DNA from: Acidobacteriota bacterium
GTDB lineage: Bacteria > Acidobacteriota > UBA6911 > RPQK01 > G965218465
Reading direction: 5' to 3'
Assembly: GCA_965218465.1 (NCBI GenBank)
Contig: OZ244623.1
Span: 2,868,097 to 2,932,096, forward strand
DNA: 64,000 bases
Below are positions 1 to 64,000 of the stretch, piece by piece. A program made the position numbers and the translations under genes. How positions within the stretch are numbered: the first letter of the stretch is position 1; each line of letters opens with the position of its first letter. The notes beneath the pieces are model-generated. The model was not told where the DNA came from. It searched no databases and was given only the letters and a program-made list of their open reading frames with translations.

Positions 1-105
1 GGATGGCCAGATGGTGTCGTCACACGGCTGTGGAACCCAGCGTAGGCAGAATTCGACGTAGAGACACTAAGGGGCACCATGTAACTCATCAAGTCGGTTG
101 TCGGT

Positions 106-525
106 TCAGTGGGTAGTGGATGAATCTCGCTCACTGTTGCCTATCCCTTTCATTTTCGTTTCCTCACGGACTTTGCGCGCCTTCTTCTGAAGCCAGCGAC
201 CGATGCTGTCTGCTTGCTCCGCGGTGAGAATCATGCCTACCAAGACCGTGCGCTGCAACGTGCCCGGAGGAGGCGTGCGTTCTAGTTCGCTTCCTAACAG
301 ACCGTCGGGGCGCACCGCTTGTGTGATCTCCTCCGGTAGCAAATGGGACTCGTGGAAGAGGTCCACCATGATGTCGCCACGCGGCGTTGGCCCACCCCAG
401 ACTCCGTTTACCGGGATGAGGCGGTAGTCATCGTCCTTTTCGAAACGGAATGTGATCTCTGTCGGTGGTGTGTCCACAAATCTAACCCCCTTGAGTCTTA
501 TGTTTACCAGAACCGTCCGTCCCAA
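106..525 (-). CDS. hypothetical protein
   Basis: 139-aa ORF with protein-like composition and no recognisable motif. It lies in a region of small overlapping ORFs next to an integrase fragment. Confidence 0.3.
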   Translation of the reverse strand: MGRTVLVNIRLKGVRFVDTPPTEITFRFEKDDDYRLIPVNGVWGGPTPRGDIMVDLFHESHLLPEEITQAVRPDGLLGSELERTPPPGTLQRTVLVGMILTAEQADSIGRWLQKKARKVREETKMKGIGNSERDSSTTH

Positions 526-2712
526 ACGACTGTTTTATTCAGCAAGGCAACCCCGGCACACGGGATCTCCCCGCACGATGTTTGCAGCCTCTAGTATATC
601 GGTTTTCTAACGTGTGCTGAAAAATCGACCTTCTTACGGGGGCTTGCCAAGCACAATATATAATCCCCTTAATTTTTCCTCAATCGTTCTTCCGGCTTGT
701 AATCAGATCTTTCGGGCCACAGAAGCCGCTTGCTGCGCTCGGCGGGAGTGGCGTGAGCGTGCGTTAATATTTCTTGAGCCGGACGCCCCGTGCAGGGAGG
801 CTGAGGAGGTCGTGGAACGGATCGGACAGCTCCTCGAAAACCGGCGTTGAGAAGGTCCTACTGTCGGAGGCTACGGCGAGGGAACAGGACCAACAAGCCG
901 CCAGTCCGAACCGTAAGAGGGCGGCGCCGGAAAAGCAGCTTACGGATAAAGCCCGACCGAGGGGGAGGCGGGGAGCCCTTTGCCCTCCCAGAATGATACC
1001 TAAGAAAAAACTTCTAGAACCCCTAAGCCAAAGACCAGGAATAAGGCAAATTAAGGGAGAGGTCCGGGTATAACAAAGGCAGGAGGGAATGAGAAAAAAT
1101 GAACGAGAAGGAATTGGAGAAGCTGCTCGATTTGCCGGAGACGAAGGGAAAGTCCAGGACCCCGCTTTGTTGGTGGAGAATATGGCGAATGTGTACGGGG
1201 GCCTGTGCGATTTGTTGGAAGCCAATCGCGCCCAGGAGGACGCCGTCTGGGCGGCTGGCTGCCAGCTTAACGTTTACGTGCGCCGGTTCATGGCCTTGTT
1301 GAAACCGCTGCCCGCCGAGCGGGTGAATTGATGCCTGACCTGCAGGGGACTTGTCTTGTGCTGGACGGCTGGGGCCAAAATCCGCGTTGGATCTGCGAGG
1401 GTTGTTTGGAGGAACTGGGCAAGGCCAAGGCCGACACGCCGGGTCTCCAAGCCGTCCACCACACGCGCAAATGCCTGCGCGCGCTGCTGAGGGCCGGGCT
1501 GGTGCGCCGCTCGCCGGGCAGGCCCGCGACCTGGAGGCTGAGGCGGTGACGGCGAGGCGGGTTGCGAACGCGGGCATGATTGGAACCTCAAGACCGGGAA
1601 GGGCGAGGCCGCGCTAGGCTACCGCGCGTGCGGAAGGCTTTGGCCGGTCGCCCAGGAGCAGGTCGTCCAGTTCAGCGGGTTCACGCGCCGGACCGTTCGG
1701 CTCTACTTGCAGGTGCTGTTCCAGGAGGGCTATGTTGAACGCGCGGGGACGGGCTACAAGAACGAGGCCTTCATGTACAGGCCGAGCCTGTGAACCGGTG
1801 AGGAGGCTCAAAAGATGACGGGTTGGGACTTCGCGCCGCTGTTGGCCGTTGGGGTGTTCTTCTTCCTCCTTTGGATCCTTTGGTCCAAGCGCAGACTCTC
1901 TGAGGTCGTGGCGGTGGTGATTAAGATGATCGTCACGTTATTCCTGATTGCTCTGTTCTTGCCGTTGCTGGGAGGGTGTTGAGCTCGCTGTGAGGAGGTG
2001 CAGCGGTTGAGGTGCTGCGACTGCGGCCACGCGAGGGGATGGAGATGAGAATGTTCACACCACGGACACGGGGACCCCTACCAATCTTCCGGCGGAGCAA
2101 GGGATCGCTCGCGCCGGTTAGCCTTGCTCCACGTGAACTAGGGGTGATCTTTACGCAAACCACGCTTTTTCTGTTAGCCTGCGGGCGTTGGCTCCCTTGG
2201 CAGAACGGGTCTACTCCGGACTATTGGATTCATCCAAGAGCGTAGAGAAAGAGGCGGCCAGATTGCCCGATAGGATTGAGCTGGAAGAAAGATTGAAGGC
2301 CCTTGGCATCGAGGCCCCGCCTTGGCGCCATCACACAGCGTTTGAGCAGTGGAACGCATGGCTTGCGGTGCTGTTGCCCGCTATCCGACGGGGAGATTTG
2401 AAAGGGGCGCGGAGGCTGGTGCTGGACGGGGGCATGACCGTCGCGGTCGGTAGCCGGGCGGTGCTGCAGCACTCGCTGAAGGTCTCGCGGGTCAAGAACG
2501 ACGACGCTGGGAACATCGGCTGTCCAAGGACAAAAACAACACGGCCCGCGACGATGTCGCCGCCGCCCTGATCCTCGCCGCCGGTCTCCATTCGCGCCTG
2601 CCCGCCCGGTCGCCCCTCACGAGGTAGAGACGAGAAATAAATGGCCGGGAAAATCGGTCGCCGGATCTACGGGTCGAATCGCTGGCGACGCCTGCGCGTG
2701 CGGGTGCACCCC

Positions 2713-3097
2713 TGCCACGCCCGAGGCTCCGCTTGCCCAGTGCGTCCATCGTGTACTTGACAACCTTGCCCCCAGGGATCGGTTGGTCCAGAGCCTTGGC
2801 CCGAAAGCGGACGGCGGAGATGATGTTGTTGAGGTGACCAAGCGTCACGCCCTGGCTGAATCTGAAGGTCAGGTACTTGGCCAGCAGCTCGTTGGTCAAC
2901 TCCTGCCCATTGAGCCAGCCGTCCAGCTGGCGAAGCGTCGATTTGTAAGCGCCGAGCGTGGAATCGCACAGCGACAAGAACGCCCGCTCCAACCGGGGGT
3001 CGTCCTCTTCGGCCTTGAACCACTTTGTTTTCCCAAACCGGACCCAGGGATCCTTCTTGAACCCCATCGTGCTCAGTCGTTGGAATTGGTCACTCAT
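2713..3097 (-). pseudogene. tyrosine recombinase/phage integrase N-terminal core-binding (SAM-like) domain fragment; catalytic domain absent
   Basis: Translation MSDQFQRLS...AYKSTLRQLDGWLNGQELTNELLAKYLTFRFSQGVTLGHLNNIISAVRFRAK follows the Y-K-x-T-L / L-T-x-x-x-L / I-S-A-x-R pattern of integrase N-terminal domains. The ORF then runs into GC-rich nonsense (RGRGAPARAG...) with no R..HxxR..Y catalytic region. Confidence 0.45.
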
Positions 3098-3177
3098 TTG
3101 GTCCTCCTTTGCTGTCTTGTAATACCCCTCCAACAAGGAACCAAGCCTCCAAAGTGTGGAATAATGAGAAATTGTCG

Positions 3178-4098
3178 ATGAGAAGGACCGCAATCGTTTG
3201 CTTCAACCTGGCCTCGATTTTTGGCGGGCTGCTGGCCCAGGAGGATTTGCCCAAGCGTCAGGAACCTTTTCGGGTGCAAGTCGATTCGGTCAACGTCTTG
3301 CTGGCCGTCCACGACAAGAGTACTGGAGAGTTCATTGCGGATCTCACTCCCGGAGAGGTCGAGATCTACGAAGATGGAGTTCTGCAAACCATTACCAACT
3401 TTGCCCGGGAAACCGGCCTATCGTTGTCGATCGGTCTATGCATCGACACCAGCTCGAGCGTCAAGATCAAGCTTGACTTCGAGAAGGAAGCGGCCACTGA
3501 TTTTGTGTATTCGGTGATGCGGCCTGGTGACCAAGCCCTATTACTCGAGTTCGATACCGGAGTTACCCTTCTCCACGATTTCACCACCAACCCTAATGAT
3601 CTGACGAGAGAGATCGCGCGCCTGAGAGCTGGAGGTGGGACTTCACTCTACGATGCGATTTATCTGGCCTCGGAACAGAAGATGATGGATGCACCCGGAC
3701 GCAAGACGCTGGTCGTCCTCTCGGACGGTGCTGATCTGACCAGCCAATATACTTTTGAGGATGCCCTCAGATTGGCCTATCAGGCCGAGGCAGCCATCTA
3801 CGCCATCAGCACGACGCGCTTTGGAGCCGAGATCGACCACGAAGGAGACAACGCTCTACGACAACTGGCGAAAAAGACCGGTGGACGGGCCTATTTCCCC
3901 TATTCGACCAGCCAACTGACCAAAGCCTTCAAAGCGATCAACCAGGAACTCCGCAATCAGTACAATCTGGCCTACACTCCCAGCCGTTTTCAAAATGACG
4001 GCAAGTTTCACGCCATCCGCGTCAAGGTCAAGCGAGATAACGTGCACTTGTTTTATCGCAAGGGCTATTACTCTCCCCGACCTGACCCGGAGCCTTAG
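3178..4098 (+). CDS. von Willebrand factor type A (VWA) domain protein, secreted
   Basis: ATG at 3178 (MRRTAIVCFNLASIFGG, signal-peptide-like). VWA/MIDAS motif CIDTSSS followed by GGTSLYDAI and VVLSDGAD. Typical acidobacterial VWFA architecture. Confidence 0.7.
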   Translation: MRRTAIVCFNLASIFGGLLAQEDLPKRQEPFRVQVDSVNVLLAVHDKSTGEFIADLTPGEVEIYEDGVLQTITNFARETGLSLSIGLCIDTSSSVKIKLDFEKEAATDFVYSVMRPGDQALLLEFDTGVTLLHDFTTNPNDLTREIARLRAGGGTSLYDAIYLASEQKMMDAPGRKTLVVLSDGADLTSQYTFEDALRLAYQAEAAIYAISTTRFGAEIDHEGDNALRQLAKKTGGRAYFPYSTSQLTKAFKAINQELRNQYNLAYTPSRFQNDGKFHAIRVKVKRDNVHLFYRKGYYSPRPDPEP

Positions 4099-4384
4099 TC
4101 CAAAACTCGTACGACAACCCCCGATTCCGCCAAGTTGAATTTCACTCCAGGACCTTCCTCCCTCCAATTGTATTGCCCGGTCGGATTTCCGACCGGACGT
4201 TTTGAACTTTTTTGAGAAGCCGACGTTATAAGTAGTGGGACCTTACACACAGGACCTTACACACACCCCCCTGAGCCCGCGAGGAAGGACCGACAAGGGA
4301 GTTCCTCGCGGGCTCTCCCTCTGGCCGTCCACTCGTTTTTTGGCAGCATCATTCGGCTTGAAAGCAATCGGCAAGATCCGAATC

Positions 4385-6697
4385 TCAAGGAAGGGAAAGA
4401 CTGTCGAGCAGTCTCCGGGCCGTCACGTCCTGCGGCGCCAAGTCGACCAGTTTACGGGCGAAACGGCGAGCTTCCCCAAGTCGTCCCGCATCCCGGTTGA
4501 TGGTGGCCAAAGCATAGATCAGATCACGATTGGCGGGATGTTTCTGGTGGCAAGTCAACAAAATATCGAGGGCCTGACCGGTATTGCCGGTTGAGTGGAG
4601 CGCCACGCCATAAACATAGCCGTAACGGGGCAGATCGGGTCGCAGCAGGAAAGCTCGCGCCAGGCTGGCGACCGCCTGGTCGGAGCGCCGAAGCCGAACC
4701 AGCAACAGCCCCAGAGCGTGGTGTATGTCGCCATTGTCGGGTTCGATCTCCAAGGCTCGCCGCAGCAACGGCTCGCCTTCCGCATCCCGATCCTGTAGAC
4801 GGTAAAGATCGGCCAGATTGACGTAAGCGGAAACAAAGGTGGGCAGCAATCGCAACGCGACTTCGTACTCGGTTTCGGCCTCCTTCAGCTCACCTCGCCG
4901 GGTGTGGACTAGAGCCAGGTTGAGGTGGGACTCTGCCCGGTCGGCGTTGAACATCTGGGCAGAGCGGTATTCGGTCAGAGCCGCTTCCAGCCGGCCGCGC
5001 TGATTGGAAGTGGTCAAGTTGGCAGGAAGATCCGCCAAGAGACGAGCTGCCTCCTGGCGCACGCTTCCCGCCGGATCGTTGAGCAAGGGCATTCCCAACG
5101 AGGCTCGCCGTCGCGTCGAAGTTCCTTCGAGACTCCTTAGCGCGGCCAAGCGCACCAGCGGATCGTCATCTCTTAGCCCGCGCGGAAGCACGCTCAGCGA
5201 CAACGGGCTCAAATATTGCCCCAGCAGGGAAAAGGCTGTTGCTCGGGCGATAGCCGGGACTTCCTGGTTCTCGGCAACAGCGATCAGTTGCCTCTCGGCA
5301 TCGACCTGCCCCACTCGACCCGCGTGCAGGGCGTAACCGTAGTTGGGCCGGCTAAGCCGTTCGCTCCCGTACCAGTCAGCCACTCTGTCTGCCGCCCACT
5401 CTACCGTTCGGTCGCCGTGGCATCCGTTACAAGCATTGGGTGTCCCGAGTTGGAGCGAGAGATCGGGCCGCGGGACGCGAAAACTGTGATCACGGCGTGG
5501 GTCGACCACCATGTAGTTGCGGGCAGGCATGTGACAATCCACACAATTGGAGCCTTGGCCCGACTCGTGAAAATGGTGTTGCGGGGTGTCGAAGGTATTG
5601 GCCAGATGGCACTGGTTACAAAGTTGATTGCCCGCGAAGAGCAGCTTCCCGCTATGAGAATCATGGCAGTTCTGGCAAGTCACCCCCTGTTCGTGCATCC
5701 GACTCTGGAGAAAAGAGCCGTAAACAAAGACTTCATCCAGAATCTGACCATCGGGGTAATAGAGGCCTTCATCCAACAAAGCCACTTGGTAGGAATCGGC
5801 CAGGGGCTGGCCTGGCCGGTAGTGCTGGAGTTGGGCTCGCCGTGAATGGCAACGACCGCAGATCTCGATTTCGAGGCTGAAGGCGCCGGGTTGGCGGCGC
5901 TGGGCTGTGGCCGCGCCTTCGAAGCTCCAGGCATCGGCGTCTTCCTTCGTCAGGTGGACGAGGAGACCGTTTCCGGTTTGCCAATCACTGATTTCTCCTC
6001 GAGCAGCGGCCCGAGCCCAACTCAGATGGTGGGAAGCCGGTCCGTGGCAGGCCTCGCAGGAGACATCGATCTCGGAGAAAGTGGTTTCGAACCGATCTTG
6101 AGCCGCGTCGTACGATTTGCGCAGGTTGGTGGAGTGACACTCGGCGCACTGATGGTTCCAGTTCTGAAAAGGTCCTGTCCAATGGAGAATATCGCGGTGG
6201 TCGATCGTCTCCCCGGGATAGAGGTGGAACCAGCGTTGACCTCCTTGCACAGCCGGTCGGGTATCCCAGGCAATGCTCAGTGCCTGGTAGCGTCCTCGGG
6301 GAAACTGGATCAGGTATTGCTGCAGCGGCTCCACTCCGAAGGTATACGCAACCGGATAATCGCGTAAGCGGCCATCGGGTCCGTCAGTGCGAACATAATA
6401 TCTTCCCCCCCGTTGGTAGAAGGTGGACGTGACCTCTCCGTAGGTGAACTTTGCCCCGCTGAAATCGCCTAGAACGGTGGCATCGGTGGCCAACTGCATG
6501 GCCAGGTCGTGGTGAGACCCTTGCCACAACTTGGTCTGCTCGAGATGGCACTCGACGCATGACTCCCGGCCCACGTAGACCGGCGTGCTGGTGCTGGTTG
6601 GGGCGGTCCCATCCGAGTTCGAAGACAGCCACAGGAAGAGGATTGCCACCACAGCTACCGCGGCGAGACCAACCACAATCAGGCGCGCATTCTTCAT
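4385..6697 (-). CDS. multihaem (8x CXXCH) c-type cytochrome fused to C-terminal TPR repeats, membrane-anchored
   Basis: Eight CXXCH haem-binding motifs (CVECH, CAECH, CEACH, CGRCH, CQNCH, CNQCH, CVDCH, CNGCH) in the N-terminal two thirds. TPR-like repeats in the C-terminal third (…AESHLNLALVHTRRGELKEAETEYEVALRLLP…). Likely start MKNARLIVVGLAAVAVVAILF (signal anchor) at 6697; the ORF extends to 6751. Confidence 0.75.
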   Translation of the reverse strand: MKNARLIVVGLAAVAVVAILFLWLSSNSDGTAPTSTSTPVYVGRESCVECHLEQTKLWQGSHHDLAMQLATDATVLGDFSGAKFTYGEVTSTFYQRGGRYYVRTDGPDGRLRDYPVAYTFGVEPLQQYLIQFPRGRYQALSIAWDTRPAVQGGQRWFHLYPGETIDHRDILHWTGPFQNWNHQCAECHSTNLRKSYDAAQDRFETTFSEIDVSCEACHGPASHHLSWARAAARGEISDWQTGNGLLVHLTKEDADAWSFEGAATAQRRQPGAFSLEIEICGRCHSRRAQLQHYRPGQPLADSYQVALLDEGLYYPDGQILDEVFVYGSFLQSRMHEQGVTCQNCHDSHSGKLLFAGNQLCNQCHLANTFDTPQHHFHESGQGSNCVDCHMPARNYMVVDPRRDHSFRVPRPDLSLQLGTPNACNGCHGDRTVEWAADRVADWYGSERLSRPNYGYALHAGRVGQVDAERQLIAVAENQEVPAIARATAFSLLGQYLSPLSLSVLPRGLRDDDPLVRLAALRSLEGTSTRRRASLGMPLLNDPAGSVRQEAARLLADLPANLTTSNQRGRLEAALTEYRSAQMFNADRAESHLNLALVHTRRGELKEAETEYEVALRLLPTFVSAYVNLADLYRLQDRDAEGEPLLRRALEIEPDNGDIHHALGLLLVRLRRSDQAVASLARAFLLRPDLPRYGYVYGVALHSTGNTGQALDILLTCHQKHPANRDLIYALATINRDAGRLGEARRFARKLVDLAPQDVTARRLLDSLSLP

Positions 6698-6799
6698 AGG
6701 AGAAATTGTAGAGCAATCTTGGCTGCCCTCGCAGGGCTGTTTTGGGCCCAAAGATGGAATAGATACAGGTCCAAGTCAGAACCCGATGCGAGGAACCCC

Positions 6800-7079
6800 G
6801 ATATGGCGGGGGTAAGCTTGTTTCATCCGGGTGGGCAACAGACCCGATCGCGCTCGATCCCGGTACGCGTCGCCGATAAATCTCCGACTGCCCGTACAGT
6901 GGCACGTGCTTCGCATACTTCGACACCAGCACGTGCGCCAGCAAACCTGTCCCGGCCACGATGTAGTAGACCTCCGAGCCGTTCCCACCCGTCACCTCGT
7001 CCAGGAGCCAGTAGAACGGAATCTCGGCTTCGCAGGAGTAGCGGTTACAAACGAGTTGGCAGCAATCGCCGTTGCTCAT
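6800..7079 (-). CDS. hypothetical small Cys-rich protein (zinc-ribbon-like CCxxxC...C)
   Basis: N-terminal ~90 aa of ORF 6384..7079 reads MSNGDCCQLVCNRYSCEAEIPFYWLLDEVTGGNGSEVYYIVAGTGLL... The rest of that ORF overlaps the cytochrome gene and is probably not coding. True stop unclear. Confidence 0.25.
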
Positions 7080-7269
7080 ACCGGGACATAATGTGAGTTA
7101 AAGTGTGCCTTTAGGAACTGGTCTGACTTATAATGAAGTGATGTCAATTGGCATGGTCATCTCCCCGACAAGATCAATGTCGTGAGCGTTGGTGGCCTCA
7201 ATTTCCCTTGTGCTGTCCCCTTGGTGATAATCCTGTCGCTGGGCACGCTTGACAGGAGGCTTCGCAGGT

Positions 7270-9024
7270 ATGGCGTTTCAGACCGCAATAACGATCAGTA
7301 AGGCACTCGGATCCATCCAACGCCGGGAGTACGTCTTACCAGCGATCCAACGGGAGTTCGTCTGGCAGCCCAACCAGATCAACCGTCTCTTCGACAGCCT
7401 CATGCGAGGGTACCCGATCGGCTCGTTCCTGTTCTGGGTCGCGAAACGCGAAAGTATCGAACAGTACAAGTTCTACGACTTCATGCTCGACTACCACCAG
7501 ATCAACAACCCTCGCTTAGCGTCCGTCGGCGCGGTTGATCGAGACGAGATCACGGCGGTGCTCGACGGACAGCAACGCCTGACGGCCCTGAACATCGGCC
7601 TGCGCGGCAGTTACGCAAACAAGCTGCCGCGCATGTGGTGGGACAACCCGGCCGCGTTTCCCAAGCGGCACCTATACCTTAACATCCTCGCCGAGGCACA
7701 GGAAAACGAGGCGGGCATGCGGTACGACTTCAGTTTTCTCACGCGGCAAGAGGCCGAACATCGGGACGAGACGCACTGCTGGTACGCCGTCGGCGATGTC
7801 TTCAAAGCGAAGAGTGCGGTGGACCTCTTTACCTTCATTCGCAAAAAGGAACTTGGCCATCTAGCCGACCCGTTTGACGTACTAGCTCAACTCCACAAGG
7901 TCGTACACACGGATCCGGTCATTTCGTACTACGAGGAGGAGAGTCAGGACCTCGACAAAGTCTTGGACATCTTTATCCGCACCAACAGCGGTGGCACGAC
8001 GCTGAGCTATTCCGACATGCTCATGAGCATGGCCACGGCGCAATGGAAGAACCTGGATGCCCGCGAGGCGATTCACGGGACAGTTGACCAGATCAACCGA
8101 ATTGGGGACGGCTTCGGGTTTTCCCAGGACTTCCTGCTTAAAGCTGGCCTGATGCTGGCCGGCGTAGGCAGTGTGCGATTCAAAGTCACGAATTTCAACC
8201 GCGAAAACATGAAGCTTCTCGAGGACCGTTGGGATCCTATCACGCGTGCGGTCCGCGTCGCCGTGGAACTGGTAACAAGGTTCGGTTTCTCGCGGGGTAG
8301 TCTCAGTGCGAATAACGCCGTCCTGCCCATCGCGCACTACCTGTATCAACGAGGCACTCCCACTGGATTTTTGTCTCACGCCAAGCATCGCCATGATCGC
8401 AATGCGATCCGTCGCTGGCTGATCCGCTCGCTACTCAAGCGGGGGATCTGGGGCAGCGGTCTCGACTCCCTGCTGACTGCGCTGAGAAGCGTGATCGCCA
8501 CGCACGGTGGCCAAGCGTTTCCAACGGCCCAGGTGGAAACGGCGATGCGAAGGCGAGGAAAGAGCCTGACGTTCGAGGAGGAAGAGCTCAAGGATCTTGT
8601 GGAATCTAAGGACCGCACGTTTGCCCTGCTGTCCCTCTTTTATCCCTTCGTCAATGTTCGGAGTAACAAGTTCCACATCGACCACGTATTTCCGAAGAGC
8701 CGATTCTCCTTCAAACGACTGCGCTCGGTCGGTGTGCCCAAGGACGACATTCGTGTTTTCCAGGATCGCGCCGACCGCCTCCCGAATCTGCAGCTGCTCG
8801 TTGGTGAAGTGAACGAGAACAAGAGCGACACACTGCCGCATCAGTGGATGGCAGAGACCTTTGATGCCCAGGAGGCCACGGAGTACGCCAAGCAGCATGA
8901 CCTTGGCGACGTCCCGGTCGACATCACTGGCTTCACCGCATTCTACAAAGGCCGCCGCGACCGCCTCCTCGGCAGGCTGCGGAAGCTGCTCGGTGCTGAC
9001 GGGCACGAGCTCTCAGCTGAGTAA
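7270..9024 (+). CDS. GmrSD-family type IV (modification-dependent) restriction endonuclease: DUF262 (ParB-like, DGQQR) + DUF1524 (His-Me/HNH-like)
   Basis: N-terminal DUF262 signature (PAIQREFVWQPNQINRLFDSLMRGYPIGSFLFW; DGQQRLTAL). C-terminal DUF1524-type motif (FHIDHVFPKS ... NLQLLVGEVNENK). AGGAGG RBS 10 bp upstream of ATG 7270; the longer ORF starts at TTG 7249. Confidence 0.75.
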   Translation: MAFQTAITISKALGSIQRREYVLPAIQREFVWQPNQINRLFDSLMRGYPIGSFLFWVAKRESIEQYKFYDFMLDYHQINNPRLASVGAVDRDEITAVLDGQQRLTALNIGLRGSYANKLPRMWWDNPAAFPKRHLYLNILAEAQENEAGMRYDFSFLTRQEAEHRDETHCWYAVGDVFKAKSAVDLFTFIRKKELGHLADPFDVLAQLHKVVHTDPVISYYEEESQDLDKVLDIFIRTNSGGTTLSYSDMLMSMATAQWKNLDAREAIHGTVDQINRIGDGFGFSQDFLLKAGLMLAGVGSVRFKVTNFNRENMKLLEDRWDPITRAVRVAVELVTRFGFSRGSLSANNAVLPIAHYLYQRGTPTGFLSHAKHRHDRNAIRRWLIRSLLKRGIWGSGLDSLLTALRSVIATHGGQAFPTAQVETAMRRRGKSLTFEEEELKDLVESKDRTFALLSLFYPFVNVRSNKFHIDHVFPKSRFSFKRLRSVGVPKDDIRVFQDRADRLPNLQLLVGEVNENKSDTLPHQWMAETFDAQEATEYAKQHDLGDVPVDITGFTAFYKGRRDRLLGRLRKLLGADGHELSAE

Positions 9025-10273
9025 CCACAAGACTCCGGAAAAGTCGCGGGTGGTGGATGTAGCCACAGGTTTGGGGCAATTCTGGGGGCATCTTCAAACA
9101 CCGATAGACAGTTTATCCAATAGAATCAACGATTTATTCTCGCTTTAGTGAGGAGGAGCACGACCCCCCGCGGAAGTTGGCATAGGTTTGAAAAATGCTA
9201 ACCCTCCGGCTACCGATCTAGGCATCCAATCAGGGGGCGCTCCCGTTGGCCCAGAGAGCCCCGCCCAGAGGGACCGCTGCTGGTGCCGAGACGCAAGCTC
9301 AAGGCAGACAACTACGTAGGCCAAGAAGGTTAAGTGGATACTATAAGGAAGAGTGTGAGCGCACCGAGGAATGGCTCTCCGGCGCACACAAGAAATTTTA
9401 CGCGATGTGCACTCGCCGGTCGACGGACACTCTCCGATTGACGTTCAAGACTACCCTCCGGGGAGCCAGCCGGAGCGTCCTCTCGCGAAGCCTCCGTCGT
9501 CGCTCCGGGGCTTAAGGTCCGCTGGAGCTCCTTAAACTCGGCGATCCACTTGAGCCCGGCGAGCAGATCCGCATACTCCTCAAACCCTCAACGTTCCCCT
9601 TGAGGGTCGGCTCGATTCAGCCGATCTCACGGCAGTCTTAACGCTGTCAAGAAGGCGGCAGATTGTCACGGGACCGGTGCGGCCTTTGGCTGAGTCTAGT
9701 TAGGTTAGTTAGGTAGGCCTCGCTACAAGAGTAGACCTGTCGTTGTGATCGTATCAGACCAGATACCCAATATGGCCAGGGCAGGGTGTCCCGAAGGTAT
9801 CCCTATGCTTGTTGAGCTTTGTGTCCATTGGTCGAGCTCTTGGGAATCTCTTAGCACAAACCGGGCACTGAACCTTGTAGGGCTTGGGGCTGAGGAAGCG
9901 GGTGCTCTTGGTTTCGAACGTCGTGTCTGTGTCCCTCGCCGAAATAGGGATTCTCCTCTTGGTCACCGGCCTTGGACAGCTCGATCGGATACTGTGGCTG
10001 GAACGAGCGGTCCACATCGTTGGAATCGGCAAAACCCACACGGATAAACGGAGCTCCGAGCGTGCCCTTTTGGGAGAGCGACGCTCAAGTCGGTCGGGGC
10101 GAACCTGGGGACTTCACATTATTGATTCCGCATTGATTCCGCATCTCAATTCCCAAAGGGTGATCGATAGGGTGACAAGAGCCTCAGATACGCAATACAA
10201 ATACAAGTGACAAAATGACTTAGGACAGTTCCAACAGCGGACTGGTCGAAAGCCCTATTTCGACTATCTCCGG

Positions 10274-11149
10274 TTACAACATGCCGATCCACCGGTCGAG
10301 ACCCATTTCTGCACCTTCTCTATCTCGGACGATTACGACGCCGGCCAGATCAGGAGACCTCGAATGGAAGTCGGCAATCATCCCCGGGGCGTCCAATTCC
10401 CTGTTCGGATGTACACGTTCCGCTTCCTGAAATAGGTCCGGTAACTCGGTCGTAGGCTCGAATGGCGGCACAAAATCCAGGTCAGAATCTCCCGCATCTC
10501 TGCCGGTAGCAAACAACCGTGAGAGTGCGTCTGCAGCCGCGCCAGCTGAACCTTTCGCGCCTTGCAGCCCGCTACCCTGGGAGCACAGAAGGCAGTGCAA
10601 AGGCATCGAGTGGTGTCGGTGACAGTCAAAACTCGTGTCAGGCTTCTCATGCTGCACGGCGATCGCCGATGCCAGGGCAATGCCCCAGCTCTCCAGACAG
10701 GACCAACGCAACCCGGCTAGCGTACCGCAGGAGCTGTGTGGAACACGGCTTGCGTCGAACAAATGGTTGTAGAACGCATAAACCGGCGGGAGCCTATAGT
10801 ACCTCGCACTCGCGATGAGCTGGTCCATCTGCTTTTTCTTGTAGAGCGACTGATAGCCGCGGTCGTTGTCGTCTAGGCGCTTCGCCTGCACGAGCATTCC
10901 CTGGCAGTAACGTCCGTCCGGATCTACAAACGCCCAGGCCCAATCCGAACCGATGCGGGCCTCACGGTGTTTGTTAAATGGAACGATCTTTACGTCGCCG
11001 GGGAAGTGCAATTTGAGACCGAGGAGCAGCCCTTCGGTAACCGTCTCCTCGCTAAAGCTCAAGCCGGTGCGCTTGGCCGCGCCGCGACGACGCCATGTAT
11101 CTCTTGACAGTTGCAGAAGGCAGTGTTGCTGCGGCGTAAACGCGTACAT
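10274..11149 (-). CDS. hypothetical protein, possible PD-(D/E)xK-fold nuclease-like
   Basis: 292 aa from MYAFTPQQ... Segment ...KIVPFNKHREARIGSDWAWAFVD...GMLVQAKRL fits a D...(E/Q)xK restriction-endonuclease-like core. No other motif recognised. The 60 codons upstream in the ORF are probably not coding. Confidence 0.4.
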   Translation of the reverse strand: MYAFTPQQHCLLQLSRDTWRRRGAAKRTGLSFSEETVTEGLLLGLKLHFPGDVKIVPFNKHREARIGSDWAWAFVDPDGRYCQGMLVQAKRLDDNDRGYQSLYKKKQMDQLIASARYYRLPPVYAFYNHLFDASRVPHSSCGTLAGLRWSCLESWGIALASAIAVQHEKPDTSFDCHRHHSMPLHCLLCSQGSGLQGAKGSAGAAADALSRLFATGRDAGDSDLDFVPPFEPTTELPDLFQEAERVHPNRELDAPGMIADFHSRSPDLAGVVIVRDREGAEMGLDRWIGML

Positions 11150-11852
11150 TGTGACGTGACTAACCAAGTCTACGGAAATGCTGTTCCATCCGCAACGCGC
11201 CGGGATACGGTGTCCACCTTGAGTGGCGAGCGGCAGGACGCACCTCGGACATCCAAGTATGAAACGGCCACGGACGCATCCGTACAAAATGGCACCGGTA
11301 TTGCGGCCTAGGAGAGTCGTGTCAACGACCATCGCGAATGAGATACTTTCCGTCCGAACTAGGGCCTGCTGGGAACACCCCGCGTACAGCCATGTTGCAG
11401 CATCCGCTCACCTTTCGCTCGCTGCCCCTCAAGAGGGCGTTGTCATGGCGCAAGCGGTGCCCTAGATGGGCGGCGAGGAACGGCGCTTGCCTCCAGGTAT
11501 CCTCCTTCAACTTAGTGCACCCGGACAAGATCTCTCTCGAGCCAGTCGATCAATGGATGGTGTTATTGTCACATAGCTCCGTAGCGCCCGGTCGGGGTCT
11601 TCGCATAAAAAATTGATCGATAGGTTGCACGGGTCGCCGGATTCCCAACGCCGACCGTGAACACCATCGGTCCAACAACGACGAGGTTTCCGATGAGGCC
11701 TCCCACGTGGTCGTCTTGTTCGTCCATGATCCGGCAGAACTCGTGCAGCTCTGCCGGATCCAGATCCGCGGAGTCGTCTCTGCCGGCGAGTCGACTAGTG
11801 ATGCGCCATCGGTCATCCGTGGAGCCTGCGCTCGCTGAAGGCTTTCCAGGAT

Positions 11853-11903
11853 GGGGTTCGTACCGGCCGCTGCCAGGCCAGGACGCCGGCCGGTACGAAC
11901 CCC
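11853..11903. repeat. perfect 17-bp inverted repeat (GGGGTTCGTACCGGCCG / CGGCCGGTACGAACCCC) with 17-nt loop
   Basis: Read directly: 11853-11869 is the exact reverse complement of 11887-11903. No T-tract follows on either strand. Confidence 0.6.
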
Positions 11904-12232
11904 GCAGTGCATCTGGACCTAATTTTCATTGAGGCAAGCACCGGCCCCCTCTTTGCTTGTGTCCTCTGGCCTGGATCCTCCTGTCTACTGTCAGCGCGCG
12001 GTGAGCCCGCCTTGCACGGCGTGCTCCGCCCCCTCCCCGGCCCGGGGTTTCGCGGCGATCGGCATCGACGCCCAGATCGAAGCTCATGCCGCCACCCTCG
12101 AACACAGTCAGGACATAGCTCACCCAGTAGTCCCGTCTGTCCATTCCTGAGGCGCATCCACTCTCCCACCGGGACAACCAGCAGCGTGGTGAATATATTC
12201 CTCCACAGGCTCGTACAGACGGCACTCGGAGA

Positions 12233-12608
12233 TTGAACCGGCCCCTTGTCGCAGTAGCCGTTTCGACCCTCGCGAGTACACCTTGTCGGGCGCGGAGGCT
12301 GGCGAGGAGCTGGACGCATTCCTCGAGCAGCTGGGACCGAGCCGGCCCCGGTCACGGCCGAGCAACTTGCAGCGGCGCGGCGGGCATGTCGGCGCTTCGG
12401 CAAGGGCAAGCATCCGGCGGCTTTGAATTTCGGCGACTGTTTCGCGTATGCGCTCGTCCGGGTAACAGGCGAACCGCTATCGTACGAGGGCGACGACTTG
12501 CTCGCACCGACATCTTGGCGACCGTTCTGCTTCCACATGGGGAGACCGTTTCAGGGGAGTCTCTTCGCCGATCCAGCAAACATGTTTATACTTGGTAGTT
12601 TGATATAA
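12233..12608 (+). pseudogene. VapC-family PIN-domain toxin, frameshifted/decayed
   Basis: Frame 0 (12258-12608) encodes ...PVTAEQLAAARRACRRFGKGKHPAALNFGDCFAYALVRVTGEPLSYEGDDLL..., a textbook VapC C-terminus. The N-terminal PIN half is missing from that frame. A different frame (ORF 12233) gives MNRPLVAVAVSTLAS..., loosely resembling a PIN N-terminus but lacking the first catalytic Asp. No intact antitoxin gene recognised upstream. Confidence 0.45.
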
Positions 12609-12691
12609 GCGACCTAACATGAGGGACATCACGGCCTGGGAGAGCCCCAGGAAATCACCCTCTTGCACCACAATGGAAACGGAGAGCCGAT

Positions 12692-13348
12692 ATGAATCGA
12701 ACCCGATTTGTTTTTGCTGTAATCGCGATGACTGTGCTGGCCTGCGGCACGGCGCTCGCGCAAGACGCGGATCCCCGCATGAGCTTCTTTCTCACCAGCG
12801 CAGGCCCCGGCAACGGCGCCAATCTGGGAGGCCTTGCCGGAGCCGACCGGCACTGCCAGGCGCTGGCCGCCTCCATGGGGAGTGGCAACCGCACCTGGCG
12901 CGCCTATCTCAGCACCAGCGCTTCCGGCGGCCAACCGGCCGTCAACGCGCGTGACCGCATCGGCGACGGGCCCTGGTATAACTCCAAGGGAGTCGCAATC
13001 GCTCAGGATGTCGCTGATCTGCATTCGGAGAACAACAACCTCACCAAGGACACGCAGCTCAACGAAAAGGGCGAGGTGGTCAACGGTCGCGGCGATACTC
13101 CCAACCGGCACGACATCCTGACCGGTTCTCAGTTGGACGGCACGGCTTTTTCAGGCGATACCGATACGACCTGTCAAGATTGGACCAGCAGCGGCGACGG
13201 CAGTGCCCGGGTAGGCCATCATGACCGTACGGGCGGGGGTGAGCATCCTACCTCCTGGAACTCGGCCCATGGCTCCAGAGGCTGTAGTCAAGAGAACTTG
13301 CGCGGTTCGGGAGGCGATGGTCTGTTTTACTGCTTTGCCATCGATTGA
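12692..13348 (+). CDS. secreted protein with endostatin-like (collagen XV/XVIII NC1, C-type-lectin-like fold) domain
   Basis: Signal peptide (MNRTRFVFAVIAMTVLACGTALAQD). Core FFLTSAGPGNGANLGGLAGADRHCQALAASMG...TWRAYLSTS and C-terminal ...YCFAID parallel the human endostatin motifs [28 protein letters not shown]...TFRAFLSS...YIVLCIE, recalled from memory. Confidence 0.5.
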   Translation: MNRTRFVFAVIAMTVLACGTALAQDADPRMSFFLTSAGPGNGANLGGLAGADRHCQALAASMGSGNRTWRAYLSTSASGGQPAVNARDRIGDGPWYNSKGVAIAQDVADLHSENNNLTKDTQLNEKGEVVNGRGDTPNRHDILTGSQLDGTAFSGDTDTTCQDWTSSGDGSARVGHHDRTGGGEHPTSWNSAHGSRGCSQENLRGSGGDGLFYCFAID

Positions 13349-13992
13349 GAGGGCGGAGTAGATCCCCGCATGCGTTGGGGTTGAGCCCGGTGGCCATCTG
13401 GGTATGGCTCGGTCAGAACAACCCGTGCCCGTCCCTCGATCAGCGATTAGCAAGAGGTCCGCAGATTTGCCAGTTCCTTCTCGATCTGGCCCGAGACACG
13501 CTGCGTTACATCCTCTGATCTTCTCCCGCCATCTTCATGTTCCTAGGAAACATGAGAACCCTTGGCGTTCAACCGTTGCTCCGAGCGGGGACCGGCCGAT
13601 GGAGCAGAATGCCCTTGTGACCGACTCCAGCTCATTCCAGCCCTCTTTGCCGTCGGGCGCTGAGGCGTTTGGCGACCGCGCCAAGGACTGGAACGGAGGT
13701 CGTTTTGCAGACACCATTTTGAGAATCAGCTAGGAAAACCAACCATGACCACTTGGGCAAGGCGATCACTTACGGGGCGGCCTTGGATGCTGCTACGATA
13801 GTCTGGATCGCGAGTGACTTCTCCGATGAACACAAGAAAGGTCTGGATTGGCTCAACGATAACAGTTCCGGTGATTGCACGCACGCTCACCCTTCGGCTC
13901 GAAGCAGTCGGCCTCGACATCGCGCTTCTCATCAGCGGCTGTTGAGGCCGACCATGCTGCGGGCCGGCAGTACAGTCAAATCGCGACATCAA

Positions 13993-14706
13993 ATGGCACG
14001 TGTATACAAGTTTCTTCCCCGAAAATGGGCTCTTGACGACATCAAGAAACAGCGCATCAAAATTTCCGGGATTTGTGATCTCAACGACCCTTTCGAGCTG
14101 ATCCCATTCGTTCTCACTTCCAGCAAACACCGACAACAGCTTGTTGATGCGCGCCGGGCCCTGTCTGCCCTTGGCAGGGGTATGTTGTGTTTCTCGTTTA
14201 AGTGGTCGAATCCGGTGTTGTGGGCGCACTACGCTGACAAGCACAAGGGAATTTGTCTCGGTTTCGATGTGCCGGCTGAGTATGCACGGAAGGTTGTATA
14301 CGTGGATACGCGCCAGCCGTTCCCGACGGAGTCGAACGACCAGATCGCTCAGGACTGGATATTCACCAAGTTCTCTGGCTGGCGCTACGAAGAAGAGTGT
14401 CGAATTTACGCGAAGTTAGAACAAGAAGAAAACGGGCATTATTTTGCGGATTTGAAAGAAAATACGATGACGCTTCGTGAGGTCATCCTTGGCTCGGACT
14501 GTCCGGTGGATTTCACCACGATCCGCGAGTTGGTGGAGCCTTACGGTGAGGAAGTCAGAGTGATCAAAGCCCGGCCTTCAGATGAATCTTTCGACATGAT
14601 CGAAACACAGGCGTCCTCTGTGAGTTCCAACCTGCGGCCGCCTGGAGGCAGCACATCTGGGGGGCCTGGGAACCCGGAACGGGATGGCCCGCGTGGTTGG
14701 CAGTAG
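13993..14706 (+). CDS. DUF2971 family protein
   Basis: Starts MARVYKFLPRKWALDDIKKQRIKISGICDLNDPFE, the YKY...L...I...S....NDPFE signature that opens DUF2971 proteins. The ORF is open in-frame from 13753, but the upstream 80 codons look like a different (remnant) sequence. Confidence 0.55.
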   Translation: MARVYKFLPRKWALDDIKKQRIKISGICDLNDPFELIPFVLTSSKHRQQLVDARRALSALGRGMLCFSFKWSNPVLWAHYADKHKGICLGFDVPAEYARKVVYVDTRQPFPTESNDQIAQDWIFTKFSGWRYEEECRIYAKLEQEENGHYFADLKENTMTLREVILGSDCPVDFTTIRELVEPYGEEVRVIKARPSDESFDMIETQASSVSSNLRPPGGSTSGGPGNPERDGPRGWQ

Positions 14707-15202
14707 GAACAGCACGCCTTCTTTGTTTCGGGGCCGTGCTCGATGCGGTAGTTGACCCTAGGTCCAGACTGTATTTGCCACCTGCGTAGGACCGCAAAGA
14801 CCCCCGCTACTCTGACAGTCTATCTAGTGAAGATCGACTACGAAGGCCCCCGGCTTGGCCGACACTCACCTGTTAACCCTGCCCAATTGTGACGTGATCG
14901 CCTGTACCACCTTCGTCGGGGCGCAAAGCTGCAACTATATGGACCTTATAACACACCTTGTCGTTCGGGTACTGGTATTGTCCAGTGTGTTCTTTTTTGG
15001 CCACCCCTCGCAGGCGGCCTACACGTACTTAAACGGTTTCCGGCGGCAGGAGGGTCCAGTCGCAGGGGCTAGGGCAAGTTGATTGCCTGGCCGGTTTTCG
15101 GCTATATTCCCAAGCAGAATAAATCAGCCCCAGTCTGGCCAACTTCCAGATTGGGGCCTTCGTAAGATCCTACCTGCCTACAACAAGGGGAAACGCGCAG
15201 CT

Positions 15203-15520
15203 ATGGCCAAGACACGGGACATTACACCAGAAGACATTGTGAACCGGCTGATGCAATTTATCGTATTCCAACGCGGACAATTGTTGGCAGTCCGGGACAT
15301 CCTAGTGCCGATAATCGAGACCTTGCCGGACGCTCAGCTGCAAAAGTTATTTGAGGAAGTACCCAGAGGAGTGAGCCGCGTAGAAGAGAGCCTACGACAA
15401 GAAGGTCCGATGAGCTCAGACCCCGAAGTGATTGGGGAACTGGGCAGGGGATACGAGGATCTCATGCAGTCGCTATCAGACGCCATTAGTCTTCGGAACC
15501 CCGTCAAAACTGCCGGATAA
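15203..15520 (+). CDS. hypothetical protein
   Basis: 105 aa from MAKTRDITPEDIVNRLMQFIVFQRG...; helical, protein-like composition; no motif recognised. Confidence 0.35.
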   Translation: MAKTRDITPEDIVNRLMQFIVFQRGQLLAVRDILVPIIETLPDAQLQKLFEEVPRGVSRVEESLRQEGPMSSDPEVIGELGRGYEDLMQSLSDAISLRNPVKTAG

Positions 15521-15870
15521 ACTCACTTCATTTTACCAATCTCGCCTGGGCCGCCAGAAGGGGAGGCTCAGCCCCTGGGAGCAGGCTCGTAGGGTCAGGG
15601 GGAAGGAAGGGAGGGGGCAAAGGGATGGTCGTAGATCCAACTGGGAACCGGCACTTCAATGATAGAATCCAGGAGATCACTGTCAGAGAACTATTGGCCG
15701 TTCAGAAACGTCTGCACAGTTCCCATCCGAAGTTCGTGAGGCGCCGGTGGTCCTTCAGTAGGCCGGAGAGAAGGGCACAGTCACGATTTCCAATTCTAAC
15801 TTCTCACGGGGCCACTTGGACCCAGTTCCTCCGAAGTCCAGGTGCCCCTCTTAGCGAGCCACCGCCGGAA

Positions 15871-18048
<2,178 letters not shown>

Positions 18049-18587
18049 TTACGTTGCATGCCCGGAATGTCGCAGGCATCTAGGAAGAAAATACGATTTT
18101 CTCTCGTGCCCAGGCAAGGGGAATATGACGGGAAATGGCGCAGGTTTGGGTGTTTGCCCTTCGCAGTAGCCGTGCTGGTCACCCTATCGGCGGCCTTGAT
18201 GCCGGGGGACCACCAAACCGGTTGAGGAGTCGAAGGCGGCGGACTGCGATACGAGCGCTTTACCTGCGGCCATCGCCTGGGGTGGGCGGCCCCGCTCGCT
18301 CGGGCGTTTGCCGCCGCATCAGCGGCTGGCCAGCCGGTGGCGGTCGGCTGCGGATCATAGCCGCCCTGACCGATTCGGCCTCCATCCAGACCTAACCGGA
18401 GGGGGCAGGGCTGCCGGCGGCGCCCCGCCGAGGGCCCCGCCACAGGGGCAGTTCGAGTTCGCCGCTTGACCTCCTCCGCGATTGGCCCCCTGCGCCGTGA
18501 ACGGTACGGGAGAGTACACCCTCAAGTACCAGATTGACCCGTGAAACGCGCCGCGATGCTGGTCAGGAGCCGGCGTTCCCGACCTAC

Positions 18588-19346
18588 TCAGAACACTCCC
18601 GGGATGAGGGCGCGGCGGTTCGGCGGGTAGTCCGGGAAGCGTTCGCGATACCAGTGGTGATTGCTACGGGCCCTGGGGACCAGGTTGGCGGCCGTAAGGA
18701 CACAAAAAGCCAGCCCGCCGAGGGACCACGTGGCCATCGCCCAGCCCGTCCATTCCAGAATTTCGCCCAGGTAGTTCGGGCAGGAGACGTATCGGAAGGC
18801 TCCGCGATCCGGGACGACATGTCCTGTCCTTCCATGTTTTCGCAGGCTCAGCAGGATGTTGTCGCTGTGCATGTTCAGAAACATGCCACCGGCGAAAAAT
18901 GCCATCCCGATCAGGAAACACGGGCCGGACAACCATGAAACCCCGTACTCACCGAGGTGGGAGACAAAGCGGGCGTTGACGTAAGCGTTCAGTACATTGA
19001 AGAAGAACCCCGATCCAGCGACAACAAGTGGCATTCTTCGCTCGGTCCGGGTCCGGAACGGGTAGATGAGCGTCCGGTTCAGGTAGTGGCTTTGCCACAT
19101 CGCCAGGAACACCAGCGGGACGGGGTTCCACGCCGCGCTCCCCCGCAGATAGACGAACAGAAAGAGGAAGACGGCCGGGCATTCCATGCCGATCCAGCCC
19201 ACCCTGTTGGAGACGGTTGGCCCCCAACCGGAGCCTCGATAGTGGCGCCCGTAGGGTGCTGGTCTCCGGAGCAAGTACAGGAAGGTCGCGACGGCCGAGC
19301 CGAACATGGTCCAAACCAGCAGGCGGTAGATCTCGAGCTCCGTCAT
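18588..19346 (-). CDS. 3-oxo-5-alpha-steroid 4-dehydrogenase / DUF1295 (isoprenylcysteine carboxyl-methyltransferase-like) family membrane protein
   Basis: 252 aa, multi-TM. C-terminal block GHVVPDRGAFRYVSCPNYLGEILEWTGWA matches the conserved steroid 5-alpha-reductase C-terminal motif. Confidence 0.6.
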   Translation of the reverse strand: MTELEIYRLLVWTMFGSAVATFLYLLRRPAPYGRHYRGSGWGPTVSNRVGWIGMECPAVFLFLFVYLRGSAAWNPVPLVFLAMWQSHYLNRTLIYPFRTRTERRMPLVVAGSGFFFNVLNAYVNARFVSHLGEYGVSWLSGPCFLIGMAFFAGGMFLNMHSDNILLSLRKHGRTGHVVPDRGAFRYVSCPNYLGEILEWTGWAMATWSLGGLAFCVLTAANLVPRARSNHHWYRERFPDYPPNRRALIPGVF

Positions 19347-19420
19347 CTCAACCCTCCAGCATGCCTTGTTCCTCGAACCAGCGACCCCATTGCGATCCAG
19401 CAGTGTTCCAGCAAATTTCG

Positions 19421-19527
19421 ACTCAGCCGCTCACCTTGCTTGCCCCGCCCTCGGCCCACCACATGCCGGCAATGGTCCCAGCCCCGAAGATGGCAAAGGC
19501 GGCGATCTGGAGGTAGACGGTCCCTAC
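19421..19527. repeat. direct repeat DR1: displaced copy of the MFS transporter gene 3' end (att-like island boundary)
   Basis: 72-nt core 19438-19509 matches 34666-34737 with one mismatch. Flanks are partially similar over ~107 bp. The minus strand encodes ...LVGTVYLQIAAFAIFGAGTIAGMWWAEGGASKVSG*, compared with the intact MFS C-terminus ...GTMYAQIAAFAIFGAGTIAGMWWAEGGASAVQG*. Confidence 0.7.
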
Positions 19528-19939
19528 TAGGAGACGAATCGTCCACAGACTTGATCGAGGCGACCCTGGCGCAGATGGTCCAGAACAGGGTCGAGATGGC
19601 CTATGCCCGCTCGGATCTTCTTTGAGCGCCGACGTATGCTGATGGAGGACTGGGCCGGTGCCTCAAGGTGGGTCAAAATTGCTTGATCACGCCGGGTCAT
19701 TTTTCCTTTGTCATTACGAAGCCGCCCAGATCCGCTCCCAGTCACTGTTGCTACTCTCCGAGCTTGACGACTTGGCGCGGGCGGAGCGGGCGGCCAAGTC
19801 GCTTTTGCGCAGTAATGGTGAATAACTTACTCTTTGCCCCCCAACTTTGTTGTCCTATCTGTCAACTCACCAACCCTCCTGTCAAGTCCAGGGCATGGTC
19901 GGAGTTGGTGACATCCGCAGAAGAATCAAAGAAGAATGT

Positions 19940-20797
19940 TCAGTTTGCGGCGCTCCGCTCGGAGAGGAGCCTTTTATCGACGTCGACCAACCAATGCCGA
20001 CGCTTTTCCTGCGGGAGAGTTGTAAAGTGCCTAAGCGCAATCCCGTCGCGAATATCGCCGCAACATCTCACCTCTCCATCGGGAAGGATGGCGATATCGC
20101 CAGAATCATAGGCTGCGTGACAATACGCACACAGACATATCCCGTTTGCGGGATTTGCCCTCTGGCTTTTATCGGATGCATAGCTTCGGATATGGGCAGC
20201 ATCGAGCACGGACGGAAGTTGAGTTCCACAAACTAGGCAGGTGTACTCGTGGCGCGACAGGACTATGGCGCGGAACACGCGCATACGGCTGCGACGTCTC
20301 ACAAGGGACCATGCATCATCCACGTGCCAATCGGCCTCATTCATCTGGACCGCCGGGGCCTTCGCTTGAAAAGCGGAATCCAAAGCTGCGTCGAGGAGAC
20401 GAACAAACAGATCTCGTTCTAATTGAGGCATCGAAATCGACCAGCCGATACTGTTCAAGTCTTTCGGGAGTCCGATTGACAACCGATTATGTCTACCAGG
20501 CTTGGTGCGCGTCGAAAGATCAAATAGTTTCGGAAACCAAACAACGTCCGCAAGATGCGCCGTGAACAGTCGCGTGACCTTCGCGCTTCGCCGTTCTCCT
20601 TCATTGGCCGGCCGTTGCGTCACCTTCGACACGCGTCCAGCTCCGGCCAAACCATATTGCGGGCCACTTTTCTTGAGATAGATAAACTCGTCTCCAGCTT
20701 GTACTTTTACCGAATGAGTATTGTCATAGACATACTGTTTGCCGGGAATGTCGGGGTAACTGCTTTGATCTGAAACCTTGAATATCCAGTAGCTCAT
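19940..20797 (-). CDS. HNH endonuclease with N-terminal PUA/EVE-like putative modified-base reader domain (type IV restriction-like)
   Basis: C-terminal HNH motif (YTCLVCGTQLPSVLDAAHIRSYASDK...NGICLCAYCHAAYDSGDIAI). N-terminus MSYWIFKVSDQSSYPDIPGKQYVYD...GDEFIYLKK...GAGRVSKV resembles the YWLxK/GD..FYH/G.G.V layout of EVE/PUA-like domains, assigned tentatively. The start is 4 bp after the vsr stop. Confidence 0.6.
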   Translation of the reverse strand: MSYWIFKVSDQSSYPDIPGKQYVYDNTHSVKVQAGDEFIYLKKSGPQYGLAGAGRVSKVTQRPANEGERRSAKVTRLFTAHLADVVWFPKLFDLSTRTKPGRHNRLSIGLPKDLNSIGWSISMPQLERDLFVRLLDAALDSAFQAKAPAVQMNEADWHVDDAWSLVRRRSRMRVFRAIVLSRHEYTCLVCGTQLPSVLDAAHIRSYASDKSQRANPANGICLCAYCHAAYDSGDIAILPDGEVRCCGDIRDGIALRHFTTLPQEKRRHWLVDVDKRLLSERSAAN

Positions 20798-20801
20798 CGT
20801 C

Positions 20802-21224
20802 TCACCGGCGAGACTGTCCGGCCCGCTTTCTGACCACTTCTTCGATGCGGTCCACACAGGATTCCGCATCCCGCTCCACCTCATGCTCCCAGATGCGGAT
20901 GACTAACCATCCCTCCCGTCGGAGCTTATTGGAGGTTCGCCGATCCCTGTAGCGGTTGCCCTCGATCTTCTTCCTCCAATAGGGGTCGAGTTTGTGCCTC
21001 CACCGGGAGAACTGCCAACCGTGCCAGAAGTCGCCGTCGACGAATACCGCGACTTTCGCACGTACAAAAACGAGATCAGGCCGTCCTGGAAGTCCGTTCT
21101 TGTGTTTACGGAACCGTAGGCCGCGCGCATGCACAAACCTGCGAATCGTCAGTTCGGGAGTCGTGTCCTTGCTTCGGATGCGGGACATCGTGAAGCTGCG
21201 TTGTTCCGGCGTCAGGTTGTCCAC
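20802..21224 (-). CDS. vsr: very-short-patch repair endonuclease (T:G mismatch nicking, 5mC deamination repair)
   Basis: 140 aa with the Vsr signature KDTTPELTIRRFVHARGLRFRKH...LPGRPDLVF...KVAVFVDGDFWHGW. Confidence 0.8.
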   Translation of the reverse strand: MDNLTPEQRSFTMSRIRSKDTTPELTIRRFVHARGLRFRKHKNGLPGRPDLVFVRAKVAVFVDGDFWHGWQFSRWRHKLDPYWRKKIEGNRYRDRRTSNKLRREGWLVIRIWEHEVERDAESCVDRIEEVVRKRAGQSRR

Positions 21225-21248
21225 TATGCGTCTTCCAGAAACACGCCT

Positions 21249-22415
21249 CTAGCCAGCAGCATCGTCCTGCGGAAGTCTCCAAACGGCAGTCCATGCCTTG
21301 TCAACTCGGATCAACGGCGCGTCCCTGTCCGTCTTCATCTGCCGTCCATGGACTACGCGGACAGCGTCCCCGACGTCGGGCAGATCCATGTCGTCCATTC
21401 TCATCCATTTACTTGGAATCTGCTCGATTGAAACGCGTTGTCCAAACACTGTCCCGGCCTGCCTCGATAGGACCAAAGTCGTGAGCGAGACGCCCTGAAC
21501 CTGTCGGCTCTCTATCTCAGCAATGTTCCCCTCCACGTGTGATCCGCAGTCCGTAGCCCATTCGGGTTGCGCTTCAGTCCAGAATGGACCACAGAATGGC
21601 AGACATGGGCAAAACGAGCAATTGCCGGGAGACGGAGAGGCGAGATCTCGGAAGGAAGCTCCCTCGGAGACCGCGGCATTAAATCTACCAAGCTGTTTCT
21701 TCGCACAGTCGGCCTCGGCCTCGGCCTCGGCCGGCGAAATCGCGAATTCACAGCGCTGTCCGTCACCTCGTACAACCGCACCCGTGCTTACGTCTGTTCC
21801 GTTCTCTGCGGCAATATATGCGTACAGTCGAAGTTGGCGCGCCTCAGAATCGGACACAATACCCCCCTCGGCTTCAGACATATGCCCTGTTTTGTAATCT
21901 ACAACTACGCCGGCCCGGCCGTCGATATAGTCGGCCCGGCCGACGACCCGGCCATCCCTCGAACTAAGACGGGATTCCGTCCTCACTGCTGGAGAAGCTA
22001 ATCTCGCCGCTTCAGCGGCAGAACTGGCCGACGGCATTCGAGACAAAGCGATGGGAGTTGCCGTAAGTGCAGCCCGTTCGCGGTTCAGGTGGTAGAAGGG
22101 CAGGCGGTCCGCAGAGGGGAACTTCAACTTGACCAAGCGGTGGGCGCCCAGATGAAGTTTCTGCGCCGTCTTGTCGAACAGCCGCCTTGCCGGAGAGCGG
22201 TCGCTGACGGCTGCCACCGGGAGCTCCCCTCTATGCGCGGCCGCCACAACCACATGGAAAGCCGTTCCTAGGATCGCCGCCGGGTGCTGAGGCAGAACAC
22301 CGACATCCCCAAAAGCGAACCATGCCGCCTTGGCGAGGCAGTGTATGCTGGCTTCATAGATGCTCGGTGTAATGCGCTTGAGCTGAGCTAGAAGCGGCGG
22401 CTCCGGGACGATCAT
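21249..22415 (-). CDS. RecB-family PD-(D/E)xK nuclease with Cas4-like C-terminal Cys cluster
   Basis: Motifs GRADYIDGRAGVVVDYKTG (motif II/III, hhhDYKTG) and QLRLYAY (QxxxY). C-terminal CSFCPCLPFC is a putative Fe-S/Zn cluster as in Cas4/AddB nucleases. Confidence 0.65.
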   Translation of the reverse strand: MIVPEPPLLAQLKRITPSIYEASIHCLAKAAWFAFGDVGVLPQHPAAILGTAFHVVVAAAHRGELPVAAVSDRSPARRLFDKTAQKLHLGAHRLVKLKFPSADRLPFYHLNRERAALTATPIALSRMPSASSAAEAARLASPAVRTESRLSSRDGRVVGRADYIDGRAGVVVDYKTGHMSEAEGGIVSDSEARQLRLYAYIAAENGTDVSTGAVVRGDGQRCEFAISPAEAEAEADCAKKQLGRFNAAVSEGASFRDLASPSPGNCSFCPCLPFCGPFWTEAQPEWATDCGSHVEGNIAEIESRQVQGVSLTTLVLSRQAGTVFGQRVSIEQIPSKWMRMDDMDLPDVGDAVRVVHGRQMKTDRDAPLIRVDKAWTAVWRLPQDDAAG

Positions 22416-22430
22416 GCTGTCATCAACTCC

Positions 22431-25400
22431 TCATTCATAAGGAAACCGAACAGCACGAAATACTGACCGCAGAGTCACGCTAAAGCCCTGCCCTTGCGCG
22501 TCTGAAACGGCGGCGGCCACCTCCGGGCGGAAGTTGGACGAATCCGTGTCCCAAAGCGGGTGGGTCAGGATAATGGCTTCATTGTTGAATGGATCAACTC
22601 CTCCGGACAATGCATCGAAGGTCCTCGTCTTCATTTGGAGGCCCTCGAAATAGGTCGGAGCAATACGGGCGACAAGATCGGACCAGTGGCTTGTGGTGAG
22701 ATCAATACGGGCGTTAGGATCAAGGGCCAGTTGCGCCATGTCGAGCCCCAACCTCCAGTCGAGTATTGGGTGAAAGGCCATGTTTCCGAATTCACGAAGA
22801 CAGCGGTGGCAAGAATTGACACAGTCATGGCTGTGCGGCGGCGTCACGAGCAGTCGATGAAACGAGTCGGGTGGAGTGCTCCGCGTCCAGGAGGGGCGCG
22901 CCTGCCCTAGGACAAACCGGAGGAGTTCTTCGAAGCGGACGGAGTCTCCTAGGAACGTGCTGTATCCAGCTCCGTTTTCCAGGTTGTCGGAGATGAAGAT
23001 GCGGGCGGTCGGTGGCGCGAACGGCGTGGAGAGGTCGGCAATAGGCTGGATTCCGAGGTCGAGTTCAGAATCATTTACGTCGAGGCTGACTGCGGCGGCC
23101 CGCCGGACAAGGAATCCGAAGGAATACCATGCGGCCTTCGCCTCCGGCTTGGATGGATTCAGGCAGAGTCCCACTGAGACAACGTTGATTCCGGCAGCCA
23201 TGACATCCGTATTGGATATGGCGCCAAGAGCACGCCGGACTCCGGGCGTCGCCGAATCGAACGACGGCCGTTGAATCCGTCCCCGCTCGGCGGCAGGAAG
23301 GTCGCGAAGAGCACTATCGAACGCTTCCTCAACCATCCAGAAATTTTGATTCGCTAGCTTTCGGAATTCGAAGTCGCTCCCATCGTTGTCGTTGATGCGG
23401 TAGATTCTGGCGGAGCCGCTGTCGATGCTGAAGTTTCTGTGAGTCCTGTAGTTGTCCAGCCCAGCCCCCATGCGGGCCCTCAAGGCCCTGGGCGTGAATT
23501 GGAAGCCACCCCGAAACTCGGCGCGGTCGGATATCGTCCACCAAGTGCTGAATCCAGGAGGTTCGGTCAATTCCGCTAGTCGATAGCCGTCCGGTCCGTG
23601 CGCGGCCGAACAATATGGGCACCTACCCGACTGCTCAGGCTGGGTAACCAGGGCCTGGCATCGACGGCATACGCCAACAATCTCTGACTCTCCGAGTGGA
23701 TTCGGCGCCAGGGCGACGCCCCCCATATCGGGGACGAATTCAACCACTCCGACGGCCGTGTGAAGCTTGTCGTCTTTGATTGACTGTGCACCAGGCGCAA
23801 ACTGGCTGATGGCGATGTCAAGTTCGCGGTCGATAATCCCGTACTGAGGAGGCCAGCGGATTGGTTGCTTATGATGCAGGAGGCGCGTTCGCGTCGGGAA
23901 GCCAAACATTGGAAGTACACCGTGGGAGGCCAAACGTTCGCTAAGCGCATGATGCGTGTTGCTGCTGCCGGCGATTTCATCGATCCGGTCGAGCAACTCC
24001 GTTTTGACGTACTGGGTGATGCTCGTAACGCCAGCCGTGTTGTCCATTGCAGTTCGACGCAGAATGTGGTGTCCGATGTCCTCGATAAATAGTCCGTTGA
24101 CAGCAATCCAGTCTGAGACGGTCTGTCGATAACCGGACCACTTCCCGACGGTTCCAAACTCTCCATGAACATTCTCGCCTGAGTGCTCGATCTCGATGCC
24201 TTCAAACGAATGCCGAAGTACTTCTTTGTTGACGACTCGCTGCGCGATTTCCGGCCGCGAAACATCCACATACGGGCGAGGTGGCGGCTCAGCTGTAATT
24301 AGATGAGGCCGTTCAAAATAATAGTCATCGTGGCTGCGGCCCCGGCAGAGCGTCAATGCTGCTGACATTCCAAGACCCCTCCGTCCGGCACGTCCGACCC
24401 TCTGCTGGTAGTTGAAACGGATGGGGGGCATGTTCGCCATGCCGATCATCTGCAGCGATCCGATGTCTACGCCCGCCTCCATGGTTGTAGTGACGCTGAG
24501 GAGGTCCACTCCGAAGGCCTTTTCAAGTTCTCGATCAAGGAAGATCTCCTGGAACCATCTCTGTCGGTCGATGCGGTCGTCACGGTCCGTCTGTCCAGTG
24601 AGTTCCTCGCAGTTGAGGCGAAACGGATCGTCGTTGCATCGAGCCAGGTATTCATAGAAGTCCATTTCGCTGGCGTCCGAAGCCGTGGGATGGCGATGCG
24701 GCGCGTTCGGAAGCCGATTCCGGCAGACCGTACAAATACCGCCGGACGCATGCAGGTGGACGGAACCGCATCTTTGGCAAGAGAAGACATCGATGCACAC
24801 GTCCGTTCCAGGGACGGGGGTCAACACGTAAAGGCGTTGCGGGACAACCAGCCATTGATCCACGGCGTCGCTCAACAGAGTTAGGATGTCCTCCAGCAAT
24901 GTAGCTGCGTCGAGCCCATTGAGATCGGCGACGGCCTGAGCGTACCGGCGGATGTCTCGGGGCGCTTGAAGTCTGCCGTCCGACGCCGGAGTCCAACGGA
25001 ATCTCTTTGCTAGCATTCTGACTATGGAAGCCGCCGCGCACTCCTGCACAGTAGCTGGCCCCGAGTCATTGATCCAAAGGAGCCCAAGCCTCAGCGACTC
25101 GAAGTCACGGCTTCCCCCTGCGAAGAGAACGTCGTTTATGACGGAGCGCAACAACTCGGCTTCAATTCGATCCCGCAACTCCTGCTCAACCGGCTGAAGG
25201 TCCAGCCGATATCTGTGCTGCTCCACGTTCCAGTCGAAGATGTCCGTCCAAGGGATCGTCGTTGTCTGCCACTTATACTCCCTTACGCCTGGCAATGGCC
25301 CACCCGGATTTATCCCGATTCGTAGGAGCGACTCTCGCACGAAATCCACAAGGGCGTTGAACGACATGCTGCCGAAGCCGGTAGGCGGCGAGGGGCGTTG

Positions 25401-27962
25401 TAACGATCCCTTAGACCCGGCAAGCTGCATGACACGGCCGACGACTCCGGCCTCAAGTGTCTGGATGAGCTCTTGAAGGCGGCTCATCTCAGCCGCGTCG
25501 AGGGATTGCATATTCTGTTTCCGGACAAGCATTAGGAGTTCACATGACTGTTGGTATGACTCCATGGACCGGGCGTATTCGGATTCGGAGTTTTCAATCT
25601 GCTTCATGAGACGGCGGAACACTGTCTGCCGGACATTGTCCAGATAGTGTGCGTGTTTGATGCCGGTGGACAGCTTTGCAGCGTCTTGGCGGCTGTCCGA
25701 GAAAAGGACGAGCTTTCGCCTCCTGGAATCGGGGATCTCCCGCATCATGCCGTCACTCAAGAGCTGCATGACGCGCTGGAAGCCGGAGCCCAGATCGCGG
25801 ATAGGGGACTCAATTCGCCGCCGCGACCAGTCGTCTCCGCAGTGCGGGCACTTTCTAGGAAAGGCGTTTGCTTCGTCATCGGTGCTGTTGAAGGCGAAGC
25901 CGACCGATTCCTGCGCCCGCGCGTTTCTTGATCTCATTTCATAGGTCAGGCGGCCGGGAATCGATTGAAGGGCGGCGGGATGCCAACGGTGGCTGCCGTC
26001 CAGCCACCTCCATTGCGGGCCGGCATGCGTTGATCGATAAATCGGCCGCCCGTTAGCAGGCCAGAAGACGAGATATTCTCCGAACTTCCTGTTGAGCGAG
26101 GCCGATCGGTCAGGGACCTGATCCAAGTTCGGATAGTCGGGAGACAGAAACCAAGCATTCGGGGAGTTGGGGTCCAACTTCTTGTACCCCCCGAGGAACA
26201 CCTCTCCGCACGGCTGGCAGTATAGCAGTTCGAGAACACGGGACCCGCAAGAATCACAGCGGGGCACCGGGTCGGCAAACAACCGCCCGACCGGAGGAGT
26301 ATCTTGACCGGTTGGCGTTGTCGCCGTGCGGCCTGAGCAACCCGGGTTTACACATGCCCAAATTCTTCCCGCATTATGGAAGAAGTAATGAATGCGAAAC
26401 GGTAGCGGAGCAACCATACTCCCTGGCTCTGCACCCGGTATGCGAGCATGGATCAAGCCACGGACGAGTCCGCGTGTGGCTGCAATATCGGCATTAGAAG
26501 TGTTGCCAAAAACTATAGATGAAAGACGCTCAAGGGTCAGCGGCTCATTCTCACAAGCCGCCCGCAACGGCTCAAGAGCATGAATCTCCTTGTAGCCACG
26601 TGCGAAAACCTCGGCCGGTTTACCGATTGTCTCGGCCCCAACCACAGACGCAAATTCCCTCGCGGCCTGATCAAGTGGAATCGAATCTAAATTATTGTTA
26701 AGAGAGGAGAACACTCTTGCGTACGGCAGCATCCCGGAGCGCGGGGCCGGAAACTTCCGTTGCCGGCCTGAGAGTATCTCGAACGAGCCTCCATCACGGC
26801 CGAAGAACTGCTCCAGGTAAGTACGGCTCTGGTCGTCGTTGCTTATAGACGCGCTGGTCGCAATGATCCTTAGTTGCGGCGAATCCGGATCGAGGCCGAT
26901 TCGATGCAGGAGCGCCCGGAGCAGGTAACCCACCTCAGTTCCTGGCGTACCCCGGTACGTGTGCAGTTCGTCTACAACCAGATGGAACACATGGTTACTG
27001 CGGTCTGCCTCCAACCACGCCTTTGTCAGATCGAAAATGTTGCTTTCGAGCTCCCGCATCAACATGATGTTCAGCATGCTGTAGTTCGTAATCAAGATGT
27101 CCGGTGGATGGCTCTGCATGTCCCACCTCGACCACATCTCTGATCCCTCCGGATTCTGAAAGTAGTGCAGGATGTCGTCCGATCCTCGCGTGGCTGCAGA
27201 CGCCTGTGCGCGTCCCCAATTGCAGTCCATTTCAAGCAGCCGCCTCTTGAGTTCAGCTCGCTTGGGGGGGCTCTCCTCGGTCCCGGAAACAGGGGCGACG
27301 GCGTTGTACCGACCGAACCAGAAATGATGCTTGGCGAATGGTCCTGAGAACCACTGCCTTGCCTCTTCATTGTCGCAGGCTTGTCGGATGCGGCCCAGTT
27401 GGTCCTCGATAAGCGCGTTCAGGGGATACAACATCAGCGCACGCACGGCGCACGGACGGTCCACGGATTCGTGCCCCCGTTGTGGAATGCGGGGTTGATA
27501 TGGATGCCTCCACCACATGTGTCTGGTGGGCACAGAGGATTGTGTCCCCCACCCGCGCATGAGGTCCTCGACCAAATAGGCGAAGATCGGCAGCAGATAG
27601 CATTCGGTCTTACCGGAGCCCGTTCCTGTCGTCACGACAACTGAGCGCCCGGCGCGAGAATGCCGCCATGCGTCAACTTGATGTTCATAGAGGGGAATTT
27701 CAGCCCGGAAAAGCCCGCGAGTGATGAAGTCAGCAGCCTCGGTGGGAACGCCCAGACGTGCGCATGTCTTTTCGACGGTCAGTTCGGAGCTCTCGTACGG
27801 AGGAACCGGCTCGATCAGAGGTTCGCGAAATAGTCGGCGGTCCTGAAATAGAAGGCGGCGCCTTTCCTCCCGAAGAGCGTCGTAGCGCAACCGGAACGGG
27901 CTGTCGAGATACCGCTGGTATGCAAGTTGAATCTCCTCGAACACCTTAAACGGATCGTTCAT
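22431..27962 (-). CDS. giant SF2 DExH helicase with internal Zn-ribbon insertion and C-terminal DUF1998-like (MrfA-type) Zn-binding domain; Druantia DruE-like / DISARM DrmA-like
   Basis: 1843 aa. Walker A VVVTTGTGSGKTE (~aa 105). DExH HLVVDELHTY (~aa 330). Motif III IATSAS. Motif VI QQRVGRAGRRG only at ~aa 1175. Between the RecA lobes lie CxxC pairs (CDSCGSR...CQPCGE; CPHCGDD; CQRCGS...CTVCRN). C-terminal CRRCQAL...CPYCSA and CVNSCHRC form a DUF1998-like tail. Confidence 0.75.
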   Translation of the reverse strand: MNDPFKVFEEIQLAYQRYLDSPFRLRYDALREERRRLLFQDRRLFREPLIEPVPPYESSELTVEKTCARLGVPTEAADFITRGLFRAEIPLYEHQVDAWRHSRAGRSVVVTTGTGSGKTECYLLPIFAYLVEDLMRGWGTQSSVPTRHMWWRHPYQPRIPQRGHESVDRPCAVRALMLYPLNALIEDQLGRIRQACDNEEARQWFSGPFAKHHFWFGRYNAVAPVSGTEESPPKRAELKRRLLEMDCNWGRAQASAATRGSDDILHYFQNPEGSEMWSRWDMQSHPPDILITNYSMLNIMLMRELESNIFDLTKAWLEADRSNHVFHLVVDELHTYRGTPGTEVGYLLRALLHRIGLDPDSPQLRIIATSASISNDDQSRTYLEQFFGRDGGSFEILSGRQRKFPAPRSGMLPYARVFSSLNNNLDSIPLDQAAREFASVVGAETIGKPAEVFARGYKEIHALEPLRAACENEPLTLERLSSIVFGNTSNADIAATRGLVRGLIHARIPGAEPGSMVAPLPFRIHYFFHNAGRIWACVNPGCSGRTATTPTGQDTPPVGRLFADPVPRCDSCGSRVLELLYCQPCGEVFLGGYKKLDPNSPNAWFLSPDYPNLDQVPDRSASLNRKFGEYLVFWPANGRPIYRSTHAGPQWRWLDGSHRWHPAALQSIPGRLTYEMRSRNARAQESVGFAFNSTDDEANAFPRKCPHCGDDWSRRRIESPIRDLGSGFQRVMQLLSDGMMREIPDSRRRKLVLFSDSRQDAAKLSTGIKHAHYLDNVRQTVFRRLMKQIENSESEYARSMESYQQSCELLMLVRKQNMQSLDAAEMSRLQELIQTLEAGVVGRVMQLAGSKGSLQRPSPPTGFGSMSFNALVDFVRESLLRIGINPGGPLPGVREYKWQTTTIPWTDIFDWNVEQHRYRLDLQPVEQELRDRIEAELLRSVINDVLFAGGSRDFESLRLGLLWINDSGPATVQECAAASIVRMLAKRFRWTPASDGRLQAPRDIRRYAQAVADLNGLDAATLLEDILTLLSDAVDQWLVVPQRLYVLTPVPGTDVCIDVFSCQRCGSVHLHASGGICTVCRNRLPNAPHRHPTASDASEMDFYEYLARCNDDPFRLNCEELTGQTDRDDRIDRQRWFQEIFLDRELEKAFGVDLLSVTTTMEAGVDIGSLQMIGMANMPPIRFNYQQRVGRAGRRGLGMSAALTLCRGRSHDDYYFERPHLITAEPPPRPYVDVSRPEIAQRVVNKEVLRHSFEGIEIEHSGENVHGEFGTVGKWSGYRQTVSDWIAVNGLFIEDIGHHILRRTAMDNTAGVTSITQYVKTELLDRIDEIAGSSNTHHALSERLASHGVLPMFGFPTRTRLLHHKQPIRWPPQYGIIDRELDIAISQFAPGAQSIKDDKLHTAVGVVEFVPDMGGVALAPNPLGESEIVGVCRRCQALVTQPEQSGRCPYCSAAHGPDGYRLAELTEPPGFSTWWTISDRAEFRGGFQFTPRALRARMGAGLDNYRTHRNFSIDSGSARIYRINDNDGSDFEFRKLANQNFWMVEEAFDSALRDLPAAERGRIQRPSFDSATPGVRRALGAISNTDVMAAGINVVSVGLCLNPSKPEAKAAWYSFGFLVRRAAAVSLDVNDSELDLGIQPIADLSTPFAPPTARIFISDNLENGAGYSTFLGDSVRFEELLRFVLGQARPSWTRSTPPDSFHRLLVTPPHSHDCVNSCHRCLREFGNMAFHPILDWRLGLDMAQLALDPNARIDLTTSHWSDLVARIAPTYFEGLQMKTRTFDALSGGVDPFNNEAIILTHPLWDTDSSNFRPEVAAAVSDAQGQGFSVTLRSVFRAVRFPYE

Positions 27963-27978
27963 GGGTCTATTTCACTCG

Positions 27979-28875
27979 TTAGGGCAGGACGGTAACTCCA
28001 GGGTGCGGTTGACCGGCGGCGACCATCAGCAGAGCGGCCACTTCGGGGGTTACATCGAAGTAGACAAACCGTCCGTCAATTAATTGCGCAGGACGGCACG
28101 CACAGAGACATGCGGCTCGGGAATATAGTGCTGGCATCGGTGCGAACAACGGCACACTCAACTCCAGGGAATGAGGCTCGTAATCAATCAGACGAACCCC
28201 CTTCAGCATGGCAGCCGCATAGAGGGACTCCCGCTTGGGCATCCTCAACAGCTTCCCGCTTCTTCTGCGAACGTAGTATTGGGGTCGGCCGTAGGTGGGC
28301 GTAAACTCACACGCCGCATTCGGCAAAAGTCCGTCGACCCACGCGCGTATGCCAAGGTCGAAGAACCGGGCCTTCCAGTTTAACGGGGCTGGTTCCTGAG
28401 CCGCGGCCTCGAATACGCATGGAATGGGAGGAACGTTTTCCGCAATTCGTCTCCCGTTATCAGGTTGATAAGCCACTCCAATGTGGCTGGAGATTTCGGC
28501 AATCACCCGCCTTTCACCAACGACACGGAAGGATGTCGGACAGTCCTTGAGGGCTTCCTCTTGGAGCTTGCCTCCATGCACTTTAGCCCCGTTCCTTAGC
28601 GCCTCGACAAGAGCAGGAGTGCGTCTTCCATAAAGGACGGCAGCATCCGCCTGGGCGGCAAGGCCTCCAAGGACGGGCGGCAGCATGTTCCACCGCTGAG
28701 AACCATCTACAAAAAAATCGGTGAAGCCGAGATCCGACAAACCAACTCTCAGTGCGCGGGACAACTCCAGCGGATCACGATCTCCACTTACAATCTCCTC
28801 AGCCGCCTTTCGAAACCTTATCCATGACCCCTCTCCCAAGTGGGTCATCCATGTCAGTAACAGATCGCAGTTCAT
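27979..28875 (-). CDS. hypothetical protein (positionally DruG-like)
   Basis: 298 aa with no recognisable motif. Its start overlaps the upstream gene's stop by ATGA (translational coupling). A 17-bp gap separates it from the helicase gene. Confidence 0.5.
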   Translation of the reverse strand: MNCDLLLTWMTHLGEGSWIRFRKAAEEIVSGDRDPLELSRALRVGLSDLGFTDFFVDGSQRWNMLPPVLGGLAAQADAAVLYGRRTPALVEALRNGAKVHGGKLQEEALKDCPTSFRVVGERRVIAEISSHIGVAYQPDNGRRIAENVPPIPCVFEAAAQEPAPLNWKARFFDLGIRAWVDGLLPNAACEFTPTYGRPQYYVRRRSGKLLRMPKRESLYAAAMLKGVRLIDYEPHSLELSVPLFAPMPALYSRAACLCACRPAQLIDGRFVYFDVTPEVAALLMVAAGQPHPGVTVLP

Positions 28876-31800
28876 TGGGGCTTCTTGAGTTTCCGCTTTA
28901 TGTTCTTCGCCAATGCGGCGTATTTCTTCCAGCCGTCAACGATGCCTTCATCGGGGACAGCCCCGTTCAGTCCAACGAAGCGCGGGCGGCGGATGTGCGC
29001 CTCGTAAACGACGGTGCTCCACTGCTCGATTAGCTTCCGAGTTTGCACCGTTAGCCTGCGAAGGGTGAGCATTCGTGGTGGACTTGGATAGGAAGCAACC
29101 GCGACCACCGCGCCAGGGCCTGCACCCACTCGGATGGCCCAACTGGGATGGAATGGACATGACGCGATAGTTCCCTGGAAAAACTCTTCGTCTGAGTAGC
29201 AGACCTGGTCCGGCGAGTTGCCTATCAAGGTCCATGAGCCATGCGGCAAGGCAATCCTTCTGCTACGGTCAGCATCGAGCGATTCATGAAGTTCAGTCTG
29301 GCTCTGGACAGACAGTTGCGGCCGTTCTATTGCAATTCTCCTTCGCATGCTACCCGCCTCGACGAGATATTCGCCGGGCTCAGAGAAGACCCCTTCCGCC
29401 AGCAACTCACCGCTCGCATCAACTCCCACCGATGCGCCGTTCACCTTTATACGGTCTCGTGCCTCCATGCCGGACACTAGGATTCGCGGCGGGGCTCCCG
29501 TGAGCCATGACCAGCGGCGTCCTAGCCGCAGGCCACCCGCAACGATCAATTTAATTTTTCGATCGACTTCCAACGCCTCAAGAGTAGCGGGCGCTTCGAC
29601 ATGGACGCGTGCCGAAACATCGCGGAACATGGACCAACCGTTCGGCAGCAGTGGGTGTGATACCGGGCTCAGCAAGCCTTGCGCAACTTCGCTCAGGTAG
29701 TCTTTCACTATGGGGACAATGTTGTCGCAGCATAGAACGGAGCACCTGACACCACGCAGCAGGCGTCGGCTCGATAGAAAACCGCTGTAGCTTGATGACG
29801 GTGTGAAAGGAATGGCCAACGCCCCAGAGCGCCTCAGCGTAAAGTCGATGCCTCTTGCATGCGACAACCACTCGAAGCCGCTTTCCAAAAGTTCTCCATC
29901 CTCCGAACGGAGTTGCGCGGGGTCGTACCACCCTTCGTCTGATGCCTCGAACACCCGCTTCCCGTCCCCGAACACTTTAGGAAATCCGGGAGGCCGCCGA
30001 GGCAAGTAGAAGAAAACCGGGCTCCTCTGGACAACATCGAACTGAATCTCGACCAGTGCGCTACGCCTGCTGGGCGACTCGCAAAAGCTTCCGTCCCATG
30101 CTTCCAATTCAGCACTCGCTTGGGCAGAAATGGCGGCGGAGCGGTCGTCATAAAGGGCACTCGTAGCGGTTGGCGTAAGCATGTTCCGTGACTGTTGCCA
30201 CCGCCTCAAATCGGAGAGCAGGCGGTCATGCCGGACCCGGGCTCCAGGCTGGTATCCCGCCCAAGAAAAGAACACCGGGAGCTTCTCGATGTCCAAGGAC
30301 CGAAGCGGAACGTGCGTCAACGGCAACGCAACGAACCGCCTGAACCCCGTGTCGCTTTTCGGCATCGCAAGCTGGCGCCTATGTGCTTTACGAAGCCAAG
30401 TGTGCAGGAACACCCAAAGCGACTCGAACACCGCTGGATTAAATCCGGGAGGGTGTGCTCCGTGCATTTCACACTTGAGGAGGTCCGCCAAGCGCCTGTA
30501 GTAGGCGTTTCCCGACAACTCTTCGTCGGACTGCATGCGAAATGCAGCAAGGACCGAACCTGCGAGGAAGGCCGCGCAGTCAGGGGAGCCGTCGGCACTG
30601 CATCGACGCAGCACACGAAGCCGCGCGCTGTGTTGAAGAACATGCCCCTGATAAAGGTTCGCAACCGCTGTTGTGAACTGCTGCTCTGCCTGCTCAGGCG
30701 TTATTGGACCCAAGCCGGCCTCCTCGAACACTCTCGCCAATATGCGGGGGTTGACGCACAAGAGAGCTTCTTCTGAGGATGGGCCCGCAAGCAGCAATTG
30801 CTCGACAACAGCGGTGTTCCAGCGGGCATACTCATGGTCGACCGCGGAAACGTCCTGGACCGCCACTAGATATTCATGTGCATCCTCTGGAAGTGTTAGC
30901 TGACGTGGAGATGGATCTCTCCAGTCATCGGCGGTCGCCCACACGTCTTCTTCTGTCGGTTTCTGGGGCTCTTCTTCGGCCTGCGGACGATCCATACATC
31001 CCGACTCCGATTTGCCCACACCCACTGAGGTGGTCCTGTGCGCCTCCGGCGACGCATCTCGTCCGCATCGGTTCTCGTTTAGTAGACTTGCTGGGCTTGT
31101 GGACAAAGTACCGGCGGATGCGTCTTCCGCAGTCCGCTCACCAGCGTTTGGAGAGGATATGGTGGTTATTCCCTTGTGTTGGACATCAAGGGGCGGATGA
31201 GGATCGGAGCGAGGAGCCACCTCATCTATTTGAGACGTGTCCTCGTGGACAGATCTGTGGTCCACACCGCTGTCGCCTGCACCTGCGACTTCTGGGCGTG
31301 CCGAATCGTCCCCGTCCTCGTTCCCATTGGTCATTCTGCCTTCTCGGACAGTACACGGCGTGGCCGCTTCATGACCAGTTTCGACGTTTCTCGGCGGTTC
31401 CTCAGCCGACGACTCGTCGACTCCCATTTGTACTGGGTAGCGCGTTGGATCGTGTTCCATTGCCTCATCGACCGAGACGATTTCTTCGCCGAAGCCTCCT
31501 TCAGAGCTAGGTCCAGATTCAGAGCCGGGGTTCGCGTCTCGTATCGGCTGCTTCTCCTGCACCAATGGCTTCGGAGTTTCTGTTGCGACGGTTTCAGAAT
31601 CCGTTTCTCCTTCGGTAACGCTCCCAACCTGAATGGGTTTAACAGACTCTTCAACCTGGGATTCCTCAAGCGTATTAGTCGATCCTGCCTCGATCGGTTG
31701 ATCGCTCAACTGGTCACCGCTCCCGTCATCGGTTGACGCTAGCGCGGATTGGTGGACGCCGGGTTGGTCTTTGTCAGGCGTCAGTGATGCTTCAGAAGCG

Positions 31801-31919
31801 AGTCCGAACCGAGACAACACGGAGAGTAACGCCTTCAATATTTGTGCGGTGATCCGTCCCAAGTCAGAGTTCCAGCAGGAATTCGCCGATTGCCTTCGAC
31901 ACAAGCGGACACACCGCAT
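28872..31919 (-). CDS. large hypothetical protein with ~330-aa acidic low-complexity N-terminal region and ~680-aa C-terminal globular domain (positionally DruF-like)
   Basis: 1015-aa ORF. N-terminal third is D/E/S/T/P-rich (…EESQVEESVKPIQVGSVTEGETDSETVATETPKPLVQEK…). A more likely start is GTG at 31820, because the ORF's first 56 bp overlap the methyltransferase gene. The stop overlaps the next gene's ATG. Confidence 0.5.
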   Translation of the reverse strand: MRCVRLCRRQSANSCWNSDLGRITAQILKALLSVLSRFGLASEASLTPDKDQPGVHQSALASTDDGSGDQLSDQPIEAGSTNTLEESQVEESVKPIQVGSVTEGETDSETVATETPKPLVQEKQPIRDANPGSESGPSSEGGFGEEIVSVDEAMEHDPTRYPVQMGVDESSAEEPPRNVETGHEAATPCTVREGRMTNGNEDGDDSARPEVAGAGDSGVDHRSVHEDTSQIDEVAPRSDPHPPLDVQHKGITTISSPNAGERTAEDASAGTLSTSPASLLNENRCGRDASPEAHRTTSVGVGKSESGCMDRPQAEEEPQKPTEEDVWATADDWRDPSPRQLTLPEDAHEYLVAVQDVSAVDHEYARWNTAVVEQLLLAGPSSEEALLCVNPRILARVFEEAGLGPITPEQAEQQFTTAVANLYQGHVLQHSARLRVLRRCSADGSPDCAAFLAGSVLAAFRMQSDEELSGNAYYRRLADLLKCEMHGAHPPGFNPAVFESLWVFLHTWLRKAHRRQLAMPKSDTGFRRFVALPLTHVPLRSLDIEKLPVFFSWAGYQPGARVRHDRLLSDLRRWQQSRNMLTPTATSALYDDRSAAISAQASAELEAWDGSFCESPSRRSALVEIQFDVVQRSPVFFYLPRRPPGFPKVFGDGKRVFEASDEGWYDPAQLRSEDGELLESGFEWLSHARGIDFTLRRSGALAIPFTPSSSYSGFLSSRRLLRGVRCSVLCCDNIVPIVKDYLSEVAQGLLSPVSHPLLPNGWSMFRDVSARVHVEAPATLEALEVDRKIKLIVAGGLRLGRRWSWLTGAPPRILVSGMEARDRIKVNGASVGVDASGELLAEGVFSEPGEYLVEAGSMRRRIAIERPQLSVQSQTELHESLDADRSRRIALPHGSWTLIGNSPDQVCYSDEEFFQGTIASCPFHPSWAIRVGAGPGAVVAVASYPSPPRMLTLRRLTVQTRKLIEQWSTVVYEAHIRRPRFVGLNGAVPDEGIVDGWKKYAALAKNIKRKLKKPQ

Positions 31920-33969
31920 TGGCCAGTTGCTGCTGCTTGTGCATCAAACCGCCGGATTGACCGTCCACGGTGCCCGCAAACCGAAACCAGTCGGGGAACG
32001 ATTGAAGCCGGCTTGCCTCACGCAGCGATAGCCCACGATTCTGCTCCGGATGAATGAGCATGCTTTTCCGATAGTGGCCGATCGTAATAGACGGCTCGTC
32101 CCATTCCAACCGTCGATAGATGTTGCTGTGGGTCCGCTTCACCTGCGAGTAGTTCGACATCATTTCCACTATGTCCTGCCAATTCCCCCCGGCAGGGATT
32201 CGTTTGTAGCGTTCGATAACATAATCGGTATGGCGTGACGTGATGTGGTCTAGAATATTTGTCTTGGGTGCGCTGTTACGCATCAGCGTTAGAAATTTAT
32301 TGCCCTCCCCTGTCGCAGGTTCACAATAGTCAATTTCATCCAAACCATGACCGTTGCCGATTGGTGGCAAATCGCCAATCGCCCCGCGGACCGTTACGAA
32401 CGAACGTCCTGCAAGGGGACCGTGGGTGGGGGTCGGAAAAGGGCCCCAGTCACCAAAGTCGTCCACGGAATAGCCAGCGTCCCTATGGATTCCCAGAACA
32501 AAAAAGCGCGTTCGGAATTGGGGCACACCGTACCAGACTGCATCCAACAGCTTTGGAAAAGTCATGTACCCAGCCAATTTCATCCGCTCAACAATGTGTT
32601 CCGCAACACTGGGCTGGATTTCTGACTTGCCGTTCCTTGCAGTCCATGCAATTCCCTGCACATTCTCAATCAAAAACACCGAAGGATTCAATTTCTCGAC
32701 ATATCTCATGAAAACGGTGACCATTTGATTCTGCGGATTAGTGCTCGACCACGAATTGCGGTTTGCACTAGAGAACCCTTGGCAGGGTGGACCTCCAACA
32801 AGAATGTCGACACCCCCCGCCTCAATCGCCTTGGATGCGACCAGTTCTAGTATCTTTCGGTCGTTAAGGTCGAACGGTTCAATGGACTCTGGAACGAAAT
32901 CACGCCACTTTGATTTTTGCATTCCAACTAGGCAGCTATGAGTATTTCTGAGGGTTTGAATGTAGATCGGATGAAGTTCCCCTGCGAAAACAAGCCGAAA
33001 CCGCCTCTTGGGATGTTTAGACATTAAGAATCCGAGTCCCATTCCCCCAGCGCCAGCAAAAAGCTCTACGACGTTGAGCACATTCGCTCCGGCGAACTTC
33101 GCACCACGGGGCCTACTTTCCGAACAGACAGTGTTCGAATCGCCTTCCGAAGATTTGTCCTGAAGCCTTGCGAGAGTAATGTTTGATCGATATCGCAACA
33201 TTAGGCCGGGCCCGTTATTCAGGGCTTCTCCTTCGTGCGACAGGCTTGGAGGCTTGCGCAAATTTCTTTCTTGTCGTCGGACGAGGGGCCTAATCCATCG
33301 GACCCAACCAATGTATCGGACAAGATCTTCAAGTGGAGTAGCGCGCAGCGAAGTCAGTCCGATAATCGTTCCTGGATGCAGTCCTACAATGCCGCCTGTC
33401 TGAGCCACAAACAGGCGTGCCGTTGTGTCGTCCGGCAAACATACTTTCGCTAGATCAGCTACCGAAAATCGCATGGAAGATGTTCCGTTGCCCGGAGCAA
33501 CCTCCACATCCCGCCACACCGCACCCCCTAACGTATCTGCCGCTCTTTGTTTGACCCACTTTCCGCGTTGTGCACACTCAACTTCGTGACTTGGTCGGAT
33601 TTCAAGGATAAAGTCTAGTCTCTTTTCAACCAGAGACTTGATGAACGAAAAACTGCTACCATAGGAGGCCCCTGCAACAATAACCGGGTCCCCTCCTAGT
33701 CTATTGCACCTGCTGAGCAATCCGAGTGCTACCGTTTGCTTGTATTCCTTTGTTCCCGTCTCCGCCTGCCGTCGCGCCACCTGTGCCTTACCGTAGACTT
33801 TCTTCCATTTGCCTTCGACGATCTTGTGCACACGAACTGTGACCGACGGATCGCCTTGGCCGCGCTGTAGTCCCAGAATTGGGCGTCGGTTTGATCTCGC
33901 ACTGTCGTCTTCTACCAGCAAGATGATGCCCAAGTTGGTTTGCGTCAAAAGGGGCCTTACATTCGACAT
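31864..33969 (-). CDS. DNA (cytosine-5)-methyltransferase with ~290-aa N-terminal extra domain (DruM-like / Dcm-like)
   Basis: C-terminal ~410 aa carry motif I LFAGAGGMGLGF, motif IV ILVGGPPCQGFSSANR, motif VI FLIENVQG, and motif IX/X region (ASRLQSFPDWFRF, QLANAVCP). The N-terminal domain (…GGDPVIVAGASYGSSFSFIKSLVEKRLDFILEIRPSHEV…) is unassigned. Confidence 0.8.
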   Translation of the reverse strand: MSNVRPLLTQTNLGIILLVEDDSARSNRRPILGLQRGQGDPSVTVRVHKIVEGKWKKVYGKAQVARRQAETGTKEYKQTVALGLLSRCNRLGGDPVIVAGASYGSSFSFIKSLVEKRLDFILEIRPSHEVECAQRGKWVKQRAADTLGGAVWRDVEVAPGNGTSSMRFSVADLAKVCLPDDTTARLFVAQTGGIVGLHPGTIIGLTSLRATPLEDLVRYIGWVRWIRPLVRRQERNLRKPPSLSHEGEALNNGPGLMLRYRSNITLARLQDKSSEGDSNTVCSESRPRGAKFAGANVLNVVELFAGAGGMGLGFLMSKHPKRRFRLVFAGELHPIYIQTLRNTHSCLVGMQKSKWRDFVPESIEPFDLNDRKILELVASKAIEAGGVDILVGGPPCQGFSSANRNSWSSTNPQNQMVTVFMRYVEKLNPSVFLIENVQGIAWTARNGKSEIQPSVAEHIVERMKLAGYMTFPKLLDAVWYGVPQFRTRFFVLGIHRDAGYSVDDFGDWGPFPTPTHGPLAGRSFVTVRGAIGDLPPIGNGHGLDEIDYCEPATGEGNKFLTLMRNSAPKTNILDHITSRHTDYVIERYKRIPAGGNWQDIVEMMSNYSQVKRTHSNIYRRLEWDEPSITIGHYRKSMLIHPEQNRGLSLREASRLQSFPDWFRFAGTVDGQSGGLMHKQQQLANAVCPLVSKAIGEFLLEL

Positions 33970-34244
33970 CTAGAGCAGCACCGGTTTGCGAGGATCGAGG
34001 ATATGAAGGTCTGCATGCCCACAAAACGTGGCAAGATCCATATTTTTCAATTATATCTCTGTGGTCGGGGTTTCTCCAGCACTTGAGGGCTGGCGCCGAG
34101 AACGCAGTGATGGTTCGATCCGCAGGCTGCAACATTCCGTCCAACTTGGTGGTCGCATGGCGGAGCATCTCGCGGGAGTAGCGGTGACGGCCCGGTACAA
34201 CACTGGGTCCCGTAGGCCCACAATCGTCCAACCCAGCTGCAATG

Positions 34245-34607
34245 TCAACCGATCGTAATGATCAGCGTATCCGTCTCAACGGCACCTTGGTGGAGAGAAA
34301 TTCGACGGCTGGTGTTCGGCCCGGTTGCACGTTGCCGTCTGCGCCAGTACACCGTGCGCTTCTCGATATAGTCCCGTCGGAGGAATAGACAGGCCTCCCA
34401 ATAGCAAATCAGCAGATTGATTGAGAAAAACAGACTAAACAGACAATGGATGACGTTGAGGTCCCGGTAGACGTAGTAACGAGTGCCAATGCCGAGAAGC
34501 GCCAGAAGTGCGGCCACCAGCGCCGCAAGCAGTCCGGCCGGCATCCCTGAACTGTTCTTGCGTGCACTTAGGTCCGGAGCTATTCGATCGGGGTTGTACT
34601 TACCCAT
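34245..34607 (-). CDS. hypothetical small membrane protein
   Basis: 120 aa with two hydrophobic segments (AGLLAALVAALLALLGIG; CLFSLFFSINLLICYW). Sits between the methyltransferase and the island boundary. Confidence 0.3.
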   Translation of the reverse strand: MGKYNPDRIAPDLSARKNSSGMPAGLLAALVAALLALLGIGTRYYVYRDLNVIHCLFSLFFSINLLICYWEACLFLRRDYIEKRTVYWRRRQRATGPNTSRRISLHQGAVETDTLIITIG

Positions 34608-34648
34608 GGCTTGTGATCCTCGTTGAAATTCTAACCTTGCCGGCTACC

Positions 34649-34755
34649 ACTCAGCCTTGCACCGCGCTTGCCCCGCCCTCGGCCCACCACATGCCGGCAA
34701 TGGTTCCAGCCCCGAAGATGGCAAAGGCGGCGATCTGAGCGTACATGGTCCCGTC
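34649..34755. repeat. direct repeat DR2: 3' end of intact MFS gene (gene-proximal att-like island boundary)
   Basis: Partner of DR1. 72-nt core 34666-34737 matches 19438-19509 with one mismatch. Confidence 0.7.
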
Positions 34756-35970
34756 GAAGCTTTGTCCCACCACCGCGCCCAGCGGCACCGAGATGAAGAG
34801 GGAGAGCGAAGCGACCACGGCGGCCCCCACCCCCGCGATATGGCCGAGAGGCTCCATCGCGAGCGCATTGAGATTGCCGAAGAGGAGCCCAGTGCCGAGG
34901 AAGACGACGAAAAGGTAGGCCATGAAGAGCCAGAAGGGAGGAAGCCCTTGGAAGGCAAAAGCCAGCGCCCAGGCGACAACCGAGACCAGGGTGACGGACA
35001 CCGCCGCCGCCTTTGAGAGCCGGCGCATCCCATACTTGATCACCAGGCGGCTGTTCACGAGCGAGGCGCACCCGACGGGGAGGGAGAGAACTCCGAACCA
35101 GAGCGGGAACAGCGCCCCGGTCCGATAGCCCTCCTGGAAGATTTGCTGGGCCGAGCTGAGGTAGGCGATGAAGGGTGCGAATACGCATGCGATGGCGAAC
35201 ATGTAGCCTACCGCGGTCCGGATTCTCAGCACTTCCAGGACGGTCCGGCCGATGGCCCGTGGGGAGAAGGGACGCCGGTGGGCGGCGGGCAGGGTTTCCG
35301 GCTGGCGAAACGCAAACCACCCCAATGCGATCGCGGCGATGGCGACGAAGGTCGCGAATATCGAGCGCCAGCCTCCCAACTGGAGGATCCCCTGGCCGAG
35401 GGCCGGGCCGACGGTGGGAACGAGCATGAAGATGGCCACCACAAAGGACATCAGACGAGCCATTTGGCGGCCCTGGTACTGATCGCGCACCATGGCCAGG
35501 GTCACGATGCGCGGTCCCGCGACCCCGATTCCCTGCAACACACGGCCCGCGATCATCACCTCGAAGGTGGGTGCGAAGATGCTCACCAGACAACCGGCCA
35601 TGAACAGGAGGAGGCCGGCATGCATGGCAGCCTTGCGTCCGACGCGATCGGAGAGCGGGCCGATGAGCATTTGGCCCAGCCCAAGTCCCACCAGCAGAGC
35701 CGTGATGACGAACTGGACGTCGTTCCGGCGCAGCACGCCGAACTCGCGGCCGATCGCGGGCAGCGCCGGCAACATCGTGTCGATCGCGAGCGCCACCAGC
35801 GACATCAGCAGGGCGGCGAGGGGAACGAATTCGCCGGGACGAAGGGCAGGCCCAGCCGCCGTCCAGCTCGTCCTCCCCCCCTGTGCGCCATCATGGCGTT
35901 CTTGGCCGTCAGCCTGATCGTCCGTCCCCGGTACTTGAAGTCCGCCGCGCGGCGGTAAGTGTTGGGTCAT
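34651..35970 (-). CDS. MFS transporter, Bcr/CflA-type drug:H+ antiporter family
   Basis: 12-TM protein with …DTMLPALPAIGREFG… and GPLSDRVGRK (the MFS motif between TM2 and TM3). The N-terminal ~55 aa of the ORF may be over-extended. Confidence 0.75.
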   Translation of the reverse strand: MTQHLPPRGGLQVPGTDDQADGQERHDGAQGGRTSWTAAGPALRPGEFVPLAALLMSLVALAIDTMLPALPAIGREFGVLRRNDVQFVITALLVGLGLGQMLIGPLSDRVGRKAAMHAGLLLFMAGCLVSIFAPTFEVMIAGRVLQGIGVAGPRIVTLAMVRDQYQGRQMARLMSFVVAIFMLVPTVGPALGQGILQLGGWRSIFATFVAIAAIALGWFAFRQPETLPAAHRRPFSPRAIGRTVLEVLRIRTAVGYMFAIACVFAPFIAYLSSAQQIFQEGYRTGALFPLWFGVLSLPVGCASLVNSRLVIKYGMRRLSKAAAVSVTLVSVVAWALAFAFQGLPPFWLFMAYLFVVFLGTGLLFGNLNALAMEPLGHIAGVGAAVVASLSLFISVPLGAVVGQSFDGTMYAQIAAFAIFGAGTIAGMWWAEGGASAVQG

Positions 35971-36314
35971 GCCGTGATGTTACCGATGGAGAGTTCGCTT
36001 GCAAGTTCTTCTTGAGGGGCCACAGCGACATGTCCTTTTTCGGTTGAGCACGTTTGGTGTGCCGGTCGTAGCGTCTCCGTCCAGGTCGACGACCCCGCGG
36101 CAACAGAGCCACCCCGCGGTTGGTCATGATCGGCACATCCCTCAGCCCCCGGCCTGATGGATGACCTCATGGCTTTAGTGGAACCGATGGGGCGCAGGAG
36201 AAACCTCTAAGCGGCTGAGTCATTCTAATCAAATACTTACAGTCGCTTTGGTGAGGGCGACGACGTCAATGGCAAAGAGTGCGAGAAGTCCGGCAGGGGG
36301 AGCGGACTCCCGGC

Positions 36315-37805
36315 TCAGCGCCCCAGGCTGCGACGACTCATCCAGCGGCGCAGCAGAAAAAAGACCACCATGGCCGCTGTCCACTGCACCAGGCACGACA
36401 TCACGCTGAACGAATCAAACGGGTCGTACCAGGTGTTGGGAGCATAGACAGTGGCCGAGAGGTAAAGCCACCACACCAGCAACACGATCGCCAGGGTTGG
36501 AATCACGTAAGTGACAACTCTGTCCCAGTAGCGTCCGGCGTTCCAATCGTTAGGCAAGCCGTCAATCGTTTCTTTACGGAACTGTCTGGCCCCGTGACGA
36601 ATAATTACCAAGGCCATGAACGCTCCCGAAATCATCAAGGCCACACCCCAGACAAAATCCTGGTTCTCGAAGAAACCGAGGTGGAGGGCCGAGGGGATAC
36701 CCAGGGCAAAGCCGGTGCTGCAAACCCCCGCGATGGCGAAGCGTCGCGAGACACCGAAGTCCACCACAATCCGGGTCACCAATTCGATCATCGAAATCAG
36801 AGAACTGAAGGCCGCAAAGGACAGTCCCAGGAAAAACAGCACGGCAAACAGATTGCCGGCCGGCATCTTGGCAAAGAGTTGGGGCATCCAGATAAAGGTC
36901 AGCCCAGTGGCAGCGGGACCGCTGGTCTGCATCACCTCCAGCACATCGACCTTGCTCATCTCGTCGCCCAGGATGGCAAAGACAGTGCCAAAGATGATGA
37001 TGGCGGCCAGTATCGAGACGGTGTTGTTGCCCAGGCCGGTAATCAGCGCATTCTTGACCACACCGTGCCTGCTCTGCATGTAGGCCCCATAGGTGAGGAT
37101 AAGTCCCCAACCCGCGCCCGTATCCCACGCGTTCTGGGTGAGCGCCTCCAGCCAGACTTTAGGCTGAGCCAAGGTGGGCCAGTCAGGGGTGAAGAGAAAA
37201 GCAATCCCCTCCCAGGCGCCATCCAGTGTCAGTGTTCGTCCCAGCGCTATCAATACGATCAGGAGCAGAGTAGGAATCAGAACCTTGTTGACCCGCTCGA
37301 TCGAGCGGACGCCCTTCCAAACGGCCACCATGCCGAGTCCCATCGCCAAGGCATGGAAGAGCACTGGAAAGCCGCTTCCTTGAAAGCTGTCCCAAACTCC
37401 TTGGGCAGTTTGCCGGTCGAGCGGCAAGCTGCCGCCCAGCATCTTGCCAAAGTAATAGAGGCACCAGCCTGCGACGACCGAGTAATAGAACATGATGGCT
37501 GCCGCCACAAAACCGACAAAGGCGCCCATCCAGATGAATCTCTCGCCGGCGATTTTGCCGAAGGTGCCTACCACACCCATCCGCCCTTTGCGTCCCAGCG
37601 CATACTCGGCGATGATCAGCGGCACGCTCCAAAGCAACAGGAAAATGATCCAAGCCACCAGGAAGGCTCCGGCTCCGGCATCACCGCTGTTTTGGGCAGC
37701 GATGCGTGGAAAGCGCCAGATATTGCCGGTGCCAACGGCAATACCGAGCACGCTCAGGAGCAGCCCCAGTCGGGAAGAGAAGCGTTGTTGTGTCTGATCA
37801 ACCAT
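36315..37805 (-). CDS. sodium-dependent transporter, NSS/SNF (neurotransmitter:sodium symporter) family
   Basis: N-terminal signature GLAVGTGNIWRFPRIAAQNSG and WSVPLIIAEYALGR; ~12 TM. Confidence 0.8.
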   Translation of the reverse strand: MVDQTQQRFSSRLGLLLSVLGIAVGTGNIWRFPRIAAQNSGDAGAGAFLVAWIIFLLLWSVPLIIAEYALGRKGRMGVVGTFGKIAGERFIWMGAFVGFVAAAIMFYYSVVAGWCLYYFGKMLGGSLPLDRQTAQGVWDSFQGSGFPVLFHALAMGLGMVAVWKGVRSIERVNKVLIPTLLLIVLIALGRTLTLDGAWEGIAFLFTPDWPTLAQPKVWLEALTQNAWDTGAGWGLILTYGAYMQSRHGVVKNALITGLGNNTVSILAAIIIFGTVFAILGDEMSKVDVLEVMQTSGPAATGLTFIWMPQLFAKMPAGNLFAVLFFLGLSFAAFSSLISMIELVTRIVVDFGVSRRFAIAGVCSTGFALGIPSALHLGFFENQDFVWGVALMISGAFMALVIIRHGARQFRKETIDGLPNDWNAGRYWDRVVTYVIPTLAIVLLVWWLYLSATVYAPNTWYDPFDSFSVMSCLVQWTAAMVVFFLLRRWMSRRSLGR

Positions 37806-38149
37806 TACCGGGTTCTCCGGGGTGGATGTTAGCGATCGTCAGTGTCGGGTTTGATGTTCACTCGCGACATCTTGTTGCCGGTTGCGAATTAAGCCCTCGC
37901 TGTCACTAAAGGGCAAGAGTTACGGACCTTTCAATCATCGGCAAAACTGGGCAGTTGTCAACCATTGATCATCAGAGCCCACCGGACCGCGCTCGCTGGA
38001 GGGGCTACGAGTAACAGTTCATTTGCTCACCGGCTTGATGCAGGTGGAGCCCTGGGCTTCCTCCGGCAGCCCAACCTTCAGTCAACAAGATTGGACAAAC
38101 TCGGTAGACCCGCAAGCACATGCTGGGCGACAATAAGGAACAGTGACCC

Positions 38150-39124
38150 ATGAGTGAAAAAGCAAAGATCCTGGCCACCGGCCCCCTGGATCAAGTAGCC
38201 ATCGACATTCTCAGTCCCTTTGGTGAAGTCCAAGTTGCCCCCAACGGTGAACCGGAGTCGGTTCTTCCCCTTGTTTCGGAGGCGATCGCGCTCGCTGTTC
38301 GAGGCGGCGGGGGGATTGATCGGCGAGTGATCGAAGCCGGGCGGAAACTGCGAGTCATCGGCCGTAGCGGAGTTGGACTCGACAATGTTGATGTGGGGAC
38401 GGCAACCCGGCTTGGGATACCGGTAGTTTTCACTCCCGCGGCTTCGGCCTCGGCCGTTGCCGAAGGGGCTATGACCTACATGCTGGCGTTGTGCAAACGA
38501 ATCACCTATTGGGACCGGCAACTCAAGAAGGGAAACTGGGAGAGTCGGGAACAATCCAGGCCGGCCGACCTCCGCGGTGCTGTCCTGGGTATTGTAGGTC
38601 TGGGCAATATTGGGCAGACCCTGGCCAAGCTCGCCCGACCGTTCGATATGTCGATCCTGGCCCATGATCCCTATGTCACTCCTGAGACAGCCTTGCAACT
38701 GGGAGTAGAGCTCGTCAGTCTGGAACAATTGTTGGCCAGGGCCGATTTCATTTCCTTGCATGCTCCGTTGACCCGCAAAACGAGAGGTTTGATCAATGCT
38801 CAGAATATGAAGCTGGTCAAACGGGGAGCCTATCTGGTCAATATGGCCCGGGGCGGAGTCGTCGATAGTCTCGATACGCTCTATGACGCTCTCAACGAAG
38901 GAGTGCTGGCCGGGGTGGGACTGGACGTGTTCGAGCCGGAACCTCCCGATGTGAGCCATCCCATCTTTGGGCATCCCGGCTGCCTGACGTCGCCCCACGT
39001 GCTGGGAACGACACATGGGGCCATGAGCCGAATCTTTCGAACCATGGCCGAAGACATGGCGGCGGTCCTGAAAGGTTCCCGACCTCGCTTCGTCGCCAAT
39101 CCTGAGGTTTTCCAAAATCCTTGA
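38150..39124 (+). CDS. D-isomer-specific 2-hydroxyacid dehydrogenase (PGDH/hydroxypyruvate-reductase-like)
   Basis: NAD-binding GLGNIGQTLAKLARPFDM, catalytic region with MARGGVVD and GLDVFEPEP...HPGCLTSPH. Confidence 0.75.
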   Translation: MSEKAKILATGPLDQVAIDILSPFGEVQVAPNGEPESVLPLVSEAIALAVRGGGGIDRRVIEAGRKLRVIGRSGVGLDNVDVGTATRLGIPVVFTPAASASAVAEGAMTYMLALCKRITYWDRQLKKGNWESREQSRPADLRGAVLGIVGLGNIGQTLAKLARPFDMSILAHDPYVTPETALQLGVELVSLEQLLARADFISLHAPLTRKTRGLINAQNMKLVKRGAYLVNMARGGVVDSLDTLYDALNEGVLAGVGLDVFEPEPPDVSHPIFGHPGCLTSPHVLGTTHGAMSRIFRTMAEDMAAVLKGSRPRFVANPEVFQNP

Positions 39125-39247
39125 GGACAAATCGCCCTCAAGAATGGAAGGCGCCGCCAAAAACAAGGTTGAGTGGACGCCACTCGGATCCCCGACCGGG
39201 AACACCGGCGGTGGCCGGAGTTCGGCACCGGAATTGGAAAGTGAGAT

Positions 39248-39583
39248 ATGAAAGGTAAATCGTTGCACGAGGTGGCGGGTGTTGCGTACCCCGAGGGAGT
39301 GTTGCGCCGAACGCTCTCTTATAACCGGGAAGTCATGCTCTGTCATTTCCAGCTCAAGGCAGGAGCCAAGATCCCGCTGCATAACCATCGAGCCAGTCAG
39401 ATTGGATTTGTGGCCAAGGGGAAGGTGCGCTTTCTGGGTGAAAAGGAAGCCGACTCCTTTTTGGCCCAGGCTGGAGATTCCTATGTTATGGATCCCCATC
39501 AGTTCCACGGGGCCGAGGCTCTTGAAGCGGCCGAAATCGTCGAGGTTTTCTACCCTGTTCGAGAGGAATACAAGGATGGTTGA
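39248..39583 (+). CDS. cupin-domain protein
   Basis: 111 aa with two-His cupin motif (…KIPLHNHRASQIGFVAKGKVRF…GDSYVMDPHQFHG…). Confidence 0.5.
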   Translation: MKGKSLHEVAGVAYPEGVLRRTLSYNREVMLCHFQLKAGAKIPLHNHRASQIGFVAKGKVRFLGEKEADSFLAQAGDSYVMDPHQFHGAEALEAAEIVEVFYPVREEYKDG

Positions 39584-39792
39584 GCGCGGCGCCGATCCGG
39601 CCTGAACCGACCGCCGGAAAGCCGCTATCCGATTACAGGCGCCTTGGGTCAGTTGCCGAGGGCTCGAACGCGCCCCAATAATTCCGTGATCGCCCGCCGG
39701 ACATTGGGTTGCTCTTCAGCTGCTTCCGAGGCTTTGGGCTAGGACTCAAGCGAATCCTGTGGGATGGACATCGTTGGTCACATCCTTAGGGG

Positions 39793-41250
39793 TCAAGGCC
39801 AACGTTCAATCACGACTTTCTTATGGGTATAGAACTCGATTGCATCTCGGCCTTGTCCGTGCAGATCGCCAAAGAAACTGTCCTTCCAACCGCTGAAGGG
39901 AAAAGAGGCGACCGGAGCTGCAACTCCAATGTTGATTCCGATATTACCGGCCTCGACCTCATAGCGAAATTTGCGGGCGGCGCCGCCGCTACTGGTGAAA
40001 AGGCAGGCCATATTGCCATATCTACCGCGGTTGACAAACTCGATGGCGTCGTCCACGCGTCCAAAGGGCAGCAGAGTCAGCACCGGCCCGAAGATCTCGG
40101 TGGAGAGCAGGGAACTCTCAGTTTGGACATCACTCAGGATGGTCGGTCCCACAAAATAACCGTTCTCGTAGCCCGGTACGTTGGGATGACGACCATCGAC
40201 AGCCAGACTGGCTCCCTCCTGGGCTCCCTGGCTGACAAGATTTTCGATTCGACTTTTGCTATCGCTCGAAATGACCGGACCCATCTCGATTCCTTCGTCA
40301 AGACCAAAACCAACTCTCCGGGAACGCGCAATGTCCGAAATAGCTTCCTGGAAGGGTTCATGGGCCGATCCGACTGTGGCAACGAGTGAGCCGGCCAGGC
40401 AACGCTGTCCCGCGCATCCGAAAGCGGATTCCCCGATGATCCGCGCCGTCCCTTCCATATCCGCGTCAGGGAGAACGAAGAGCGGATTCTTGGCTCCACC
40501 TTGGCATTGAACCCGTTTTCCCTGGGCCGCCGCCCGCCCGTAAATGTACTTGGCGACCGGTGTGGAACCGACGAAGCTGATGCCTGCGATCCGTGGATGG
40601 TCAAGAATCGCATCCACCGTCTCCTTGGAGCCGTTGACCAGTTGCAAAACCCCTTTTGGGAGACCGGTTTGCTCGACCAACTCGAGAATTTTTTGGGCGG
40701 TCAGGGGGACTTTTTCACTGGGCTTGAGAATAATGCAATTACCGCAAGCGATCGCGTAGGGGACGAACCAGAGGGGGATCATAGCAGGAAAGTTGAAAGG
40801 TGTTATGGCAGCGAAAATGCCAACCGGTTGACGAATCATCATTTCATCAATGCCGGGGGCGATGTCTTCGCTGTTGTACCCCTGAAGCAGCGACGGGATT
40901 CCACAGGCCACTTCCACGTTTTCGATCCCGCGCTGCAGCTCGCCCTTGGCTTCCTGAAGCGTTTTTCCGCATTCTCGGGTTGTGAGCGCGGCCATCTCAT
41001 TGAGATTCTGCTCCAACAGCCGCTTGAGCTTGAATAGGTATTGGACTCGTTGCACAGACGGAGTTCGGCGCCATTCCCGAAAAGCCTGCGCAGCACCGGC
41101 CACCGCACGGTCCACTTCAGCGGCTGGAGAGAGGGGAACCGAGGCGATCTCCTCTGCAGTGGCGGGATTGATGACGCTAAGCACCTCCCCGGCGTATGAC
41201 TTGTGCCAACTCCCATTGATGAAGTTCAAGACTTGGTGAACGTTTTCCAT
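39793..41250 (-). CDS. mmsA: CoA-acylating methylmalonate-semialdehyde dehydrogenase (aldehyde dehydrogenase family)
   Basis: Start MENVHQVLNFINGSWHKS at 41250. Catalytic Cys region GQRCLA and ACGNCIILKPSEKVP; ~485 aa. Confidence 0.7.
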   Translation of the reverse strand: MENVHQVLNFINGSWHKSYAGEVLSVINPATAEEIASVPLSPAAEVDRAVAGAAQAFREWRRTPSVQRVQYLFKLKRLLEQNLNEMAALTTRECGKTLQEAKGELQRGIENVEVACGIPSLLQGYNSEDIAPGIDEMMIRQPVGIFAAITPFNFPAMIPLWFVPYAIACGNCIILKPSEKVPLTAQKILELVEQTGLPKGVLQLVNGSKETVDAILDHPRIAGISFVGSTPVAKYIYGRAAAQGKRVQCQGGAKNPLFVLPDADMEGTARIIGESAFGCAGQRCLAGSLVATVGSAHEPFQEAISDIARSRRVGFGLDEGIEMGPVISSDSKSRIENLVSQGAQEGASLAVDGRHPNVPGYENGYFVGPTILSDVQTESSLLSTEIFGPVLTLLPFGRVDDAIEFVNRGRYGNMACLFTSSGGAARKFRYEVEAGNIGINIGVAAPVASFPFSGWKDSFFGDLHGQGRDAIEFYTHKKVVIERWP

Positions 41251-42036
41251 GGCAGCCTCCTTTCCCTTCTTTCCCATCGGTCCGCCCAGTTCATCCGGGG
41301 AAACCGGAGCAGAGAAGAAAAGCCCACCATCGGGCGGGAGTCTCTTTTCGTTGCCAGTGAGGATAAACCTTTGTTTGAGCAAGTTCCAATTCAGCCTTGT
41401 GCTGTTTTGCAAGGACAATCACTTGGATTGACCCGAGCCGAGAGATTCGGCGAGGGCATTCTCTTCGATGGCCGGATGTGTGGTCAGTCCCTGCTTCACT
41501 CGACACGAATGACTGGCCGCATGATCTTTCCCAAGAACTTGCATAACGGTCCTTTTGGGGGCCTATGAGAGAATGGAAACTGCGAAATCGTTCCCGAGAT
41601 GCCCTGGGTTTGGGTTCAAGCTTGGGAGTGTTCCAAGCGGATGCCCAGGCTGGGCTTGGAGATGTTGGCGGGACTGCCGGCGTATCGTCGTCGCCCGATG
41701 CCTGAGGAATTCCAAGCGACCAGGTTGGTGATCGATGGTGGGATTCAGGTATGATTCAATAATATTCTGGCGGGGTCCATGGGCCGGTTTGGACTTGAGT
41801 CGACAAGTAAGAACCAAACTGCCGGCTGAACCGGAAGGATTAGCGGTATGCGAGCAACGAGTGTCCAAGCCAAAAGCCGCGTTGCCGAGGGCATGGAACG
41901 CTACGGAAAGTGCCTGAAACTCATGGAACCGCAGAATTCCCGCCAATTCGGTCAACGGGCCTCGTTGGAGGCTGTCCGCTTGAATGGTATTTGGTGCGCT
42001 GAATACTCCAACTGAACCTTAGAGGCCTTCTCTCTC

Positions 42037-43080
42037 ATGTCCAGAATTGTTGAGTCTCCCCAAGACTTTGTCATTATCGGCGAGAATATCCACGCCACGC
42101 GTGTTGTGCTGCGAAAGGGGATTCGGGTCAAGATCCTTCCCGACGGGGCCGAAGCGGTTACCTATCGGGGGGAATCGGGAGAAAGGTGCTTCATGCCCAT
42201 TCCCGAGAGCTACCAAAAGACCCAGCCCTATCAACAAGGTCAAATCAAGCACTACATGGTCGCTATCACCAAGGGTCTCAGCGAAAGTTCCGAGGAACGC
42301 CAACAGGCGAGAGCGTACATTCACTACGGTGTCAGAAGGCAGACAAAGGCAGGAGCCGATTTCTTGGACCTGAATGTAGACGAGATCTCCTACAAACTTG
42401 ATGTTCAGAAACGAGCTATGCGGTGGCTCGTCAAGACTGTTCAAGAAGTCTCATCGATTCCTCCCAGCGTGGATTCTTCCAACCCCGAGATTATCGAATC
42501 CGGCTTAGCTGTCTACGACGGGAAGGCCGGTCGTCCCATGTTGAATTCCGTGGCTCTGGAGCGACCCGAGACCCTTGAGCTGGCGGAAGAGTACAGTGCC
42601 AGAATTGTCGTAACGGCCGCCGGGGCAGAGGGAATGCCCGAGGACGCTTCCCAGAGAGTTGCCAACGTCAAGCAATTGATGGACTTGGCCTTGGCCAGAG
42701 GAATTCCGCTCAGTGACATTTACATTGATGGGTTGGTGTTCCCCAGCTCGGTCTCTCCCGACTACGGCATGCACTATTTGGATGCAGTCAGAGAGCTACG
42801 GGAATTCTATGGCCCCGACGTTTACATAACGGGAGGGCTCAGCAACGTCTCTTTTGGGCTGCCGCAACGGAAGCTACTCAATATTGCTTTTATCAAGCTG
42901 AGTCTGGAAGCGGGGATCAACAGCGGAATTGTTGACCCTGTTCACTGCAATATTGGGCGGATACTTGAACTGGAAAGCGAGTCCGAGCCGCTCCGTCTGG
43001 CCCGGGATGTTCTAGTGGGCAAGGATGATTTCTGCTCCAATTACATTCGGGCTTGGAGGGACGGTCGGCTAAAAACGTAA
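42037..43080 (+). CDS. pterin-binding-domain methyltransferase (methylcobamide:tetrahydrofolate methyltransferase, MtrH/AcsE/MtgA-like)
   Basis: Colinear with the Moorella MeTr family: LDLNVDEIS...WLVKTVQEVSSIPPSVDSSNPEIIESGL...MLNSVALE...IYIDGLVFP...TGGLSNVSFGLP. Confidence 0.65.
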   Translation: MSRIVESPQDFVIIGENIHATRVVLRKGIRVKILPDGAEAVTYRGESGERCFMPIPESYQKTQPYQQGQIKHYMVAITKGLSESSEERQQARAYIHYGVRRQTKAGADFLDLNVDEISYKLDVQKRAMRWLVKTVQEVSSIPPSVDSSNPEIIESGLAVYDGKAGRPMLNSVALERPETLELAEEYSARIVVTAAGAEGMPEDASQRVANVKQLMDLALARGIPLSDIYIDGLVFPSSVSPDYGMHYLDAVRELREFYGPDVYITGGLSNVSFGLPQRKLLNIAFIKLSLEAGINSGIVDPVHCNIGRILELESESEPLRLARDVLVGKDDFCSNYIRAWRDGRLKT

Positions 43081-43159
43081 GAATATAGAAGGTGACCGGG
43101 TCGAGGAGGCACAGCCCTCGAAAGACCGGACCTCTGTTTCAAGTGCGAAGGGAAAAACA

Positions 43160-43951
43160 ATGACCATCGTCAACGAGGGTCTAAAGCAAGAACTGGCCTA
43201 TGTGACCCGGCCTAACGAGTTGCAACGCATCAGCAATACTTTCGGGCAAGCGGATCCACTGCTGCAGGACATCAGTCATTTCCTCATTCGAGGCGATCAG
43301 AACGAAGTGGGCCGACTGACCAAACAGGCTTTGGAGGAAGGTTATTCGGCCAATACCGTGCTTGATGATGGACTTATTCCCGGCATGGCCGTGATTGGAA
43401 TCAAATTTCGCGACAACATAATCTTTGTCCCCGAGGTTTTAATCTCGGCCCGCGCCATGAAGGCGGGGATGGCGCATCTGGAGCCCATTCTTTCGGCCTC
43501 CGACATGCCTCCGCTCGGCACCATTGTCATGGGGACGGTCAAAGGTGACCTTCACGATATCGGCAAGAACCTCTGCATAATGATGTTGCGGGGTGCCGGG
43601 TTTGTTGTCGAGAACCTGGGAGTGGATACCAAGCCGGATGAGTTTCTGGACGCGGTTTCGGAACACCGAGCCCAGATCTTTGGGATGTCAGCCTTGCTGA
43701 CCACCACCATGCCCAACATGGGAAAGACGATTCAAGCTTTCCAAGAGGCAGGTCTGCAAGGTCAGGTAAAAAGCATGGTCGGGGGAGCGCCGGTGACTCA
43801 GGAATTCGCCGACGAGATGGGCGCTGACGGTTACGGCAAAGACGCCATCGCCTGTGTCGAGAAAGCCAAAGAGCTCTTGGGCTTGAACGATGAGACGGAA
43901 GCCGATCCGGCGGGTGCTGCTACCGAAGTGGCAACGATGACTTCCCGCTAG
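43160..43951 (+). CDS. corrinoid (cobalamin-binding) protein
   Basis: B12-binding DxHxxG motif GDLHDIGKN, followed by a Rossmann-like domain (…GMSALLTTTMPNM…MVGGAP…). Confidence 0.7.
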   Translation: MTIVNEGLKQELAYVTRPNELQRISNTFGQADPLLQDISHFLIRGDQNEVGRLTKQALEEGYSANTVLDDGLIPGMAVIGIKFRDNIIFVPEVLISARAMKAGMAHLEPILSASDMPPLGTIVMGTVKGDLHDIGKNLCIMMLRGAGFVVENLGVDTKPDEFLDAVSEHRAQIFGMSALLTTTMPNMGKTIQAFQEAGLQGQVKSMVGGAPVTQEFADEMGADGYGKDAIACVEKAKELLGLNDETEADPAGAATEVATMTSR

Positions 43952-44147
43952 AAATAATCGTCTCCCTGTCTTTCCCCCCGCTGAGCACCAAAGTGAGAGA
44001 CCATTGGCGGACCGCTTTGGCCGGGGGGTTGCCTCCTTTGGCGGGTATGCCTTCTCGAAACGTGCAGTCGGTCGAAGGGAGCGGAACAAGCTTCCAGCCG
44101 GCAGCAGCAACGGGGGACGGAGCCGGCGGCCGGCTTCAAACTCAAAG

Positions 44148-44420
44148 TCAGTTTTCCCGACATTGGACGCTCTGGGGCTGGGTGTTGGTGCAGGCGATCG
44201 TGTTGGTGACGCCGCTGGTCAAGTTGGCGCAGACGACATCGATTGCGGTTCTACGGGCCTCCATTTCCGTGGTTCCCGAGGCGCCGGCACAGTCGGTTCG
44301 CCCTTGGTAGGTCAGGCAAACCTGGCAGGTGAACCGGTCGAGGCCCATTGTGGAAAAGATAATGAAAGCGACAAAACCAACGACAACGAGTGCAAAGATG
44401 GTTTTGGCGGCTCGTCCCAT
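44148..44420 (-). CDS. hypothetical small membrane protein with Cys-rich ectodomain
   Basis: MGRAAKTIFALVVVGFVAFIIFSTMG (TM helix), then six Cys (CQVC...C...C...C...C). Confidence 0.3.
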   Translation of the reverse strand: MGRAAKTIFALVVVGFVAFIIFSTMGLDRFTCQVCLTYQGRTDCAGASGTTEMEARRTAIDVVCANLTSGVTNTIACTNTQPQSVQCREN

Positions 44421-44521
44421 AGGTTGGAGTATAAGTTCGCACCTCCCCCTTCTCAACCCCGGCTTCGATCCCGATTCCAGGGCAGACCGATCGTTTAGAC
44501 TGAGGTAGCTCTTTTTGATTT

Positions 44522-47500
44522 ATGCTGCAAATTCTCACTTCATCCGGAATGGAAGAGGCTCTCGAAAGTGGCCGCAAGTGGCTAACTGAGCGAGTGATCT
44601 CGCAGGCAGTGGTCGTGGGGCCAAGCTTTGGAGTCGCGGAGGATTTCGTTCTGCGGTGCAGTCGAAAAAAAACCGGCTTCCTGGGATTCCATCGGCTCAG
44701 CTTCCTGCAACTGGCAGGAGAATTGGCCACCGCTGAATTGGCGCTCAACCAGCGGGTGCCGATTACAGGTCTGGGAATGACAGCCCTTTGTGCCCGGGCC
44801 ACTTATCGTTGTCTCAAAGAACCTGGTCTCCAATATTTCGGTCCGGTAGCTGATTTTCCGGGCTTCTCTCGGGCTCTGGGGGCAACGTTGCCTGAGCTGC
44901 GTTCGGAACGGATCGACCCCCGGAAACTGGTTGAAGCCGGGTCGGCCGGCGGAGATTTTCACCACCTGCTTCGGCTCTACGAAGAGGAAATGGAGCAAAC
45001 TGGTTTGGCCGATACAGCGGACGTTTTCCGAGTTGCCAAGCGAGCTGTTCAGCGGGCCTCCCATCACTATCTTCAAGCCCCCTTTGTTTTGCTCTTCGTC
45101 TCTCCCACCCGATTGGTGGAGAGAGAATTTCTGGCGGCGCTTGCCGAACAAGTTCCCGATCTGTTGGCGCTGGTCATTGCTGGAGACCAGGGGGGTGTGG
45201 AAGCTCTTGCCGAGTCCCTGAACGTGGAACCCAAGGCTATCGACGACGACCGCTACCGGAGTGATCACAAACTGGATCGGCTGCGGCGCTTTCTTTTCTT
45301 GCCGAGTACTCCCACCGAAGCCCCTCCCAAGGCGGACGACAGCCTGGAGTTTTTTTCGGAACCGGGGGAAGACCGCGAATGTGTGGAGATAGCCCGGCGG
45401 ATTCGCTTTGCGGTCAAAGAGGGTATCTGTTTTGACCAGGTAGCTATCCTGCTTCGAAGTCCCCGGACGTATATGCCCCTGGTGGAGGACGCTCTCCGGC
45501 GAGCCGGGATCCCCGGCTATTTTACTCACGGAACCAACCGGCCCGACCCGGCCGGTCGAGCCTTTCTGGCTCTGTTGCAGTGTGCTTCTGAAGGATTGTC
45601 AGCCAGTCGGTTCGCCGAGTATCTTTCTTTGGGACAAACCCCCTTGCCCGATCCTGCAGGAAAACCTCCAACTGCCGGCAGCATCCCGTGGGCGGAGCCT
45701 CGCAACGAACAACTCTCTTTCAAGACCCCTTTGGCAGCTCCCGAGGACCCAGTTCAAGCCGAGCGCTGGAACAACCCCGAAAAAGAGCCCGTTGTCGCCG
45801 GGACCCTGCAGGCCCCCCGGCAATGGGAAAAGTTGCTGGTCGATGCTGCTGTAATTGGGGGCAGGGATCGCTGGGAGCAGCGGCTGCAGGGGTTGGCCCG
45901 CGAACTGGAGCTACAGCTGAAGACCCTGGACCGGGAAGACCAATCGAACTTGGCTCCTCTCCACCGTCGTATTGGACAATTGGCCCATTTGCATCGCTTT
46001 GCTCTGCCTTTGATCAAGCGGTTGGACGAGCTGCCCCAGCAGGCTCGTTGGCAAGAATGGTTGACTGCCTTGGAGCAATTGGCCGGCGTGGCTCTCAAGT
46101 CGCCAAACTCAGTTCTTGCTCTTATTTCCGAGCTGCGACCGATGGACGAAGTCGGACCGGTGGGCCTGGAAGAAGTCCAGTCCGTATTGCACGACCGCCT
46201 TTCTTTTCTTCGCCAACCTCCCCCTGGGCACCGCTACGGGCGGGTTTTCGTGGGCACTGTAGAAGAGGTAGCCGGACGGTCCTTCGAATTGGTATTTTTG
46301 CCCGGATTAGCCGAGGGGATCTTCCCGCGCAAGGCTTGTGAGGACCCCCTGCTGCTGGATGAATTGCGCACCCGGCTCAGCCTGGAGCGAGCGCTGGACC
46401 GAAAGCGGCTGCAGGAGCGCCGTCTATTGCATTGGGCGGTGGCCTCAGTCCGCCGCCGCCTGGTCATCTCTTACCCTCGGGTGGATCTTGCCCAAGGACG
46501 GGCGCGCGTACCCTCGTTCTATGCCTTGGACCTGCTGCGCGCGGCTGAGGGGGAATTGCCTGACGTGAGCCGGTTGGAGAAACGAGCAGCGGCAGCTTCC
46601 CGTACCCGATTGGGATGGCCCGCTCCCAAGGATCGTAAACTGGCTGTCGACGACGCAGAATACGACTTGGCATTGCTTGACCCGCTGCTCAGCCGCGGGG
46701 ACGAGTCCGGCGAAGGCCACGCCCGCTTCCTGATCAAGACCAATAAGCACCTGGAAAGATCTCTCCGTACACGGTGGTATCGCTGGCGGCCCGGTTTCAA
46801 GCCAGCTGATGGACTTGTCGACCCCGATCCAAAAACCCTGGATCTTCTCCAATCATGGCGCTTGAGCAACCGGAGCTATTCGCCCACTTCTCTGCAGCAA
46901 TTTGCCGCCTGTCCCTATAAGTTCTTTCTCTATTCAGTGCACCGGCTACGGCCGCGAGAAGAAGCGGCGGCAGTGGAACAGATGGATCCACTGACCCGGG
47001 GGGCTCTCTTCCACGAGGTGCAGTTCGATCTATTCTCGGAACTGCGAAGTCGGCGACTTCTTCCGCCCAGTCCGGACAATCTTGGCCGGGTCCAGCAGGT
47101 GGCCGAAACCGTTTTCCAGCGAGTGGTCAAAAAGTATGAAGAGGATTTGGCTCCCGCCATACCCCGGGTCTGGGCGACTGAAGTCGAGAACCTGCGAACC
47201 GATCTCAGAGGTTGGCTGCGAGAAGTCATCCGTGGCGGGCCAGACTGGATTCCCGATCGTTTTGAATTCGCTTTCGGCTTGCCTTTGAGTCCTGAGCGAG
47301 ATTCCGAAAGCCGGCCCGAGGACGCCGTGATCAACCGGGGCGTCAGGGTACGCGGCTCGATCGATCTTGTCGAGAAGAGCAAGACTGGGGCAGCTCTACG
47401 CGTGACGGACCACAAGACCGGCAAAGCTCCATCCAAGAAGGCATTGGTGGTCAAGGGAGGAGAGGTCCTGCAACCCATGATCTATGCGTTGGCAGCGGAG

Positions 47501-47791
47501 AATCTGCTCAAGAAACCGGTGCAGTCGGGCCGGCTCTTTTACTGCACGCGAAGAGGGGAATTTCAGGTTATTGAAGTTACCCTGGATGAAAAGAACCGGT
47601 CCAAGTTCCAGTTGGTCACGGATGTGATCGATAAAGCCCTGGCTGAAGGCTTTCTTCCAGCCGCGCCACGAGAGAAGGCCTGCGGCTTCTGCGACTACCA
47701 GCGGGTTTGCGGCCCCTATGAGGAACAGCGAGTGGGCCGCAAAGATCCGACCCGCCTGGCAGATTTGAACCGATTACGGGCATTGCCATGA
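44522..47791 (+). CDS. addB: AddB-like helicase-nuclease subunit (inactivated helicase N-terminus + C-terminal PD-(D/E)xK/Fe-S nuclease)
   Basis: 1089 aa. No Walker A at the N-terminus. C-terminal nuclease motifs GSIDLVE...LRVTDHKTGK and Cys cluster CGFCDYQRVCG. Stop overlaps the next gene's start. Confidence 0.65.
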   Translation: MLQILTSSGMEEALESGRKWLTERVISQAVVVGPSFGVAEDFVLRCSRKKTGFLGFHRLSFLQLAGELATAELALNQRVPITGLGMTALCARATYRCLKEPGLQYFGPVADFPGFSRALGATLPELRSERIDPRKLVEAGSAGGDFHHLLRLYEEEMEQTGLADTADVFRVAKRAVQRASHHYLQAPFVLLFVSPTRLVEREFLAALAEQVPDLLALVIAGDQGGVEALAESLNVEPKAIDDDRYRSDHKLDRLRRFLFLPSTPTEAPPKADDSLEFFSEPGEDRECVEIARRIRFAVKEGICFDQVAILLRSPRTYMPLVEDALRRAGIPGYFTHGTNRPDPAGRAFLALLQCASEGLSASRFAEYLSLGQTPLPDPAGKPPTAGSIPWAEPRNEQLSFKTPLAAPEDPVQAERWNNPEKEPVVAGTLQAPRQWEKLLVDAAVIGGRDRWEQRLQGLARELELQLKTLDREDQSNLAPLHRRIGQLAHLHRFALPLIKRLDELPQQARWQEWLTALEQLAGVALKSPNSVLALISELRPMDEVGPVGLEEVQSVLHDRLSFLRQPPPGHRYGRVFVGTVEEVAGRSFELVFLPGLAEGIFPRKACEDPLLLDELRTRLSLERALDRKRLQERRLLHWAVASVRRRLVISYPRVDLAQGRARVPSFYALDLLRAAEGELPDVSRLEKRAAAASRTRLGWPAPKDRKLAVDDAEYDLALLDPLLSRGDESGEGHARFLIKTNKHLERSLRTRWYRWRPGFKPADGLVDPDPKTLDLLQSWRLSNRSYSPTSLQQFAACPYKFFLYSVHRLRPREEAAAVEQMDPLTRGALFHEVQFDLFSELRSRRLLPPSPDNLGRVQQVAETVFQRVVKKYEEDLAPAIPRVWATEVENLRTDLRGWLREVIRGGPDWIPDRFEFAFGLPLSPERDSESRPEDAVINRGVRVRGSIDLVEKSKTGAALRVTDHKTGKAPSKKALVVKGGEVLQPMIYALAAENLLKKPVQSGRLFYCTRRGEFQVIEVTLDEKNRSKFQLVTDVIDKALAEGFLPAAPREKACGFCDYQRVCGPYEEQRVGRKDPTRLADLNRLRALP

Positions 47792-50700
47792 GCTTATCCC
47801 GCCAACCCTCGGGTCCGGATAAATCGACTTCGGAGAAGCTGATAGCCGAGGACCGCCGTATGCGAGAGCGGATCTTGACCTCGCTGGAAGAGAGTCTGTT
47901 GGTGGAAGCGGCGGCAGGCACCGGCAAGACGACTGTTCTGGTGCATCGTCTGGTGGAAGTCCTCAAGCAGGGAACTGGCATTGATGGAGTGGCTGCCGTC
48001 ACCTTCACGCGCAAGGCGGCCGGCGAGTTGAAGCTTCGCTTACGACAGGGACTGGAGCAGGCGCGGGTTCAGGCCTCGCCCAGCGAGAAGGCCAACCTCG
48101 AAACAGCCATTGCCCGCTTGGAAGAGGCGCGTATCGGCACCATTCACTCCTTTTGTGCCGAGCTGTTGAGAGAACGGCCGGTGGAAGCCGGCGTTGATCC
48201 TGATTTTCAAGAACTGTCCGAAGAGGAAGCTCCCCGCTTCTTTGATCAGGCATTCAAGGTCTGGATCCAACAGAAGCTCGACGAGATGCCGGAGGCTCTG
48301 AGTCGGGTCTTGACCAGGCTGGCCCACCGCCGCCGCTTCGGCAACTTGTCCGCTTTGGAACAAATCCGTGAGGCGGGATGGAAGTTGGCGGAGTGGCGCG
48401 ATTTCTCCGCCTCTTGGCGCCGCCAACCGTTTGACCCTGGGGCCGCGGTGGACCGGTTGTTGAAGCAAATCGCCGAAGTAGCGCGGATCAGCGCCAAATG
48501 TGAGTACCGGAAAGACTATCTTCGTCTTTCTCTACAGCCCACCCGTTTTTTCCAGCGCGATCTCGAAAAGGCACGTGAGTTGGGAGCGCTCGATCCCCAC
48601 GACCTGGAAGCCCGCTTGATCGAGCTGAGCTTCGCCCTCAACAGGGACCGGCGCAAAGGTCGAGGTCTCTTTGTCCAGGGCTATAGCCGCCAACAAGTCC
48701 TGCAGCTACGGGAAGAACTGACCCGTTGCCTGGAAGATTTCAAGGTCCGGGCCGATGCCGATCTGGCCGCTTTGCTGCAGCGGGAGCTACAAGGACTCAT
48801 CGCCCAATATGAGCAGGTCAAACGACGCGCGGGAAGTCTCGACTTTGTCGATCTTCTTATTGGCGCCAGACGATTGATCCGGGACAACCCGACCGTGAGA
48901 GCACACCTGCAGAGAAGGTTTACCCACATTTTCGTAGATGAGTTTCAGGACACGGATCCCCTTCAGATTGAGATTATTCTGTTGCTGGCAGCCGGTGACG
49001 TCAATCAGAGCGATTGGGAGCAGGTACAGGTCAAGCCGGGAAAACTCTTTCTGGTGGGAGATCCCAAGCAGTCGATTTACCGCTTTCGCCGGGCCGACGT
49101 GACGCTTTATCAGCGGGTCAAGGCACAACTCCTGGGGGCCGGTGTCGGCGAGGCTCGACTGAGCCGAAATTTTCGTTCGGAGCAACCGTTGCAGGAAGCC
49201 GTCAATGCGGCCTTTTCCGACGTCATGGATGGGGATCCCGAGGTGGGTCAGCCCGACTATGTCCCCCTTTTGGAGCACCTGCCCGGCAATCCAGCTCATC
49301 CCCCGGTGGTGGCATTGCCGCCCCCGCGGCCTTATGGCTACTACGGGATCACCAAAAAGGCAGTGGAGGAATGCCTTCCCGATACAGTGGCGGCCTTTCT
49401 CGATTGGCTGATTCGCGAAAGCGGTTGGAGTATCCGGGATCCGGAGGATCCGCAAACACTGATTCCGATTCAGCCTCATCACATTTCGCTGCTTTTTCGG
49501 CGCTTCCTTTCCTGGGGAAAGGATGTCACTCGACCCTATGTGCAGGCGCTGGACGCGCGTTCGTTGCCTCACCTGTTGGTGGGATCCCGTTCTTTCCACC
49601 AACGTGAAGAGGTCGAAACCTTGCTTGCAGCTCTCACGGCCGTGGAGTGGCCCGATGATGCGCTCTCTGTTTTTGCCACGCTGAAGGCTTCTCTCTTCGC
49701 CATTCCCGATAATCTCTTGTTACGGTGGCGCCTCGAACTGGGTTCGCTCCACCCCTTCCGCAAGCTTCCCGAGTCGATCGATCCGGATTTTGAGGCCATT
49801 GTCCAGGCACTTGAGCTGTTGGCCGAACTCCACCGGAGACGCAACTCGCGGCCGGTCGTGGAGACGGTCAACGAGATCCTTGAGTTTACGCGGGCCCATG
49901 CAGGTTTCGCTTTTCGCCCCGCTGGTGACCGAGTATTGGCCAATGTACAGAAAATTTGCGACCTGGCTCGCCGCTACGAGACTTCGGGTGGTATTTCTTT
50001 CCGCGGCTTCGTGGAACGTTTGACCGAAGAGTCCCAGCGTCCACGTTCTAACGAGGCTCCGGTCGTCGAGGAAGGAGCGGAAGGTATACGAATGATGACT
50101 CTTCACTCGGCCAAAGGTCTGGAGTCGCCGGTGGTCGTACTTTGCGATATCACCGCCAATTTGGCATCCAGGGAGCCGGATAAGCTGGTAGACCGGAAAC
50201 GCAGTCTCTGTGCCATGAAAACTCTGGGCTGTGCTCCCTGGGAGTTGATCGAAGCGGCTGAGGCGGAGCACCGCAAAGATCTGGCCGAGGGAGTGAGGAT
50301 CGCTTACGTGGCGGCCACCCGAGCCCGCGACCTGCTGGTAGTCCCAGCCGTAGGGGATAAGGCTCTAAAGGGGGGGTGGGTGTCACCCCTCGACCCGGCT
50401 GTTTATCCCGCACAGCATGCCCGACGCAATTCTCGACCCGATCCACGCTGCCCGGAGTTCGGAAACGTCACTGTACTGGCAAGACCGATGCGCTGGGACG
50501 GAACCGTGGAGTCTTCAGTCAAGCCCGGTCTGCACCGGCCCGCGAAGGGCCGGCACGAGGTCGTGTGGTGGGACCCCTCGATTCTCTCGCTCGGGAGCGA
50601 GGGTGGCGTTGGACTACGCCGGGAAAAAATCCTGGCTCGGGATGAGGGGAACCAAGCCGAACGTGGGCTTGAACTCTATCTGGACTGGAAGGAACAGCGA

Positions 50701-51258
50701 GCATTGGATCTGGAAGAGGGCAGGAGACCTGAATTTGAAATACTGACACCTAGCCGGAGTCTGGAACCGCCGGCTCAGTTCGAGCCGAATTTGACCGTCC
50801 AGCAGTTGGAGCGAGCCGCTGGCCGTCCCGGTGGGCGGCGCTTTGGCATCCTGGTCCATACTTTGTTGCGCGATGTAACCCTCGAACCGGATCCGGAACA
50901 AGTCAGGGCGCTGGCCAAGTACCACAGCCGGATCTTGAAGGCTTCGGAGACAGAGCGCGAAGCGGCAGTCGAGACGGTCTTGCGTACTCTTGGGCATCCG
51001 TTGCTGGAACAAGCCCGCACGGCCCGGCGTTGTCACCGGGAATGGCCTTTGCTGCTCCACCTGAAGGATGGTCGAACGGTAGAGGGAATGATCGACTTGG
51101 CCTTCAAAACCGAATCGGGTTGGGTCGTGGTTGATTTCAAGACTGATCTGGACCAGGAAAAACAGGAACAACTCTACCGGATTCAGCTCAGTTGGTATCT
51201 GCTGGCGGTGTCCCGTCTCACGGAGAGCCCAACCCGTGGTGTGCTGCTCGGTGTTTAA
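47788..51258 (+). CDS. addA: AddA-like UvrD-family helicase with C-terminal RecB-type nuclease
   Basis: Walker A EAAAGTGKTTVL, UvrD motifs (FVDEFQDTDP, VGDPKQSIYRFRRAD), C-terminal nuclease GMIDLAF...VVVDFKTD. Confidence 0.7.
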   Translation: MSLSRQPSGPDKSTSEKLIAEDRRMRERILTSLEESLLVEAAAGTGKTTVLVHRLVEVLKQGTGIDGVAAVTFTRKAAGELKLRLRQGLEQARVQASPSEKANLETAIARLEEARIGTIHSFCAELLRERPVEAGVDPDFQELSEEEAPRFFDQAFKVWIQQKLDEMPEALSRVLTRLAHRRRFGNLSALEQIREAGWKLAEWRDFSASWRRQPFDPGAAVDRLLKQIAEVARISAKCEYRKDYLRLSLQPTRFFQRDLEKARELGALDPHDLEARLIELSFALNRDRRKGRGLFVQGYSRQQVLQLREELTRCLEDFKVRADADLAALLQRELQGLIAQYEQVKRRAGSLDFVDLLIGARRLIRDNPTVRAHLQRRFTHIFVDEFQDTDPLQIEIILLLAAGDVNQSDWEQVQVKPGKLFLVGDPKQSIYRFRRADVTLYQRVKAQLLGAGVGEARLSRNFRSEQPLQEAVNAAFSDVMDGDPEVGQPDYVPLLEHLPGNPAHPPVVALPPPRPYGYYGITKKAVEECLPDTVAAFLDWLIRESGWSIRDPEDPQTLIPIQPHHISLLFRRFLSWGKDVTRPYVQALDARSLPHLLVGSRSFHQREEVETLLAALTAVEWPDDALSVFATLKASLFAIPDNLLLRWRLELGSLHPFRKLPESIDPDFEAIVQALELLAELHRRRNSRPVVETVNEILEFTRAHAGFAFRPAGDRVLANVQKICDLARRYETSGGISFRGFVERLTEESQRPRSNEAPVVEEGAEGIRMMTLHSAKGLESPVVVLCDITANLASREPDKLVDRKRSLCAMKTLGCAPWELIEAAEAEHRKDLAEGVRIAYVAATRARDLLVVPAVGDKALKGGWVSPLDPAVYPAQHARRNSRPDPRCPEFGNVTVLARPMRWDGTVESSVKPGLHRPAKGRHEVVWWDPSILSLGSEGGVGLRREKILARDEGNQAERGLELYLDWKEQRALDLEEGRRPEFEILTPSRSLEPPAQFEPNLTVQQLERAAGRPGGRRFGILVHTLLRDVTLEPDPEQVRALAKYHSRILKASETEREAAVETVLRTLGHPLLEQARTARRCHREWPLLLHLKDGRTVEGMIDLAFKTESGWVVVDFKTDLDQEKQEQLYRIQLSWYLLAVSRLTESPTRGVLLGV

Positions 51259-51363
51259 GTAGCGGTTGCTTGCTGACGGTTACTACCTTCGTTCCGGAAA
51301 CCAATCGATTTTGTTAGACTGGCGGCCTGCGAAAGCAAAGCCAACCGAGGTTGTATTCAGATC

Positions 51364-52728
51364 ATGAGTAGACCGTTGCCATCGACGGCTCCCGACGAGC
51401 CCTGGTCTCCTACTTCCTGGCAAAGTAAACCAGTGGCTCAGCTTCCCGTTTATGCCCGAACTGAAAAACTGGAGGAAGTGCTGAGTCAACTGGCCCGATT
51501 ACCACCGCTGGTGACCAGTTGGGAGATCGAAGCGCTACGCGGTCAATTGGCGGACGCAGCCCTGGGAAAACGCTTTTTGTTGCAAGGTGGCGACTGCTCG
51601 GAAAACTTTGAAGATTGCGAGTCTTCGATTATTGCCAGCAAATTGAAGATTCTGTTGCAGATGAGCCTGGTATTGATTCACAGCGGCCAAAAGCAGGTCA
51701 TCCGGGTGGGGCGATTCGCCGGCCAATACGCCAAACCGCGCTCCAATGACCTGGAAACCCGCCAAGGCGTGAGCCTGCCCAGTTACCGCGGCGATATGAT
51801 CAATCGGCTTCCGTTCACCGACCAAGATCGCAACCCTGACCCGGAGTTGCTCTTGCGAGGTTATGAACGGGCCGCCTTGACCCTCAACTTCATCCGCTCG
51901 CTGATCGACTGCGGCTTTGCCGATCTCCATCATCTCGAGTATTGGGAACTCGACTTTGTAGCGCACTCTTCTCAAGCCCGGGAGTACCAACAGATCGTCC
52001 GTTCTCTCTCCCAATCTTTACGGTTTTTTGAAACCCTGTCCGGCTCCAAACTGGGCGAGGTCGATCGGGTCGATTTCTTTACCAGTCACGAGGGTCTGCA
52101 TCTTTACTACGAACAGGCCCAAACCCGGCTGATTCCGAGAGTCGGTCAATGGTTCGATCTGTCTACTCATTTTCCCTGGATTGGGGACCGAACCCGCTCA
52201 CCCGAGGGTGCTCACGTCGAATACTTTCGCGGTATCCGGAATCCCATCGGCATCAAGATTGGTCCCAGCACGGATCCTGAAGACCTGTGTCGGCTGATCG
52301 ACATCTTCTGTCCGCAGGATGAACCTGGACGGCTCACTCTGATTCACCGTTTCGGCGCCGAGCAGATCGAGAAGTATCTCCCTGTCCTGATTCGGGCCGC
52401 TCGACAAACGGGAAAGACGGTCTTGTGGTGTTGTGATCCCATGCACGGCAACACCCACAGCACCCGCCAAGGCTATAAGACGCGCGACTTTGGCCGCATC
52501 TGCTCGGAGGTCGAAAAGGCGTTCGACATTCACGAGTCTCTAGGGTCTTTTGTTGGTGGACTCCACATCGAGGTGACAGGTGAGAACGTCACCGAGTGCG
52601 TGGGCGGCGCCCGTAAACTGACTGAGGCTGATCTCAGCCAGGCATACAAGACTCAGGTGGACCCACGGCTCAACTACGAGCAGGCCTTGGAATTGGCCAT
52701 GTTGATCGCTCGCCGGCTGCAGAAGTGA
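51364..52728 (+). CDS. class II (plant-like) 3-deoxy-7-phosphoheptulonate (DAHP) synthase
   Basis: GRFAGQYAKPRS, KILLQMS and CDPMHGNT motifs diagnostic of AroA(II) DAHP synthases; 454 aa. Confidence 0.8.
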   Translation: MSRPLPSTAPDEPWSPTSWQSKPVAQLPVYARTEKLEEVLSQLARLPPLVTSWEIEALRGQLADAALGKRFLLQGGDCSENFEDCESSIIASKLKILLQMSLVLIHSGQKQVIRVGRFAGQYAKPRSNDLETRQGVSLPSYRGDMINRLPFTDQDRNPDPELLLRGYERAALTLNFIRSLIDCGFADLHHLEYWELDFVAHSSQAREYQQIVRSLSQSLRFFETLSGSKLGEVDRVDFFTSHEGLHLYYEQAQTRLIPRVGQWFDLSTHFPWIGDRTRSPEGAHVEYFRGIRNPIGIKIGPSTDPEDLCRLIDIFCPQDEPGRLTLIHRFGAEQIEKYLPVLIRAARQTGKTVLWCCDPMHGNTHSTRQGYKTRDFGRICSEVEKAFDIHESLGSFVGGLHIEVTGENVTECVGGARKLTEADLSQAYKTQVDPRLNYEQALELAMLIARRLQK

Positions 52729-52761
52729 ACTCCGCTTTCCTTCACCGGGTGCGTTGCTGAA

Positions 52762-54639
52762 TCAGGAGATTTCGTCGGCGAGGCTTTGGGCCTCGCTCAG
52801 CAGTCGCTCCAATACCTCCAGTCCCGAGCTCCAGAACTGGGGATCGTCGATATTCAGTCCCATCCGGGCGATGAGTCGGGCCGGCGTGTCGCTGCCTCCC
52901 GCCTTCAGCAATTCCAAATATTTGGGTACGAAGCAAGCCCCTTGGCGTTGGTACTGATTCCAAAGAGTCAAGACCAACAACTCTCCGAAGCTATAGGCAT
53001 AACAGTAGAAGGGGGCGTGGACGAAGTGGGGAATGTAAGACCACCAGCGTTTGTAGCCGTCGGTGAGCTCTACGGCCGATCCATGCATCGGTGCATTGAC
53101 CTCCAGCCAGAGACGATCGAGATCCTCGGTAGAGAGCTCTCCTTCAGCCCGTGACCGGTGGATGCTCTGTTCAAAGCGAGTCAGAACGATCTGACGAAAA
53201 ACTGTGGCAACGGAGCTCTCCAGCTTGTGGCACAGGAGTGCCAGCTTGACCTTGGGATCCGCTTGCTGTTTGAGCAAACCATCGAAAACCAGCATCTCTC
53301 CAAAAACACTGGCCGTTTCAGCCAAAGTCAGGGGAGTCGTTTGTTGCAAGATTCCCTGTGGCTGCGCCAAACGCTGATGAACACCATGGCCCAGTTCGTG
53401 GGCCAAGGTCATGACGTCGTTCAGTTTGTCGGTGTAGTTCATCAGGATGTAGGGATGAACCGAGGGAACCGTGGAGCTGCAAAAGGCTCCACCTCGTTTA
53501 CCTGAACGAGGCCCGGCATCCACCCAGTGACCGGAGAAAAACTCGTCAACGACGGCGCCCAAGCTGGGACTGAACTCAGAGTAGGAATCTCTGACGATTT
53601 GGCAGGCTTGATCCCAATTACAGTGGGGGATCGTCGCACCCTTGATCTCAACCGGAGCGTAGCGATCGTAGTCATAGAGCGGAGAGATTCCCAGCAGGCG
53701 GGACTTGAGCCGATAATAGTCCTTCACAATGCAGATTCGGTCTTCACAGGCAGAGACCAGGGCATCTACGGTCTCGCGCTGAATTTCGTTGGCGAGGTGA
53801 CGACTGTCGGCGGGGTCATCGTAATCTTTGAGGCGGCTGTTGACGGCATGATCCCGGAGCAGGGTGTTAAAGACGAAAGTTGTCAGGCGCGAGTCCTTTT
53901 CCAGTCCTCGCGTAAAACCCGCATGCGCGGCTTGGCGGACGGCTCGGTCCGAATGGTGCAGCAGCGCCAGCGTTTCACTTTGGCTCATTGACTGGGTTCT
54001 TCCTTCAAGCTCGACCTCGTAAACGGCAGCACTCGTCGTCTCGTCGAATAGCCGTCTAAAGGCCGTTGCTCCGGTCGAACTCTTCTCAGCCAGAATGATC
54101 TCCTCAGCCTCGCTCAGAGTATGCGGCTTGTAGCGCCGAATGCCGGTCAAAAAGTGTTTCCAGCGCGCGCAACTTGGGCCCTCCACTACCTTGGCGGCCA
54201 CGTCGTCATCGAGAGCAATCCAGTCCAGTTCGAAGAACATCACCGTGGTCCGGACTTTGGTCAAAAGCTCTTCGCTGCGTGCCAGCAGAGCACCGTGGCG
54301 GGAATTGTTGGAATCGGCCGAGTGCAGCAACCGAGTGTAGGACACGACGCGGTAAGCCAAGTCGAGCACCCGCTCGTAATGCCGGAGTGCTTGAGCAATC
54401 AGTTCGGGGCTGGGTCCGGAGGGTACCGCGATCCGGTCCCGATAGCGGTGCACAAATTCTTCCGCGGCCGTTACGGCGTCCTGCTCGGTCTGGGCCAAGC
54501 TGGGATCTTCCGGAGACTCGAAAAGATCGCTAAGGTCCCAACAAACACGCTCGGCACTCAGCCGAGTCGATTTGTTCGCACTAACCGAGGTGGTACCGGG
54601 GGAATCCCTGCCGGGTGCAAACTGGTGAATGTCGGTCAT
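52762..54639 (-). CDS. pepF: M3-family oligoendopeptidase F
   Basis: 625 aa with Zn-site HELGHGVHQ (HExxH) and M3B-family layout. Confidence 0.75.
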   Translation of the reverse strand: MTDIHQFAPGRDSPGTTSVSANKSTRLSAERVCWDLSDLFESPEDPSLAQTEQDAVTAAEEFVHRYRDRIAVPSGPSPELIAQALRHYERVLDLAYRVVSYTRLLHSADSNNSRHGALLARSEELLTKVRTTVMFFELDWIALDDDVAAKVVEGPSCARWKHFLTGIRRYKPHTLSEAEEIILAEKSSTGATAFRRLFDETTSAAVYEVELEGRTQSMSQSETLALLHHSDRAVRQAAHAGFTRGLEKDSRLTTFVFNTLLRDHAVNSRLKDYDDPADSRHLANEIQRETVDALVSACEDRICIVKDYYRLKSRLLGISPLYDYDRYAPVEIKGATIPHCNWDQACQIVRDSYSEFSPSLGAVVDEFFSGHWVDAGPRSGKRGGAFCSSTVPSVHPYILMNYTDKLNDVMTLAHELGHGVHQRLAQPQGILQQTTPLTLAETASVFGEMLVFDGLLKQQADPKVKLALLCHKLESSVATVFRQIVLTRFEQSIHRSRAEGELSTEDLDRLWLEVNAPMHGSAVELTDGYKRWWSYIPHFVHAPFYCYAYSFGELLVLTLWNQYQRQGACFVPKYLELLKAGGSDTPARLIARMGLNIDDPQFWSSGLEVLERLLSEAQSLADEIS

Positions 54640-54825
54640 CGATTCCTCCCGGCGTCAACACGCGATCATTTCATCAGCCGTACTTGAGGTCAAACGACTT
54701 GAGAAGGCAACCAAACAGGCTTACCGGCAGGACCTAAGTCAGGCTCCTCTTACACAAACGGCAAAGAAGGGTCCGCAGCTTCGGCCGGCCGGATCGACAC
54801 GCCGAAGGTCGGCTGACGAGGGTTC

Positions 54826-55851
54826 TTATTCCGGCTCCAATACCGCCAAGAGTGAAATGGGATCGACACGGGTTTGAGCCAATCGCACCGTCCAGTGGAG
54901 GTGAGCGCCCGTGACTCGGCCCGTTGCTCCCACCAGCCCCACCACTTGACCGGTAACAACCTCCTCGTCCTTGCGAACCTCGATGCGAGAGAGGTGACCG
55001 AAATAAGAATAAAGACCCAAACCGTGATCCAAAATGACAGTGTTCCCCGAGTAGTAGAGCGGTGCTGCCAGAACCACTCGGCCGGAGTTGGGAGACCGCA
55101 CCGGTGTCCCCTCGCCGGCACTGAAGTCCGTTCCACTATGAGGGCTGCGCGGTTGTCGGTTGAGTACGCTTCGCTTTCCGAATCCGCTGGTCGGCGCCCC
55201 CGGCACCGGCAGAACGAAAGCTTGGTTCCAAAGTCGCTTGGGGGTCACCGACTTGAAAATTGAGGCAACCTGGCGCGACTCGCGGCGAATGCGTTCCAGC
55301 TCATCGGCTGGAGGGGTCACAAATTTGGGGTCAACGGTCAGATGCCGGGTAGGAAAAGTCTTGCTTGCCACCTTCAACATCAGCTGCCGCGGTTGGAGAA
55401 CTCCATCCACTTCCACGTCGACCGGATAGTCGCCGGCCGGTATAGCGAGGTCAATTCCCAACAAACCCTCCCAATGCTGTGGAGACACGCGAAAACAAGC
55501 AAAGGTCTTGTCCCAGGCCTTCAGCCTGACCTGCTTGGCCGGCTGCGGAAGGCTGAGGGAAAAGCGAACCACCTCTCCAGGGCCTAGGGAGCGGGCGTGG
55601 TGGCGAATCTGGAGTTGGGGATTGGCAGGCGATGGAGAGGGTTGGGCGGCCAGCGAAAATAGCCCCGCGACGCATACCAGTCGAATCCATCCGATCCGAG
55701 TCTTGACTCTTGAGGCCGGTTTGAACACTGTCGATCCTTGCTGGCATGGCTGCGTGCCGCGGGTCGGCGCGCCCATCAGACCCCTGGCGAGTCGTGCGCG
55801 GCCACTACAATAATTGCCTGGTCCGACTAAAACCGCCGTCACCATCTCCAA
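54826..55851 (-). CDS. M23 (LytM) family metallopeptidase, secreted
   Basis: HSGTDFSA...GNTVILDHG...YFGHLS...GAHLHW, the H-x3-D / HxH LytM signature. Signal-like IGWIRLVCVAGLFSLAAQ; true start probably internal to the ORF. Confidence 0.7.
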   Translation of the reverse strand: MEMVTAVLVGPGNYCSGRARLARGLMGAPTRGTQPCQQGSTVFKPASRVKTRIGWIRLVCVAGLFSLAAQPSPSPANPQLQIRHHARSLGPGEVVRFSLSLPQPAKQVRLKAWDKTFACFRVSPQHWEGLLGIDLAIPAGDYPVDVEVDGVLQPRQLMLKVASKTFPTRHLTVDPKFVTPPADELERIRRESRQVASIFKSVTPKRLWNQAFVLPVPGAPTSGFGKRSVLNRQPRSPHSGTDFSAGEGTPVRSPNSGRVVLAAPLYYSGNTVILDHGLGLYSYFGHLSRIEVRKDEEVVTGQVVGLVGATGRVTGAHLHWTVRLAQTRVDPISLLAVLEPE

Positions 55852-55858
55852 GATGGGG

Positions 55859-56452
55859 TCAGCGGACTCTCAAGGTATCCGTGAACTCGTCAAAACTCTG
55901 CTTCCACTTGAGCACGGTTTGATCGGGGCCCGTCAGTTTGAAAAACCAAGGCCCCCCAGTGGTCTCGAGGATGGCCGCCAGCAAACGGAAATTGGGCTTG
56001 GGCGGTCCCGGTGGCGCCATCGGTCCCATGGAAGCCGTGTAATTGCCCGCTACTTCGACAACCGTCACTGTTTGGCCGTCGACCTCTTTGGTTCGGGTTT
56101 CGGCCGAGGCGGCAGCCGAGCTGCCGTCGGCTTGCGTGAATTGACCGATCCAGCGCGAAACGTTGGCCTCGACGCTTCCCCCCTGTCCGGGAAAGTGGAA
56201 AACGATCAGTTCGGCGTCCTCCGGGTCACCCTCAACCCGCGCCAGAAGATATCGATCCTGCCGCATGGGCGAACCGGGGTCGACTTGGGTCCAATCCGGG
56301 GGAGCCTGATAAGTAACAGCGGCGCCGGTTTGGCTGCCTTCAGACTGTGGAAGGGGAAAGGCACGCGTTTCAGTATTAGTAGGGGCCTCATTCGAACAGC
56401 CCAGCATCGACAAGGTTAAAAATCCCAGCCCAGCCCAATTTCTACCTATCAT
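55859..56452 (-). CDS. hypothetical lipoprotein
   Basis: MIGRNWAGLGFLTLSMLGCS (lipobox L-S-M-L-G-C), then a ~175-aa mature domain with no known motif. Confidence 0.45.
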   Translation of the reverse strand: MIGRNWAGLGFLTLSMLGCSNEAPTNTETRAFPLPQSEGSQTGAAVTYQAPPDWTQVDPGSPMRQDRYLLARVEGDPEDAELIVFHFPGQGGSVEANVSRWIGQFTQADGSSAAASAETRTKEVDGQTVTVVEVAGNYTASMGPMAPPGPPKPNFRLLAAILETTGGPWFFKLTGPDQTVLKWKQSFDEFTDTLRVR

Positions 56453-56490
56453 TCTCACCCTCCTTGGAGATCTCTCCAACCCCGGTTCCC

Positions 56491-56889
56491 TCAACTATTT
56501 TCGCCGCTGTCCAACAAGGGGGACCTGCCGGCGAACCCGCTGTCTACCTCATGCCAGTAAGTGATATCTTCTTCGCCGAGTTTCCAGCAAAGGTACACTT
56601 CGCGTCCCTCGCGGACATGGGGGAAGTCGATCAGGCCTTCCTGCACCCCCTTCACCAAACAACCCAGTTCTTGCAGCCGGGTGACTTGAGACCTTAACGC
56701 GACCAGCAAGAGGATGTAGTTGGTGCCGGCGGGGCTGCCGGCATCGTAGGGCCGATGCTCGGCCAAAGCCTGAGCCACCTTGCCATAGCCTTCAAGCTCG
56801 CTGGAGATCCCCACCATTCTGTCAGCCAGCTTTCTTACGGTCGGCAGCAGACTACGCGCTTCGGCGACTGAGAAATAACGTTTGGCCAT
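56491..56889 (-). CDS. DUF2203-like small protein
   Basis: MAKRYFSVAEARSLLPTVRKLADRMV... resembles the N-terminus of DUF2203 family proteins; tentative. Confidence 0.35.
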   Translation of the reverse strand: MAKRYFSVAEARSLLPTVRKLADRMVGISSELEGYGKVAQALAEHRPYDAGSPAGTNYILLLVALRSQVTRLQELGCLVKGVQEGLIDFPHVREGREVYLCWKLGEEDITYWHEVDSGFAGRSPLLDSGENS

Positions 56890-57024
56890 CAGTACGGTAG
56901 CGATTATATAGCAGCAGGCAGAGCTGTTGAATTGTGTTTATACTCAGGTGTTGGAGCTTTTCACCGTCTCATCGCTCCCGCGAAAGGGAAATCTACCGCG
57001 GCGCCGGAAGTAGGCCAGCAGCCC

Positions 57025-57663
57025 ATGAAATGCGTGATTTGCCAGCGGCGCAAGGGGAAGCGCCCATGTCCCGCCAAGGGTGCGAGCATTTGCTCCCAAT
57101 GCTGCGGGGAAAAGCGAGTGATCGAGATCGATTGTCCCGCCGACTGCCATTACCTGACTGCTGGGCAGGCGTACCACGTGGGGAAGAACTACGTCGCCCA
57201 TCTCGTCAGCCAACCGGACTTGGAACGCCGGAAAGTGCTCTATGAGACCAGTTTGAAATATGCCGAGCTGATCGATCGGGTGGAAGCTCAATTGGCGCAG
57301 GCTGCTGCCGGGACTCGCCTCCTTGAGGATGGCGAGGTGAAAGAAGCCTTTGAACTTCTGATCAAGAACTATCGCACGGAGCAAAGCGGTCTCGTCTACT
57401 CCCACTCCAGCCCCCGCCCTCAAGTTCAATTCTTGGTGCGCGAGTTGGGAGAATTCCTGGAAGGTCTACGCCAGCAAGCCAAGATCGGCGAGACCCCTGG
57501 GCTGGGGCTTGAGGACCTCATCTGTTGCCTGGATTGGTTGGGGTCCAAAGTGGACTTTCAACTCAAGAAACAGGGTGGAGCGGGACGGGATTATCTCAAG
57601 CTGGTGGCCAGAAGCCACCCCGAGAGTCGACCCAAAGCTTCAGGGAAGCTGATCTATCCCTGA
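57025..57663 (+). CDS. hypothetical Cys-rich (zinc-ribbon-like) protein
   Basis: MKCVICQRRKGKRPCPAKGASICSQCCGEKRVIEIDCPADCHY at the N-terminus; the rest is helical with no motif. Confidence 0.35.
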   Translation: MKCVICQRRKGKRPCPAKGASICSQCCGEKRVIEIDCPADCHYLTAGQAYHVGKNYVAHLVSQPDLERRKVLYETSLKYAELIDRVEAQLAQAAAGTRLLEDGEVKEAFELLIKNYRTEQSGLVYSHSSPRPQVQFLVRELGEFLEGLRQQAKIGETPGLGLEDLICCLDWLGSKVDFQLKKQGGAGRDYLKLVARSHPESRPKASGKLIYP

Positions 57664-57792
57664 AGAACCACCAATTCCGGACATTGGGTCTGAGCCGGGC
57701 GGGATTTCATTGGCGGAGCCTTGCGAACCGCAAAGGCAAAGGATCGGTCAGACTCGGCGCCGCGATCTGTGCATTCCGCTCGCGGTTGCCAT

Positions 57793-58512
57793 TCAGTAAC
57801 GCCACTCTTCGTGAGCAAGCGGCGCCTGGTTGAGTTGGTCTCGACGCAGGCGCCACCCAGGCATGAGACTGTCCATCAGGCGGCGAAACCGATCGTTGTG
57901 ACTGCGCTCGATCAAGTGGACCATCTCGTGCACCAGGATGTACTCGAGGCAGGAGGCCGGTTTCTTCACCAGTTCAAGATTCAGCCAGACGCGCCGGGCC
58001 TCTCGGTTGCAGGTTCCCCAACGGGTCCTCATCTTCCTGATGCGAACCTCGGCGACGCGCGCGCCTACTCTCGGTTCCCATTTCTCGAGCAGCGCCGGCA
58101 AGCGCGCGCGGAGCCGAGACCGATACCAGCGATGAAGTATCGCCTCCCGCTTGTCGCGGTTGGCACCGGGACGAATCCGCAGCCCCATCCTGGTGTTGTT
58201 GAGCAGGCGGACGGTGGGCGGAGCGTCGCGCTCGGTTACGTCGAGCCGGTAGCGCCGGCCCTCGAAGTAATGGCTCTCACCGCTGACGAATTCCCGCTGG
58301 GATTGTCGATCCTGTCCCACGAATTCGGCCTGCCGCCGGCGTCCGGTCGGTTCCGTTGATCCGCCGTGGTCGTCCTCCCGACAGGCTTCGAGATATGGCG
58401 TTCGAGCCGGCTTCCGGGAGGTCGATTCTGACCGCTGAAAAGTGGAGTTTCGTGCCGATCGGGGAGTGCACATGGGACAAAGGGGGGCATGTGCACGAAA
58501 GAGTCCTCTCAA
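57793..58512 (-). CDS. DUF45/YgjP (SprT-like, M48-type HExxH) metallopeptidase
   Basis: WGTCNREARRVWLNLELVKKPASCLEYILVHEMVHLIERSHNDRFRRLM, the DUF45 WGSC...HEL.H signature. N-terminal ~40 codons of the ORF are doubtful. Confidence 0.6.
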   Translation of the reverse strand: MRGLFRAHAPLCPMCTPRSARNSTFQRSESTSRKPARTPYLEACREDDHGGSTEPTGRRRQAEFVGQDRQSQREFVSGESHYFEGRRYRLDVTERDAPPTVRLLNNTRMGLRIRPGANRDKREAILHRWYRSRLRARLPALLEKWEPRVGARVAEVRIRKMRTRWGTCNREARRVWLNLELVKKPASCLEYILVHEMVHLIERSHNDRFRRLMDSLMPGWRLRRDQLNQAPLAHEEWRY

Positions 58513-58968
58513 TGTGCACGTACACTTTTTCCTATCCCGCTGTCCCCTTTACGGTTACGGCTCTACTCCCGGACTCGCCGTGCCGATCGGGGATTTCGGA
58601 GGTGGACGGGAGCGACCCCCCCTTTTTGCCTCCCGGATCGGCACTGCGGGGCAGGCTGATGTGCACTGGCGTGCCCTCACCTGGGAGGGGCGCTCCCGTC
58701 CCAACAATCCCTGCGGGAAGGCTCGGAGGAAGACTGCAAGTGGAACCTTCACCTTTCAATGACAGTCCCTGCGAAAATCGTGGGCGGGCTCCAGCCCTAT
58801 CCCGAAGGGAATTTTCCCAGATCACCTTCTTGTGCTCTAGTCTTTGGCATGTGGGAGCATGGGGCAACTGATTTGGAGGAACCGGTTTGCTACCGACATC
58901 CTATGCATGTCGGACTCTACGGGTAACATCCGCGTGGGGATTTGGCATAACAGTTCGGAGGTGACTAA

Positions 58969-60162
58969 ATGGCCCGCATGATCGATCTCGAAGCGCTGCT
59001 GAAAGCCTGTGATGACGATGCATTTGACGACGGTATCCGGTTCGATACGGAGCTTGTACCCCTTGGCGGGCCAGGCAGCCCAGTCAAGCCAGCAGTCTAT
59101 GAAGGTGGGACCTACCAGCAGGATCGCCGTTGGGCCGCACCCGATGATACCGAGTCCACGCCAGTTATCGTGATCGACAACGTGCCGTCACAGGCCAACC
59201 GGCTGGAAGATGCCCTCCGCCGCCACCGCGAATCAGTAGGCATACCGGAATTCATTCTCGACTTCTCCGATATGGCCCATTTGCCCGCGCATCTGCCCAG
59301 ACAATTGTCGAGCCTGAAGTTCCCGCATCGCAACGCTGACGCCTATCTTCGAGATGCCGAACTCGACGGCAAGGACTTCATCCAGACGGACTTGGGGAAG
59401 CAGATCTTTGGCGCCACTGCCCAGACCTGCGGACCGCTGATGGCGTGGTTCCCGCAGGCCCTGTTATACGGGTTCTGGCAGTCACACCTGGGCAAGAAGC
59501 GGTCCAACACCAAGCATGCGCGCGCCTGGGTCTCGGAGATCATCGGATGGAAGCCAGCGGCGGCAGACACCAAGGTGTTCGGCCTGAAGGGAGATCCTCT
59601 CAACCTGAACACGGACGAGGCCCTGATTTCGAACCCGAATGACCGACTGGATTGGGGGATGGGGAAGGCAAGGATCGAGGGTGGGAAGAAGGACAAGCTC
59701 TCCGAGATCGGGCATGGTCAGGTTCCTTTCATGGGTGACCAGGCAACCGCCGCGGCTGTTTCTTTCGCGCGAGTGACCCAACGGGCGACCGTATCCTTCG
59801 CGCAACTTCGGCGAGTGAGTCTTGGCCCAGGTCAGCAGGCGGCCGATTCCGCAGCCCGTGCCCTGTTGGTGGCCCTCGGTCTCCACGCCCATGTGCTGGC
59901 TTTTGGGCGCGGCTTCGCCCTTCGGTCGGGGGCCGACCTTCGGCCAGCCAAGCCCACCACAACATGGCTGGGGGCCAGGGGCGATGCCCCCTGTGAGATT
60001 GGTGGTGCGGAAAAGACCGCCGAACTGCTTGGCACTGCATTTGACGAAGCCCGATCCGAGGGTGTTCCACTCGATGGTTGGGATCGCGAGCCGTTGCACC
60101 TCACACCGAAGAACAATCTCCGCAAGGCCATTCTTGCCAGCTGGCCGGAGTTGGCGGACTAG
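58969..60162 (+). CDS. type I-G (I-U) Cas7 (Csb1/GSU0053-family) candidate
   Basis: 397 aa, first gene of a coupled csb1-csb2-cas3 trio. Assignment rests on position, size and the Gly/Arg-rich RAMP-like composition; no diagnostic motif confirmed. Confidence 0.5.
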   Translation: MARMIDLEALLKACDDDAFDDGIRFDTELVPLGGPGSPVKPAVYEGGTYQQDRRWAAPDDTESTPVIVIDNVPSQANRLEDALRRHRESVGIPEFILDFSDMAHLPAHLPRQLSSLKFPHRNADAYLRDAELDGKDFIQTDLGKQIFGATAQTCGPLMAWFPQALLYGFWQSHLGKKRSNTKHARAWVSEIIGWKPAAADTKVFGLKGDPLNLNTDEALISNPNDRLDWGMGKARIEGGKKDKLSEIGHGQVPFMGDQATAAAVSFARVTQRATVSFAQLRRVSLGPGQQAADSAARALLVALGLHAHVLAFGRGFALRSGADLRPAKPTTTWLGARGDAPCEIGGAEKTAELLGTAFDEARSEGVPLDGWDREPLHLTPKNNLRKAILASWPELAD

Positions 60163-61577
60163 TGCTCGCAATCGAAGTCGAGCTGCTACACGGAACCTTC
60201 CGCGGGGACCCGGACGGAACCGCCAACACCGGGGGCTTGACCCGCGGCGAATGGCCACCCGCTCCCGCACGCCTCTTCGCAGCGATCGTGGCCGCCGACG
60301 GGACCGGGGATCGATGCCGCGTTACCGATGGTTCCGAGCTGGAGTGGTTCGAGCGACTTCCTCCGCCAGTGATCCACGCCGATGCCGCTCCGTGCCATCA
60401 GCGACTCAGGCGGCGCTATGTGGTCCGGCACGAAGGCAGCGCCGCGAAGTCGACTCATCCGCAATACCTCGGCAGGATTCCCGTTGAGATCCGTCCAGGT
60501 GTACGTGTTGCCCCGCGGGAACCCCACGTCGTCTACGTCTGGGACGTGCAGGCATCCGGCGAAATGGTCGATGCCCTCCGGCGCAGGGCCGCTCGAGTCG
60601 GCTATCTCGGAGCAGCCGACTCCCCCGTACGCATGCGGGTTGGAACGAGTGCCCCGGAACTAGAGGCTTTCGAGGAGCCCTTCGTGCCCGACCCGGCAGG
60701 TACTGTGGAAATCTGCGTTCCCGAACAGGGGGACCTGCAAGTACTCGACACTATGTACCAGGCTTGGACCAAGCACGGAGCCAACATCGCCCGCACCCAG
60801 TTCGGTGCGCTTCGCCATCAGGTCAGCTACCGTGCTCCGGGCCGTGCCCAAAGGCAAGATTTGGGCTTAGTCGTTGCTTGGTTGCGTTTGGAAGACGCTG
60901 TTTCGGGCCGACGGGTCTCGGTGGTGACAAACATATTCAAGAAAGCTGTGCTCAGTCGTCATCAGGACATGCACGGTGAGCCACCACCGGTTCTTCATGG
61001 GCACGGCTTCAAGGGCAAGGGCTTCGATTTGGCACGATTTCTGGCCCTGCCTGACGCGGGATTCCCCCGGTCCCGTGGGCGTATTCACGGGATCGCCCTC
61101 TGGCTGCCTCCCGGCTGCAAGCCTGACCTGCAGTCTCGGGTCACGGAAGTGGCGTACTCGATCCGCCGCCTGACCGGAGCTGGTGTGGATGTGGCGGTGA
61201 GTCCGTGGATCGACGAAGACCGCCCTGTCGCTTCCAACCCTACACGGTGGACGCGGAAAAGCCGCTGCTGGGTCACAGCGTTTCCGGCTCTTCACGAGCG
61301 CCGGGGCGAACTCGACCTGCAAGAAGTTGCGCGGTGGTGTAGGCACGCAGGCCTTCCTCCGCCCCGCGCTTTCCGGTCGGCTCGCTGTCCGCTTGTTCGC
61401 GGTGCCGTGGACTTGGCCCCGATTGAGGCAAACCGGCCCGGGCGGCCTGGGCTTCCGTATTCCCACCTCAAGATCTGGTTCAACCAGCCCGTGACCGGCC
61501 CGGTGGTCATAGGGGCGGGTCGGCAGCGGGGCCTTGGACTATGTGTGGACGCTGACGATCGCGAGGGCGATGCATGA
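60162..61577 (+). CDS. type I-G (I-U) Cas5/Cas6-fusion family protein (Csb2/GSU0054-like)
   Basis: GTG 60162 overlaps the csb1 stop (TAGTG). N-terminus ...LLHGTFRGDPDGTANTGGLTRGEWPPAPARLFAAIVAADG matches the Csb2 'EWPP.P.RLF.ALVAA' signature. The listed ORF 60078 start lies inside csb1. Confidence 0.6.
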   Translation: MLAIEVELLHGTFRGDPDGTANTGGLTRGEWPPAPARLFAAIVAADGTGDRCRVTDGSELEWFERLPPPVIHADAAPCHQRLRRRYVVRHEGSAAKSTHPQYLGRIPVEIRPGVRVAPREPHVVYVWDVQASGEMVDALRRRAARVGYLGAADSPVRMRVGTSAPELEAFEEPFVPDPAGTVEICVPEQGDLQVLDTMYQAWTKHGANIARTQFGALRHQVSYRAPGRAQRQDLGLVVAWLRLEDAVSGRRVSVVTNIFKKAVLSRHQDMHGEPPPVLHGHGFKGKGFDLARFLALPDAGFPRSRGRIHGIALWLPPGCKPDLQSRVTEVAYSIRRLTGAGVDVAVSPWIDEDRPVASNPTRWTRKSRCWVTAFPALHERRGELDLQEVARWCRHAGLPPPRAFRSARCPLVRGAVDLAPIEANRPGRPGLPYSHLKIWFNQPVTGPVVIGAGRQRGLGLCVDADDREGDA

Positions 61578-64000
61578 GCGAAGGCCCCGGGCTGGACTTC
61601 ATGCCCACGTTCCCCGCGTTCTATCGGGCAATCAATAACCGTTCACCATTCCCTTGGCAGGCGCGCCTCGCAAACCAGGTTGCCCAGGACGAGACGTGGC
61701 CCGTGGAGGTCGGCATCCCGACCGGGCTCGGAAAGACCGCCTGCTTGGACATCGCGGTTTGGTGGCTCGCTTCCCAAGCGGATCGGCTTCCGGAGGAGCG
61801 TACTGCACCTACCCGGATTTGGTGGCTGGTGAATCGGCGGCTCCTGGTGGATTCCACGGCCGAACATGCCAAGGCAATCCGACGGGCACTTTTGGATCCA
61901 CAAGCGGTCGGAATCAATGGCAACGGGACGCTCGTGATGCGCGCCGCGGCAGCTCGCCTCCGTGCGCTAGCCGCGGATAGTAATTCTGATCCGCTGGAGG
62001 TGATTCGCCTTCGTGGCGGAGTCCAGTCACGCGTTCCCACCGACCCGTCGCGACCCTCCGTTTTGCTGTCCACCCTGCCGATGTTCGGCTCTCGTCTCCT
62101 GTTTCGTGGCTACGGCTCAAGTCGCTCGATGCGCCCCATTGACGCCGCGCTCAGCAGCACGGACAGCCTGGTTCTGGTTGACGAAGCTCATTTGGCCAAG
62201 CACTTGATCCGCCTCGTGCCGGGTCTCGCCGAGTGCATCCGGTACGCCCGGCCCGTCCTGGGCCGCAGGAGATCGAGACCTCAGGTGGTGGCGCTGACCG
62301 CGACGGGCGACGCGTCGGTCCACGATCGATTCGACCTCGATGCCGACGACGAGGCCAATCCGATCGTACGACAGCGTCTCGATGCATCGAAATCGATGCG
62401 AGTCCGGTCGGTGGCGCGCGATGCCGCAAAGGGGATGGTGCAGGAAACCCGATTGCTCCTGAAACAGGCAGCCAGACCGGCGAACTGCATCGTGTTCGCC
62501 AACACACCGGCGACAGCCAGAGCTGTCTATGACGAGCTTACCTCCACGCGCGGGAAGGGCTTCGGCCACCCGTCCGATATCGTCCTGCTGACAGGGCGAA
62601 CGCGAGAGCGTGAGGCCGAACGAACCCGCGAGCGCGTCCTGGATCGGGCCAACGGCATGCCAGCGTCCCGTGATCCCGCGGCTCTGCGGGAACGCCACCT
62701 GATCGTTGTCGCCACGCAAACGCTTGAAGTGGGCGCCGACATCGACGCCGAGTACTTGGTGACGGAGACATGTGGCGTACGCGCACTGACGCAGCGGCTG
62801 GGGCGTCTCAACCGCCTTGGCCTGTTCGAACACGCCAAGGCAGTCTACGTTCACGCGCCGGCTCGAAAGCGTAAGGGGCAACCGACCGGTGCTGCCCCGG
62901 AGTGGCCGGTCTACGGGACCGAGCCGGCGAGAGTGCTTGCGCGGCTTGAGAAGGCGATGGATGGTGCGGGCGCTGCCAAGGTGTCACCTCGCAATGTTGC
63001 CACAGTGCTTGGCAAGCCGGGAGACGACGCCGACCGCGCCCCGGAGATCTTGCCGGGTCTCCTCTGGGAATGGGTGAAGACGACTACGCCACCCGAAGGC
63101 GAAGCGCCGGTCGAATTGTATTTCTCGGGCATTTCCGGCGCCAACTACGCTGTGTCTCTGATCTGGCGCGCGCATGTTCCAACCCAAGGAGAACGACTGT
63201 GGCCGCGGGCAAGCGACCGAGAGGCCATCGCGGTGCCGATCGGCGAGGTGCGCCAAGCGCTGGAGAGCGACGGCGAATTGCGAAGGCTCACCTCTGACGG
63301 TGTCACCATCGAGACTGTGGCACCGGGCGAGATTCGTCCCGGCGATGTCCTTGTGCTGGCCATCGACCGAGGACTTCTGGATGAATTCGGGTGGAATCCG
63401 AATTCATCACTCCCGGTCGTCGACATGTCCATCGAGACACACGGCGTGCCCGTGCATGCTGACGCGCTGAAACGACTGTGCGGCGTGGGGGTTGGTAGTC
63501 TCGTCAACACGGCGCTGGGGATCGTCCCGGACGACGCGGATGTAGATGAGGCCGATCAGGCTTCCGCCGTCGTGGAGATTGTCGAGGCCCTGAAGGTCAC
63601 GACCGCGTTTGGTTGGGATGAGACCGAGTGGAACGAGGTCCTATCCAAAATCCAGCCACGGGTGATCAGCTCAGCCAACGAAGTTTCTCGTCTCGTTCTC
63701 CAGAAACCAGTGGATCCCGGGGAGCGGAGCGATGAACTAGATGAGACTTCGCTGGCGGCGAGCGCCGTCGAACTGGAAGCTCACGGGGTGGCCGTCGGAG
63801 CCCACGCGCGGTTGATCGCGGAGCGTATCGGAATCTCCAGCGAACTCGTCGAAATCCTGGACCTTGCCGGCCTCCTGCACGATGTGGGGAAGGCCGAATC
63901 GCGCTTTCAGCGGTGGCTTGATCCACAAGCCAAGTCGCCCAAGCTTCTCGCCAAGTCCAGCACGCCGCGACATCGTTGGGCCGCTACGCGCAAGGTAGCA
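61574..64000 (+). CDS. cas3: Cas3 helicase-nuclease, type I-G(U) arrangement (helicase N-terminal, HD domain C-terminal); 3' end beyond window
   Basis: ATG 61574 overlaps the csb2 stop (ATGA). Motif I GIPTGLGKTA, motif II LVLVDEAHL, motif VI-like QRLGRLNR. Near the window end ...HARLIAERIG...LAGLLHDVGKAESRF is an HD motif. Open reading frame with no stop through 64000. Confidence 0.8.
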   Translation, partial: MSEGPGLDFMPTFPAFYRAINNRSPFPWQARLANQVAQDETWPVEVGIPTGLGKTACLDIAVWWLASQADRLPEERTAPTRIWWLVNRRLLVDSTAEHAKAIRRALLDPQAVGINGNGTLVMRAAAARLRALAADSNSDPLEVIRLRGGVQSRVPTDPSRPSVLLSTLPMFGSRLLFRGYGSSRSMRPIDAALSSTDSLVLVDEAHLAKHLIRLVPGLAECIRYARPVLGRRRSRPQVVALTATGDASVHDRFDLDADDEANPIVRQRLDASKSMRVRSVARDAAKGMVQETRLLLKQAARPANCIVFANTPATARAVYDELTSTRGKGFGHPSDIVLLTGRTREREAERTRERVLDRANGMPASRDPAALRERHLIVVATQTLEVGADIDAEYLVTETCGVRALTQRLGRLNRLGLFEHAKAVYVHAPARKRKGQPTGAAPEWPVYGTEPARVLARLEKAMDGAGAAKVSPRNVATVLGKPGDDADRAPEILPGLLWEWVKTTTPPEGEAPVELYFSGISGANYAVSLIWRAHVPTQGERLWPRASDREAIAVPIGEVRQALESDGELRRLTSDGVTIETVAPGEIRPGDVLVLAIDRGLLDEFGWNPNSSLPVVDMSIETHGVPVHADALKRLCGVGVGSLVNTALGIVPDDADVDEADQASAVVEIVEALKVTTAFGWDETEWNEVLSKIQPRVISSANEVSRLVLQKPVDPGERSDELDETSLAASAVELEAHGVAVGAHARLIAERIGISSELVEILDLAGLLHDVGKAESRFQRWLDPQAKSPKLLAKSSTPRHRWAATRKVA

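Follow-up and report, generated by a model that had tools for sequence, protein, structure and literature searches.

A solitary BrxU-like type IV restriction gene and a DUF6615 gene in a decayed island of an Acidobacteriota genome

Genes and remnants in the island

The window, that is, the whole 64,000-nucleotide stretch of an Acidobacteriota genome that was analysed, holds a decayed island of ∼9 kb (about 6.8–15.9 kb), with a cytochrome/TPR gene at its left border and katG at its right. Two genes of this island, A and B, lie ∼1.25 kb apart and are convergent, with their 3′ ends face to face, not divergent as an earlier note on this DNA had described gene B.

6780–7079, minus strand: IS66-family transposase fragment at the left island edge (Pfam DDE_Tnp_IS66, E 1.3e-6, profile positions 3–32 of 284 only)
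7163–7269, plus strand: conserved 5′ leader of gene A, including the ribosome-binding site, which moves together with the gene (blastn)
7270–9024, plus strand: gene A, BrxU-like, GmrSD family (ATG at 7270, TAA at 9022–9024; 584 aa), in which a linker joins a DUF262 NTPase domain at the N-terminus to a DUF1524-like HNH nuclease domain at the C-terminus
7384–7398, plus strand: RLFDS motif of gene A, R39–S43 (S43 equals BrxU S42)
7564–7578, plus strand: DGQQR motif, D99–R103 (Q102/R103 equal BrxU Q101/R102)
8674–8694, plus strand: HIDHVFP nuclease motif, H469–P475 (D471/H472 equal BrxU D474/H475, the catalytic pair of its DHIYP motif)
8785–8787 and 8812–8814, plus strand: N506 and N515 of gene A, which lie with K518 on the 3′ side of HIDHVFP
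9025–9147, plus strand: 3′ flank of gene A, common to one relative
9757–10066, minus strand: pseudogene remnant that retains only the C-terminal ∼100 aa of an AbiEii-nucleotidyltransferase/WYL/zinc-ribbon protein, 5′ part missing
10274–11149, minus strand: gene B, DUF6615, predicted PD-(D/E)xK-like nuclease core (intact, 291 aa, ATG at 11147–11149)
10583–10621, minus strand: conserved His/Cys cluster of gene B, H177–C189 (HRHHSMPLHCLLC)
10880–10888, minus strand: Q88-A-K90 of gene B, end of beta3
10943–10945, minus strand: D69 of gene B, start of beta2
11033–11050, minus strand: E34/E35/E39 of gene B, alpha1
11150–11340, minus strand: conserved 5′ region of gene B, which moves together with the gene (blastn)
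13753–13870, plus strand: ∼40-aa PDC-S11-like gene fragment, right side of the island (PADLOC PDC-S11, E 1e-13, residues 1–40)
13993–14706, plus strand: DUF2971/PDC-S31 candidate defence gene, apparently intact (PADLOC PDC-S31, E 1e-25; Pfam DUF2971)

The open reading frame of gene A is uninterrupted and full length. As the earlier note had stated, it is preceded by AGGAGG (7254–7259), a canonical ribosome-binding site 10 nt 5′ of the start, and the identical 584-aa protein (P0001) is already called in a public 3.42-Mb contig. Gene B is also a called protein (P0121). The 95-aa ORF between them (9754–10041, minus strand), formerly described as C2H2-like, is a true ORF but not a gene: only its residues ∼50–95 were matched in a HMMER search of 1.84 billion representatives, always to the C-terminal ends of 220–470-aa proteins carrying Pfam AbiEii and WYL. 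Two tblastn HSPs in different frames (9926–10066 and 9757–9909) show that the segment is what remains, with a frameshift, of the 3′ end of an AbiEii-family gene.

Gene A and the BrxU/HEC-05 subfamily

Gene A matched Pfam GmrSD_N (PF03235) with 105.8 bits (cut-off 33.2 bits, E 4e-30). Its full-length matches were to PADLOC HEC-05 (PDLC04151, E 1e-221), with residues 1–575 covering model positions 20–594 of 600, and to the BrxU structure PDB 7P9K (E 1.4e-169), with residues 3–574 collinear with 2–578, inter-domain linker included. These scores, like that of gene B against DUF6615 given below, far exceed chance. The earlier reading of a fused DUF262–DUF1524 protein of the GmrSD type, for which a Pfam scan had been proposed, is therefore borne out by GmrSD_N and by the full-length matches, but its second domain stays formally below the Pfam threshold: GmrSD_C/DUF1524 (PF07510) reached 17.2 bits on the C-terminal 184 aa (cut-off 23 bits, E 0.005) and was not reported in the Pfam scan of the whole protein. 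A precomputed PF07510 match is also absent from most close homologues. The C-terminal H-x-DH motif, by contrast, is present on alignment. Over 26 homologues (alignment A2), H-x-DH-x-x-P and the two Asn that follow it are conserved or invariant, with D471, H472, F474, P475, N506, N515 and K518 invariant and H469 nearly so; the DGQQR and HIDHVFP motifs reported before were both found in gene A.

Global alignment of gene A with BrxU of E. fergusonii gave 47% identity. The two proteins are of the same length class (584 and 587 aa) and have the RLFDS, DGQQR and DH(I/V)(Y/F)P motifs in common. Mutation of S42, Q101, R102, D474 or H475 abolishes defence by BrxU (PMC8565348), and all five residues are present in gene A, as S43, Q102, R103, D471 and H472, and invariant in the 26 homologues. 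S42 is the dimer/monomer switch and a nucleotide-binding residue of BrxU, while Q101 and R102 are required for NTP hydrolysis (PMC8565348). Differences are found at BrxU N485, N519 and E528, which are K482, E516 and Q525 in gene A; N485A behaves as wild type, and N519A and E528A weaken defence in vivo with cleavage in vitro unaffected (PMC8565348). The HEC-05 model corresponds to BrxU (bioRxiv 10.1101/2024.01.29.577857).

The founding enzymes of the family, Eco94GmrSD/EcoCT GmrSD, resemble gene A in the fusion of DUF262 with a DUF1524-like domain and in having no methyltransferase partner, and GmrSD cleaves modified-cytosine DNA in an NTP-dependent manner (PMC8565348). They are, however, only distant kin: BrxU and GmrSD are 13% identical (PMC8565348), GmrSD is devoid of the RLFDS motif carried by gene A (bioRxiv 10.1101/2024.01.29.577857), and Pfam GmrSD_C falls below threshold on gene A. 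Judged from its sequence, gene A encodes, as the earlier note had held, a modification-dependent restriction enzyme (type IV) of the fused GmrSD type, and more precisely one of the BrxU/HEC-05 subfamily. Activity and substrate range in this host are predicted from the same homology. Substrates and ATP dependence of BrxU are on record (PMC8565348, PMC12409352), and at 47% identity the substrate range of gene A could differ.

By homology to the E. fergusonii enzyme, the product of gene A would rest as an intertwined homodimer, release monomers when NTP is bound at the DUF262 domain (RLFDS, DGQQR), and re-associate on DNA with NTP hydrolysis. The HNH-type site (D471/H472 with N506/N515) would then cut modified-cytosine DNA (glucosyl-hmC, 5mC, 5hmC). 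The expected outcome is restriction of phages with hypermodified DNA without need of a methyltransferase partner, a predicted single-gene action in which gene A resembles BrxU, which works alone when cloned (PMC8565348).

The setting of gene A is unlike that of BrxU. It lies outside any BREX, Hma or type I RM locus, solitary and adjoining the IS66 fragment, in an uncultured, non-enterobacterial host of 58% G+C. Its isolation, already pointed out in the earlier note, extends to its close relatives: homologues at 74–86% identity are solitary too, in MAGs of several distantly related lineages (assigned to Caldilineaceae, Spirochaetia, Vicinamibacterales, Bryobacterales and Longimicrobiales). By blastn, the DNA common to gene A and its nearest relatives is confined to 7163–9147, with 86.5% identity over 1880 bp in locus L050 (homology from 7163) and 83.5% over 1958 bp in locus L023 (from 7191). 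The 3′ flank is shared with L023 (82.5% over 120 bp), and homology stops there. Ribosome-binding site and spacing are kept in 8 of 9 related loci. The BrxU/HEC-05 subfamily circulates among soil/sediment lineages that are distantly related, in the form of a promoter-plus-gene cassette of ∼2 kb, and BrxU-like genes in these environmental genomes are mostly solitary, outside BREX or Hma.

The earlier statement that no methyltransferase lies nearby holds within ∼20 kb of gene A, where none was found, but 23 kb away a Druantia system includes DruM, which is a C5-cytosine methyltransferase. DruM is not a cognate partner of gene A, yet it is relevant to compatibility. Since 5mC DNA is a substrate of BrxU in vitro (PMC8565348, PMC12409352) and DruM is in the same genome, the specificities of gene A and DruM should be compatible, or one of the two inactive. 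Their coexistence is a natural setting in which to examine how a type IV enzyme that cuts 5mC DNA escapes self-restriction. For the rest, gene A brings little new knowledge, BrxU/HEC-05 being already characterised structurally and biochemically, and PADLOC alone would annotate it automatically.

Gene B and the DUF6615 family

Gene B matched Pfam DUF6615 (PF20320) with 46.7–47.2 bits (cut-off 23.8 bits, E 3e-12), and PF20320 is found in every listed homologue except one 174-aa fragment (P0235). The residues of the D…QxK nuclease-like core read earlier from this ORF are present, as D69 and Q88-A-K90, and the AlphaFold model is confident, with a PD-(D/E)xK-like core in the order alpha-beta-beta-beta-alpha-beta. 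E34, E63, D69 and K90 are invariant in the homologues, and E35, E39 and Q88 nearly invariant. Gene B has Gln (QxK) where (D/E)xK has an acidic residue; Gln in place of the middle acidic residue is a variant of some PD-(D/E)xK superfamily members. Foldseek gave no significant match of the model in the PDB (best E 0.16), the PADLOC search gave no match for gene B, the family was not found in the viral contigs searched, and a literature search returned nothing on DUF6615.

Like the Hjc (archaeal) and RecU (bacterial) resolvases and type II restriction endonucleases, gene B has, in its model, acidic residues in alpha1, an Asp opening beta2 and x-K in beta3. It differs from them in having QxK for (D/E)xK and an extra C-terminal region of ∼150 residues with a conserved H-x2-H-x4-HC-x2-C cluster; sequence similarity to these enzymes was not detectable and the Foldseek comparison was not significant. 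Gene B is moreover a solitary island cargo and not a housekeeping recombination gene. Going by the model and the conserved residues, gene B most likely encodes a metal-dependent PD-(D/E)xK nuclease (E35/E39, D69, Q88-x-K90), in which the His/Cys cluster would be accessory and probably zinc-binding. A nuclease or defence activity is what these features predict. The gene is carried as solitary cargo, both by integrative and conjugative elements and within defence islands.

Among solved structures, the best match of gene B is human Rep15 (PDB 8A4A, Pfam PF15208), the vertebrate Rab15 effector protein, which binds a Rab GTPase and is non-catalytic. A GADW-x-W-x-F…VQ motif is common to both (hmmsearch E 0.02), and hhalign aligned them with a probability of 73% (E 3e-5 over 57 columns). 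VQAK of gene B is, however, VQTL in Rep15, where the lysine is lost, and the His/Cys cluster is absent from Rep15; gene B did not match PF15208 (Rab15_effector), nor did Rep15 match PF20320. Homology between gene B and Rep15 is a suggestive, tentative link, unreported and not established. The fuller proposal, that DUF6615 is an unrecognised stand-alone PD-(D/E)xK nuclease family, acting as a single-gene anti-phage/anti-plasmid module of integrative elements, and also a bacterial homologue, possibly the source, of vertebrate Rep15, is one that we hold to be rather doubtful as a whole. If it is true, Rep15, a Rab effector reported without known relatives, would be a domesticated, catalytically dead nuclease. 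Gene B is where new knowledge could come from, as a family without literature, with a confident nuclease-like model, carried as a single-gene cargo of mobile islands.

Alternative readings and the relation between the two genes

It is very improbable that gene A belongs to another DUF262 branch (an SspE-like phosphorothioate-sensing nickase or a DndB-like regulator) and does not depend on modified cytosine. Such an origin would fit the weak PADLOC matches to SspE, HEC-06, NsnA and PDC-M55C within the first ∼100 residues (E 1e-5 to 5e-20) and the sub-threshold C-terminal Pfam domain, but these matches span just the shared DUF262 core, whereas those to HEC-05 and BrxU are full length and 200 orders of magnitude stronger, and gene A has the RLFDS motif, which is absent from SspE, GmrSD and HEC-06 (bioRxiv 10.1101/2024.01.29.577857). 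No dnd or ssp genes were found among the genes examined in the 1–34 kb part of the window. We also consider it improbable that gene A does not function in this host, as a relic that is decaying or has been silenced. Pseudogene fragments surround it (IS66, AbiEii and PDC-S11) and an active enzyme that cuts 5mC DNA could be harmful in the presence of the C5 methyltransferase; against this, its frame is uninterrupted and full length behind a canonical ribosome-binding site, every essential residue is intact and the leader 5′ of the gene is conserved.

For gene B, a serious though unlikely alternative is that the protein is no defence nuclease but an inert PD-(D/E)xK-derived scaffold, such as a Rep15-like protein-binding module, or a structure-specific resolvase for its mobile element. 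Relaxases, integrases and transposases are often among the neighbours of the family, and no PADLOC model exists for it; yet in 21 loci these neighbours include no conserved partner, and gene B has no fixed position relative to recombinases. The family's absence from the viral contigs searched also speaks against this alternative. The invariant D69 and K90, the nearly invariant Q88 and the conserved alpha1 glutamates argue for catalysis, unlike the VQTL of Rep15. The pairing of the two genes in one defence patch, as the earlier note had it, fared worse. Proximity within the same island and the nuclease-like character of both could suggest a two-component system of a type IV enzyme with an accessory PD-(D/E)xK nuclease, but the genes are convergent, a dead AbiEii-type remnant lies between them, and BrxU needs no second component when cloned (PMC8565348). 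Nor do the related loci pair them: genes of the two kinds did not co-occur in 15 BrxU-like loci or ∼30 DUF6615 loci, tblastn detected no DUF6615 within 10 kb of BrxU-like genes in 14 loci searched, no BrxU-like gene was found in 9 DUF6615 loci searched, and 21 loci revealed no conserved neighbour gene of DUF6615. The neighbourhood comparison proposed in the earlier note accordingly upholds the solitary gene A, but not gene B as its companion. Among the called genes of L050 there is no DUF6615 gene, and among those of L051, the locus that matches window positions 10242–11340 (92.3% over 1105 bp, blastn) and nothing beyond, no GmrSD gene. The nearest relatives of each gene have in common with the window only that gene's own 1.1–2 kb module, homology stopping at its short flanks. 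A single two-component system is hardly tenable and largely refuted by these data; genes A and B are probably single-gene modules that move horizontally and independently of each other, and they lie in a decayed island of ∼9 kb.

On the right side of the island, the PDC-S11-like fragment continues in frame into the DUF2971/PDC-S31 gene (13753–14706, plus strand).

The BrxU-like gene and its cassette

Inspection of the interval confirmed the two open reading frames described in an earlier note on this DNA, with their coordinates, their motifs and the AGGAGG ribosome-binding site; both products (P0001 and P0121) are also called, at 584 and 291 aa respectively, in a public 3.42-Mb contig. The interpretation placed on them was partly supported. 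The features concerned are as follows:

7270-9024, + strand: BrxU-like (GmrSD-family) gene, ATG 7270 to TAA 9024, 584 aa
7254-7259, + strand: AGGAGG ribosome-binding site, 10 nt 5' of the start
Residues 99-103 of the BrxU-like protein: DGQQR motif
Residues 469-475 of the BrxU-like protein: HIDHVFP motif
11149-10274, - strand: DUF6615 (PF20320) gene, ATG 11149 down to TAA 10274, 291 aa

The first gene had been read as a GmrSD fusion, an identity that can now be refined to BrxU/HEC-05. Its N-terminal region matches Pfam GmrSD_N (E 4e-30), and residues 1-575 match the PADLOC model HEC-05 (E 1e-221), which corresponds to BrxU (bioRxiv 10.1101/2024.01.29.577857). A sequence search of the PDB retrieved 7P9K and 7P9M (E 1.4e-169), collinear over residues 3-574; 7P9K is BrxU of Escherichia fergusonii pEFER, the first structure from the GmrSD family (PMC8565348), and the two proteins are 47% identical by global alignment. 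Matches to SspE, HEC-06 and NsnA in PADLOC were weaker and confined to the common N-terminal core, and the NCBIfam search gave none. The Pfam DUF1524/GmrSD_C match, at 17.2 bits, fell under the 23-bit cut-off, an outcome set beforehand as counting against the fusion, and most close homologues likewise lack a GmrSD_C match. The domain identity is nevertheless settled by the end-to-end match to the solved BrxU structure, and on sequence grounds the gene is a BrxU/HEC-05 orthologue, a member of a known and well-characterised kind.

The residues required by BrxU are retained. Phage defence is lost in the BrxU mutants S42A/D, Q101A, R102A, D474A and H475A (PMC8565348), and their counterparts here (S43, Q102, R103, D471 and H472), together with N506, N515 and K518, do not vary among 26 aligned homologues, the most distant of them at 53% identity. 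The H-x-DH motif named in the earlier note is clearly present on alignment. By contrast, N485, N519 and E528 of BrxU are replaced by K, E and Q. In BrxU, N485A behaves as wild type; N519A and E528A protect less well in vivo, with cleavage in vitro unaffected (PMC8565348).

By analogy with BrxU (PMC8565348, PMC12409352), the protein would rest as an intertwined dimer from which NTP binding would release monomers. NTP hydrolysis would depend on the Gln and Arg of DGQQR and cleavage would take place at the C-terminal DH...N site, the expected substrates being DNA with glc-5hmC, 5mC and 5hmC, in the decreasing order of preference of BrxU. The T4 protein IPI* can inhibit BrxU (PMC8565348, PMC12409352).

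The gene had also been described as solitary, and its close relatives bear this out. Homologues with 74-86% identity occur in metagenome-assembled genomes (MAGs) labelled Caldilineaceae, Spirochaetia, Vicinamibacterales, Bryobacterales and Longimicrobiales; at two loci (L020 and L021) the homologue stands alone among housekeeping genes, at two others (L023 and L050) it lies within islands rich in transposases and integrases, and no BREX, Hma or type I restriction-modification locus encloses any homologue examined. In blastn comparisons with the two closest loci, DNA homology was limited to 7163-9033 for L050 (86.5%) and to 7191-9147 for L023 (83.5%), the ribosome-binding site and leader being conserved among related loci. 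As homology is limited to the gene module and the leader is conserved, the gene and its leader probably travel together as a cassette of ~2 kb.

The leader itself (7163-7269, ~80-100 nt, with 'GTCCCCTTGGTGA' and the ribosome-binding site) is kept across MAGs of different lineages (L017, L023 and L050), and the DNA beyond it is unrelated. This pattern suggests a portable promoter or leader. Abutting the cassette upstream is a transposase remnant:

6780-7079, - strand: IS66-family transposase fragment, covering no more than ~30 positions at the start of the DDE domain

The DUF6615 gene and its predicted nuclease core

The second gene matches Pfam DUF6615 at 46.7 bits (cut-off 23.8 bits) and has no match in PADLOC, in NCBIfam or, by sequence, in the PDB. 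A literature search found no paper mentioning the family, and this uncharacterised family is the sole part of the interval with discovery potential. In an alignment of 35 homologues with 42-77% identity, the core residues E34, E63, G67, D69, W70, W72, F74, V87, A89 and K90 are invariant, and E35, E39 and Q88 are conserved at 90% or more. Outside the core, Y99, Q107, Y127, N128, W155 and G156 are invariant, and a His/Cys cluster (H177, H180, S181, H185, C186 and C189) is conserved.

AlphaFold models the protein confidently (pLDDT 88.4, pTM 0.88), with its elements in the order alpha(34-48), beta(51-57), beta(69-75), beta(82-91), alpha(104-118), beta(122-127). The glutamates lie on alpha1, D69 opens beta2 and Q88-x-K90 closes beta3, the canonical PD-(D/E)xK arrangement. 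Structural comparison ranked Rep15, the vertebrate Rab15 effector (PDB 8A4A), ahead of several nucleases. Foldseek retrieved the same Hjc and RecU entries, none of them significant (best E 0.16).

Structural comparison of the DUF6615 protein model (structure; score)
Rep15, 151 residues aligned; 8.5
Hjc (2wcw, 1gef); 6.5
RecU; 6.5
Hjc (1hh1, 1ob8); 5.7, 5.0
I-Ssp6803I; 5.3
CinB, ThaI, BspD6I, SwaI, PvuII, NhoI; 4.0-4.8

The resemblance to Rep15 was examined with hhalign, as the DUF6615 profile against a single Rep15 sequence, which matches chain 8a4a_A over all 236 residues. The alignment covered 57 columns from alpha1 to beta3 (73% probability, E 3e-5), with VQAK of DUF6615 replaced by VQTL in Rep15. 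Given the structural matches to Hjc and RecU and the non-significant Foldseek result, the "possible PD-(D/E)xK" assignment of the earlier note is plausible and moderately supported; catalysis is predicted from residue conservation only.

In Bradyrhizobium, as in four further genomic settings, DUF6615 genes neighbour integrases, transposases, a relaxase, type I restriction-modification, AAA_15 and HNH genes; no member of the family was found in viral contigs. All-against-all BLAST of the neighbours at 21 loci revealed no partner conserved across distinct loci. The closest relative (L051, over 90% amino acid identity) shares DNA with the window only over 10242-11340 (92.3%, blastn), and the genes around it are unrelated to those of the window. 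From these comparisons, the DUF6615 gene is most readily regarded as independent single-gene cargo.

Two further observations concern the surroundings of DUF6615. At L009, ChlI-type and Mg_chelatase-type fragments (644-970 and 8938-9573) flank a ~8-kb DUF6615-bearing insert that also has an N6/N4 methyltransferase; this island appears to have inserted into, and split, a comM (Mg-chelatase-like) gene. In Bradyrhizobium (L001-L006, 6542-7912), DUF6615 is preceded at 89 bp by a same-strand gene of 436-456 aa, which has no Pfam match and is not conserved in other DUF6615 loci.

Relation between the two genes and the DNA around them

The two genes had been taken as a single defence patch in divergent orientation. 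Their 3' ends face each other, so they are convergent, and the implied association was rejected. DUF6615 was found by tblastn within 10 kb of none of 14 BrxU-like loci, and a BrxU-like gene in none of the nine DUF6615 loci searched (23 loci in all); the called genes of L050 and L051 likewise lacked co-occurrence. Neighbour clustering, the contigs of the closest relatives and the separate module boundaries defined by blastn agree with this result.

Within the spacer (9025-10273), the 95-aa frame previously described as C2H2-like has no Pfam or PADLOC match. Among 1.84 billion proteins searched with HMMER, relatives matched no more than the last ~50 residues of the frame, always at the extreme C-terminus of 220-470-aa proteins containing AbiEii nucleotidyltransferase and WYL domains. 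By tblastn, ~47 preceding AbiEii-family residues are found at 9926-10066, in another frame than 9757-9909, and the N-terminal 100-350 residues are missing. A zinc-finger gene was accordingly rejected, and the frame is part of a frameshifted, 5'-truncated pseudogene:

9757-10066, - strand: remnant of a gene for a protein with AbiEii nucleotidyltransferase, WYL and C-terminal zinc-ribbon parts (220-470 aa in intact relatives)

The segments 9148-9750 and 11341-12690 show no homology in the compared loci, and the frames scanned in them have no Pfam match. At 11853-11903, two 17-bp arms (GGGGTTCGTACCGGCCG ... CGGCCGGTACGAACCCC) form a perfect inverted repeat around a 17-nt loop, in a 1.5-kb stretch (11341-12690) without a recognisable gene.

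The island and the Druantia-like locus

Both genes lie in an island at ~6.8-15.9 kb, with a multihaem cytochrome/TPR gene (4385-6751) on one side and katG (15871-18003) on the other. In searches of the whole window for non-coding RNAs and tRNA integration sites, Rfam gave no match and ARAGORN no tRNA; promoter and terminator scans gave counts indistinguishable from those of shuffled sequence. Flanking repeats that could delimit an element were sought as well, and gave only short matches in two copies, no better than chance, such as a 16-nt inverted pair at 7199/14240. The island also encodes a secreted protein with a sub-threshold match to DUF1554. Other genes in and beyond it are:

13753-14706, + strand: fragment (about 40 codons) of a PDC-S11-like candidate defence gene, and DUF2971/PDC-S31 candidate defence gene
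19940-20884, - strand: HNH endonuclease gene adjoining the Druantia-like locus
21249-33969, - strand: Druantia-like locus with a DruK-like PD-(D/E)xK protein, 1843-aa DruE, a DruL-like protein, a 1015-aa DruF-like protein and DruM
31864-33969, - strand: DruM C5-cytosine methylase

The PDC-S11-like fragment continues in frame into the apparently intact DUF2971/PDC-S31 gene (start near 13993), and the junction suggests a deletion or fusion scar.

The Druantia-like locus is presumably the first defence patch of the earlier note. Its DruM implies, by sequence, that host DNA may contain 5mC, and 5mC DNA is cut in vitro by E. fergusonii BrxU (PMC12409352). One genome encodes both a DruM 5mC methylase and a BrxU-type enzyme, a coexistence that suggests either selectivity for modification context or density, or that one of the partners may be inactive.

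Follow-up and report, generated by a model that had tools for sequence, protein, structure and literature searches.

The open reading frame at 12692–13348 (+ strand) of the 64-kb stretch of DNA analysed here (the window) almost certainly encodes a secreted homologue of the endostatin fold, and the family to which it belongs spans at least eight phyla and is strongly conserved in environmental free-living bacteria (soil, sediment and marine). The protein is a true yet distant homologue of the endostatin domain of collagens XV and XVIII and of the Leptospira Len/DUF1554 proteins. An earlier note on this DNA had proposed a secreted protein with homology to endostatin; profile E-values, an hhalign comparison and the predicted fold bear this out. 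Our best explanation as a whole—an exported endostatin-fold domain with two disulfides that binds glycans in the manner of a lectin—has a probability of about 50%.

The gene and its predicted export signal

The ORF starts with ATG and comprises 218 codons, with the stop codon at 13346–13348. A Shine–Dalgarno-like GGAGAG (12681–12686, + strand; read from the sequence) lies 5 nt before the ATG, and a simple scan around the gene found neither a sigma-70 promoter nor an intrinsic terminator. The ORF is a real gene under purifying selection, with a dN/dS of 0.12–0.23 (against six relatives of 73–96% amino-acid identity) and a GC3 of 0.70. Blastn of the window against the closest relative (L081, a MAG contig) delimited a conserved block at 12487–13404, composed of the gene, approximately 205 bp upstream and 56 bp downstream, which has 96% nucleotide identity between the two and has strain-specific DNA on both flanks. 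In L081, the neighbours of the block are a multihaem cytochrome c/TPR gene on one side and katG on the other. The window holds additional DNA on either side of it (6800–12487 and 13404–15761), encoding a GmrSD-like protein (PADLOC HEC-05), a DUF6615 protein and a DUF2971/PDC-S31-like protein. The target gene is core and not part of these flanking islands, being kept in L081 without the insertions. Because defence genes flank the gene on both sides, the protein was also compared with anti-phage defence models (PADLOC), with no match. Both in the window and in the closest relative, the gene stands by itself with unrelated genes on either side, and in the window KatG and multihaem cytochrome genes are found near it. 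No paralogue occurs within the 64-kb window, Rfam gave no match at gathering thresholds, and the public gene index contains no protein identical to the window protein. For a housekeeping DAHP synthase encoded in the window, one match (on a MAG contig) reaches 99% identity, the next fall to 72–73%, and the best named ones, at 71%, are labelled ‘Acidobacteriota bacterium’; the source may, tentatively, be a thinly sampled lineage allied to the Acidobacteriota. An antisense ORF of 160 codons (12629–13111) is a shadow ORF of GC-rich DNA that reappears wherever the gene occurs.

The N terminus (MNRTRFVFAVIAMTVLACGTALA/QDADPR) reads as a signal of the Sec/SPase I type, with the n/h/c layout—a positively charged n-region followed by a hydrophobic core—and an A-x-A site. 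On these sequence features, the predicted Sec signal peptide covers aa 1–23 (12692–12760, + strand; cleavage ALA/QD), and SPase I would cleave after Ala23 to leave a mature protein of aa 24–218 (12761–13345, + strand), most of which is the endostatin-type C-type-lectin-like domain (approximately aa 30–218). Across the family, the N terminus is variable and hydrophobic, and the signal segment is the sole low-confidence part of the structure model (pLDDT 51–58). No lipobox was found in the protein: V-L-A-C19 does not fit, Cys19 is not conserved (Ser in relatives P0005 and P0012) and the sequence offers an A-L-A/Q site for SPase I. The mature protein, with a pI of 5.4 and a net charge of −7, is acidic; the median pI of the family is 6.2, and that of endostatin is approximately 9.3.

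Profile homology and predicted fold

Endostatin is the C-terminal NC1 domain of the metazoan collagens XVIII and XV (PF06482; PDB 1KOE, 1BNL and 1DY0–1DY2); the window protein has no collagen or trimerization domain and no hinge, and stands alone as 218 aa behind a signal peptide. Taken singly, it matched Pfam Endostatin at 15.8 bits (E = 0.011), below the cut-off of 29.4 bits, and its best Pfam match, DUF1554 (PF07588; 22.8 bits, E = 8.5 × 10−5), was likewise below the cut-off of 27.5 bits and confined to aa 43–77. Weak NCBIfam matches to NF047482 (LenA/B; 18.0 bits against a cut-off of 300) and NF047483 (LenF; 16.1 against 400) extended over almost the whole domain, and a phmmer search of the PDB with the single sequence returned no match. 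When 24 close homologues were combined in a profile, the top PDB matches were three endostatin chains of collagen XVIII (E = 1.2 × 10−3). With a more diverse profile of 71 sequences (46–95% identity to the window protein by alignment), hmmsearch reached 1koe and 1dy0 at E = 1.5 × 10−7, 1bnl at 1.8 × 10−5 and 1dy2 at 6 × 10−3, and four of its five top PDB matches are endostatins of mouse or human collagen XVIII or of collagen XV. Endostatins were the only credible PDB matches for the shallow and the diverse profile alike; matches to NapH3, uS10m and gp120 were set aside as noise. An NCBIfam match to ‘alkaline phosphatase PhoY’, a PhoK-type phosphatase, was also regarded as noise (E = 0.003, 60 aa).

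Direct comparison by hhalign with human endostatin (the sequence used agrees with the 1bnl alignment) gave a probability of 93.2% and E = 2.8 × 10−7 over 122 columns. At E ≤ 0.01, DUF1554 was matched by 61 of the 71 family members and Endostatin by 32; these were the only recurrent families. Five relatives passed the DUF1554 cut-off (P0153, P0162, P0172, P0132 and P0186), and one of these, P0172, passed both Pfam cut-offs (Endostatin, 32.5 bits). The search against Pfam Endostatin that the earlier note had put forward as a check supports the homology chiefly through the relatives, the match of the window protein alone being weak.

The likeness to endostatin had also been argued block by block. 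Statistical alignments reproduced the GADRHCQALAASMG block and the pairing of TWRAYLSTS with TFRAFLSSR. The third pairing, of the terminal YCFAID with YIVLCIE, was not recovered: the final approximately 50 residues, which include the YCFAID block, Cys198 and Cys214, could not be aligned to endostatin with hmmalign or MAFFT, owing to a loop between the last strands (aa 177–197) that is longer in the bacterial protein. A structural superposition of the model spanning 150 of the 168 endostatin residues indirectly suggests that YCFAID and YIVLCIE are equivalent. Two motifs lie in the alignable part. G-A-D-x-x-C (aa 50–61; 12839–12874, + strand) is common to both proteins and belongs to helix α1 (residues 47–61 in the model), and A-R-D-R-I-G-x-G-P-W-x-N (aa 86–97; 12947–12982, + strand), the top family motif in conservation, aligns with RADR..P..N of endostatin.

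The AF2 model built from the 71-sequence alignment had a pLDDT of 92.9 and a pTM of 0.87, with a pLDDT of more than 94 in each 10-residue block from residue 31 onward. It supersedes an AlphaFold model from the 24 close homologues (pLDDT 58, C-terminal half unusable). Foldseek searches of the PDB with the model returned only five entries, all endostatins (TM 0.63–0.69), and a search of viral structures (BFVD) returned no match. The model thus carries the endostatin-type variant of the C-type-lectin fold, the outcome by which the homology had been proposed to be judged. Its structural likeness to canonical C-type lectins, including the C-terminal domain of Legionella Lcl (PDB 8Q4E), is far weaker than that to endostatin.

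Four cysteines are conserved in nearly every member. Cys55 (12854–12856; 71 of 71 sequences) and Cys161 (13172–13174; 70 of 71) align with endostatin Cys33 and Cys135, as expected from the earlier statement that the cysteines are appropriately placed. That statement could not be extended by sequence to Cys198 (13283–13285) and Cys214 (13331–13333, in the C-terminal strand Y-C-F; strand 213–216 in the model), both of which occur in all 71 sequences (all four codons on the + strand) and presumably correspond, judging from the fold, to endostatin Cys165 and Cys173. The disulfides of endostatin are nested in a C1–C4/C2–C3 pattern. By analogy, the bacterial protein probably has the disulfides Cys55–Cys214 and Cys161–Cys198.

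The bacterial family also has its own near-invariant polar residues, which distinguish it from endostatin (counts from the 71 sequences; all codons on the + strand). His111 (13022–13024; 66 of 71) and Glu125 (13064–13066; 69 of 71) take the places of endostatin Phe87 and Phe103, and each is kept in 16 of the 18 members with less than 50% identity. His140-Asp141 (13109–13114; 68 and 66 of 71), where endostatin has Lys117-Ser118, stands at the start of the central strand. His176-His177-Asp178-Arg179 (G-H-x-D-R; 13217–13228) closes strand 172–176 (H176, 66 of 71; D178, 64 of 71; R179, 68 of 71), and Trp189-Asn190-Ser-Ala-His193 (13256–13270) lies just before Cys198 (W189, 69 of 71; N190, 61 of 71; H193, 66 of 71). 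The family-specific set comprises H111, E125, H140, D141, H176, D178, R179, W189, N190 and H193, among which H111, E125, H140, H176 and W189-N190 persist in members with less than 50% identity. These residues may form one spatial cluster, possibly with a bound metal ion, given that three histidines and a carboxylate suggest a metal site. The W-N motif before the third cysteine recalls the WND strand of C-type lectins and may be its counterpart.

Family spread and genomic contexts

The family comprises at least 8,000 homologues: all 8,000 scored candidates in an index of 5.8 billion proteins passed, and the best 120 of these 8,000 are at least 72% identical to the window protein and approximately 218 aa long. 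An exhaustive HMM search of 1.84 billion representatives clustered at 50% identity yielded 5,313 clusters at E ≤ 1 × 10−3, 2,790 at E ≤ 1 × 10−10 and 800 at E ≤ 1 × 10−30. Among the matches listed for GTDB species genomes, 589 of 600 encode a relative. Hosts belong to Acidobacteriota, Gemmatimonadota, Alpha-, Beta- and Gammaproteobacteria, Rhodothermales, Latescibacterota, Fibrobacterota and Acidimicrobiia, and include cultured bacteria such as Bradyrhizobium (WP_092228123.1 in Bradyrhizobium sp. Gha) and Pseudohongiella (WP_237133086.1 in Pseudohongiella sp. O18); the relatives in these GTDB genomes are 60–78% identical. Identity across phyla is about 60–85%, and the family reaches down to 37%.

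The bacterial copy had been presented in the earlier note as an unusual, eukaryote-like instance of a mostly metazoan domain. This view is not supported, given the size of the family, its presence in many phyla and the precedent of the Len proteins. Endostatin-like proteins are thus no novelty in bacteria; what is uncharacterized is a large environmental subfamily that falls between the Endostatin and DUF1554 Pfam models, and we found no literature on bacterial endostatin-domain proteins outside Leptospira. Public names are ‘hypothetical protein’ or ‘lectin’ (the latter for one homologue in RefSeq), and a few members bear precomputed PF06482 or PF07588 tags. The family merits a Pfam model of its own, and ‘secreted endostatin-like (DUF1554-related) domain protein’ can supplant ‘hypothetical protein’ as an annotation.

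In relatives, the endostatin-fold domain has the character of a portable extracellular module. Some relatives have two copies in tandem, and two giant ones (6.5–6.9 kaa) combine the domain with arrays of repeats of approximately 95 residues: P0121 has the domain at its N-terminal end followed by a long array, and P0123 has it near both ends. Some relatives carry T9SS sorting domains; others are fused to a GH5 cellulase (three representatives), a subtilase (S8) or a dienelactone-hydrolase-like α/β-hydrolase. In two relatives the fusion partner is DUF6152, the mature N terminus of which begins with His-His. Some of the fusions could be gene-calling artefacts in metagenomes.

Gene neighbourhoods were compared across 81 loci. 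No universal operon partner emerged, the most widely shared neighbour being present in at most 13 of the 81. In one lineage, a BNR/sialidase-like gene overlaps the target homologue, and sulfatase and UxuA-like genes lie close by. Two lineages have PSCyt/PSD1–DUF1501 pairs together with rhaM (rhamnose mutarotase) or a glucosamine-6-P-isomerase-like gene and an SSF symporter; no function is known for PSCyt genes, which have been tied to carbohydrate and sulfatase contexts (PMC5615132). In two lineages, a URO-D-like gene lies 69 bp upstream. The Gemmatimonadota loci have NHL-repeat and PQQ-dehydrogenase genes as neighbours, and in a Gemmatimonadota subset (approximately 9 of the 81 loci) a HupE/UreJ_2 metal-transporter-like gene lies near the target homologue.

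Candidate functions and ancestry

We propose that the gene, with its own ribosome-binding site, yields a stand-alone protein that the Sec pathway would export, with cleavage following Ala23, and that the mature protein would fold outside the cytoplasm as an endostatin-type C-type-lectin-like domain with two disulfides. There, in the periplasm or outside the cell, it would act as a soluble lectin-like module and recognize a carbohydrate or glycan, by ligand binding rather than catalysis. Binding would involve His111, Glu125, His140/Asp141, His176/Asp178/Arg179, Trp189-Asn190 and His193, possibly around a metal ion, and the basic heparin-binding surface of endostatin would not be used. Lectin-like glycan binding is favoured because of the extracellular-module architectures and the sugar-related genes nearby; fusions and neighbours point weakly to the binding of a sugar or glycan, possibly with the help of a metal. 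We hold this soluble, lectin-like and possibly metal-assisted role, with a sugar as the putative ligand, only tentatively and at somewhat less than even odds. Counting against it are the lack of a universal neighbour and the isolation of the gene in both the window and its closest relative. The window protein also lacks the canonical EPN/QPD motif for sugar binding and has no sequence match to Lectin_C or DUF1566. Finally, conservation across phyla exceeds what is usual for a carbohydrate-binding module and would suit an enzyme or a protein with a fixed protein partner better.

It is chiefly this very strong conservation that speaks for a different reading, in which the protein is a secreted metalloenzyme on an endostatin scaffold: His111, Glu125, His140 and His176 would bind a catalytic metal, and the substrate would be a small periplasmic molecule such as a sugar derivative. 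Conservation across phyla rivals that of a housekeeping enzyme—in one genome pair, the target homologues are 78% identical as against 70% for DAHP synthase—and the three histidines and one glutamate are near-invariant even in members with less than 50% identity. Such a combination of three histidines with one carboxylate is common in catalytic metal centres as well. Neighbouring genes, moreover, frequently encode enzymes of oxidative or sugar metabolism (PQQ dehydrogenase, URO-D-like and DUF1501 genes; KatG in the window). We nevertheless consider such an enzyme unlikely.

The same histidine-rich set could instead belong to a periplasmic protein that binds or buffers metals (a metallochaperone or the partner of a metal sensor) and is no glycan binder. 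The HupE/UreJ_2 metal-transporter-like neighbour would fit this role, as would the His-His mature N terminus of the two DUF6152 fusions and the position of the window gene near KatG and a multihaem cytochrome. However, the HupE link is limited to approximately 9 of the 81 loci, which come from related lineages, and may reflect synteny by descent; a metallochaperone would not be expected to be fused to GH5, S8 and T9SS domains; and no metal-trafficking family was matched. On balance, a role in metal handling is improbable.

Len proteins, whose likeness to endostatin was reported in 2007 on the basis of PHYRE models, bind laminin, fibronectin and factor H (PMC2063517); their domain has been modelled on endostatin (PMC2063517, PMC2387172). 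They resemble the window protein in being bacterial and exported, in their endostatin-modelled domain and in having tandem-domain versions, although they are lipoproteins confined to pathogenic Leptospira, whereas the window protein has an SPase I-type signal and comes from an uncultured environmental bacterium. The protein could, on this precedent, be a Len-like adhesin or eukaryote mimic—an animal-derived domain that binds host extracellular matrix, heparan sulfate or complement regulators. The weak LenA/B and LenF matches do cover almost the whole domain, but with 18 and 16 bits they are far from the cut-offs of 300 and 400, and the hosts are free-living phyla of soil, sediment and sea. The size and depth of the family, which extends to 37% identity and many architectures, argue against a recent animal origin.

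The residues on which endostatin relies are not those of the bacterial protein. In endostatin, the Zn ligands are His1, His3, His11 and Asp76 (1BNL), and the heparin-binding arginines are those identified by mutagenesis (R24, R27, R53, R62, R63 and R139). In the window protein, Asp76 aligns to an invariant glycine, Gly100, and the N-terminal segment bearing His1, His3 and His11 is absent. None of the six arginines is kept (0 of 6), their positions being occupied in the hhalign alignment by G46, A49, S76, N85, A86 and T165. Because the protein is acidic and lacks both the Zn and the heparin residues of endostatin, an endostatin- or Len-like mechanism of binding to polyanions or extracellular matrix is unlikely. 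Together with its charge (−7, at a pI of 5.4 against approximately 9.3) and the absence of a lipobox, these losses leave a Len-like adhesin very improbable. That the resemblance to endostatin reflects chance, or convergence on a common C-type-lectin scaffold without specific homology, is hardly credible, even with single-sequence matches below curated thresholds and 50 C-terminal residues that are not alignable by sequence.

A further conjecture is that animal endostatin, which matrix biology treats as an invention of the metazoan extracellular matrix, is an offshoot of an ancient and very large bacterial family of secreted proteins whose metal-assisted His/Glu site, missing from the animal protein, binds a sugar or a small ligand; we regard this as doubtful. 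If true, the animal domain would have been derived from bacteria, and its bacterial relatives would play a conserved biochemical part in environmental species. When a profile was restricted to the most divergent bacterial members, its match to endostatin (E = 2 × 10−4) was no closer than that of the broad profile, and is no evidence as to the direction of descent. The bacterial family may be a tractable system in which to study the ancestral role of the endostatin fold, with the conserved His/Glu/Trp-Asn site as a testable candidate for its functional centre. Within the human proteome, the Endostatin domain is listed among the domains exclusive to extracellular matrix proteins (PMC4224354); in free-living bacteria, a close structural homologue of the heavily studied anti-angiogenic endostatin is common and conserved.

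Strain-specific segments around the endostatin-fold gene

The gene for the secreted endostatin-fold protein (12692-13348, + strand) lies between two neighbours of a conserved core: a gene whose 788-aa product combines a multihaem cytochrome c with TPR/HEAT repeats (4385-6751, - strand) and one for a KatG-type catalase-peroxidase (15871-18003, - strand), both of which are also found at the locus of the closest relative, L081 (96% nucleotide identity at the target locus). Comparison with L081 revealed a strain-specific segment of 5.7 kb (6800-12487), in place of which the relative has 1.7 kb. The segment carries a GmrSD-like ORF (7249-9024), which matches the PADLOC candidate model HEC-05 with 738 bits, and a DUF6615 ORF (10274-11332). 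Located directly 5′ of the target gene, it represents a defence-island-like insertion.

The last ~1.15 kb of this segment (11333-12486) is GC-rich (0.60–0.65) and contains no credible ORF. A 241-codon reading frame at 11813-12538 is rich in Arg, Pro and Ala and has no Pfam match. The same stretch includes a perfect inverted repeat of 17 nt with a 17-nt loop (11853-11903), for which a search of Rfam returned, on both strands, only a miRNA-like match below threshold; no further copies of the hairpin were found elsewhere in the window.

On the 3′ side, a second strain-specific insertion occupies 2.36 kb (13404-15761), compared with 138 bp in L081. It contains a DUF2971 ORF (13753-14706) that matches the PADLOC candidate model PDC-S31 and a 145-codon ORF (15083-15520) for which no matches were obtained. 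Residues 1–40 of the DUF2971 ORF match another PADLOC candidate, PDC-S11; the ORF may thus be a fusion or a remnant, or its start may have been set wrongly.

Other gene clusters in the window

A Druantia-like defence operon occupies 19940-33969 on the - strand. Its members encode an HNH endonuclease (19940-20884), a DruK-like PD-(D/E)XK nuclease (21249-22415), a DruE4 helicase of 1843 aa (22431-27962; 1779 bits), DruL4-like (27979-28875) and DruF-like (28872-31919) proteins, and a C5 cytosine methylase of the DruM2/MTase_II type (31864-33969). Type I-G CRISPR-Cas genes were observed at 58969-61577, namely Csb1/Cas7g (58969-60162) and Csb2 (60078-61577). No repeat array was picked up by Tandem Repeats Finder across the whole window; any CRISPR array therefore lies outside it or was missed. 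The window also holds a corrinoid-dependent methyltransferase pair (42037-43951, + strand), composed of an ORF resembling methyltetrahydrofolate:corrinoid methyltransferase and one for a corrinoid protein similar to MtgC/MtbC; Rfam found no cobalamin riboswitch. The pair is followed by AddB/AddA-like helicase–nuclease genes (44522-51258, + strand).

Gene linkage and domain fusions among relatives

At loci of target-gene relatives in other genomes (L092/L093, L095/L096 and L087–L089), the neighbouring genes are tightly linked, and the linkage is recurrent in some lineages. Among these loci, 69 bp separate the end of an upstream URO-D-like gene from the endostatin-like gene, and PSCyt1/PSCyt2/PSD1–DUF1501 pairs flank both sides.

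Two relatives of the target protein are giant (P0121, 6876 aa; P0123, 6506 aa) and carry three endostatin-like domains apiece, close to both chain ends. A long array of ~95-residue repeats, recognised by Pfam only weakly and as fn3_6, comes after the N-terminal domain of P0121. Both proteins look like very long surface adhesins. In two other relatives (P0142 and P0173), the endostatin-like domain is fused to DUF6152, the predicted mature N terminus of which starts with His-His (AHHSF). Speculatively, and by analogy, this start recalls N-terminal histidine metal sites.

What the first reader, a model, noticed from the sequence alone, without database searches (positions are those of the whole stretch)
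19421..34755. ~15.3-kb defence island inserted at the 3' end of an MFS transporter gene, bounded by ~105-bp direct repeats, with no integrase inside
Positions 19438-19509 and 34666-34737 are 71/72 identical, with weaker similarity extending ~15-20 bp each side. The distal copy (19421-19527) encodes on the minus strand a C-terminal MFS fragment (...QIAAFAIFGAGTIAGMWWAEGGAS...) that duplicates the real C-terminus of the intact MFS gene at 34651-35970. This is the classic attL/attR signature of an element that integrates into a gene's 3' end and reconstitutes it. Everything in between is non-housekeeping: a 7-gene defence operon plus one small membrane ORF. No tyrosine/serine recombinase is present between the repeats, so the element may be immobilised or mobilised in trans. 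The cargo runs from just past the distal repeat (HNH gene, 19940) to the methyltransferase (33969).
Basis: seen in the sequence. Interest (0 to 1): 0.8.

Follow-up and report, generated by a model that had tools for sequence, protein, structure and literature searches.

The report
Decayed integrase island carrying Druantia defence
A 15-kb block of anti-phage defence genes was spliced into the tail end of a transporter gene by a site-specific integrase. That integrase has since been almost completely deleted, so this is a well-documented but ordinary example of how defence islands arrive and get stuck.

Summary
Positions 19438-19509 and 34666-34737 are 71/72 identical, inside a 104-nt direct repeat, and the distal copy is a 35-codon duplicate of the MFS C-terminus.

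Contigs of the same species at 98-99% identity carry the empty site, MFS-77 nt-steroid reductase-KatG. The two window junctions are reciprocal hybrids of native and foreign sequence. This is therefore a real 15.2-kb insertion by recombination within the core.

The cargo is a conserved 7-gene cassette: C5-methyltransferase, DruF, DruL, DruE, DruK nuclease, Vsr and HNH. It matches Druantia type IV with additions, and it recurs at 82-90% nt identity in other contexts.

- An integrase is not wholly absent. A frameshifted remnant of about 46 codons, the C-terminus of a P4-like tyrosine integrase including the catalytic Tyr, abuts the distal repeat at 19527-19686 (+).
- The "small membrane ORF" is a truncated, frameshifted fragment of a 236-aa gene.

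Other strains carry different cargo at the same site, all diverging at the same nucleotide.

Verdict: an immobilised, CIME-like integrative defence island at a strain-variable att hotspot. It is a new member of a known kind and of modest interest.

The parts
19421..19524 (-). Distal direct repeat (attR-type hybrid). It comprises the element-derived 15 nt (19510-19524), the 72-nt core (19438-19509), and the native MFS tail KVSG plus stop (19423-19437), which continues into the native intergenic sequence.
   Evidence: Downstream of the core it matches empty-site contigs L079/L080/L081 apart from a few scattered strain substitutions. Upstream of the core it does not match them.
19527..19686 (+). 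Remnant of a P4-like tyrosine integrase gene (about 46 C-terminal codons). It has one frameshift near 19618-19622 and a LAH->LAQ change, and the catalytic Tyr motif (VEMAYARSDL) is retained. About 350 5' codons are missing, and the remnant abuts the repeat.
   Evidence: Translation is. tblastn against plasmids hits the C-termini of annotated integrases with E down to 3e-4. It aligns to the extreme C-terminus of integrases carrying Arm-DNA-bind_3 / Phage_int_M / Phage_integrase domains. It is 16/26 identical to the intact integrase of the related Dru island L089.
19930..34071 (-). Conserved 14.1-kb defence cassette (seven co-directional, tightly packed genes) that recurs in other genomic contexts.
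   Evidence: It is 90% nt identical to L085 over window 30800-19930, where L085 position 1 is the 10-kb flank cut, and the match ends 10 nt past the HNH stop. It is 82-85% identical to L089/L090/L091, starting 100 nt upstream of the methyltransferase gene.
19940..20797 (-). HNH endonuclease (285 aa from the internal ATG; the ORF extends to 20884).
   Evidence: Pfam HNH_2 E 2e-11; PADLOC HNH E 4e-18; homologues are 285 aa.
20802..21224 (-). Vsr very-short-patch-repair endonuclease, the usual companion of a C5 cytosine methyltransferase.
   Evidence: Pfam Vsr E 3e-28; PADLOC Vsr.
21249..22415 (-). DruK, a PD-(D/E)XK / Cas4-like nuclease.
   Evidence: PADLOC DruK E 2e-22; Pfam PDDEXK_1 E 5e-14.
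22431..27962 (-). DruE, the large DEAD/Helicase_C helicase (1843 aa).
   Evidence: PADLOC DruE4 E 0, 1779 bits, full length. Pfam DEAD, Helicase_C and a weak MZB match.
27979..28875 (-). DruL (298 aa).
   Evidence: PADLOC DruL4 E 1.6e-20. It also matches the C-terminal third of type II DruF profiles.
28872..31919 (-). DruF-like protein (1015 aa). Residues ~353-788 match DruF profiles. The N-terminal ~350 aa is an acidic, low-complexity extension.
   Evidence: PADLOC DruF2 E 1.7e-36 and DruF4 E 1.4e-22; sequence.
31864..33969 (-). C5 cytosine DNA methyltransferase (701 aa) with a conserved ~290-aa N-terminal domain that weakly resembles DDE_5.
   Evidence: Pfam DNA_methylase E 8e-44; PADLOC MTase_II and DruM2 E 1e-58. 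The full-length architecture is shared by more than 700 homologues.
34268..34616 (-). Pseudogene fragment: codons ~1-105 of a ~236-aa membrane-protein gene, with a frameshift near 34320-34327 and truncated at ~34268.
   Evidence: tblastn with the 236-aa and 256-aa proteins of L015 and L039 gives 76-85% aa identity in two frames. It is 79% nt identical to L015. There are no Pfam or PADLOC hits.
34649..34752 (-). Proximal direct repeat (attL-type hybrid). It comprises the native MFS sequence, the 72-nt core (34666-34737), and the element-derived tail AVQG plus stop (34651-34665).
34651..35970 (-). Target gene: an MFS transporter (439 aa) whose last four codons are supplied by the element.
   Evidence: Pfam MFS_1. 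Tail variants KVSG (empty site) and AVQG (occupied site) are seen.
18588..19346 (-). Native right-hand neighbour: a steroid 5-alpha-reductase family gene, adjacent to MFS in empty-site strains.
   Evidence: Pfam Steroid_dh E 2e-49; gene order in L079-L081.

Best explanation
Window 19511-34648 (unit length 15,228 nt) is a decayed integrative genomic island. An element carrying a P4-like tyrosine integrase had an attP that mimics about 105 nt of the MFS gene's 3' end. It recombined with the chromosomal MFS 3' end (attB) inside a 72-nt common core. The crossover most likely lies in the 39 nt between the single core mismatch and the end of the core. The element's own tail (AVQG*) now completes the MFS gene. 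The native tail (KVSG*) was displaced 15.2 kb away, next to the steroid-reductase gene. Later a deletion removed the attP arm and about 350 codons of the integrase, leaving a frameshifted C-terminal stub against the distal repeat. The island is therefore now fixed in place, in a CIME-like state: att cores are retained and the recombinase is lost. Its cargo is a modular 7-gene defence cassette on one strand: C5 methyltransferase, DruF, DruL, DruE helicase, DruK nuclease, Vsr and HNH. This is Druantia type IV plus a methylation/repair pair and two nucleases. The inferred roles are as follows. The methyltransferase marks self DNA. Vsr repairs the T:G mismatches caused by 5mC deamination. The DruE helicase complex, with the nucleases, acts on invading DNA. 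Shown here: the insertion, the hybrid junctions, the empty site, the integrase remnant, the cassette's identity and its recurrence elsewhere. Inferred: that the integrase catalysed the event, the order of decay, and the defence mechanism.
For: The repeat is real. Empty-site contigs of the same species are 98-99% identical on both sides, and the two aligned blocks overlap by 90 nt, which is one repeat copy. The junctions are reciprocal native/foreign hybrids. The integrase remnant abuts the distal repeat and aligns to the extreme C-terminus of P4-like integrases, including the catalytic Tyr. A related Dru island (L089) carries an intact 413-aa integrase of the same family, 16/26 identical to the remnant. 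Other strains of the same population have a type I R-M island (L095), an Mrr+NOV_C island, or a 455-nt replacement (L092-94) at the same place. All sequenced variants diverge at the same nucleotide, directly after ...GAGGGCGGGGCAA. They carry distinct MFS-like tails: KVSG, AVQG, ANVGSG and ASRHTSQTILG. Composition is foreign: GC3 0.55-0.70 against 0.72-0.81. Cargo assignments come from PADLOC and Pfam. The cassette recurs at 82-90% nt identity in other contexts. There is precedent for immobilised Druantia-bearing MGEs that retain integrase fragments (PMC12458937), and CIME is defined in PMC5704250.
Against: No intact cognate integrase was found in the window or next to any MFS 3' end among the loci recovered, so catalysis by this integrase family at this att is inferred and not shown. 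The remnant is only about 46 codons long, the best database E-values are 3e-4 to 5e-4, and Pfam's Phage_integrase model does not score it. In L089 the integrase sits at the other end of the cassette in the opposite relative orientation, and that element does not target an MFS gene, so the two backbones differ. The identity block (72 nt) is much longer than the 16-20-nt repeats typical of tRNA-targeting islands. The element's proximal end also carries a stray chromosomal gene fragment. Both features would equally suit a homology-driven event. Excision and the circular form were not testable.
Confidence: 0.75

Rival explanations
1. This is a RecA-dependent Campbell-type or homology-facilitated insertion. 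A circularised piece of foreign chromosome happened to carry a ~105-nt MFS 3' segment, because this MFS gene is shared horizontally among many co-resident bacteria. It integrated by a single homologous crossover within the 72-nt identical stretch, which duplicated the homology. The integrase stub is an unrelated passenger relic.
For: MFS homologues at 65-78% aa identity occur in MAGs labelled as many different phyla and in unrelated contexts, so portable homology exists. The element's proximal end reads like captured chromosome: an MFS-like tail, 44 nt, then the 5' part of a 236-aa gene that lies 3 kb downstream of MFS in Gemmatimonadota loci L015 and L039. The identity block is long enough for RecA. 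In L001 and L081 the duplicated MFS 3' segments are longer (249 nt to about 1.1 kb) and include downstream intergenic DNA, which looks more like homology-based duplication than a short att core.
Against: An integrase remnant sits exactly at the att boundary. Four independent structural variants break at the same nucleotide. The element-side flanks are only 70-75% similar to the native sequence while a 39-nt block is perfect, which is the pattern expected of a maintained att core. None of the 78 MFS loci from other species has Dru genes within 10 kb or this kind of short hybrid repeat.
Confidence: 0.12
2. The island is not dead. It is a cis- or trans-mobilisable element that is still moved by the integrase of related elements using the same att site in the same population. 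Movement could occur through accretion with an incoming element or through an integrase supplied in trans.
For: Both att cores are intact at 71/72. The same site holds at least three other cargo variants in co-occurring strains of one metagenome, which implies ongoing traffic. CIME mobilisation by accretion is documented in streptococci (PMC5704250).
Against: The arm between the core and the integrase is deleted down to 15 nt from the core, and tyrosine integrases of the P4/lambda type normally need arm sites. No intact integrase of this family was seen in any same-species contig recovered. Only one contig carrying the AVQG tail is on record.
Confidence: 0.15
3. This is an assembly artefact or a local segmental duplication, with no mobile element involved.
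For: The window comes from a metagenome-type assembly with several co-existing strains.
Against: Misassembly at a 72-nt repeat would not leave and then re-enter the same locus with reciprocal hybrid junctions. The cargo has a different composition and exists as a cassette elsewhere. An MFS protein with the AVQG tail is independently on record on a 3.42-Mb contig.
Confidence: 0.02

Closest known systems
[quoted passage not shown]
   Same: In both cases a YprA/DruE-type defence system is the cargo of an integrase-delivered element bounded by direct repeats. One repeat lies in the 3' end of the target gene. Elements become immobilised and keep only integrase fragments or pseudogenes. Successive waves of insertion at one site build a hypervariable defence island.
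   Different: Here the target is the 3' end of a protein-coding MFS gene and not a tRNA. The identity block is 72-104 nt rather than 16-20 nt. The cargo is a type IV-like Druantia with methyltransferase, Vsr and HNH, not type III. No excisionase, Rep or 'moron' module is left. The host is an uncultured bacterium known only from metagenome assemblies.
CIME (cis-mobilisable elements) of streptococci, such as those at the 3' end of fda (definition in PMC5704250; the fda example is from my own knowledge)
   Same: The element is flanked by attL and attR in the 3' end of a protein-coding gene and has lost its recombination module. It sits at a site used by related elements, so tandem accretion is possible.
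   Different: CIMEs are defined as decayed ICEs or IMEs. No conjugation or mobilisation genes, or relics of them, are visible here, and cis-mobilisation is untested.
Druantia type IV (PADLOC, PMC8565338) and Druantia type II (Doron et al. 2018, from my own knowledge)
   Same: DruE, DruF and DruL are all present, with best matches to the type IV profiles DruE4 and DruL4. DruL corresponds to the C-terminal third of type II DruF.
   Different: Type IV was defined as lacking DruM, but a DruM-like C5 methyltransferase with an extra N-terminal domain heads this operon. DruK, Vsr and HNH are appended. No DruG was found, so it is not type II.
P4-like (arm-type) tyrosine integrase islands such as CP4-57 at ssrA (from my own knowledge)
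   Same: The integrase family is the same: the C-terminal motif ...VE.AY.R.DLFE.RR.LM..WA matches. The integrase gene lies next to an att site with its 5' end facing it. The 3' end of the target gene is duplicated.
   Different: The integrase is reduced to a stub. It lies next to the displaced native 3' fragment and not next to the reconstituted gene. The target is not an RNA gene.

Membership tests
Integrase-type integrative genomic island | Direct repeats (attL/attR) bound the element, with one repeat inside the target gene | tested here: met
   A 104-nt repeat with a 71/72 core; the proximal copy forms the end of the MFS gene.
Integrase-type integrative genomic island | An empty site with a single repeat copy exists in close relatives | tested here: met
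   L079, L080 and L081 are 98-99% identical on both flanks and have MFS-77 nt-steroid reductase. The aligned blocks overlap by 90 nt.
Integrase-type integrative genomic island | Junctions are reciprocal hybrids of attB and attP flanks | tested here: met
   Alignment A2: the proximal copy is native-core-foreign and the distal copy is foreign-core-native.
Integrase-type integrative genomic island | A site-specific recombinase gene is encoded next to an att site | tested here: inconclusive
   Only a frameshifted C-terminal remnant of about 46 codons from a P4-like tyrosine integrase is present at 19527-19686. No intact recombinase is in the window.
Integrase-type integrative genomic island | Excision to a circular form with attP, regenerating attB | not testable with these tools
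   This needs raw reads or an experiment. Exact and degenerate core searches in JGI metagenomes, and an exact-core search in IMG/VR, found nothing.
CIME (cis-mobilisable element) | [quoted passage not shown] | tested here: met
   The cores are intact, the integrase is reduced to a stub, and none of the island ORFs scanned matched a transfer function.
CIME (cis-mobilisable element) | Derived from an ICE or IME, and mobilisable in cis by accretion with a related element | not testable with these tools
   No relaxase, oriT or T4SS relics were seen. Other cargo variants at the same att make accretion plausible but do not show it.
Druantia type IV (PADLOC) | DruE, DruF and DruL are co-localised | tested here: met
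   DruE4 E 0; DruF2/DruF4 E 1.7e-36 / 1.4e-22; DruL4 E 1.6e-20; the genes are adjacent on one strand.
Druantia type IV (PADLOC) | Lacks DruM and DruG (PMC8565338) | tested here: not met
   A C5 methyltransferase matching DruM2 profiles (E 1.4e-58) heads the operon. No DruG was found. The best description is type IV-like with a methyltransferase.
Druantia type II | DruM, DruF, DruG and DruE are all present | tested here: not met
   No protein matches a DruG profile. DruF is split into DruF plus DruL.
Druantia (any type) | Confers phage resistance | not testable with these tools

The most novel reading that the evidence does not exclude
The conserved 3' end of this horizontally spread MFS gene may serve as a portable landing pad (attB) for a family of integrase-borne defence islands. 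These islands would swap whole cassettes (Druantia, type I R-M, Mrr/NOV_C) and pile up in tandem. On this reading even the steroid-reductase-KatG block lies between two MFS-3' copies in strain L081. The element-borne MFS-like tails and the Gemmatimonadota-like gene fragment would then record passage through hosts of other phyla in the same, probably sponge-associated, community. That would amount to cross-phylum traffic of defence islands targeted to a shared accessory gene.
Probability: 0.2. Interest if true: 0.55.

Novelty: new member of a known kind. Interest (0 to 1): 0.3.

Why it matters
This is a clean, base-resolved example, from an uncultured bacterium, of the current model for how defence islands form. 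A site-specific element delivers a modular defence cassette to a fixed att site, loses its integrase, and is kept. Sister strains in the same sample hold different cassettes at the same nucleotide. It also documents a recurrent 7-gene Druantia variant (type IV core plus C5 methyltransferase, Vsr, PD-(D/E)XK nuclease and HNH) that moves as a unit between different mobile backbones. That gives a defined construct to clone for mechanism studies of the poorly understood type II/IV Druantia systems. It does not reveal a new kind of element or mechanism.

Tried and rejected
1. A second MFS paralogue at the distal repeat is rejected. MFS similarity starts abruptly at 19524. The tblastn extension to 19662 is about 20% identity outside the repeat and overlaps the integrase stub on the other strand.

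2. An intact integrase elsewhere in the window was not found. Pfam scans of 20 of the larger ORFs outside the island found only an IS66 fragment.

3. The N-terminal DDE_5-like domain of the methyltransferase as a transposase that moved the island is rejected. The 700-aa architecture is conserved full-length in more than 700 homologues, so it is a domain of the enzyme. There are no terminal inverted repeats.

4. HNH-driven homing does not explain the reciprocal hybrid repeats. The HNH gene is part of the conserved cassette and also occurs alone beside IS elements.

5. Looking for the same island or att use next to MFS homologues in 78 other species found no Dru genes within 10 kb and no P4-like integrase adjacent to an MFS 3' end. 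Only L001 has a duplicated 3' end, around a VapBC-like pair.

6. Exact and degenerate searches for the core in JGI metagenomes, and an exact search in IMG/VR, gave 0 hits.

7. DNA of the 3.17-3.19-Mb contigs, including the Mrr/NOV_C variant, could not be fetched; only gene lists were returned.

8. Exact look-ups of the window's MFS, KatG and DruE proteins found nothing.

9. The host taxon is unresolved. After the 99% same-species hit, the best DAHP-synthase hits are 72-73% and unnamed; the best named ones are Acidobacteriota at 71% and Planctomycetota at 66-69%.

10. There are no tRNA genes in the window or in the related islands.

11. No inverted repeat was detected in the core by the repeat finder.
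Full report
**Observation.** A register-fixed comparison gives 71/72 identity between 19438-19509 and 34666-34737, with the one mismatch at 19477/34705. Partial similarity flanks the core on both sides. The repeat finder reports a 104-nt direct repeat, 19421-19524 / 34649-34752, at 89% identity and 15,228 nt spacing. On the minus strand the distal copy reads ...GTVYLQIAAFAIFGAGTIAGMWWAEGGASKVSG*. Its similarity to MFS genes starts abruptly at 19524, so it is a fragment of about 35 codons and not a paralogue.

**Insertion test.** Exact-protein look-ups with the flanking SNF-family transporter and steroid-reductase proteins recovered contigs of the same species. These align to the window at 98-99% nt identity on both sides of the island. 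In L079, L080 and L081 the order is SNF-MFS-(77 nt)-steroid reductase-KatG. The two window blocks, 15764-19510 and 34649-44573, overlap by 90 nt in L079, which is one copy of the repeat. The multiple alignment shows reciprocal hybrids:
- The proximal copy equals the empty site up to the end of the core, then carries a different tail (GCGGTGCAAGGCTGA, AVQG*).
- The distal copy has a foreign 15 nt before the core (GGGACCGTCTACCTC against native GGCACCATGTACGCC), then continues after the core as the native tail (KVSG*) and native intergenic sequence.

The only internal mismatch (GGG distal, GGA proximal and empty) places the crossover in the last 39 nt of the core. Island genes have GC3 of 0.55-0.70 against 0.72-0.81 for MFS, KatG, the steroid reductase and SNF. 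This is a true insertion by recombination within a shared core.

**Integrase.** No intact recombinase lies between the repeats or elsewhere among the window ORFs scanned. However, the + strand directly inside the distal repeat (19527-19686) reads GDESSTDLIEATLAQMVQNRVEMAYARSDL, then after a 1-nt frameshift FFERRRMLMEDWAGAS. The evidence that this is an integrase relic is as follows:
- tblastn of this peptide against 7.3 Gb of plasmids returns about 20 hits with E down to 3e-4. Wherever a feature is annotated under the match, it is a tyrosine integrase in every listed case but one ('hypothetical protein').
- It aligns to the last ~45 residues of proteins with the Arm-DNA-bind_3 / Phage_int_M / Phage_integrase architecture. 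The match covers the Tyr nucleophile and the DLFEKRRxLMxxWA tail; the conserved LAH is LAQ here.
- A related Dru island from another metagenome (L089) encodes an intact 413-aa integrase of this family, 16/26 identical to the stub.

About 350 codons and the adjoining att arm are missing, and the stub is fused to the MFS-like 15 nt. I infer an in-place deletion that immobilised the element. Pfam's own model does not score the stub, so this rests on BLAST and alignment evidence.

**Cargo.** Seven co-directional genes are separated by at most 24 nt or overlap:
- a 701-aa C5 methyltransferase (Pfam DNA_methylase E 8e-44; PADLOC DruM2 E 1e-58);
- a DruF-like protein (E 1.7e-36) with a ~350-aa acidic N-terminal extension;
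- DruL (DruL4, E 1.6e-20);
- DruE (DruE4, E 0, full length);
- DruK, a PD-(D/E)XK nuclease (E 2e-22);
- Vsr (Pfam E 3e-28);
- an HNH_2 endonuclease.

PADLOC defined Druantia type IV as DruE+DruF+DruL without DruM or DruG (PMC8565338). This locus has that core plus a DruM-like methyltransferase, so it is best described as type IV-like and does not meet the strict definition of either type II or type IV.

The cassette is a unit. Window 19930-30800 is 90% nt identical to the part of L085 that was held, which is cut at the 10-kb flank; that contig comes from a different organism in the same sample. The match ends 10 nt past the HNH stop, after which L085 continues into DDE transposases. From 100 nt upstream of the methyltransferase gene the window is 82-85% identical to L089-L091. 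The segments outside 19930-34071 are backbone debris: the integrase stub at one end, and at the other a fragment of a ~236-aa membrane-protein gene.

**A multiply used site.** Members of the 90%-identity MFS cluster show four C-terminal tails within this species: KVSG, AVQG (on a 3.42-Mb contig that also carries the window's exact SNF and steroid-reductase proteins), ASRHTSQTILG and ANVGSG. There are also free-standing 88-95-aa C-terminal fragments and one split MFS. Contexts differ accordingly:
- L095 has a type I R-M island (HsdR, HsdS) directly after MFS.
- One 3.17-Mb contig has Mrr and NOV_C between MFS and KatG (gene list only).
- L092-94 have 455 nt of unrelated DNA in place of the tail, the steroid reductase and the KatG leader.

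All sequenced variants diverge at the same point, just after ...GAGGGCGGGGCAA. The foreign tails are themselves MFS-like. This points to a family of elements with homologous attP sites and fits site-specific recombination better than random homologous exchange.

In L081 a further 249-nt MFS 3' copy lies just beyond KatG, at the border of a second variable region. This hints that the whole MFS-to-cytochrome interval is a tandem accretion of islands. In the window that second region (6730-12572 and 13411-15763, absent from L079) holds a GmrSD/HEC-05 nuclease and a PDC-S31 candidate, among others.

**Mechanism and rivals.**
- Best-supported explanation (confidence 0.75): tyrosine-integrase-mediated integration into attB in the MFS 3' end, reconstitution of the gene by the element's tail, then decay of the integrase. 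The result is a CIME-like immobile defence island.
- Main rival (0.12): a RecA-dependent Campbell insertion using the MFS-like segment as portable homology. It draws support from the long identity block, the captured gene fragment, the cross-phylum spread of this MFS gene, and the longer duplications in L001 and L081. The integrase stub at the att boundary and the shared breakpoint argue against it.
- Continuing mobilisation by related elements (0.15) is not excluded.
- An assembly artefact (0.02) is very unlikely.

**Comparison with the known.** The closest description is the model in PMC12458937. There, Druantia/ARMADA/Zorya islands are delivered by integrase-bearing MGEs into tRNA genes, are bounded by direct repeats, and become immobilised with integrase fragments or pseudogenes left behind. 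Successive waves build hypervariable islands. CIMEs (PMC5704250) are the formal name for att-flanked elements that have lost their recombination genes. The differences here are the protein-coding target, the unusually long core, the particular cassette and the uncultured host.

I therefore rate this a new member of a known kind, with interest 0.3. The most novel reading not excluded is that the MFS 3' end acts as a portable, cross-phylum landing pad with tandem accretion. I give that reading about 0.2.

Noticed in passing
window 6730-12572 and 13411-15763: A second strain-variable region lies on the other side of KatG and is absent from the 99%-identical contig L079. It holds a GmrSD/HEC-05 nuclease (7249-9024, PADLOC E 2.5e-222), a PDC-S31/DUF2971 protein (13753-14706), a DUF6615 protein (10274-11332) and an IS66 transposase fragment (6384-7079). 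Sister contigs carry other cargo here, for example HEPN_Swt1 and DUF5343 in L081.
   Followed up: partly
L081 7180-7428: In an 'empty-site' strain, a third 249-nt copy of the MFS 3' end (85-89% identity, tail SAGRE*, including ~45 nt of MFS-downstream sequence) sits 113 nt after KatG at the border of the second variable region. The steroid-reductase-KatG block therefore lies between two MFS-3' copies, which suggests tandem accretion of islands.
   Followed up: partly
L001-L078 (genome-contig loci): MFS homologues at 65-78% aa identity occur in MAGs labelled Longimicrobiales/Gemmatimonadota, Acidobacteriota, Binatia, Alpha- and Gammaproteobacteria and Thermodesulfobacteriota. From the bin names, I infer that many are sponge-symbiont bins. 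Their contexts are unrelated: tblastn with KatG, the steroid reductase and the nearest upstream gene (SNF) found none of them conserved, apart from a partial SNF match 10 kb away in L052. The transporter gene itself looks horizontally spread.
   Followed up: partly
L001 10626-14076: In a Longimicrobiales chromosome, the 3' part of the MFS homologue plus ~450 nt downstream is duplicated (84-95% identity across blocks, with an internal deletion) around a VapBC-like PIN toxin/antitoxin pair.
   Followed up: partly
window 33100-33969 (N-terminal ~290 aa of the methyltransferase): An extra N-terminal domain gives a weak Pfam DDE_5 match (E 0.004). The whole 700-aa architecture is conserved full-length in more than 700 homologues, many with precomputed PF13546 hits. 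It is a domain of unknown role in this methyltransferase family.
   Followed up: partly
L086, L087, L088: The HNH gene alone (about 930-1,055 nt, 85-90% identical to the window copy) occurs without the Dru genes in other contigs of the same and related samples. In L086 and L087 it is flanked by DDE transposases, so it also travels separately from the cassette. One homologue is named 'HNH endonuclease/EVE domain' by JGI.
   Followed up: no
window 58969-61577: CRISPR-Cas type I-U/I-G effector genes are present: Cas7g (GSU0053/Csb1) and Cas5-6g (GSU0054/Csb2).
   Followed up: no
proteins P0200 + P0202 (3.34-Mb contig of the same species): In another strain the MFS gene is called as two ORFs (189 aa and 224 aa) broken at ...AIALG|WFAF.... 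This implies an insertion or frameshift inside the target gene.
   Followed up: no
window 30870-31919 (N-terminal ~350 aa of the DruF-like protein): There is a long acidic, low-complexity N-terminal extension with no family match. The ORF overlaps the methyltransferase gene by 56 nt, so the true start may be further downstream.
   Followed up: no
L095 ~11180-11195: The type I R-M variant has a 12-nt in-frame insertion (GAGGGGATTGAT, adding RGLI) inside the otherwise conserved att core of its MFS gene.
   Followed up: no

Follow-up and report, generated by a model that had tools for sequence, protein, structure and literature searches.

A seven-gene Druantia operon with a C5 methylase, Vsr and a predicted EVE-HNH restriction enzyme in an Acidobacteriota bacterium

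Introduction

The gene order of type II Druantia, as reportedly given by Doron et al. in 2018, is DruM-DruF-DruG-DruE. This type has been renamed 'Type IV CoCoNuT' (Bell et al. 2025, PMC12458937), and in type I and II DruE, the C-terminal Vsr-like nuclease domain is inactivated (PMC12458937). Type IV is described as lacking DruM (Payne et al. 2021, PMC8565338). Type I has been linked with host DNA methylation (10.1101/2024.04.14.589459). In type III, host methylation is absent (10.64898/2026.05.12.722862), and DruE has 3'-5' helicase activity, its loading sites being ssDNA or 3' overhangs (10.64898/2026.05.13.724758; 10.64898/2026.05.12.722862). In the literature searched, no experiments on type II or IV Druantia were found, and by phrase search the type IV name occurred in only two papers.

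Enzymes of the VcaM4I group favour 5hmC over 5mC and restrict T4gt (PMC6765204, PMC7897488); in VcaM4I, the HNH domain is autoinhibited by the EVE domain and the linker (PMC7897488). Among PUA-HNH enzymes, fewer than 6% are encoded no further than 3 kb from a DNA methylase (PMC6765204). About half of the MspJI homologues have a 5mC methylase as neighbour, often together with vsr, an association that has been called unexplained (Zheng 2010, PMC2938202). The locus described here lies in a 64,000-nt stretch of an Acidobacteriota genome (contig OZ244623.1; the window). It represents a known but mechanistically unsolved Druantia system in enriched form, not a new kind of system.

Results

Seven co-directional ORFs are tightly packed on the minus strand: 31864-33969 (701 aa), 28872-31919 (1015 aa), 27979-28875 (298 aa), 22431-27962 (1843 aa), 21249-22415 (388 aa), 20802-21224 (140 aa) and 19940-20884. 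The coordinates and junctions agree with a sequence-only reading of this DNA, which had described one operon-like unit with overlaps or short gaps. As that reading had it, the methylase stop (31864-31866) falls inside the start region of the next ORF, with an overlap of 56 nt if DruF starts at ATG. However, the TTG at 31862, one nt past the methylase stop, is the likelier start and agrees with the N-termini of homologues (consensus MKRII..LKAL). The ATGA overlap between DruF and DruL is confirmed. Among the gaps read earlier as 17, 15, 24 and 4 nt, the first (DruL-DruE) is corrected to 16 nt; the second (DruE-DruK, containing GGAG) and the third (DruK-Vsr) stand, and the fourth (Vsr-HNH) holds if HNH starts at Met30 of its long ORF (20797), where its homologues begin. 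No convincing intrinsic terminator was found at any of the operon's gene boundaries. The best sigma-70-like promoter candidate upstream of druM (TGGAGA-17-TATAAT, 34050..34078, minus strand, 10/12 match) is weak, and promoter-like sites overall are not enriched over shuffles; approximately 110 nt 5' of druM are conserved with locus L006 of another Acidobacteriota genome.

DruM (701 aa, 31864..33969, minus strand) consists of an IS701-transposase-derived N-terminal domain (aa 1-~293, nt 33091-33969) and an intact C5 cytosine methyltransferase (aa 299-696), in which the motifs FAGAGG, PCQ, ENV, QFRTR and ANAV are all present (Pfam DNA_methylase 8e-44; PADLOC MTase_II 1.6e-75; DruM2 1.4e-58). The IS701 model NF033540 matches DruM at 1.5e-8 and 18 of 18 homologous domains, and 23 loci show an in-frame fusion; the domain has been lost in some relatives. 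It is itself conserved and has no conserved DDE triad. DruF (28872..31919, minus strand; 1015 aa from ATG, 996 aa from TTG 31862) begins with a helix and an acidic disordered region of approximately 300 aa (aa 39-341, nt 30897-31805). A domain made of helices (aa ~345-610) comes next, then beta-sandwich domains of the Ig-like type (aa ~618-950), and helices again form the C-terminus; the protein lacks any NTPase motif. No description of the IS701-derived domain or of the acidic region was found in the literature searched. DruL (298 aa, 27979..28875, minus strand) had been taken for DruG, but it matches the PADLOC model DruL4 (1.6e-20) and aligns with the C-terminal ~240 aa of the long DruF2 models, and the PADLOC DruG models match none of the seven proteins. 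It has no Pfam match and no PDB sequence match.

DruE (1843 aa, 22431..27962, minus strand) is a YprA/MrfA-like helicase of the SF2 DExH class that also contains an MZB (DUF1998) domain and several CxxC zinc modules. It matches DEAD, Helicase_C and MZB in Pfam, DruE4 in PADLOC with 1779 bits and two DruE2 models with 1531 and 1462 bits, and its GTGSGKTE, DELH and QQRVGRAGR motifs are invariant in homologue alignment A1. Of the 8000 candidates scored, more than 7000 are homologues at E<=1e-20, and most of the 120 best listed have lengths of ~1840-1860 aa. By these profile matches, genes 1-4 are members of the Druantia II/IV family, and their best fit is a DruM-like C5 methylase added to PADLOC type IV (DruF-DruL-DruE4). 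This core fits less well with type II (M-F-G-E), to which it had been assigned earlier. DISARM was excluded, as the PADLOC models gave weak local DrmA matches and nothing more.

DruK (388 aa, 21249..22415, minus strand) is a Cas4/RecB-like PD-(D/E)xK nuclease with a four-Cys cluster of the Fe-S type (Pfam PDDEXK_1 5e-14; PADLOC DruK 2e-22; Cas4 3e-7). In 22 homologues, C26, C266-x2-C269-x5-C275, D162, D173-Y-K175 and Q194-x3-Y198 are invariant or near-invariant. This nuclease had been thought to lie outside described Druantia; in fact, PADLOC models it, and among the close relatives it is the commonest gene 3' of DruE. A role as the system's nuclease effector is proposed for it. Vsr (140 aa, GTG start, 20802..21224, minus strand) is a very-short-patch T:G mismatch endonuclease with the motifs PDLV and FWHG (Pfam Vsr 2.6e-28; TIGR00632 120 bits, cutoff 97.85); the Cys residues of the E. 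coli Vsr zinc site are missing from it.

The last protein (285 aa, 19940..20797, minus strand) combines an N-terminal EVE (PUA-superfamily) domain, a reader of modified bases, with an HNH_2 nuclease that contains CxxC...CxxC (Pfam HNH_2 2e-11); a linker helix joins the two. VcaM4I (6yex) was matched by phmmer against the PDB at 2e-5, and it was also the best Foldseek match (E 7e-10) of the AF2 model (pLDDT 89), with further matches to the EVE domains 2g2x/2eve (N-terminal half), THYN1 bound to 5mC DNA, and TagI. This fold suggests a type IV modification-dependent restriction endonuclease. The earlier identifications of gene 1 as a C5 methylase, gene 4 as a DruE-type helicase, gene 5 as a PD-(D/E)xK nuclease with a Cas4-like Cys cluster, gene 6 as Vsr and gene 7 as PUA/EVE-HNH are all borne out.

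A repeat search with pairwise alignment showed that direct repeats of ~105 nt, with approximately 70 near-identical bases, bound the operon. The att-like right copy (34649..34755, no strand assigned) is the native 3' end of an MFS transporter gene (34651-35970, minus strand, MFS_1 match), and the att-like left copy (19421..19525, no strand assigned) is a duplicate of this 3' end. A tblastn search with the intact 441-aa integrase located 3' of the HNH gene in locus L008 revealed a remnant of a P4-like tyrosine integrase (19542..19656, plus strand; ~40 codons, aa 381-418), the remainder of which is deleted; by blastn, 19529-19950 is 71% identical to L008. The repeats and the integrase remnant mark the ends of a 15.1-kb region (~19526-34648), whose G+C content is 0.52-0.59, whereas that of the flanks is higher, at 0.61-0.63. 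In L006, the same seven genes lie between 124-nt direct repeats. The arrangement is far beyond chance: its gene order is shared by dozens of genomes across many phyla, and repeats bracket the block both here and in L006.

Close relatives were defined as loci with DruE >=50% identity (33 loci, 27 of them scorable for methylase and DruL). The C5 methylase is present in 27/27 and DruL in 26/27 scorable loci; DruK directly follows DruE in 22/33, Vsr occurs in 19/33 (after DruK in 18/33), and EVE-HNH occurs in 5/33. All seven genes are found in L001, L002, L006, L008 and L021, whose DruE proteins are 76-87% identical to that of the window. A Nostoc plasmid carries the four-gene core alone. The slot 3' of DruE, filled by DruK here, holds an REase_II-like protein in Sphingomonas Leaf230, which we take to be the genome of Bell's type II representative KQQ96139.1; its DruF-DruL-DruE core is the same, with a DruE identity of 40%. 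The slot 3' of Vsr, filled by EVE-HNH here, is occupied by an AspBHI_N+Mrr_cat enzyme in L056 and by pPIWI_RE_REase in L010, and it is empty in most loci. AspBHI is a member of the 5mC-dependent MspJI family. Because the core occurs without the add-ons and the later genes vary, the functional layers are separable. The EVE-HNH family also occurs beside unrelated C5-methylase systems.

The EVE-HNH family is small (62 clusters). Outside Druantia, a C5 methylase lies <10 kb away in 6/7 independent contexts, three of them with Vsr and one of these a Vsr-methylase fusion, a proportion that has no background rate beside it, and methylases concentrate in defence islands anyway. Such near-constant proximity is unusual for PUA-HNH enzymes, and no description of this close company with C5 methylases and Vsr was found in the literature searched. 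In L087, Vsr and HNH overlap by 4 nt; in L083, no recognisable methylase is nearby. The proximity hints at a closer tie to 5mC than that of an independent add-on.

Discussion

Based on the results presented above, the region is probably a horizontally acquired, now immobilised defence island, the whole cargo of which is one operon in three layers: a Druantia system (genes 1-5), Vsr maintenance (gene 6) and an EVE-HNH type IV enzyme (gene 7). We infer the activities, the division of labour and the EVE specificity as follows. In the first layer, DruM, with its degenerate IS701-like domain and active C5 methylase, would mark host DNA. DruE, as a YprA-like 3'-5' DExH helicase, would cooperate with DruF and DruL, both devoid of enzymatic motifs, to act on invading DNA in which the mark is missing or ssDNA or ends are exposed, and DruK would degrade the unwound DNA. 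DruK may thereby supply the nuclease missing from DruE, if the C-terminal Vsr-like domain is inactive as in type I/II DruE. It cannot be an obligatory effector, because it is missing from one third of the close relatives (Nostoc-type loci). Methylation-based self/non-self discrimination by the present system is extrapolated.

In the second layer, Vsr would, by analogy with Dcm-Vsr, nick T:G mismatches arising from deaminated DruM 5-methylcytosines, as a maintenance partner of the methylase and not as an antiviral effector. Vsr tracks the methylase and is most simply regarded as the repair partner of the latter, probably offsetting its mutagenic cost. In the third layer, EVE-HNH would act as a self-contained type IV restriction enzyme, in which EVE flips out a modified cytosine and thereby licenses HNH. 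Its target is most likely of the 5hmC type and not the host's own 5mC motif, so that it may cover phages that evade the first layer through cytosine hypermodification. On our reading, this enzyme is an interchangeable type IV restriction add-on and not a Druantia effector.

Another explanation, which we consider rather unlikely, is that methylase, Vsr and EVE-HNH form a functional triad in which the EVE domain senses the state of the cognate DruM 5mC mark. EVE-HNH may then be inactive on correctly methylated host motifs or attack methylation of a foreign pattern, and HNH would be a real restriction arm tied to DruM, a role long suspected and never resolved for MspJI-family enzymes beside a C5 methylase and vsr. 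The methylase-rich contexts of the family outside Druantia are consistent with this, as are the 4-nt Vsr-HNH distances (a gap in the window, an overlap in L087), the AspBHI-like enzyme in the HNH slot of L056, the neighbourhoods of MspJI homologues (Zheng 2010, PMC2938202) and the autoinhibition of HNH in VcaM4I (PMC7897488). However, 28 of the 33 close Druantia relatives keep the methylase without an HNH gene, L083 has EVE-HNH without a recognisable methylase nearby, and the characterised EVE-HNH enzymes are plain modification-dependent nucleases.

It is improbable that the locus is one extended seven-protein Druantia machine with DruK, Vsr and EVE-HNH as antiviral effectors recruited by DruE, as the sequence-only reading proposed. 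The single operon with minimal gaps, the placement of all seven genes within one mobile island in the window and in L006, their recurrence in five other loci (L006 among them) and the apparent presence of HNH and DruE homologues on common contigs, down to ~62% DruE identity, speak for such a machine. On the other hand, relatives have lost DruK, Vsr and HNH step by step and independently, unrelated restriction machineries also have the HNH family and Vsr beside them, other nucleases take the same slots (L056, L010, Leaf230), and the well-established role of Vsr as the methylase's repair partner explains it sufficiently. An effector role of Vsr and EVE-HNH in Druantia is not demonstrable. The 4-nt Vsr-HNH spacing and the co-transfer of seven genes in at least two genomes also fit a functionally integrated unit, against the layered model.

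About as improbable is a core acting like type III Druantia, which would sense exposed ssDNA or 3' ends with methylation unused, DruM being an orphan or regulatory methylase and DruK trimming DNA ends in a Cas4/AddB-like manner without destroying the target: the shared helicase core, the absence of host methylation in type III (10.64898/2026.05.12.722862), the dispensability of DruK and the loss of the IS701-like domain in some relatives are compatible with it, but an intact-motif C5 methylase heads the operon in 27/27 scorable relatives, and the retention of Vsr in 19/33 is sensible only if the host chromosome is actively methylated by this enzyme.

Under the favoured three-layer reading, the closest known system is PADLOC type IV Druantia (DruE-DruF-DruL; PMC8565338), in which DruF and DruL likewise lie directly upstream of DruE in the same order and DruK is also modelled. 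Here, in contrast, a C5 methylase with an IS701-like domain heads the operon, the N-terminal part of DruF is long, acidic and disordered, and the operon is extended by Vsr and the EVE-HNH enzyme. Type II shares the C5 methylase, DruF and a ~1.8-kaa DruE, and its DruE2 and DruM2 models match. Type III (DruH-DruE), the sole mechanistically studied type, has a homologous helicase core (PADLOC DruE3 down to 2e-108) and is the likely source, by analogy, of a 3'-5' unwinding mechanism for the present DruE; however, the present system has no DruH equivalent and no fused PLD nuclease, its partner proteins are entirely different, and it includes a methylase and a separate Cas4-like nuclease. The VcaM4I/TspA15I group (PMC6765204, PMC7897488) shares the two-domain architecture and fold of EVE-HNH, VcaM4I ranking first by sequence and structure, and the HNH_2 domain of the window protein has the Cys4 zinc site and conserved His; the identity to VcaM4I is only ~16%, and the window protein's family is usually near a C5 methylase and often near Vsr. 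MspJI-family loci (PMC2938202) show the same triad of modification-dependent nuclease, vsr and 5mC methylase, but with SRA-like and Mrr domains instead of EVE and HNH, and here the triad sits in a helicase-based Druantia operon. Finally, the Dcm-Vsr pair of E. coli likewise couples a C5 methylase with a Vsr of the same family, although the two genes overlap there and are found at the two ends of a 14-kb operon here.

Organization of the operon

The sequence-only reading had placed seven closely coupled open reading frames on the minus strand at 19940-33969, and all seven are found there, encoding DruM, DruF, DruL, DruE, DruK, Vsr and an EVE-HNH protein in that order. Their tight packing also stands, including the ATGA overlap between DruF and DruL, and the corrections needed are trivial; the other gaps measure 16, 15, 24 and 4 nt. 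The 15-nt gap between DruE and DruK contains GGAG, and the 4-nt gap between Vsr and HNH applies when the HNH protein starts at Met30 of its long frame (20797), as in its homologues. If DruF starts at ATG, the methylase stop lies inside its frame; judged from the sequence, a TTG start 1 nt past that stop is likelier, because the homologues begin with MKRII..LKAL there. No convincing terminator is present at the gene boundaries of the operon, and the top promoter-like match, a weak one, lies approximately 80 nt upstream of druM.

Features of the encoded proteins

DruM matches the PADLOC model DruM2 (1.4e-58) and Pfam DNA_methylase (8e-44), and by motif reading its C5 methylase catalytic motifs are complete (FAGAGG, PCQ, ENV, QFRTR and ANAV). 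The methylase part comprises residues 299-696 only. The N-terminal domain (aa 1-293, 33091-33969, minus strand), which is fused in frame, matches the IS701 transposase model NF033540 at 34-35 bits (1.5e-8), against a far higher cutoff of 150 bits, and the same model is matched by 18 of 18 aligned homologous domains. The in-frame fusion to a C5 methylase recurs in 23 loci from several phyla; in some lineages, the domain is gone and the RSNITLARLQDES linker is retained. In the 18-sequence alignment, there is no conserved DDE triad, and E20 and D21 are the only conserved acidic residues of the domain. The motifs VVVAGxSYG and RWIRP resemble the second-Asp and Glu motifs of IS4/IS701, with the catalytic residues replaced. 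Given the lack of further conserved acidic residues in the alignment and this comparison with the IS4/IS701 motifs, we regard the domain as a domesticated, probably inactive transposase remnant. A phmmer search of all libraries (1.84 billion representatives) placed the family in 73 clusters, among which, judged by length, no bona fide transposase is evident, the long members being of DruM length and many others short fragments. Similarly, tblastn of plasmids found no true IS701 transposase, the sole match being another DruM, from Nostoc, and a profile of the domain matched no PDB sequence even at E<=10.

DruF is matched by the PADLOC models DruF2 and DruF4 over residues ~360-620 only. The structure model assigns to it an acidic, predicted disordered region (aa 39-341, 30897-31805, minus strand; pI 4.2, net charge -42) of approximately 300 residues, rich in Ser, Glu, Asp and Pro and poor in aromatic residues, followed by a helical domain and then by Ig-like beta-sandwiches. 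In the homologues, the acidic region spans 200-390 aa of like composition and its sequence is not conserved; the homologue on the Nostoc plasmid pC052_B has only 664 aa in all. The region could act as a DNA mimic or as an autoinhibitory arm. Bell et al. reported McrB-like CnuB homology for Druantia I/II (PMC12458937), and their type IV CoCoNuT is characterised by an inactivated McrB-like GTPase that carries a long coiled-coil extension; motif reading finds no Walker A motif in DruF, and this homology is therefore not detectable in the protein of the window. DruL, which the sequence-only reading had taken for DruG, matches DruL4 (1.6e-20) as well as the C-terminal portion of the long DruF2 models, and the DruG identity was rejected accordingly. 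At E<=0.01, the seven proteins gave no match to a DruG model, although the presence of a DruG model in the PADLOC library was not independently confirmed. A profile search of PDB sequences revealed no relative of known structure for DruL, even at E<=10.

DruE is best matched by DruE4 (1779 bits), with full-length DruE2 matches of 1531 bits and 1462 bits, and it carries Pfam DEAD, Helicase_C and MZB domains, several CxxC zinc modules and intact GTGSGKTE, DELH and QQRVGRAGR motifs. Homologues are abundant (more than 7000 at E<=1e-20 among 8000 candidates scored), and the best 120 are mostly ~1840-1860 aa long; a 100% identical DruE is encoded on a metagenome contig of 13.5 kb (3x coverage) that contains frameshifts, and among genomes the closest DruE proteins come from two MAGs, one of Terriglobia (87%) and one of Acidobacteriota (85%). 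By BLASTP, Vsr shows no similarity to the C-terminal end of DruE. DruK had been thought to lie outside described Druantia, but PADLOC already models it, and the protein matches the DruK models at 2e-22 and Cas4 at 3e-7. Across 22 homologues, C26, C266-x2-C269-x5-C275, D162, D173-Y-K175 and Q194-x3-Y198 are invariant or nearly so, a residue set that, as read from the alignment, predicts an active Fe-S nuclease of the Cas4/RecB-like PD-(D/E)xK type.

Vsr exceeds the cutoffs of both TIGR00632 (120.1 bits versus 97.85) and Pfam Vsr (98 bits versus 27) and contains the PDLV and FWHG motifs. For gene 7, the PUA/EVE-HNH identity proposed earlier was correct: Pfam HNH_2 matches at 2e-11, the top PDB sequence match is the characterised enzyme VcaM4I, and the AlphaFold (AF2) model built from 30 homologues (pLDDT 89) is predicted to join, within a single chain, an N-terminal EVE/PUA-like fold to an HNH beta-beta-alpha-metal domain at the C-terminus. 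Foldseek ranks VcaM4I first for this model (7e-10), with further matches to the EVE proteins 2g2x/2eve (4e-5 to 8e-5), human THYN1 with 5mC DNA (1e-4) and TagI (3e-4). An identity of 16% is too low for a reliable mapping of the VcaM4I pocket residues P24, W82 and Y130 (PMC7897488); the conserved aromatics of the family are W4, F6, Y22, Y40 and W119.

Relatives and classification of the system

A total of 78 genome loci around DruE relatives were fetched, and the seven proteins were mapped onto them. The close clade, defined by at least 50% DruE identity, extends through Acidobacteriota, Planctomycetota, Gemmatimonadota, Actinomycetota, Alpha- and Deltaproteobacteria, Cyanobacteria and others. 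Type II features (Doron 2018) are present in the window, namely, a DruE-type DUF1998/MZB helicase together with a DruM methylase, and so is that of type IV, a helicase of the DruE4 type directly preceded by DruF and DruL, an order that recurs in the relatives. Type IV has been described without DruM (Payne 2021, PADLOC; PMC8565338), as a descriptive feature and not necessarily as a classifier rule, whereas the window and all 27 scorable loci of the close clade are headed by a C5 methylase. The IS701-like domain is present on this methylase in 23 of the 27 scorable loci, and DruL is present in 26 of them. A DISARM class 2 assignment was rejected, since PADLOC returned only generic helicase-lobe and methylase matches: DrmA matches weakly and locally (1e-8) on the helicase C-terminal lobe of DruE, DrmMII models match the methylase as dozens of generic MTase models do, and DrmB, DrmC, DrmD and DrmE match none of the seven proteins.

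The genes behind druE vary far more. In the close clade, DruK directly follows DruE in 22 of 33 loci, Vsr occurs in 19 (18 of them with DruK) and EVE-HNH in 5. The EVE-HNH gene is confined to relatives with 76-87% DruE identity and is missing in others at 72-82%; Nostoc-type loci, including that on plasmid pC052_B of a cultured strain, hold the four-gene core only. In the clade at ~40% DruE identity, the methylase is different, unfused and often missing, and DruK and Vsr are sporadic. One locus of this clade, L050 from Sphingomonas sp. Leaf230, encodes a DruE best matched by DruE4, a DruL and, directly after DruE in the slot held by DruK in the window, a REase_II-like protein of 635 aa (15575-17482). 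The Leaf230 genome is presumably that of the "type II" representative of Bell et al. "Type II" and "type IV" Druantia are thus one family, with a nuclease of variable type in the slot after druE. The Leaf230 locus also carries a DruM2-type methylase 3.4 kb beyond the REase_II-like gene, on the opposite strand.

Most relatives have no conserved gene after Vsr. In one locus (L056), this slot holds an AspBHI_N + Mrr_cat enzyme (17108-18502), AspBHI being a member of the 5mC-dependent MspJI family; in another (L010), it holds a pPIWI_RE_Y + pPIWI_RE_REase protein (17184-18284). The add-on genes of the operon act as interchangeable modules.

The operon as cargo of an integrative island

The operon is enclosed by imperfect direct repeats of ~105 nt at 19421-19525 and 34649-34755, the right copy being the 3' terminus of the gene for an MFS transporter (34651-35970, minus strand). 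Adjoining the left repeat is a remnant of a P4-like tyrosine integrase, ~40 codons of its C-terminus (19542-19656, plus strand), the rest of which is deleted. The G+C content is 0.52-0.59 within the island and 0.61-0.63 outside, and the flanks are ordinary chromosomal genes: a peroxidase-family protein, probably KatG (15871-18003), and a steroid 5-alpha-reductase-like protein (18588-19346) on the left, and the MFS transporter and an SNF-family symporter (36315-37805) on the right. A tRNA gene was rejected as the integration site, as there is none in the window and the island instead adjoins the MFS gene at its 3' end. Between the right repeat and druM are two further minus-strand frames without a Pfam match, one of 120 aa (34245-34607) that contains a membrane-like hydrophobic stretch, the other, an overlapping frame, of 147 aa (33788-34231).

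In two relatives, repeats likewise surround the operon. In L006, 124-nt direct repeats (3452-3575 and 18082-18205, 94%) surround exactly the same seven genes and represent the 3' terminus of another target gene, which encodes 445 aa and has no Pfam match; there is no integrase inside this island, and conservation with the window upstream of druM ends after ~110 nt. A gene next to the L006 island, on its downstream side, contains an unrelated 21-nt tandem repeat of ~8 units (19602-19769). In L008, an intact integrase gene stands just after the HNH gene, and two integrase copies (2518-3792 and 18223-19497, 95% identical) flank the operon as a 1275-nt inverted repeat; the methylase gene of L008 is truncated. 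The repeats, the integrase remnant, the G+C content and these two loci therefore identify the seven genes as the entire cargo of a 15.1-kb integrative element, now immobilised in the window. This shows that the seven genes travel together; a joint function is not thereby established.

Proposed mechanism and comparison with known systems

We know of no experimental establishment of the mechanism of Druantia types II and IV. Pairing of Vsr with a neighbouring C5 methylase is textbook knowledge, and since Vsr is kept and the methylase is universal, the methylase appears really to act on the host chromosome, which fits the link to host methylation reported for type I Druantia (10.1101/2024.04.14.589459). 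A composite of three layers, in which we infer all activities, is the best-supported reading, and we hold it to be reasonably probable. In the first layer (genes 1-5), DruM would methylate host cytosines, and DruE with DruF and DruL would load on invading DNA and unwind it 3'-5', the polarity shown for type III DruE (10.64898/2026.05.13.724758; 10.64898/2026.05.12.722862). DruK would supply the nuclease, because the only nuclease domain of type I/II DruE, at the C-terminus, is inactivated (PMC12458937). In the second layer, Vsr would repair T:G mismatches arising from the deaminated methylase product. In the third, the EVE-HNH protein would be an independent type IV enzyme that catches cytosine-hypermodifying phages, by analogy with the VcaM4I group, whose members prefer 5hmC to 5mC and restrict T4gt (PMC6765204, PMC7897488).

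The EVE-HNH family is small (62 clusters in 5.8 billion proteins), and nine of its more distant members were inspected for context. Two of the nine lie in decayed Druantia loci (L084 and L087), and one (L083) has no recognisable methylase. L087 was rejected as an independent Vsr-HNH context and left out of the independent count, since a DruK C-terminal fragment is retained; this fragment, Vsr and HNH persist there (9239-10861) downstream of an rve-type IS and adjoin an unrelated HD-CE / ORC-Cdc6-like / C5-methylase cluster. The contexts of the distant members thus mark the EVE-HNH gene as a mobile module accompanying C5 methylases, not Druantia as such. The main rival of the three-layer reading is a functional triad of methylase, Vsr and EVE-HNH, in which the cognate mark would be probed by the reader; we regard it as unlikely. 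The single extended machine of all seven proteins that the sequence-only reading had proposed is quite improbable, for although the genes share one island, the trailing ones are lost or replaced stepwise and independently.

The close clade provides a compact and fully specified set of components open to testing: besides an intact C5 methylase and a helicase, these are two non-enzymatic partners, a separate Cas4-like nuclease and Vsr. It renders the epigenetic self/non-self question of Druantia II/IV, and the question of which protein cuts, directly accessible to a few point mutants. The literature searched yielded no description of the clade-wide DruM-DruF-DruL-DruE-DruK-Vsr architecture, of the transposase-derived domain on DruM, of the acidic disordered arm of DruF or of the methylase/Vsr-linked EVE-HNH family. 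The domesticated IS701 domain of DruM provides a clear case of a transposase remnant taken into a defence protein. The parts of the operon all come from known families, and EVE-HNH enzymes are an established class; the operon is thus nothing categorically new. It is a good experimental way into an unsolved system.

Compared with known reader nucleases, fewer than 6% of PUA-nuclease fusions have a DNA methylase within 3 kb (Lutz et al., PMC6765204). For approximately half of the MspJI homologues, a 5mC methylase lies adjacent, frequently together with vsr, an association called unexplained (Zheng et al., PMC2938202), and the EVE-HNH family of the window resembles these homologues in keeping the company of C5 methylases. 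Its association with C5 methylases and Vsr revives this unexplained MspJI-type association in a second, unrelated reader-nuclease family.
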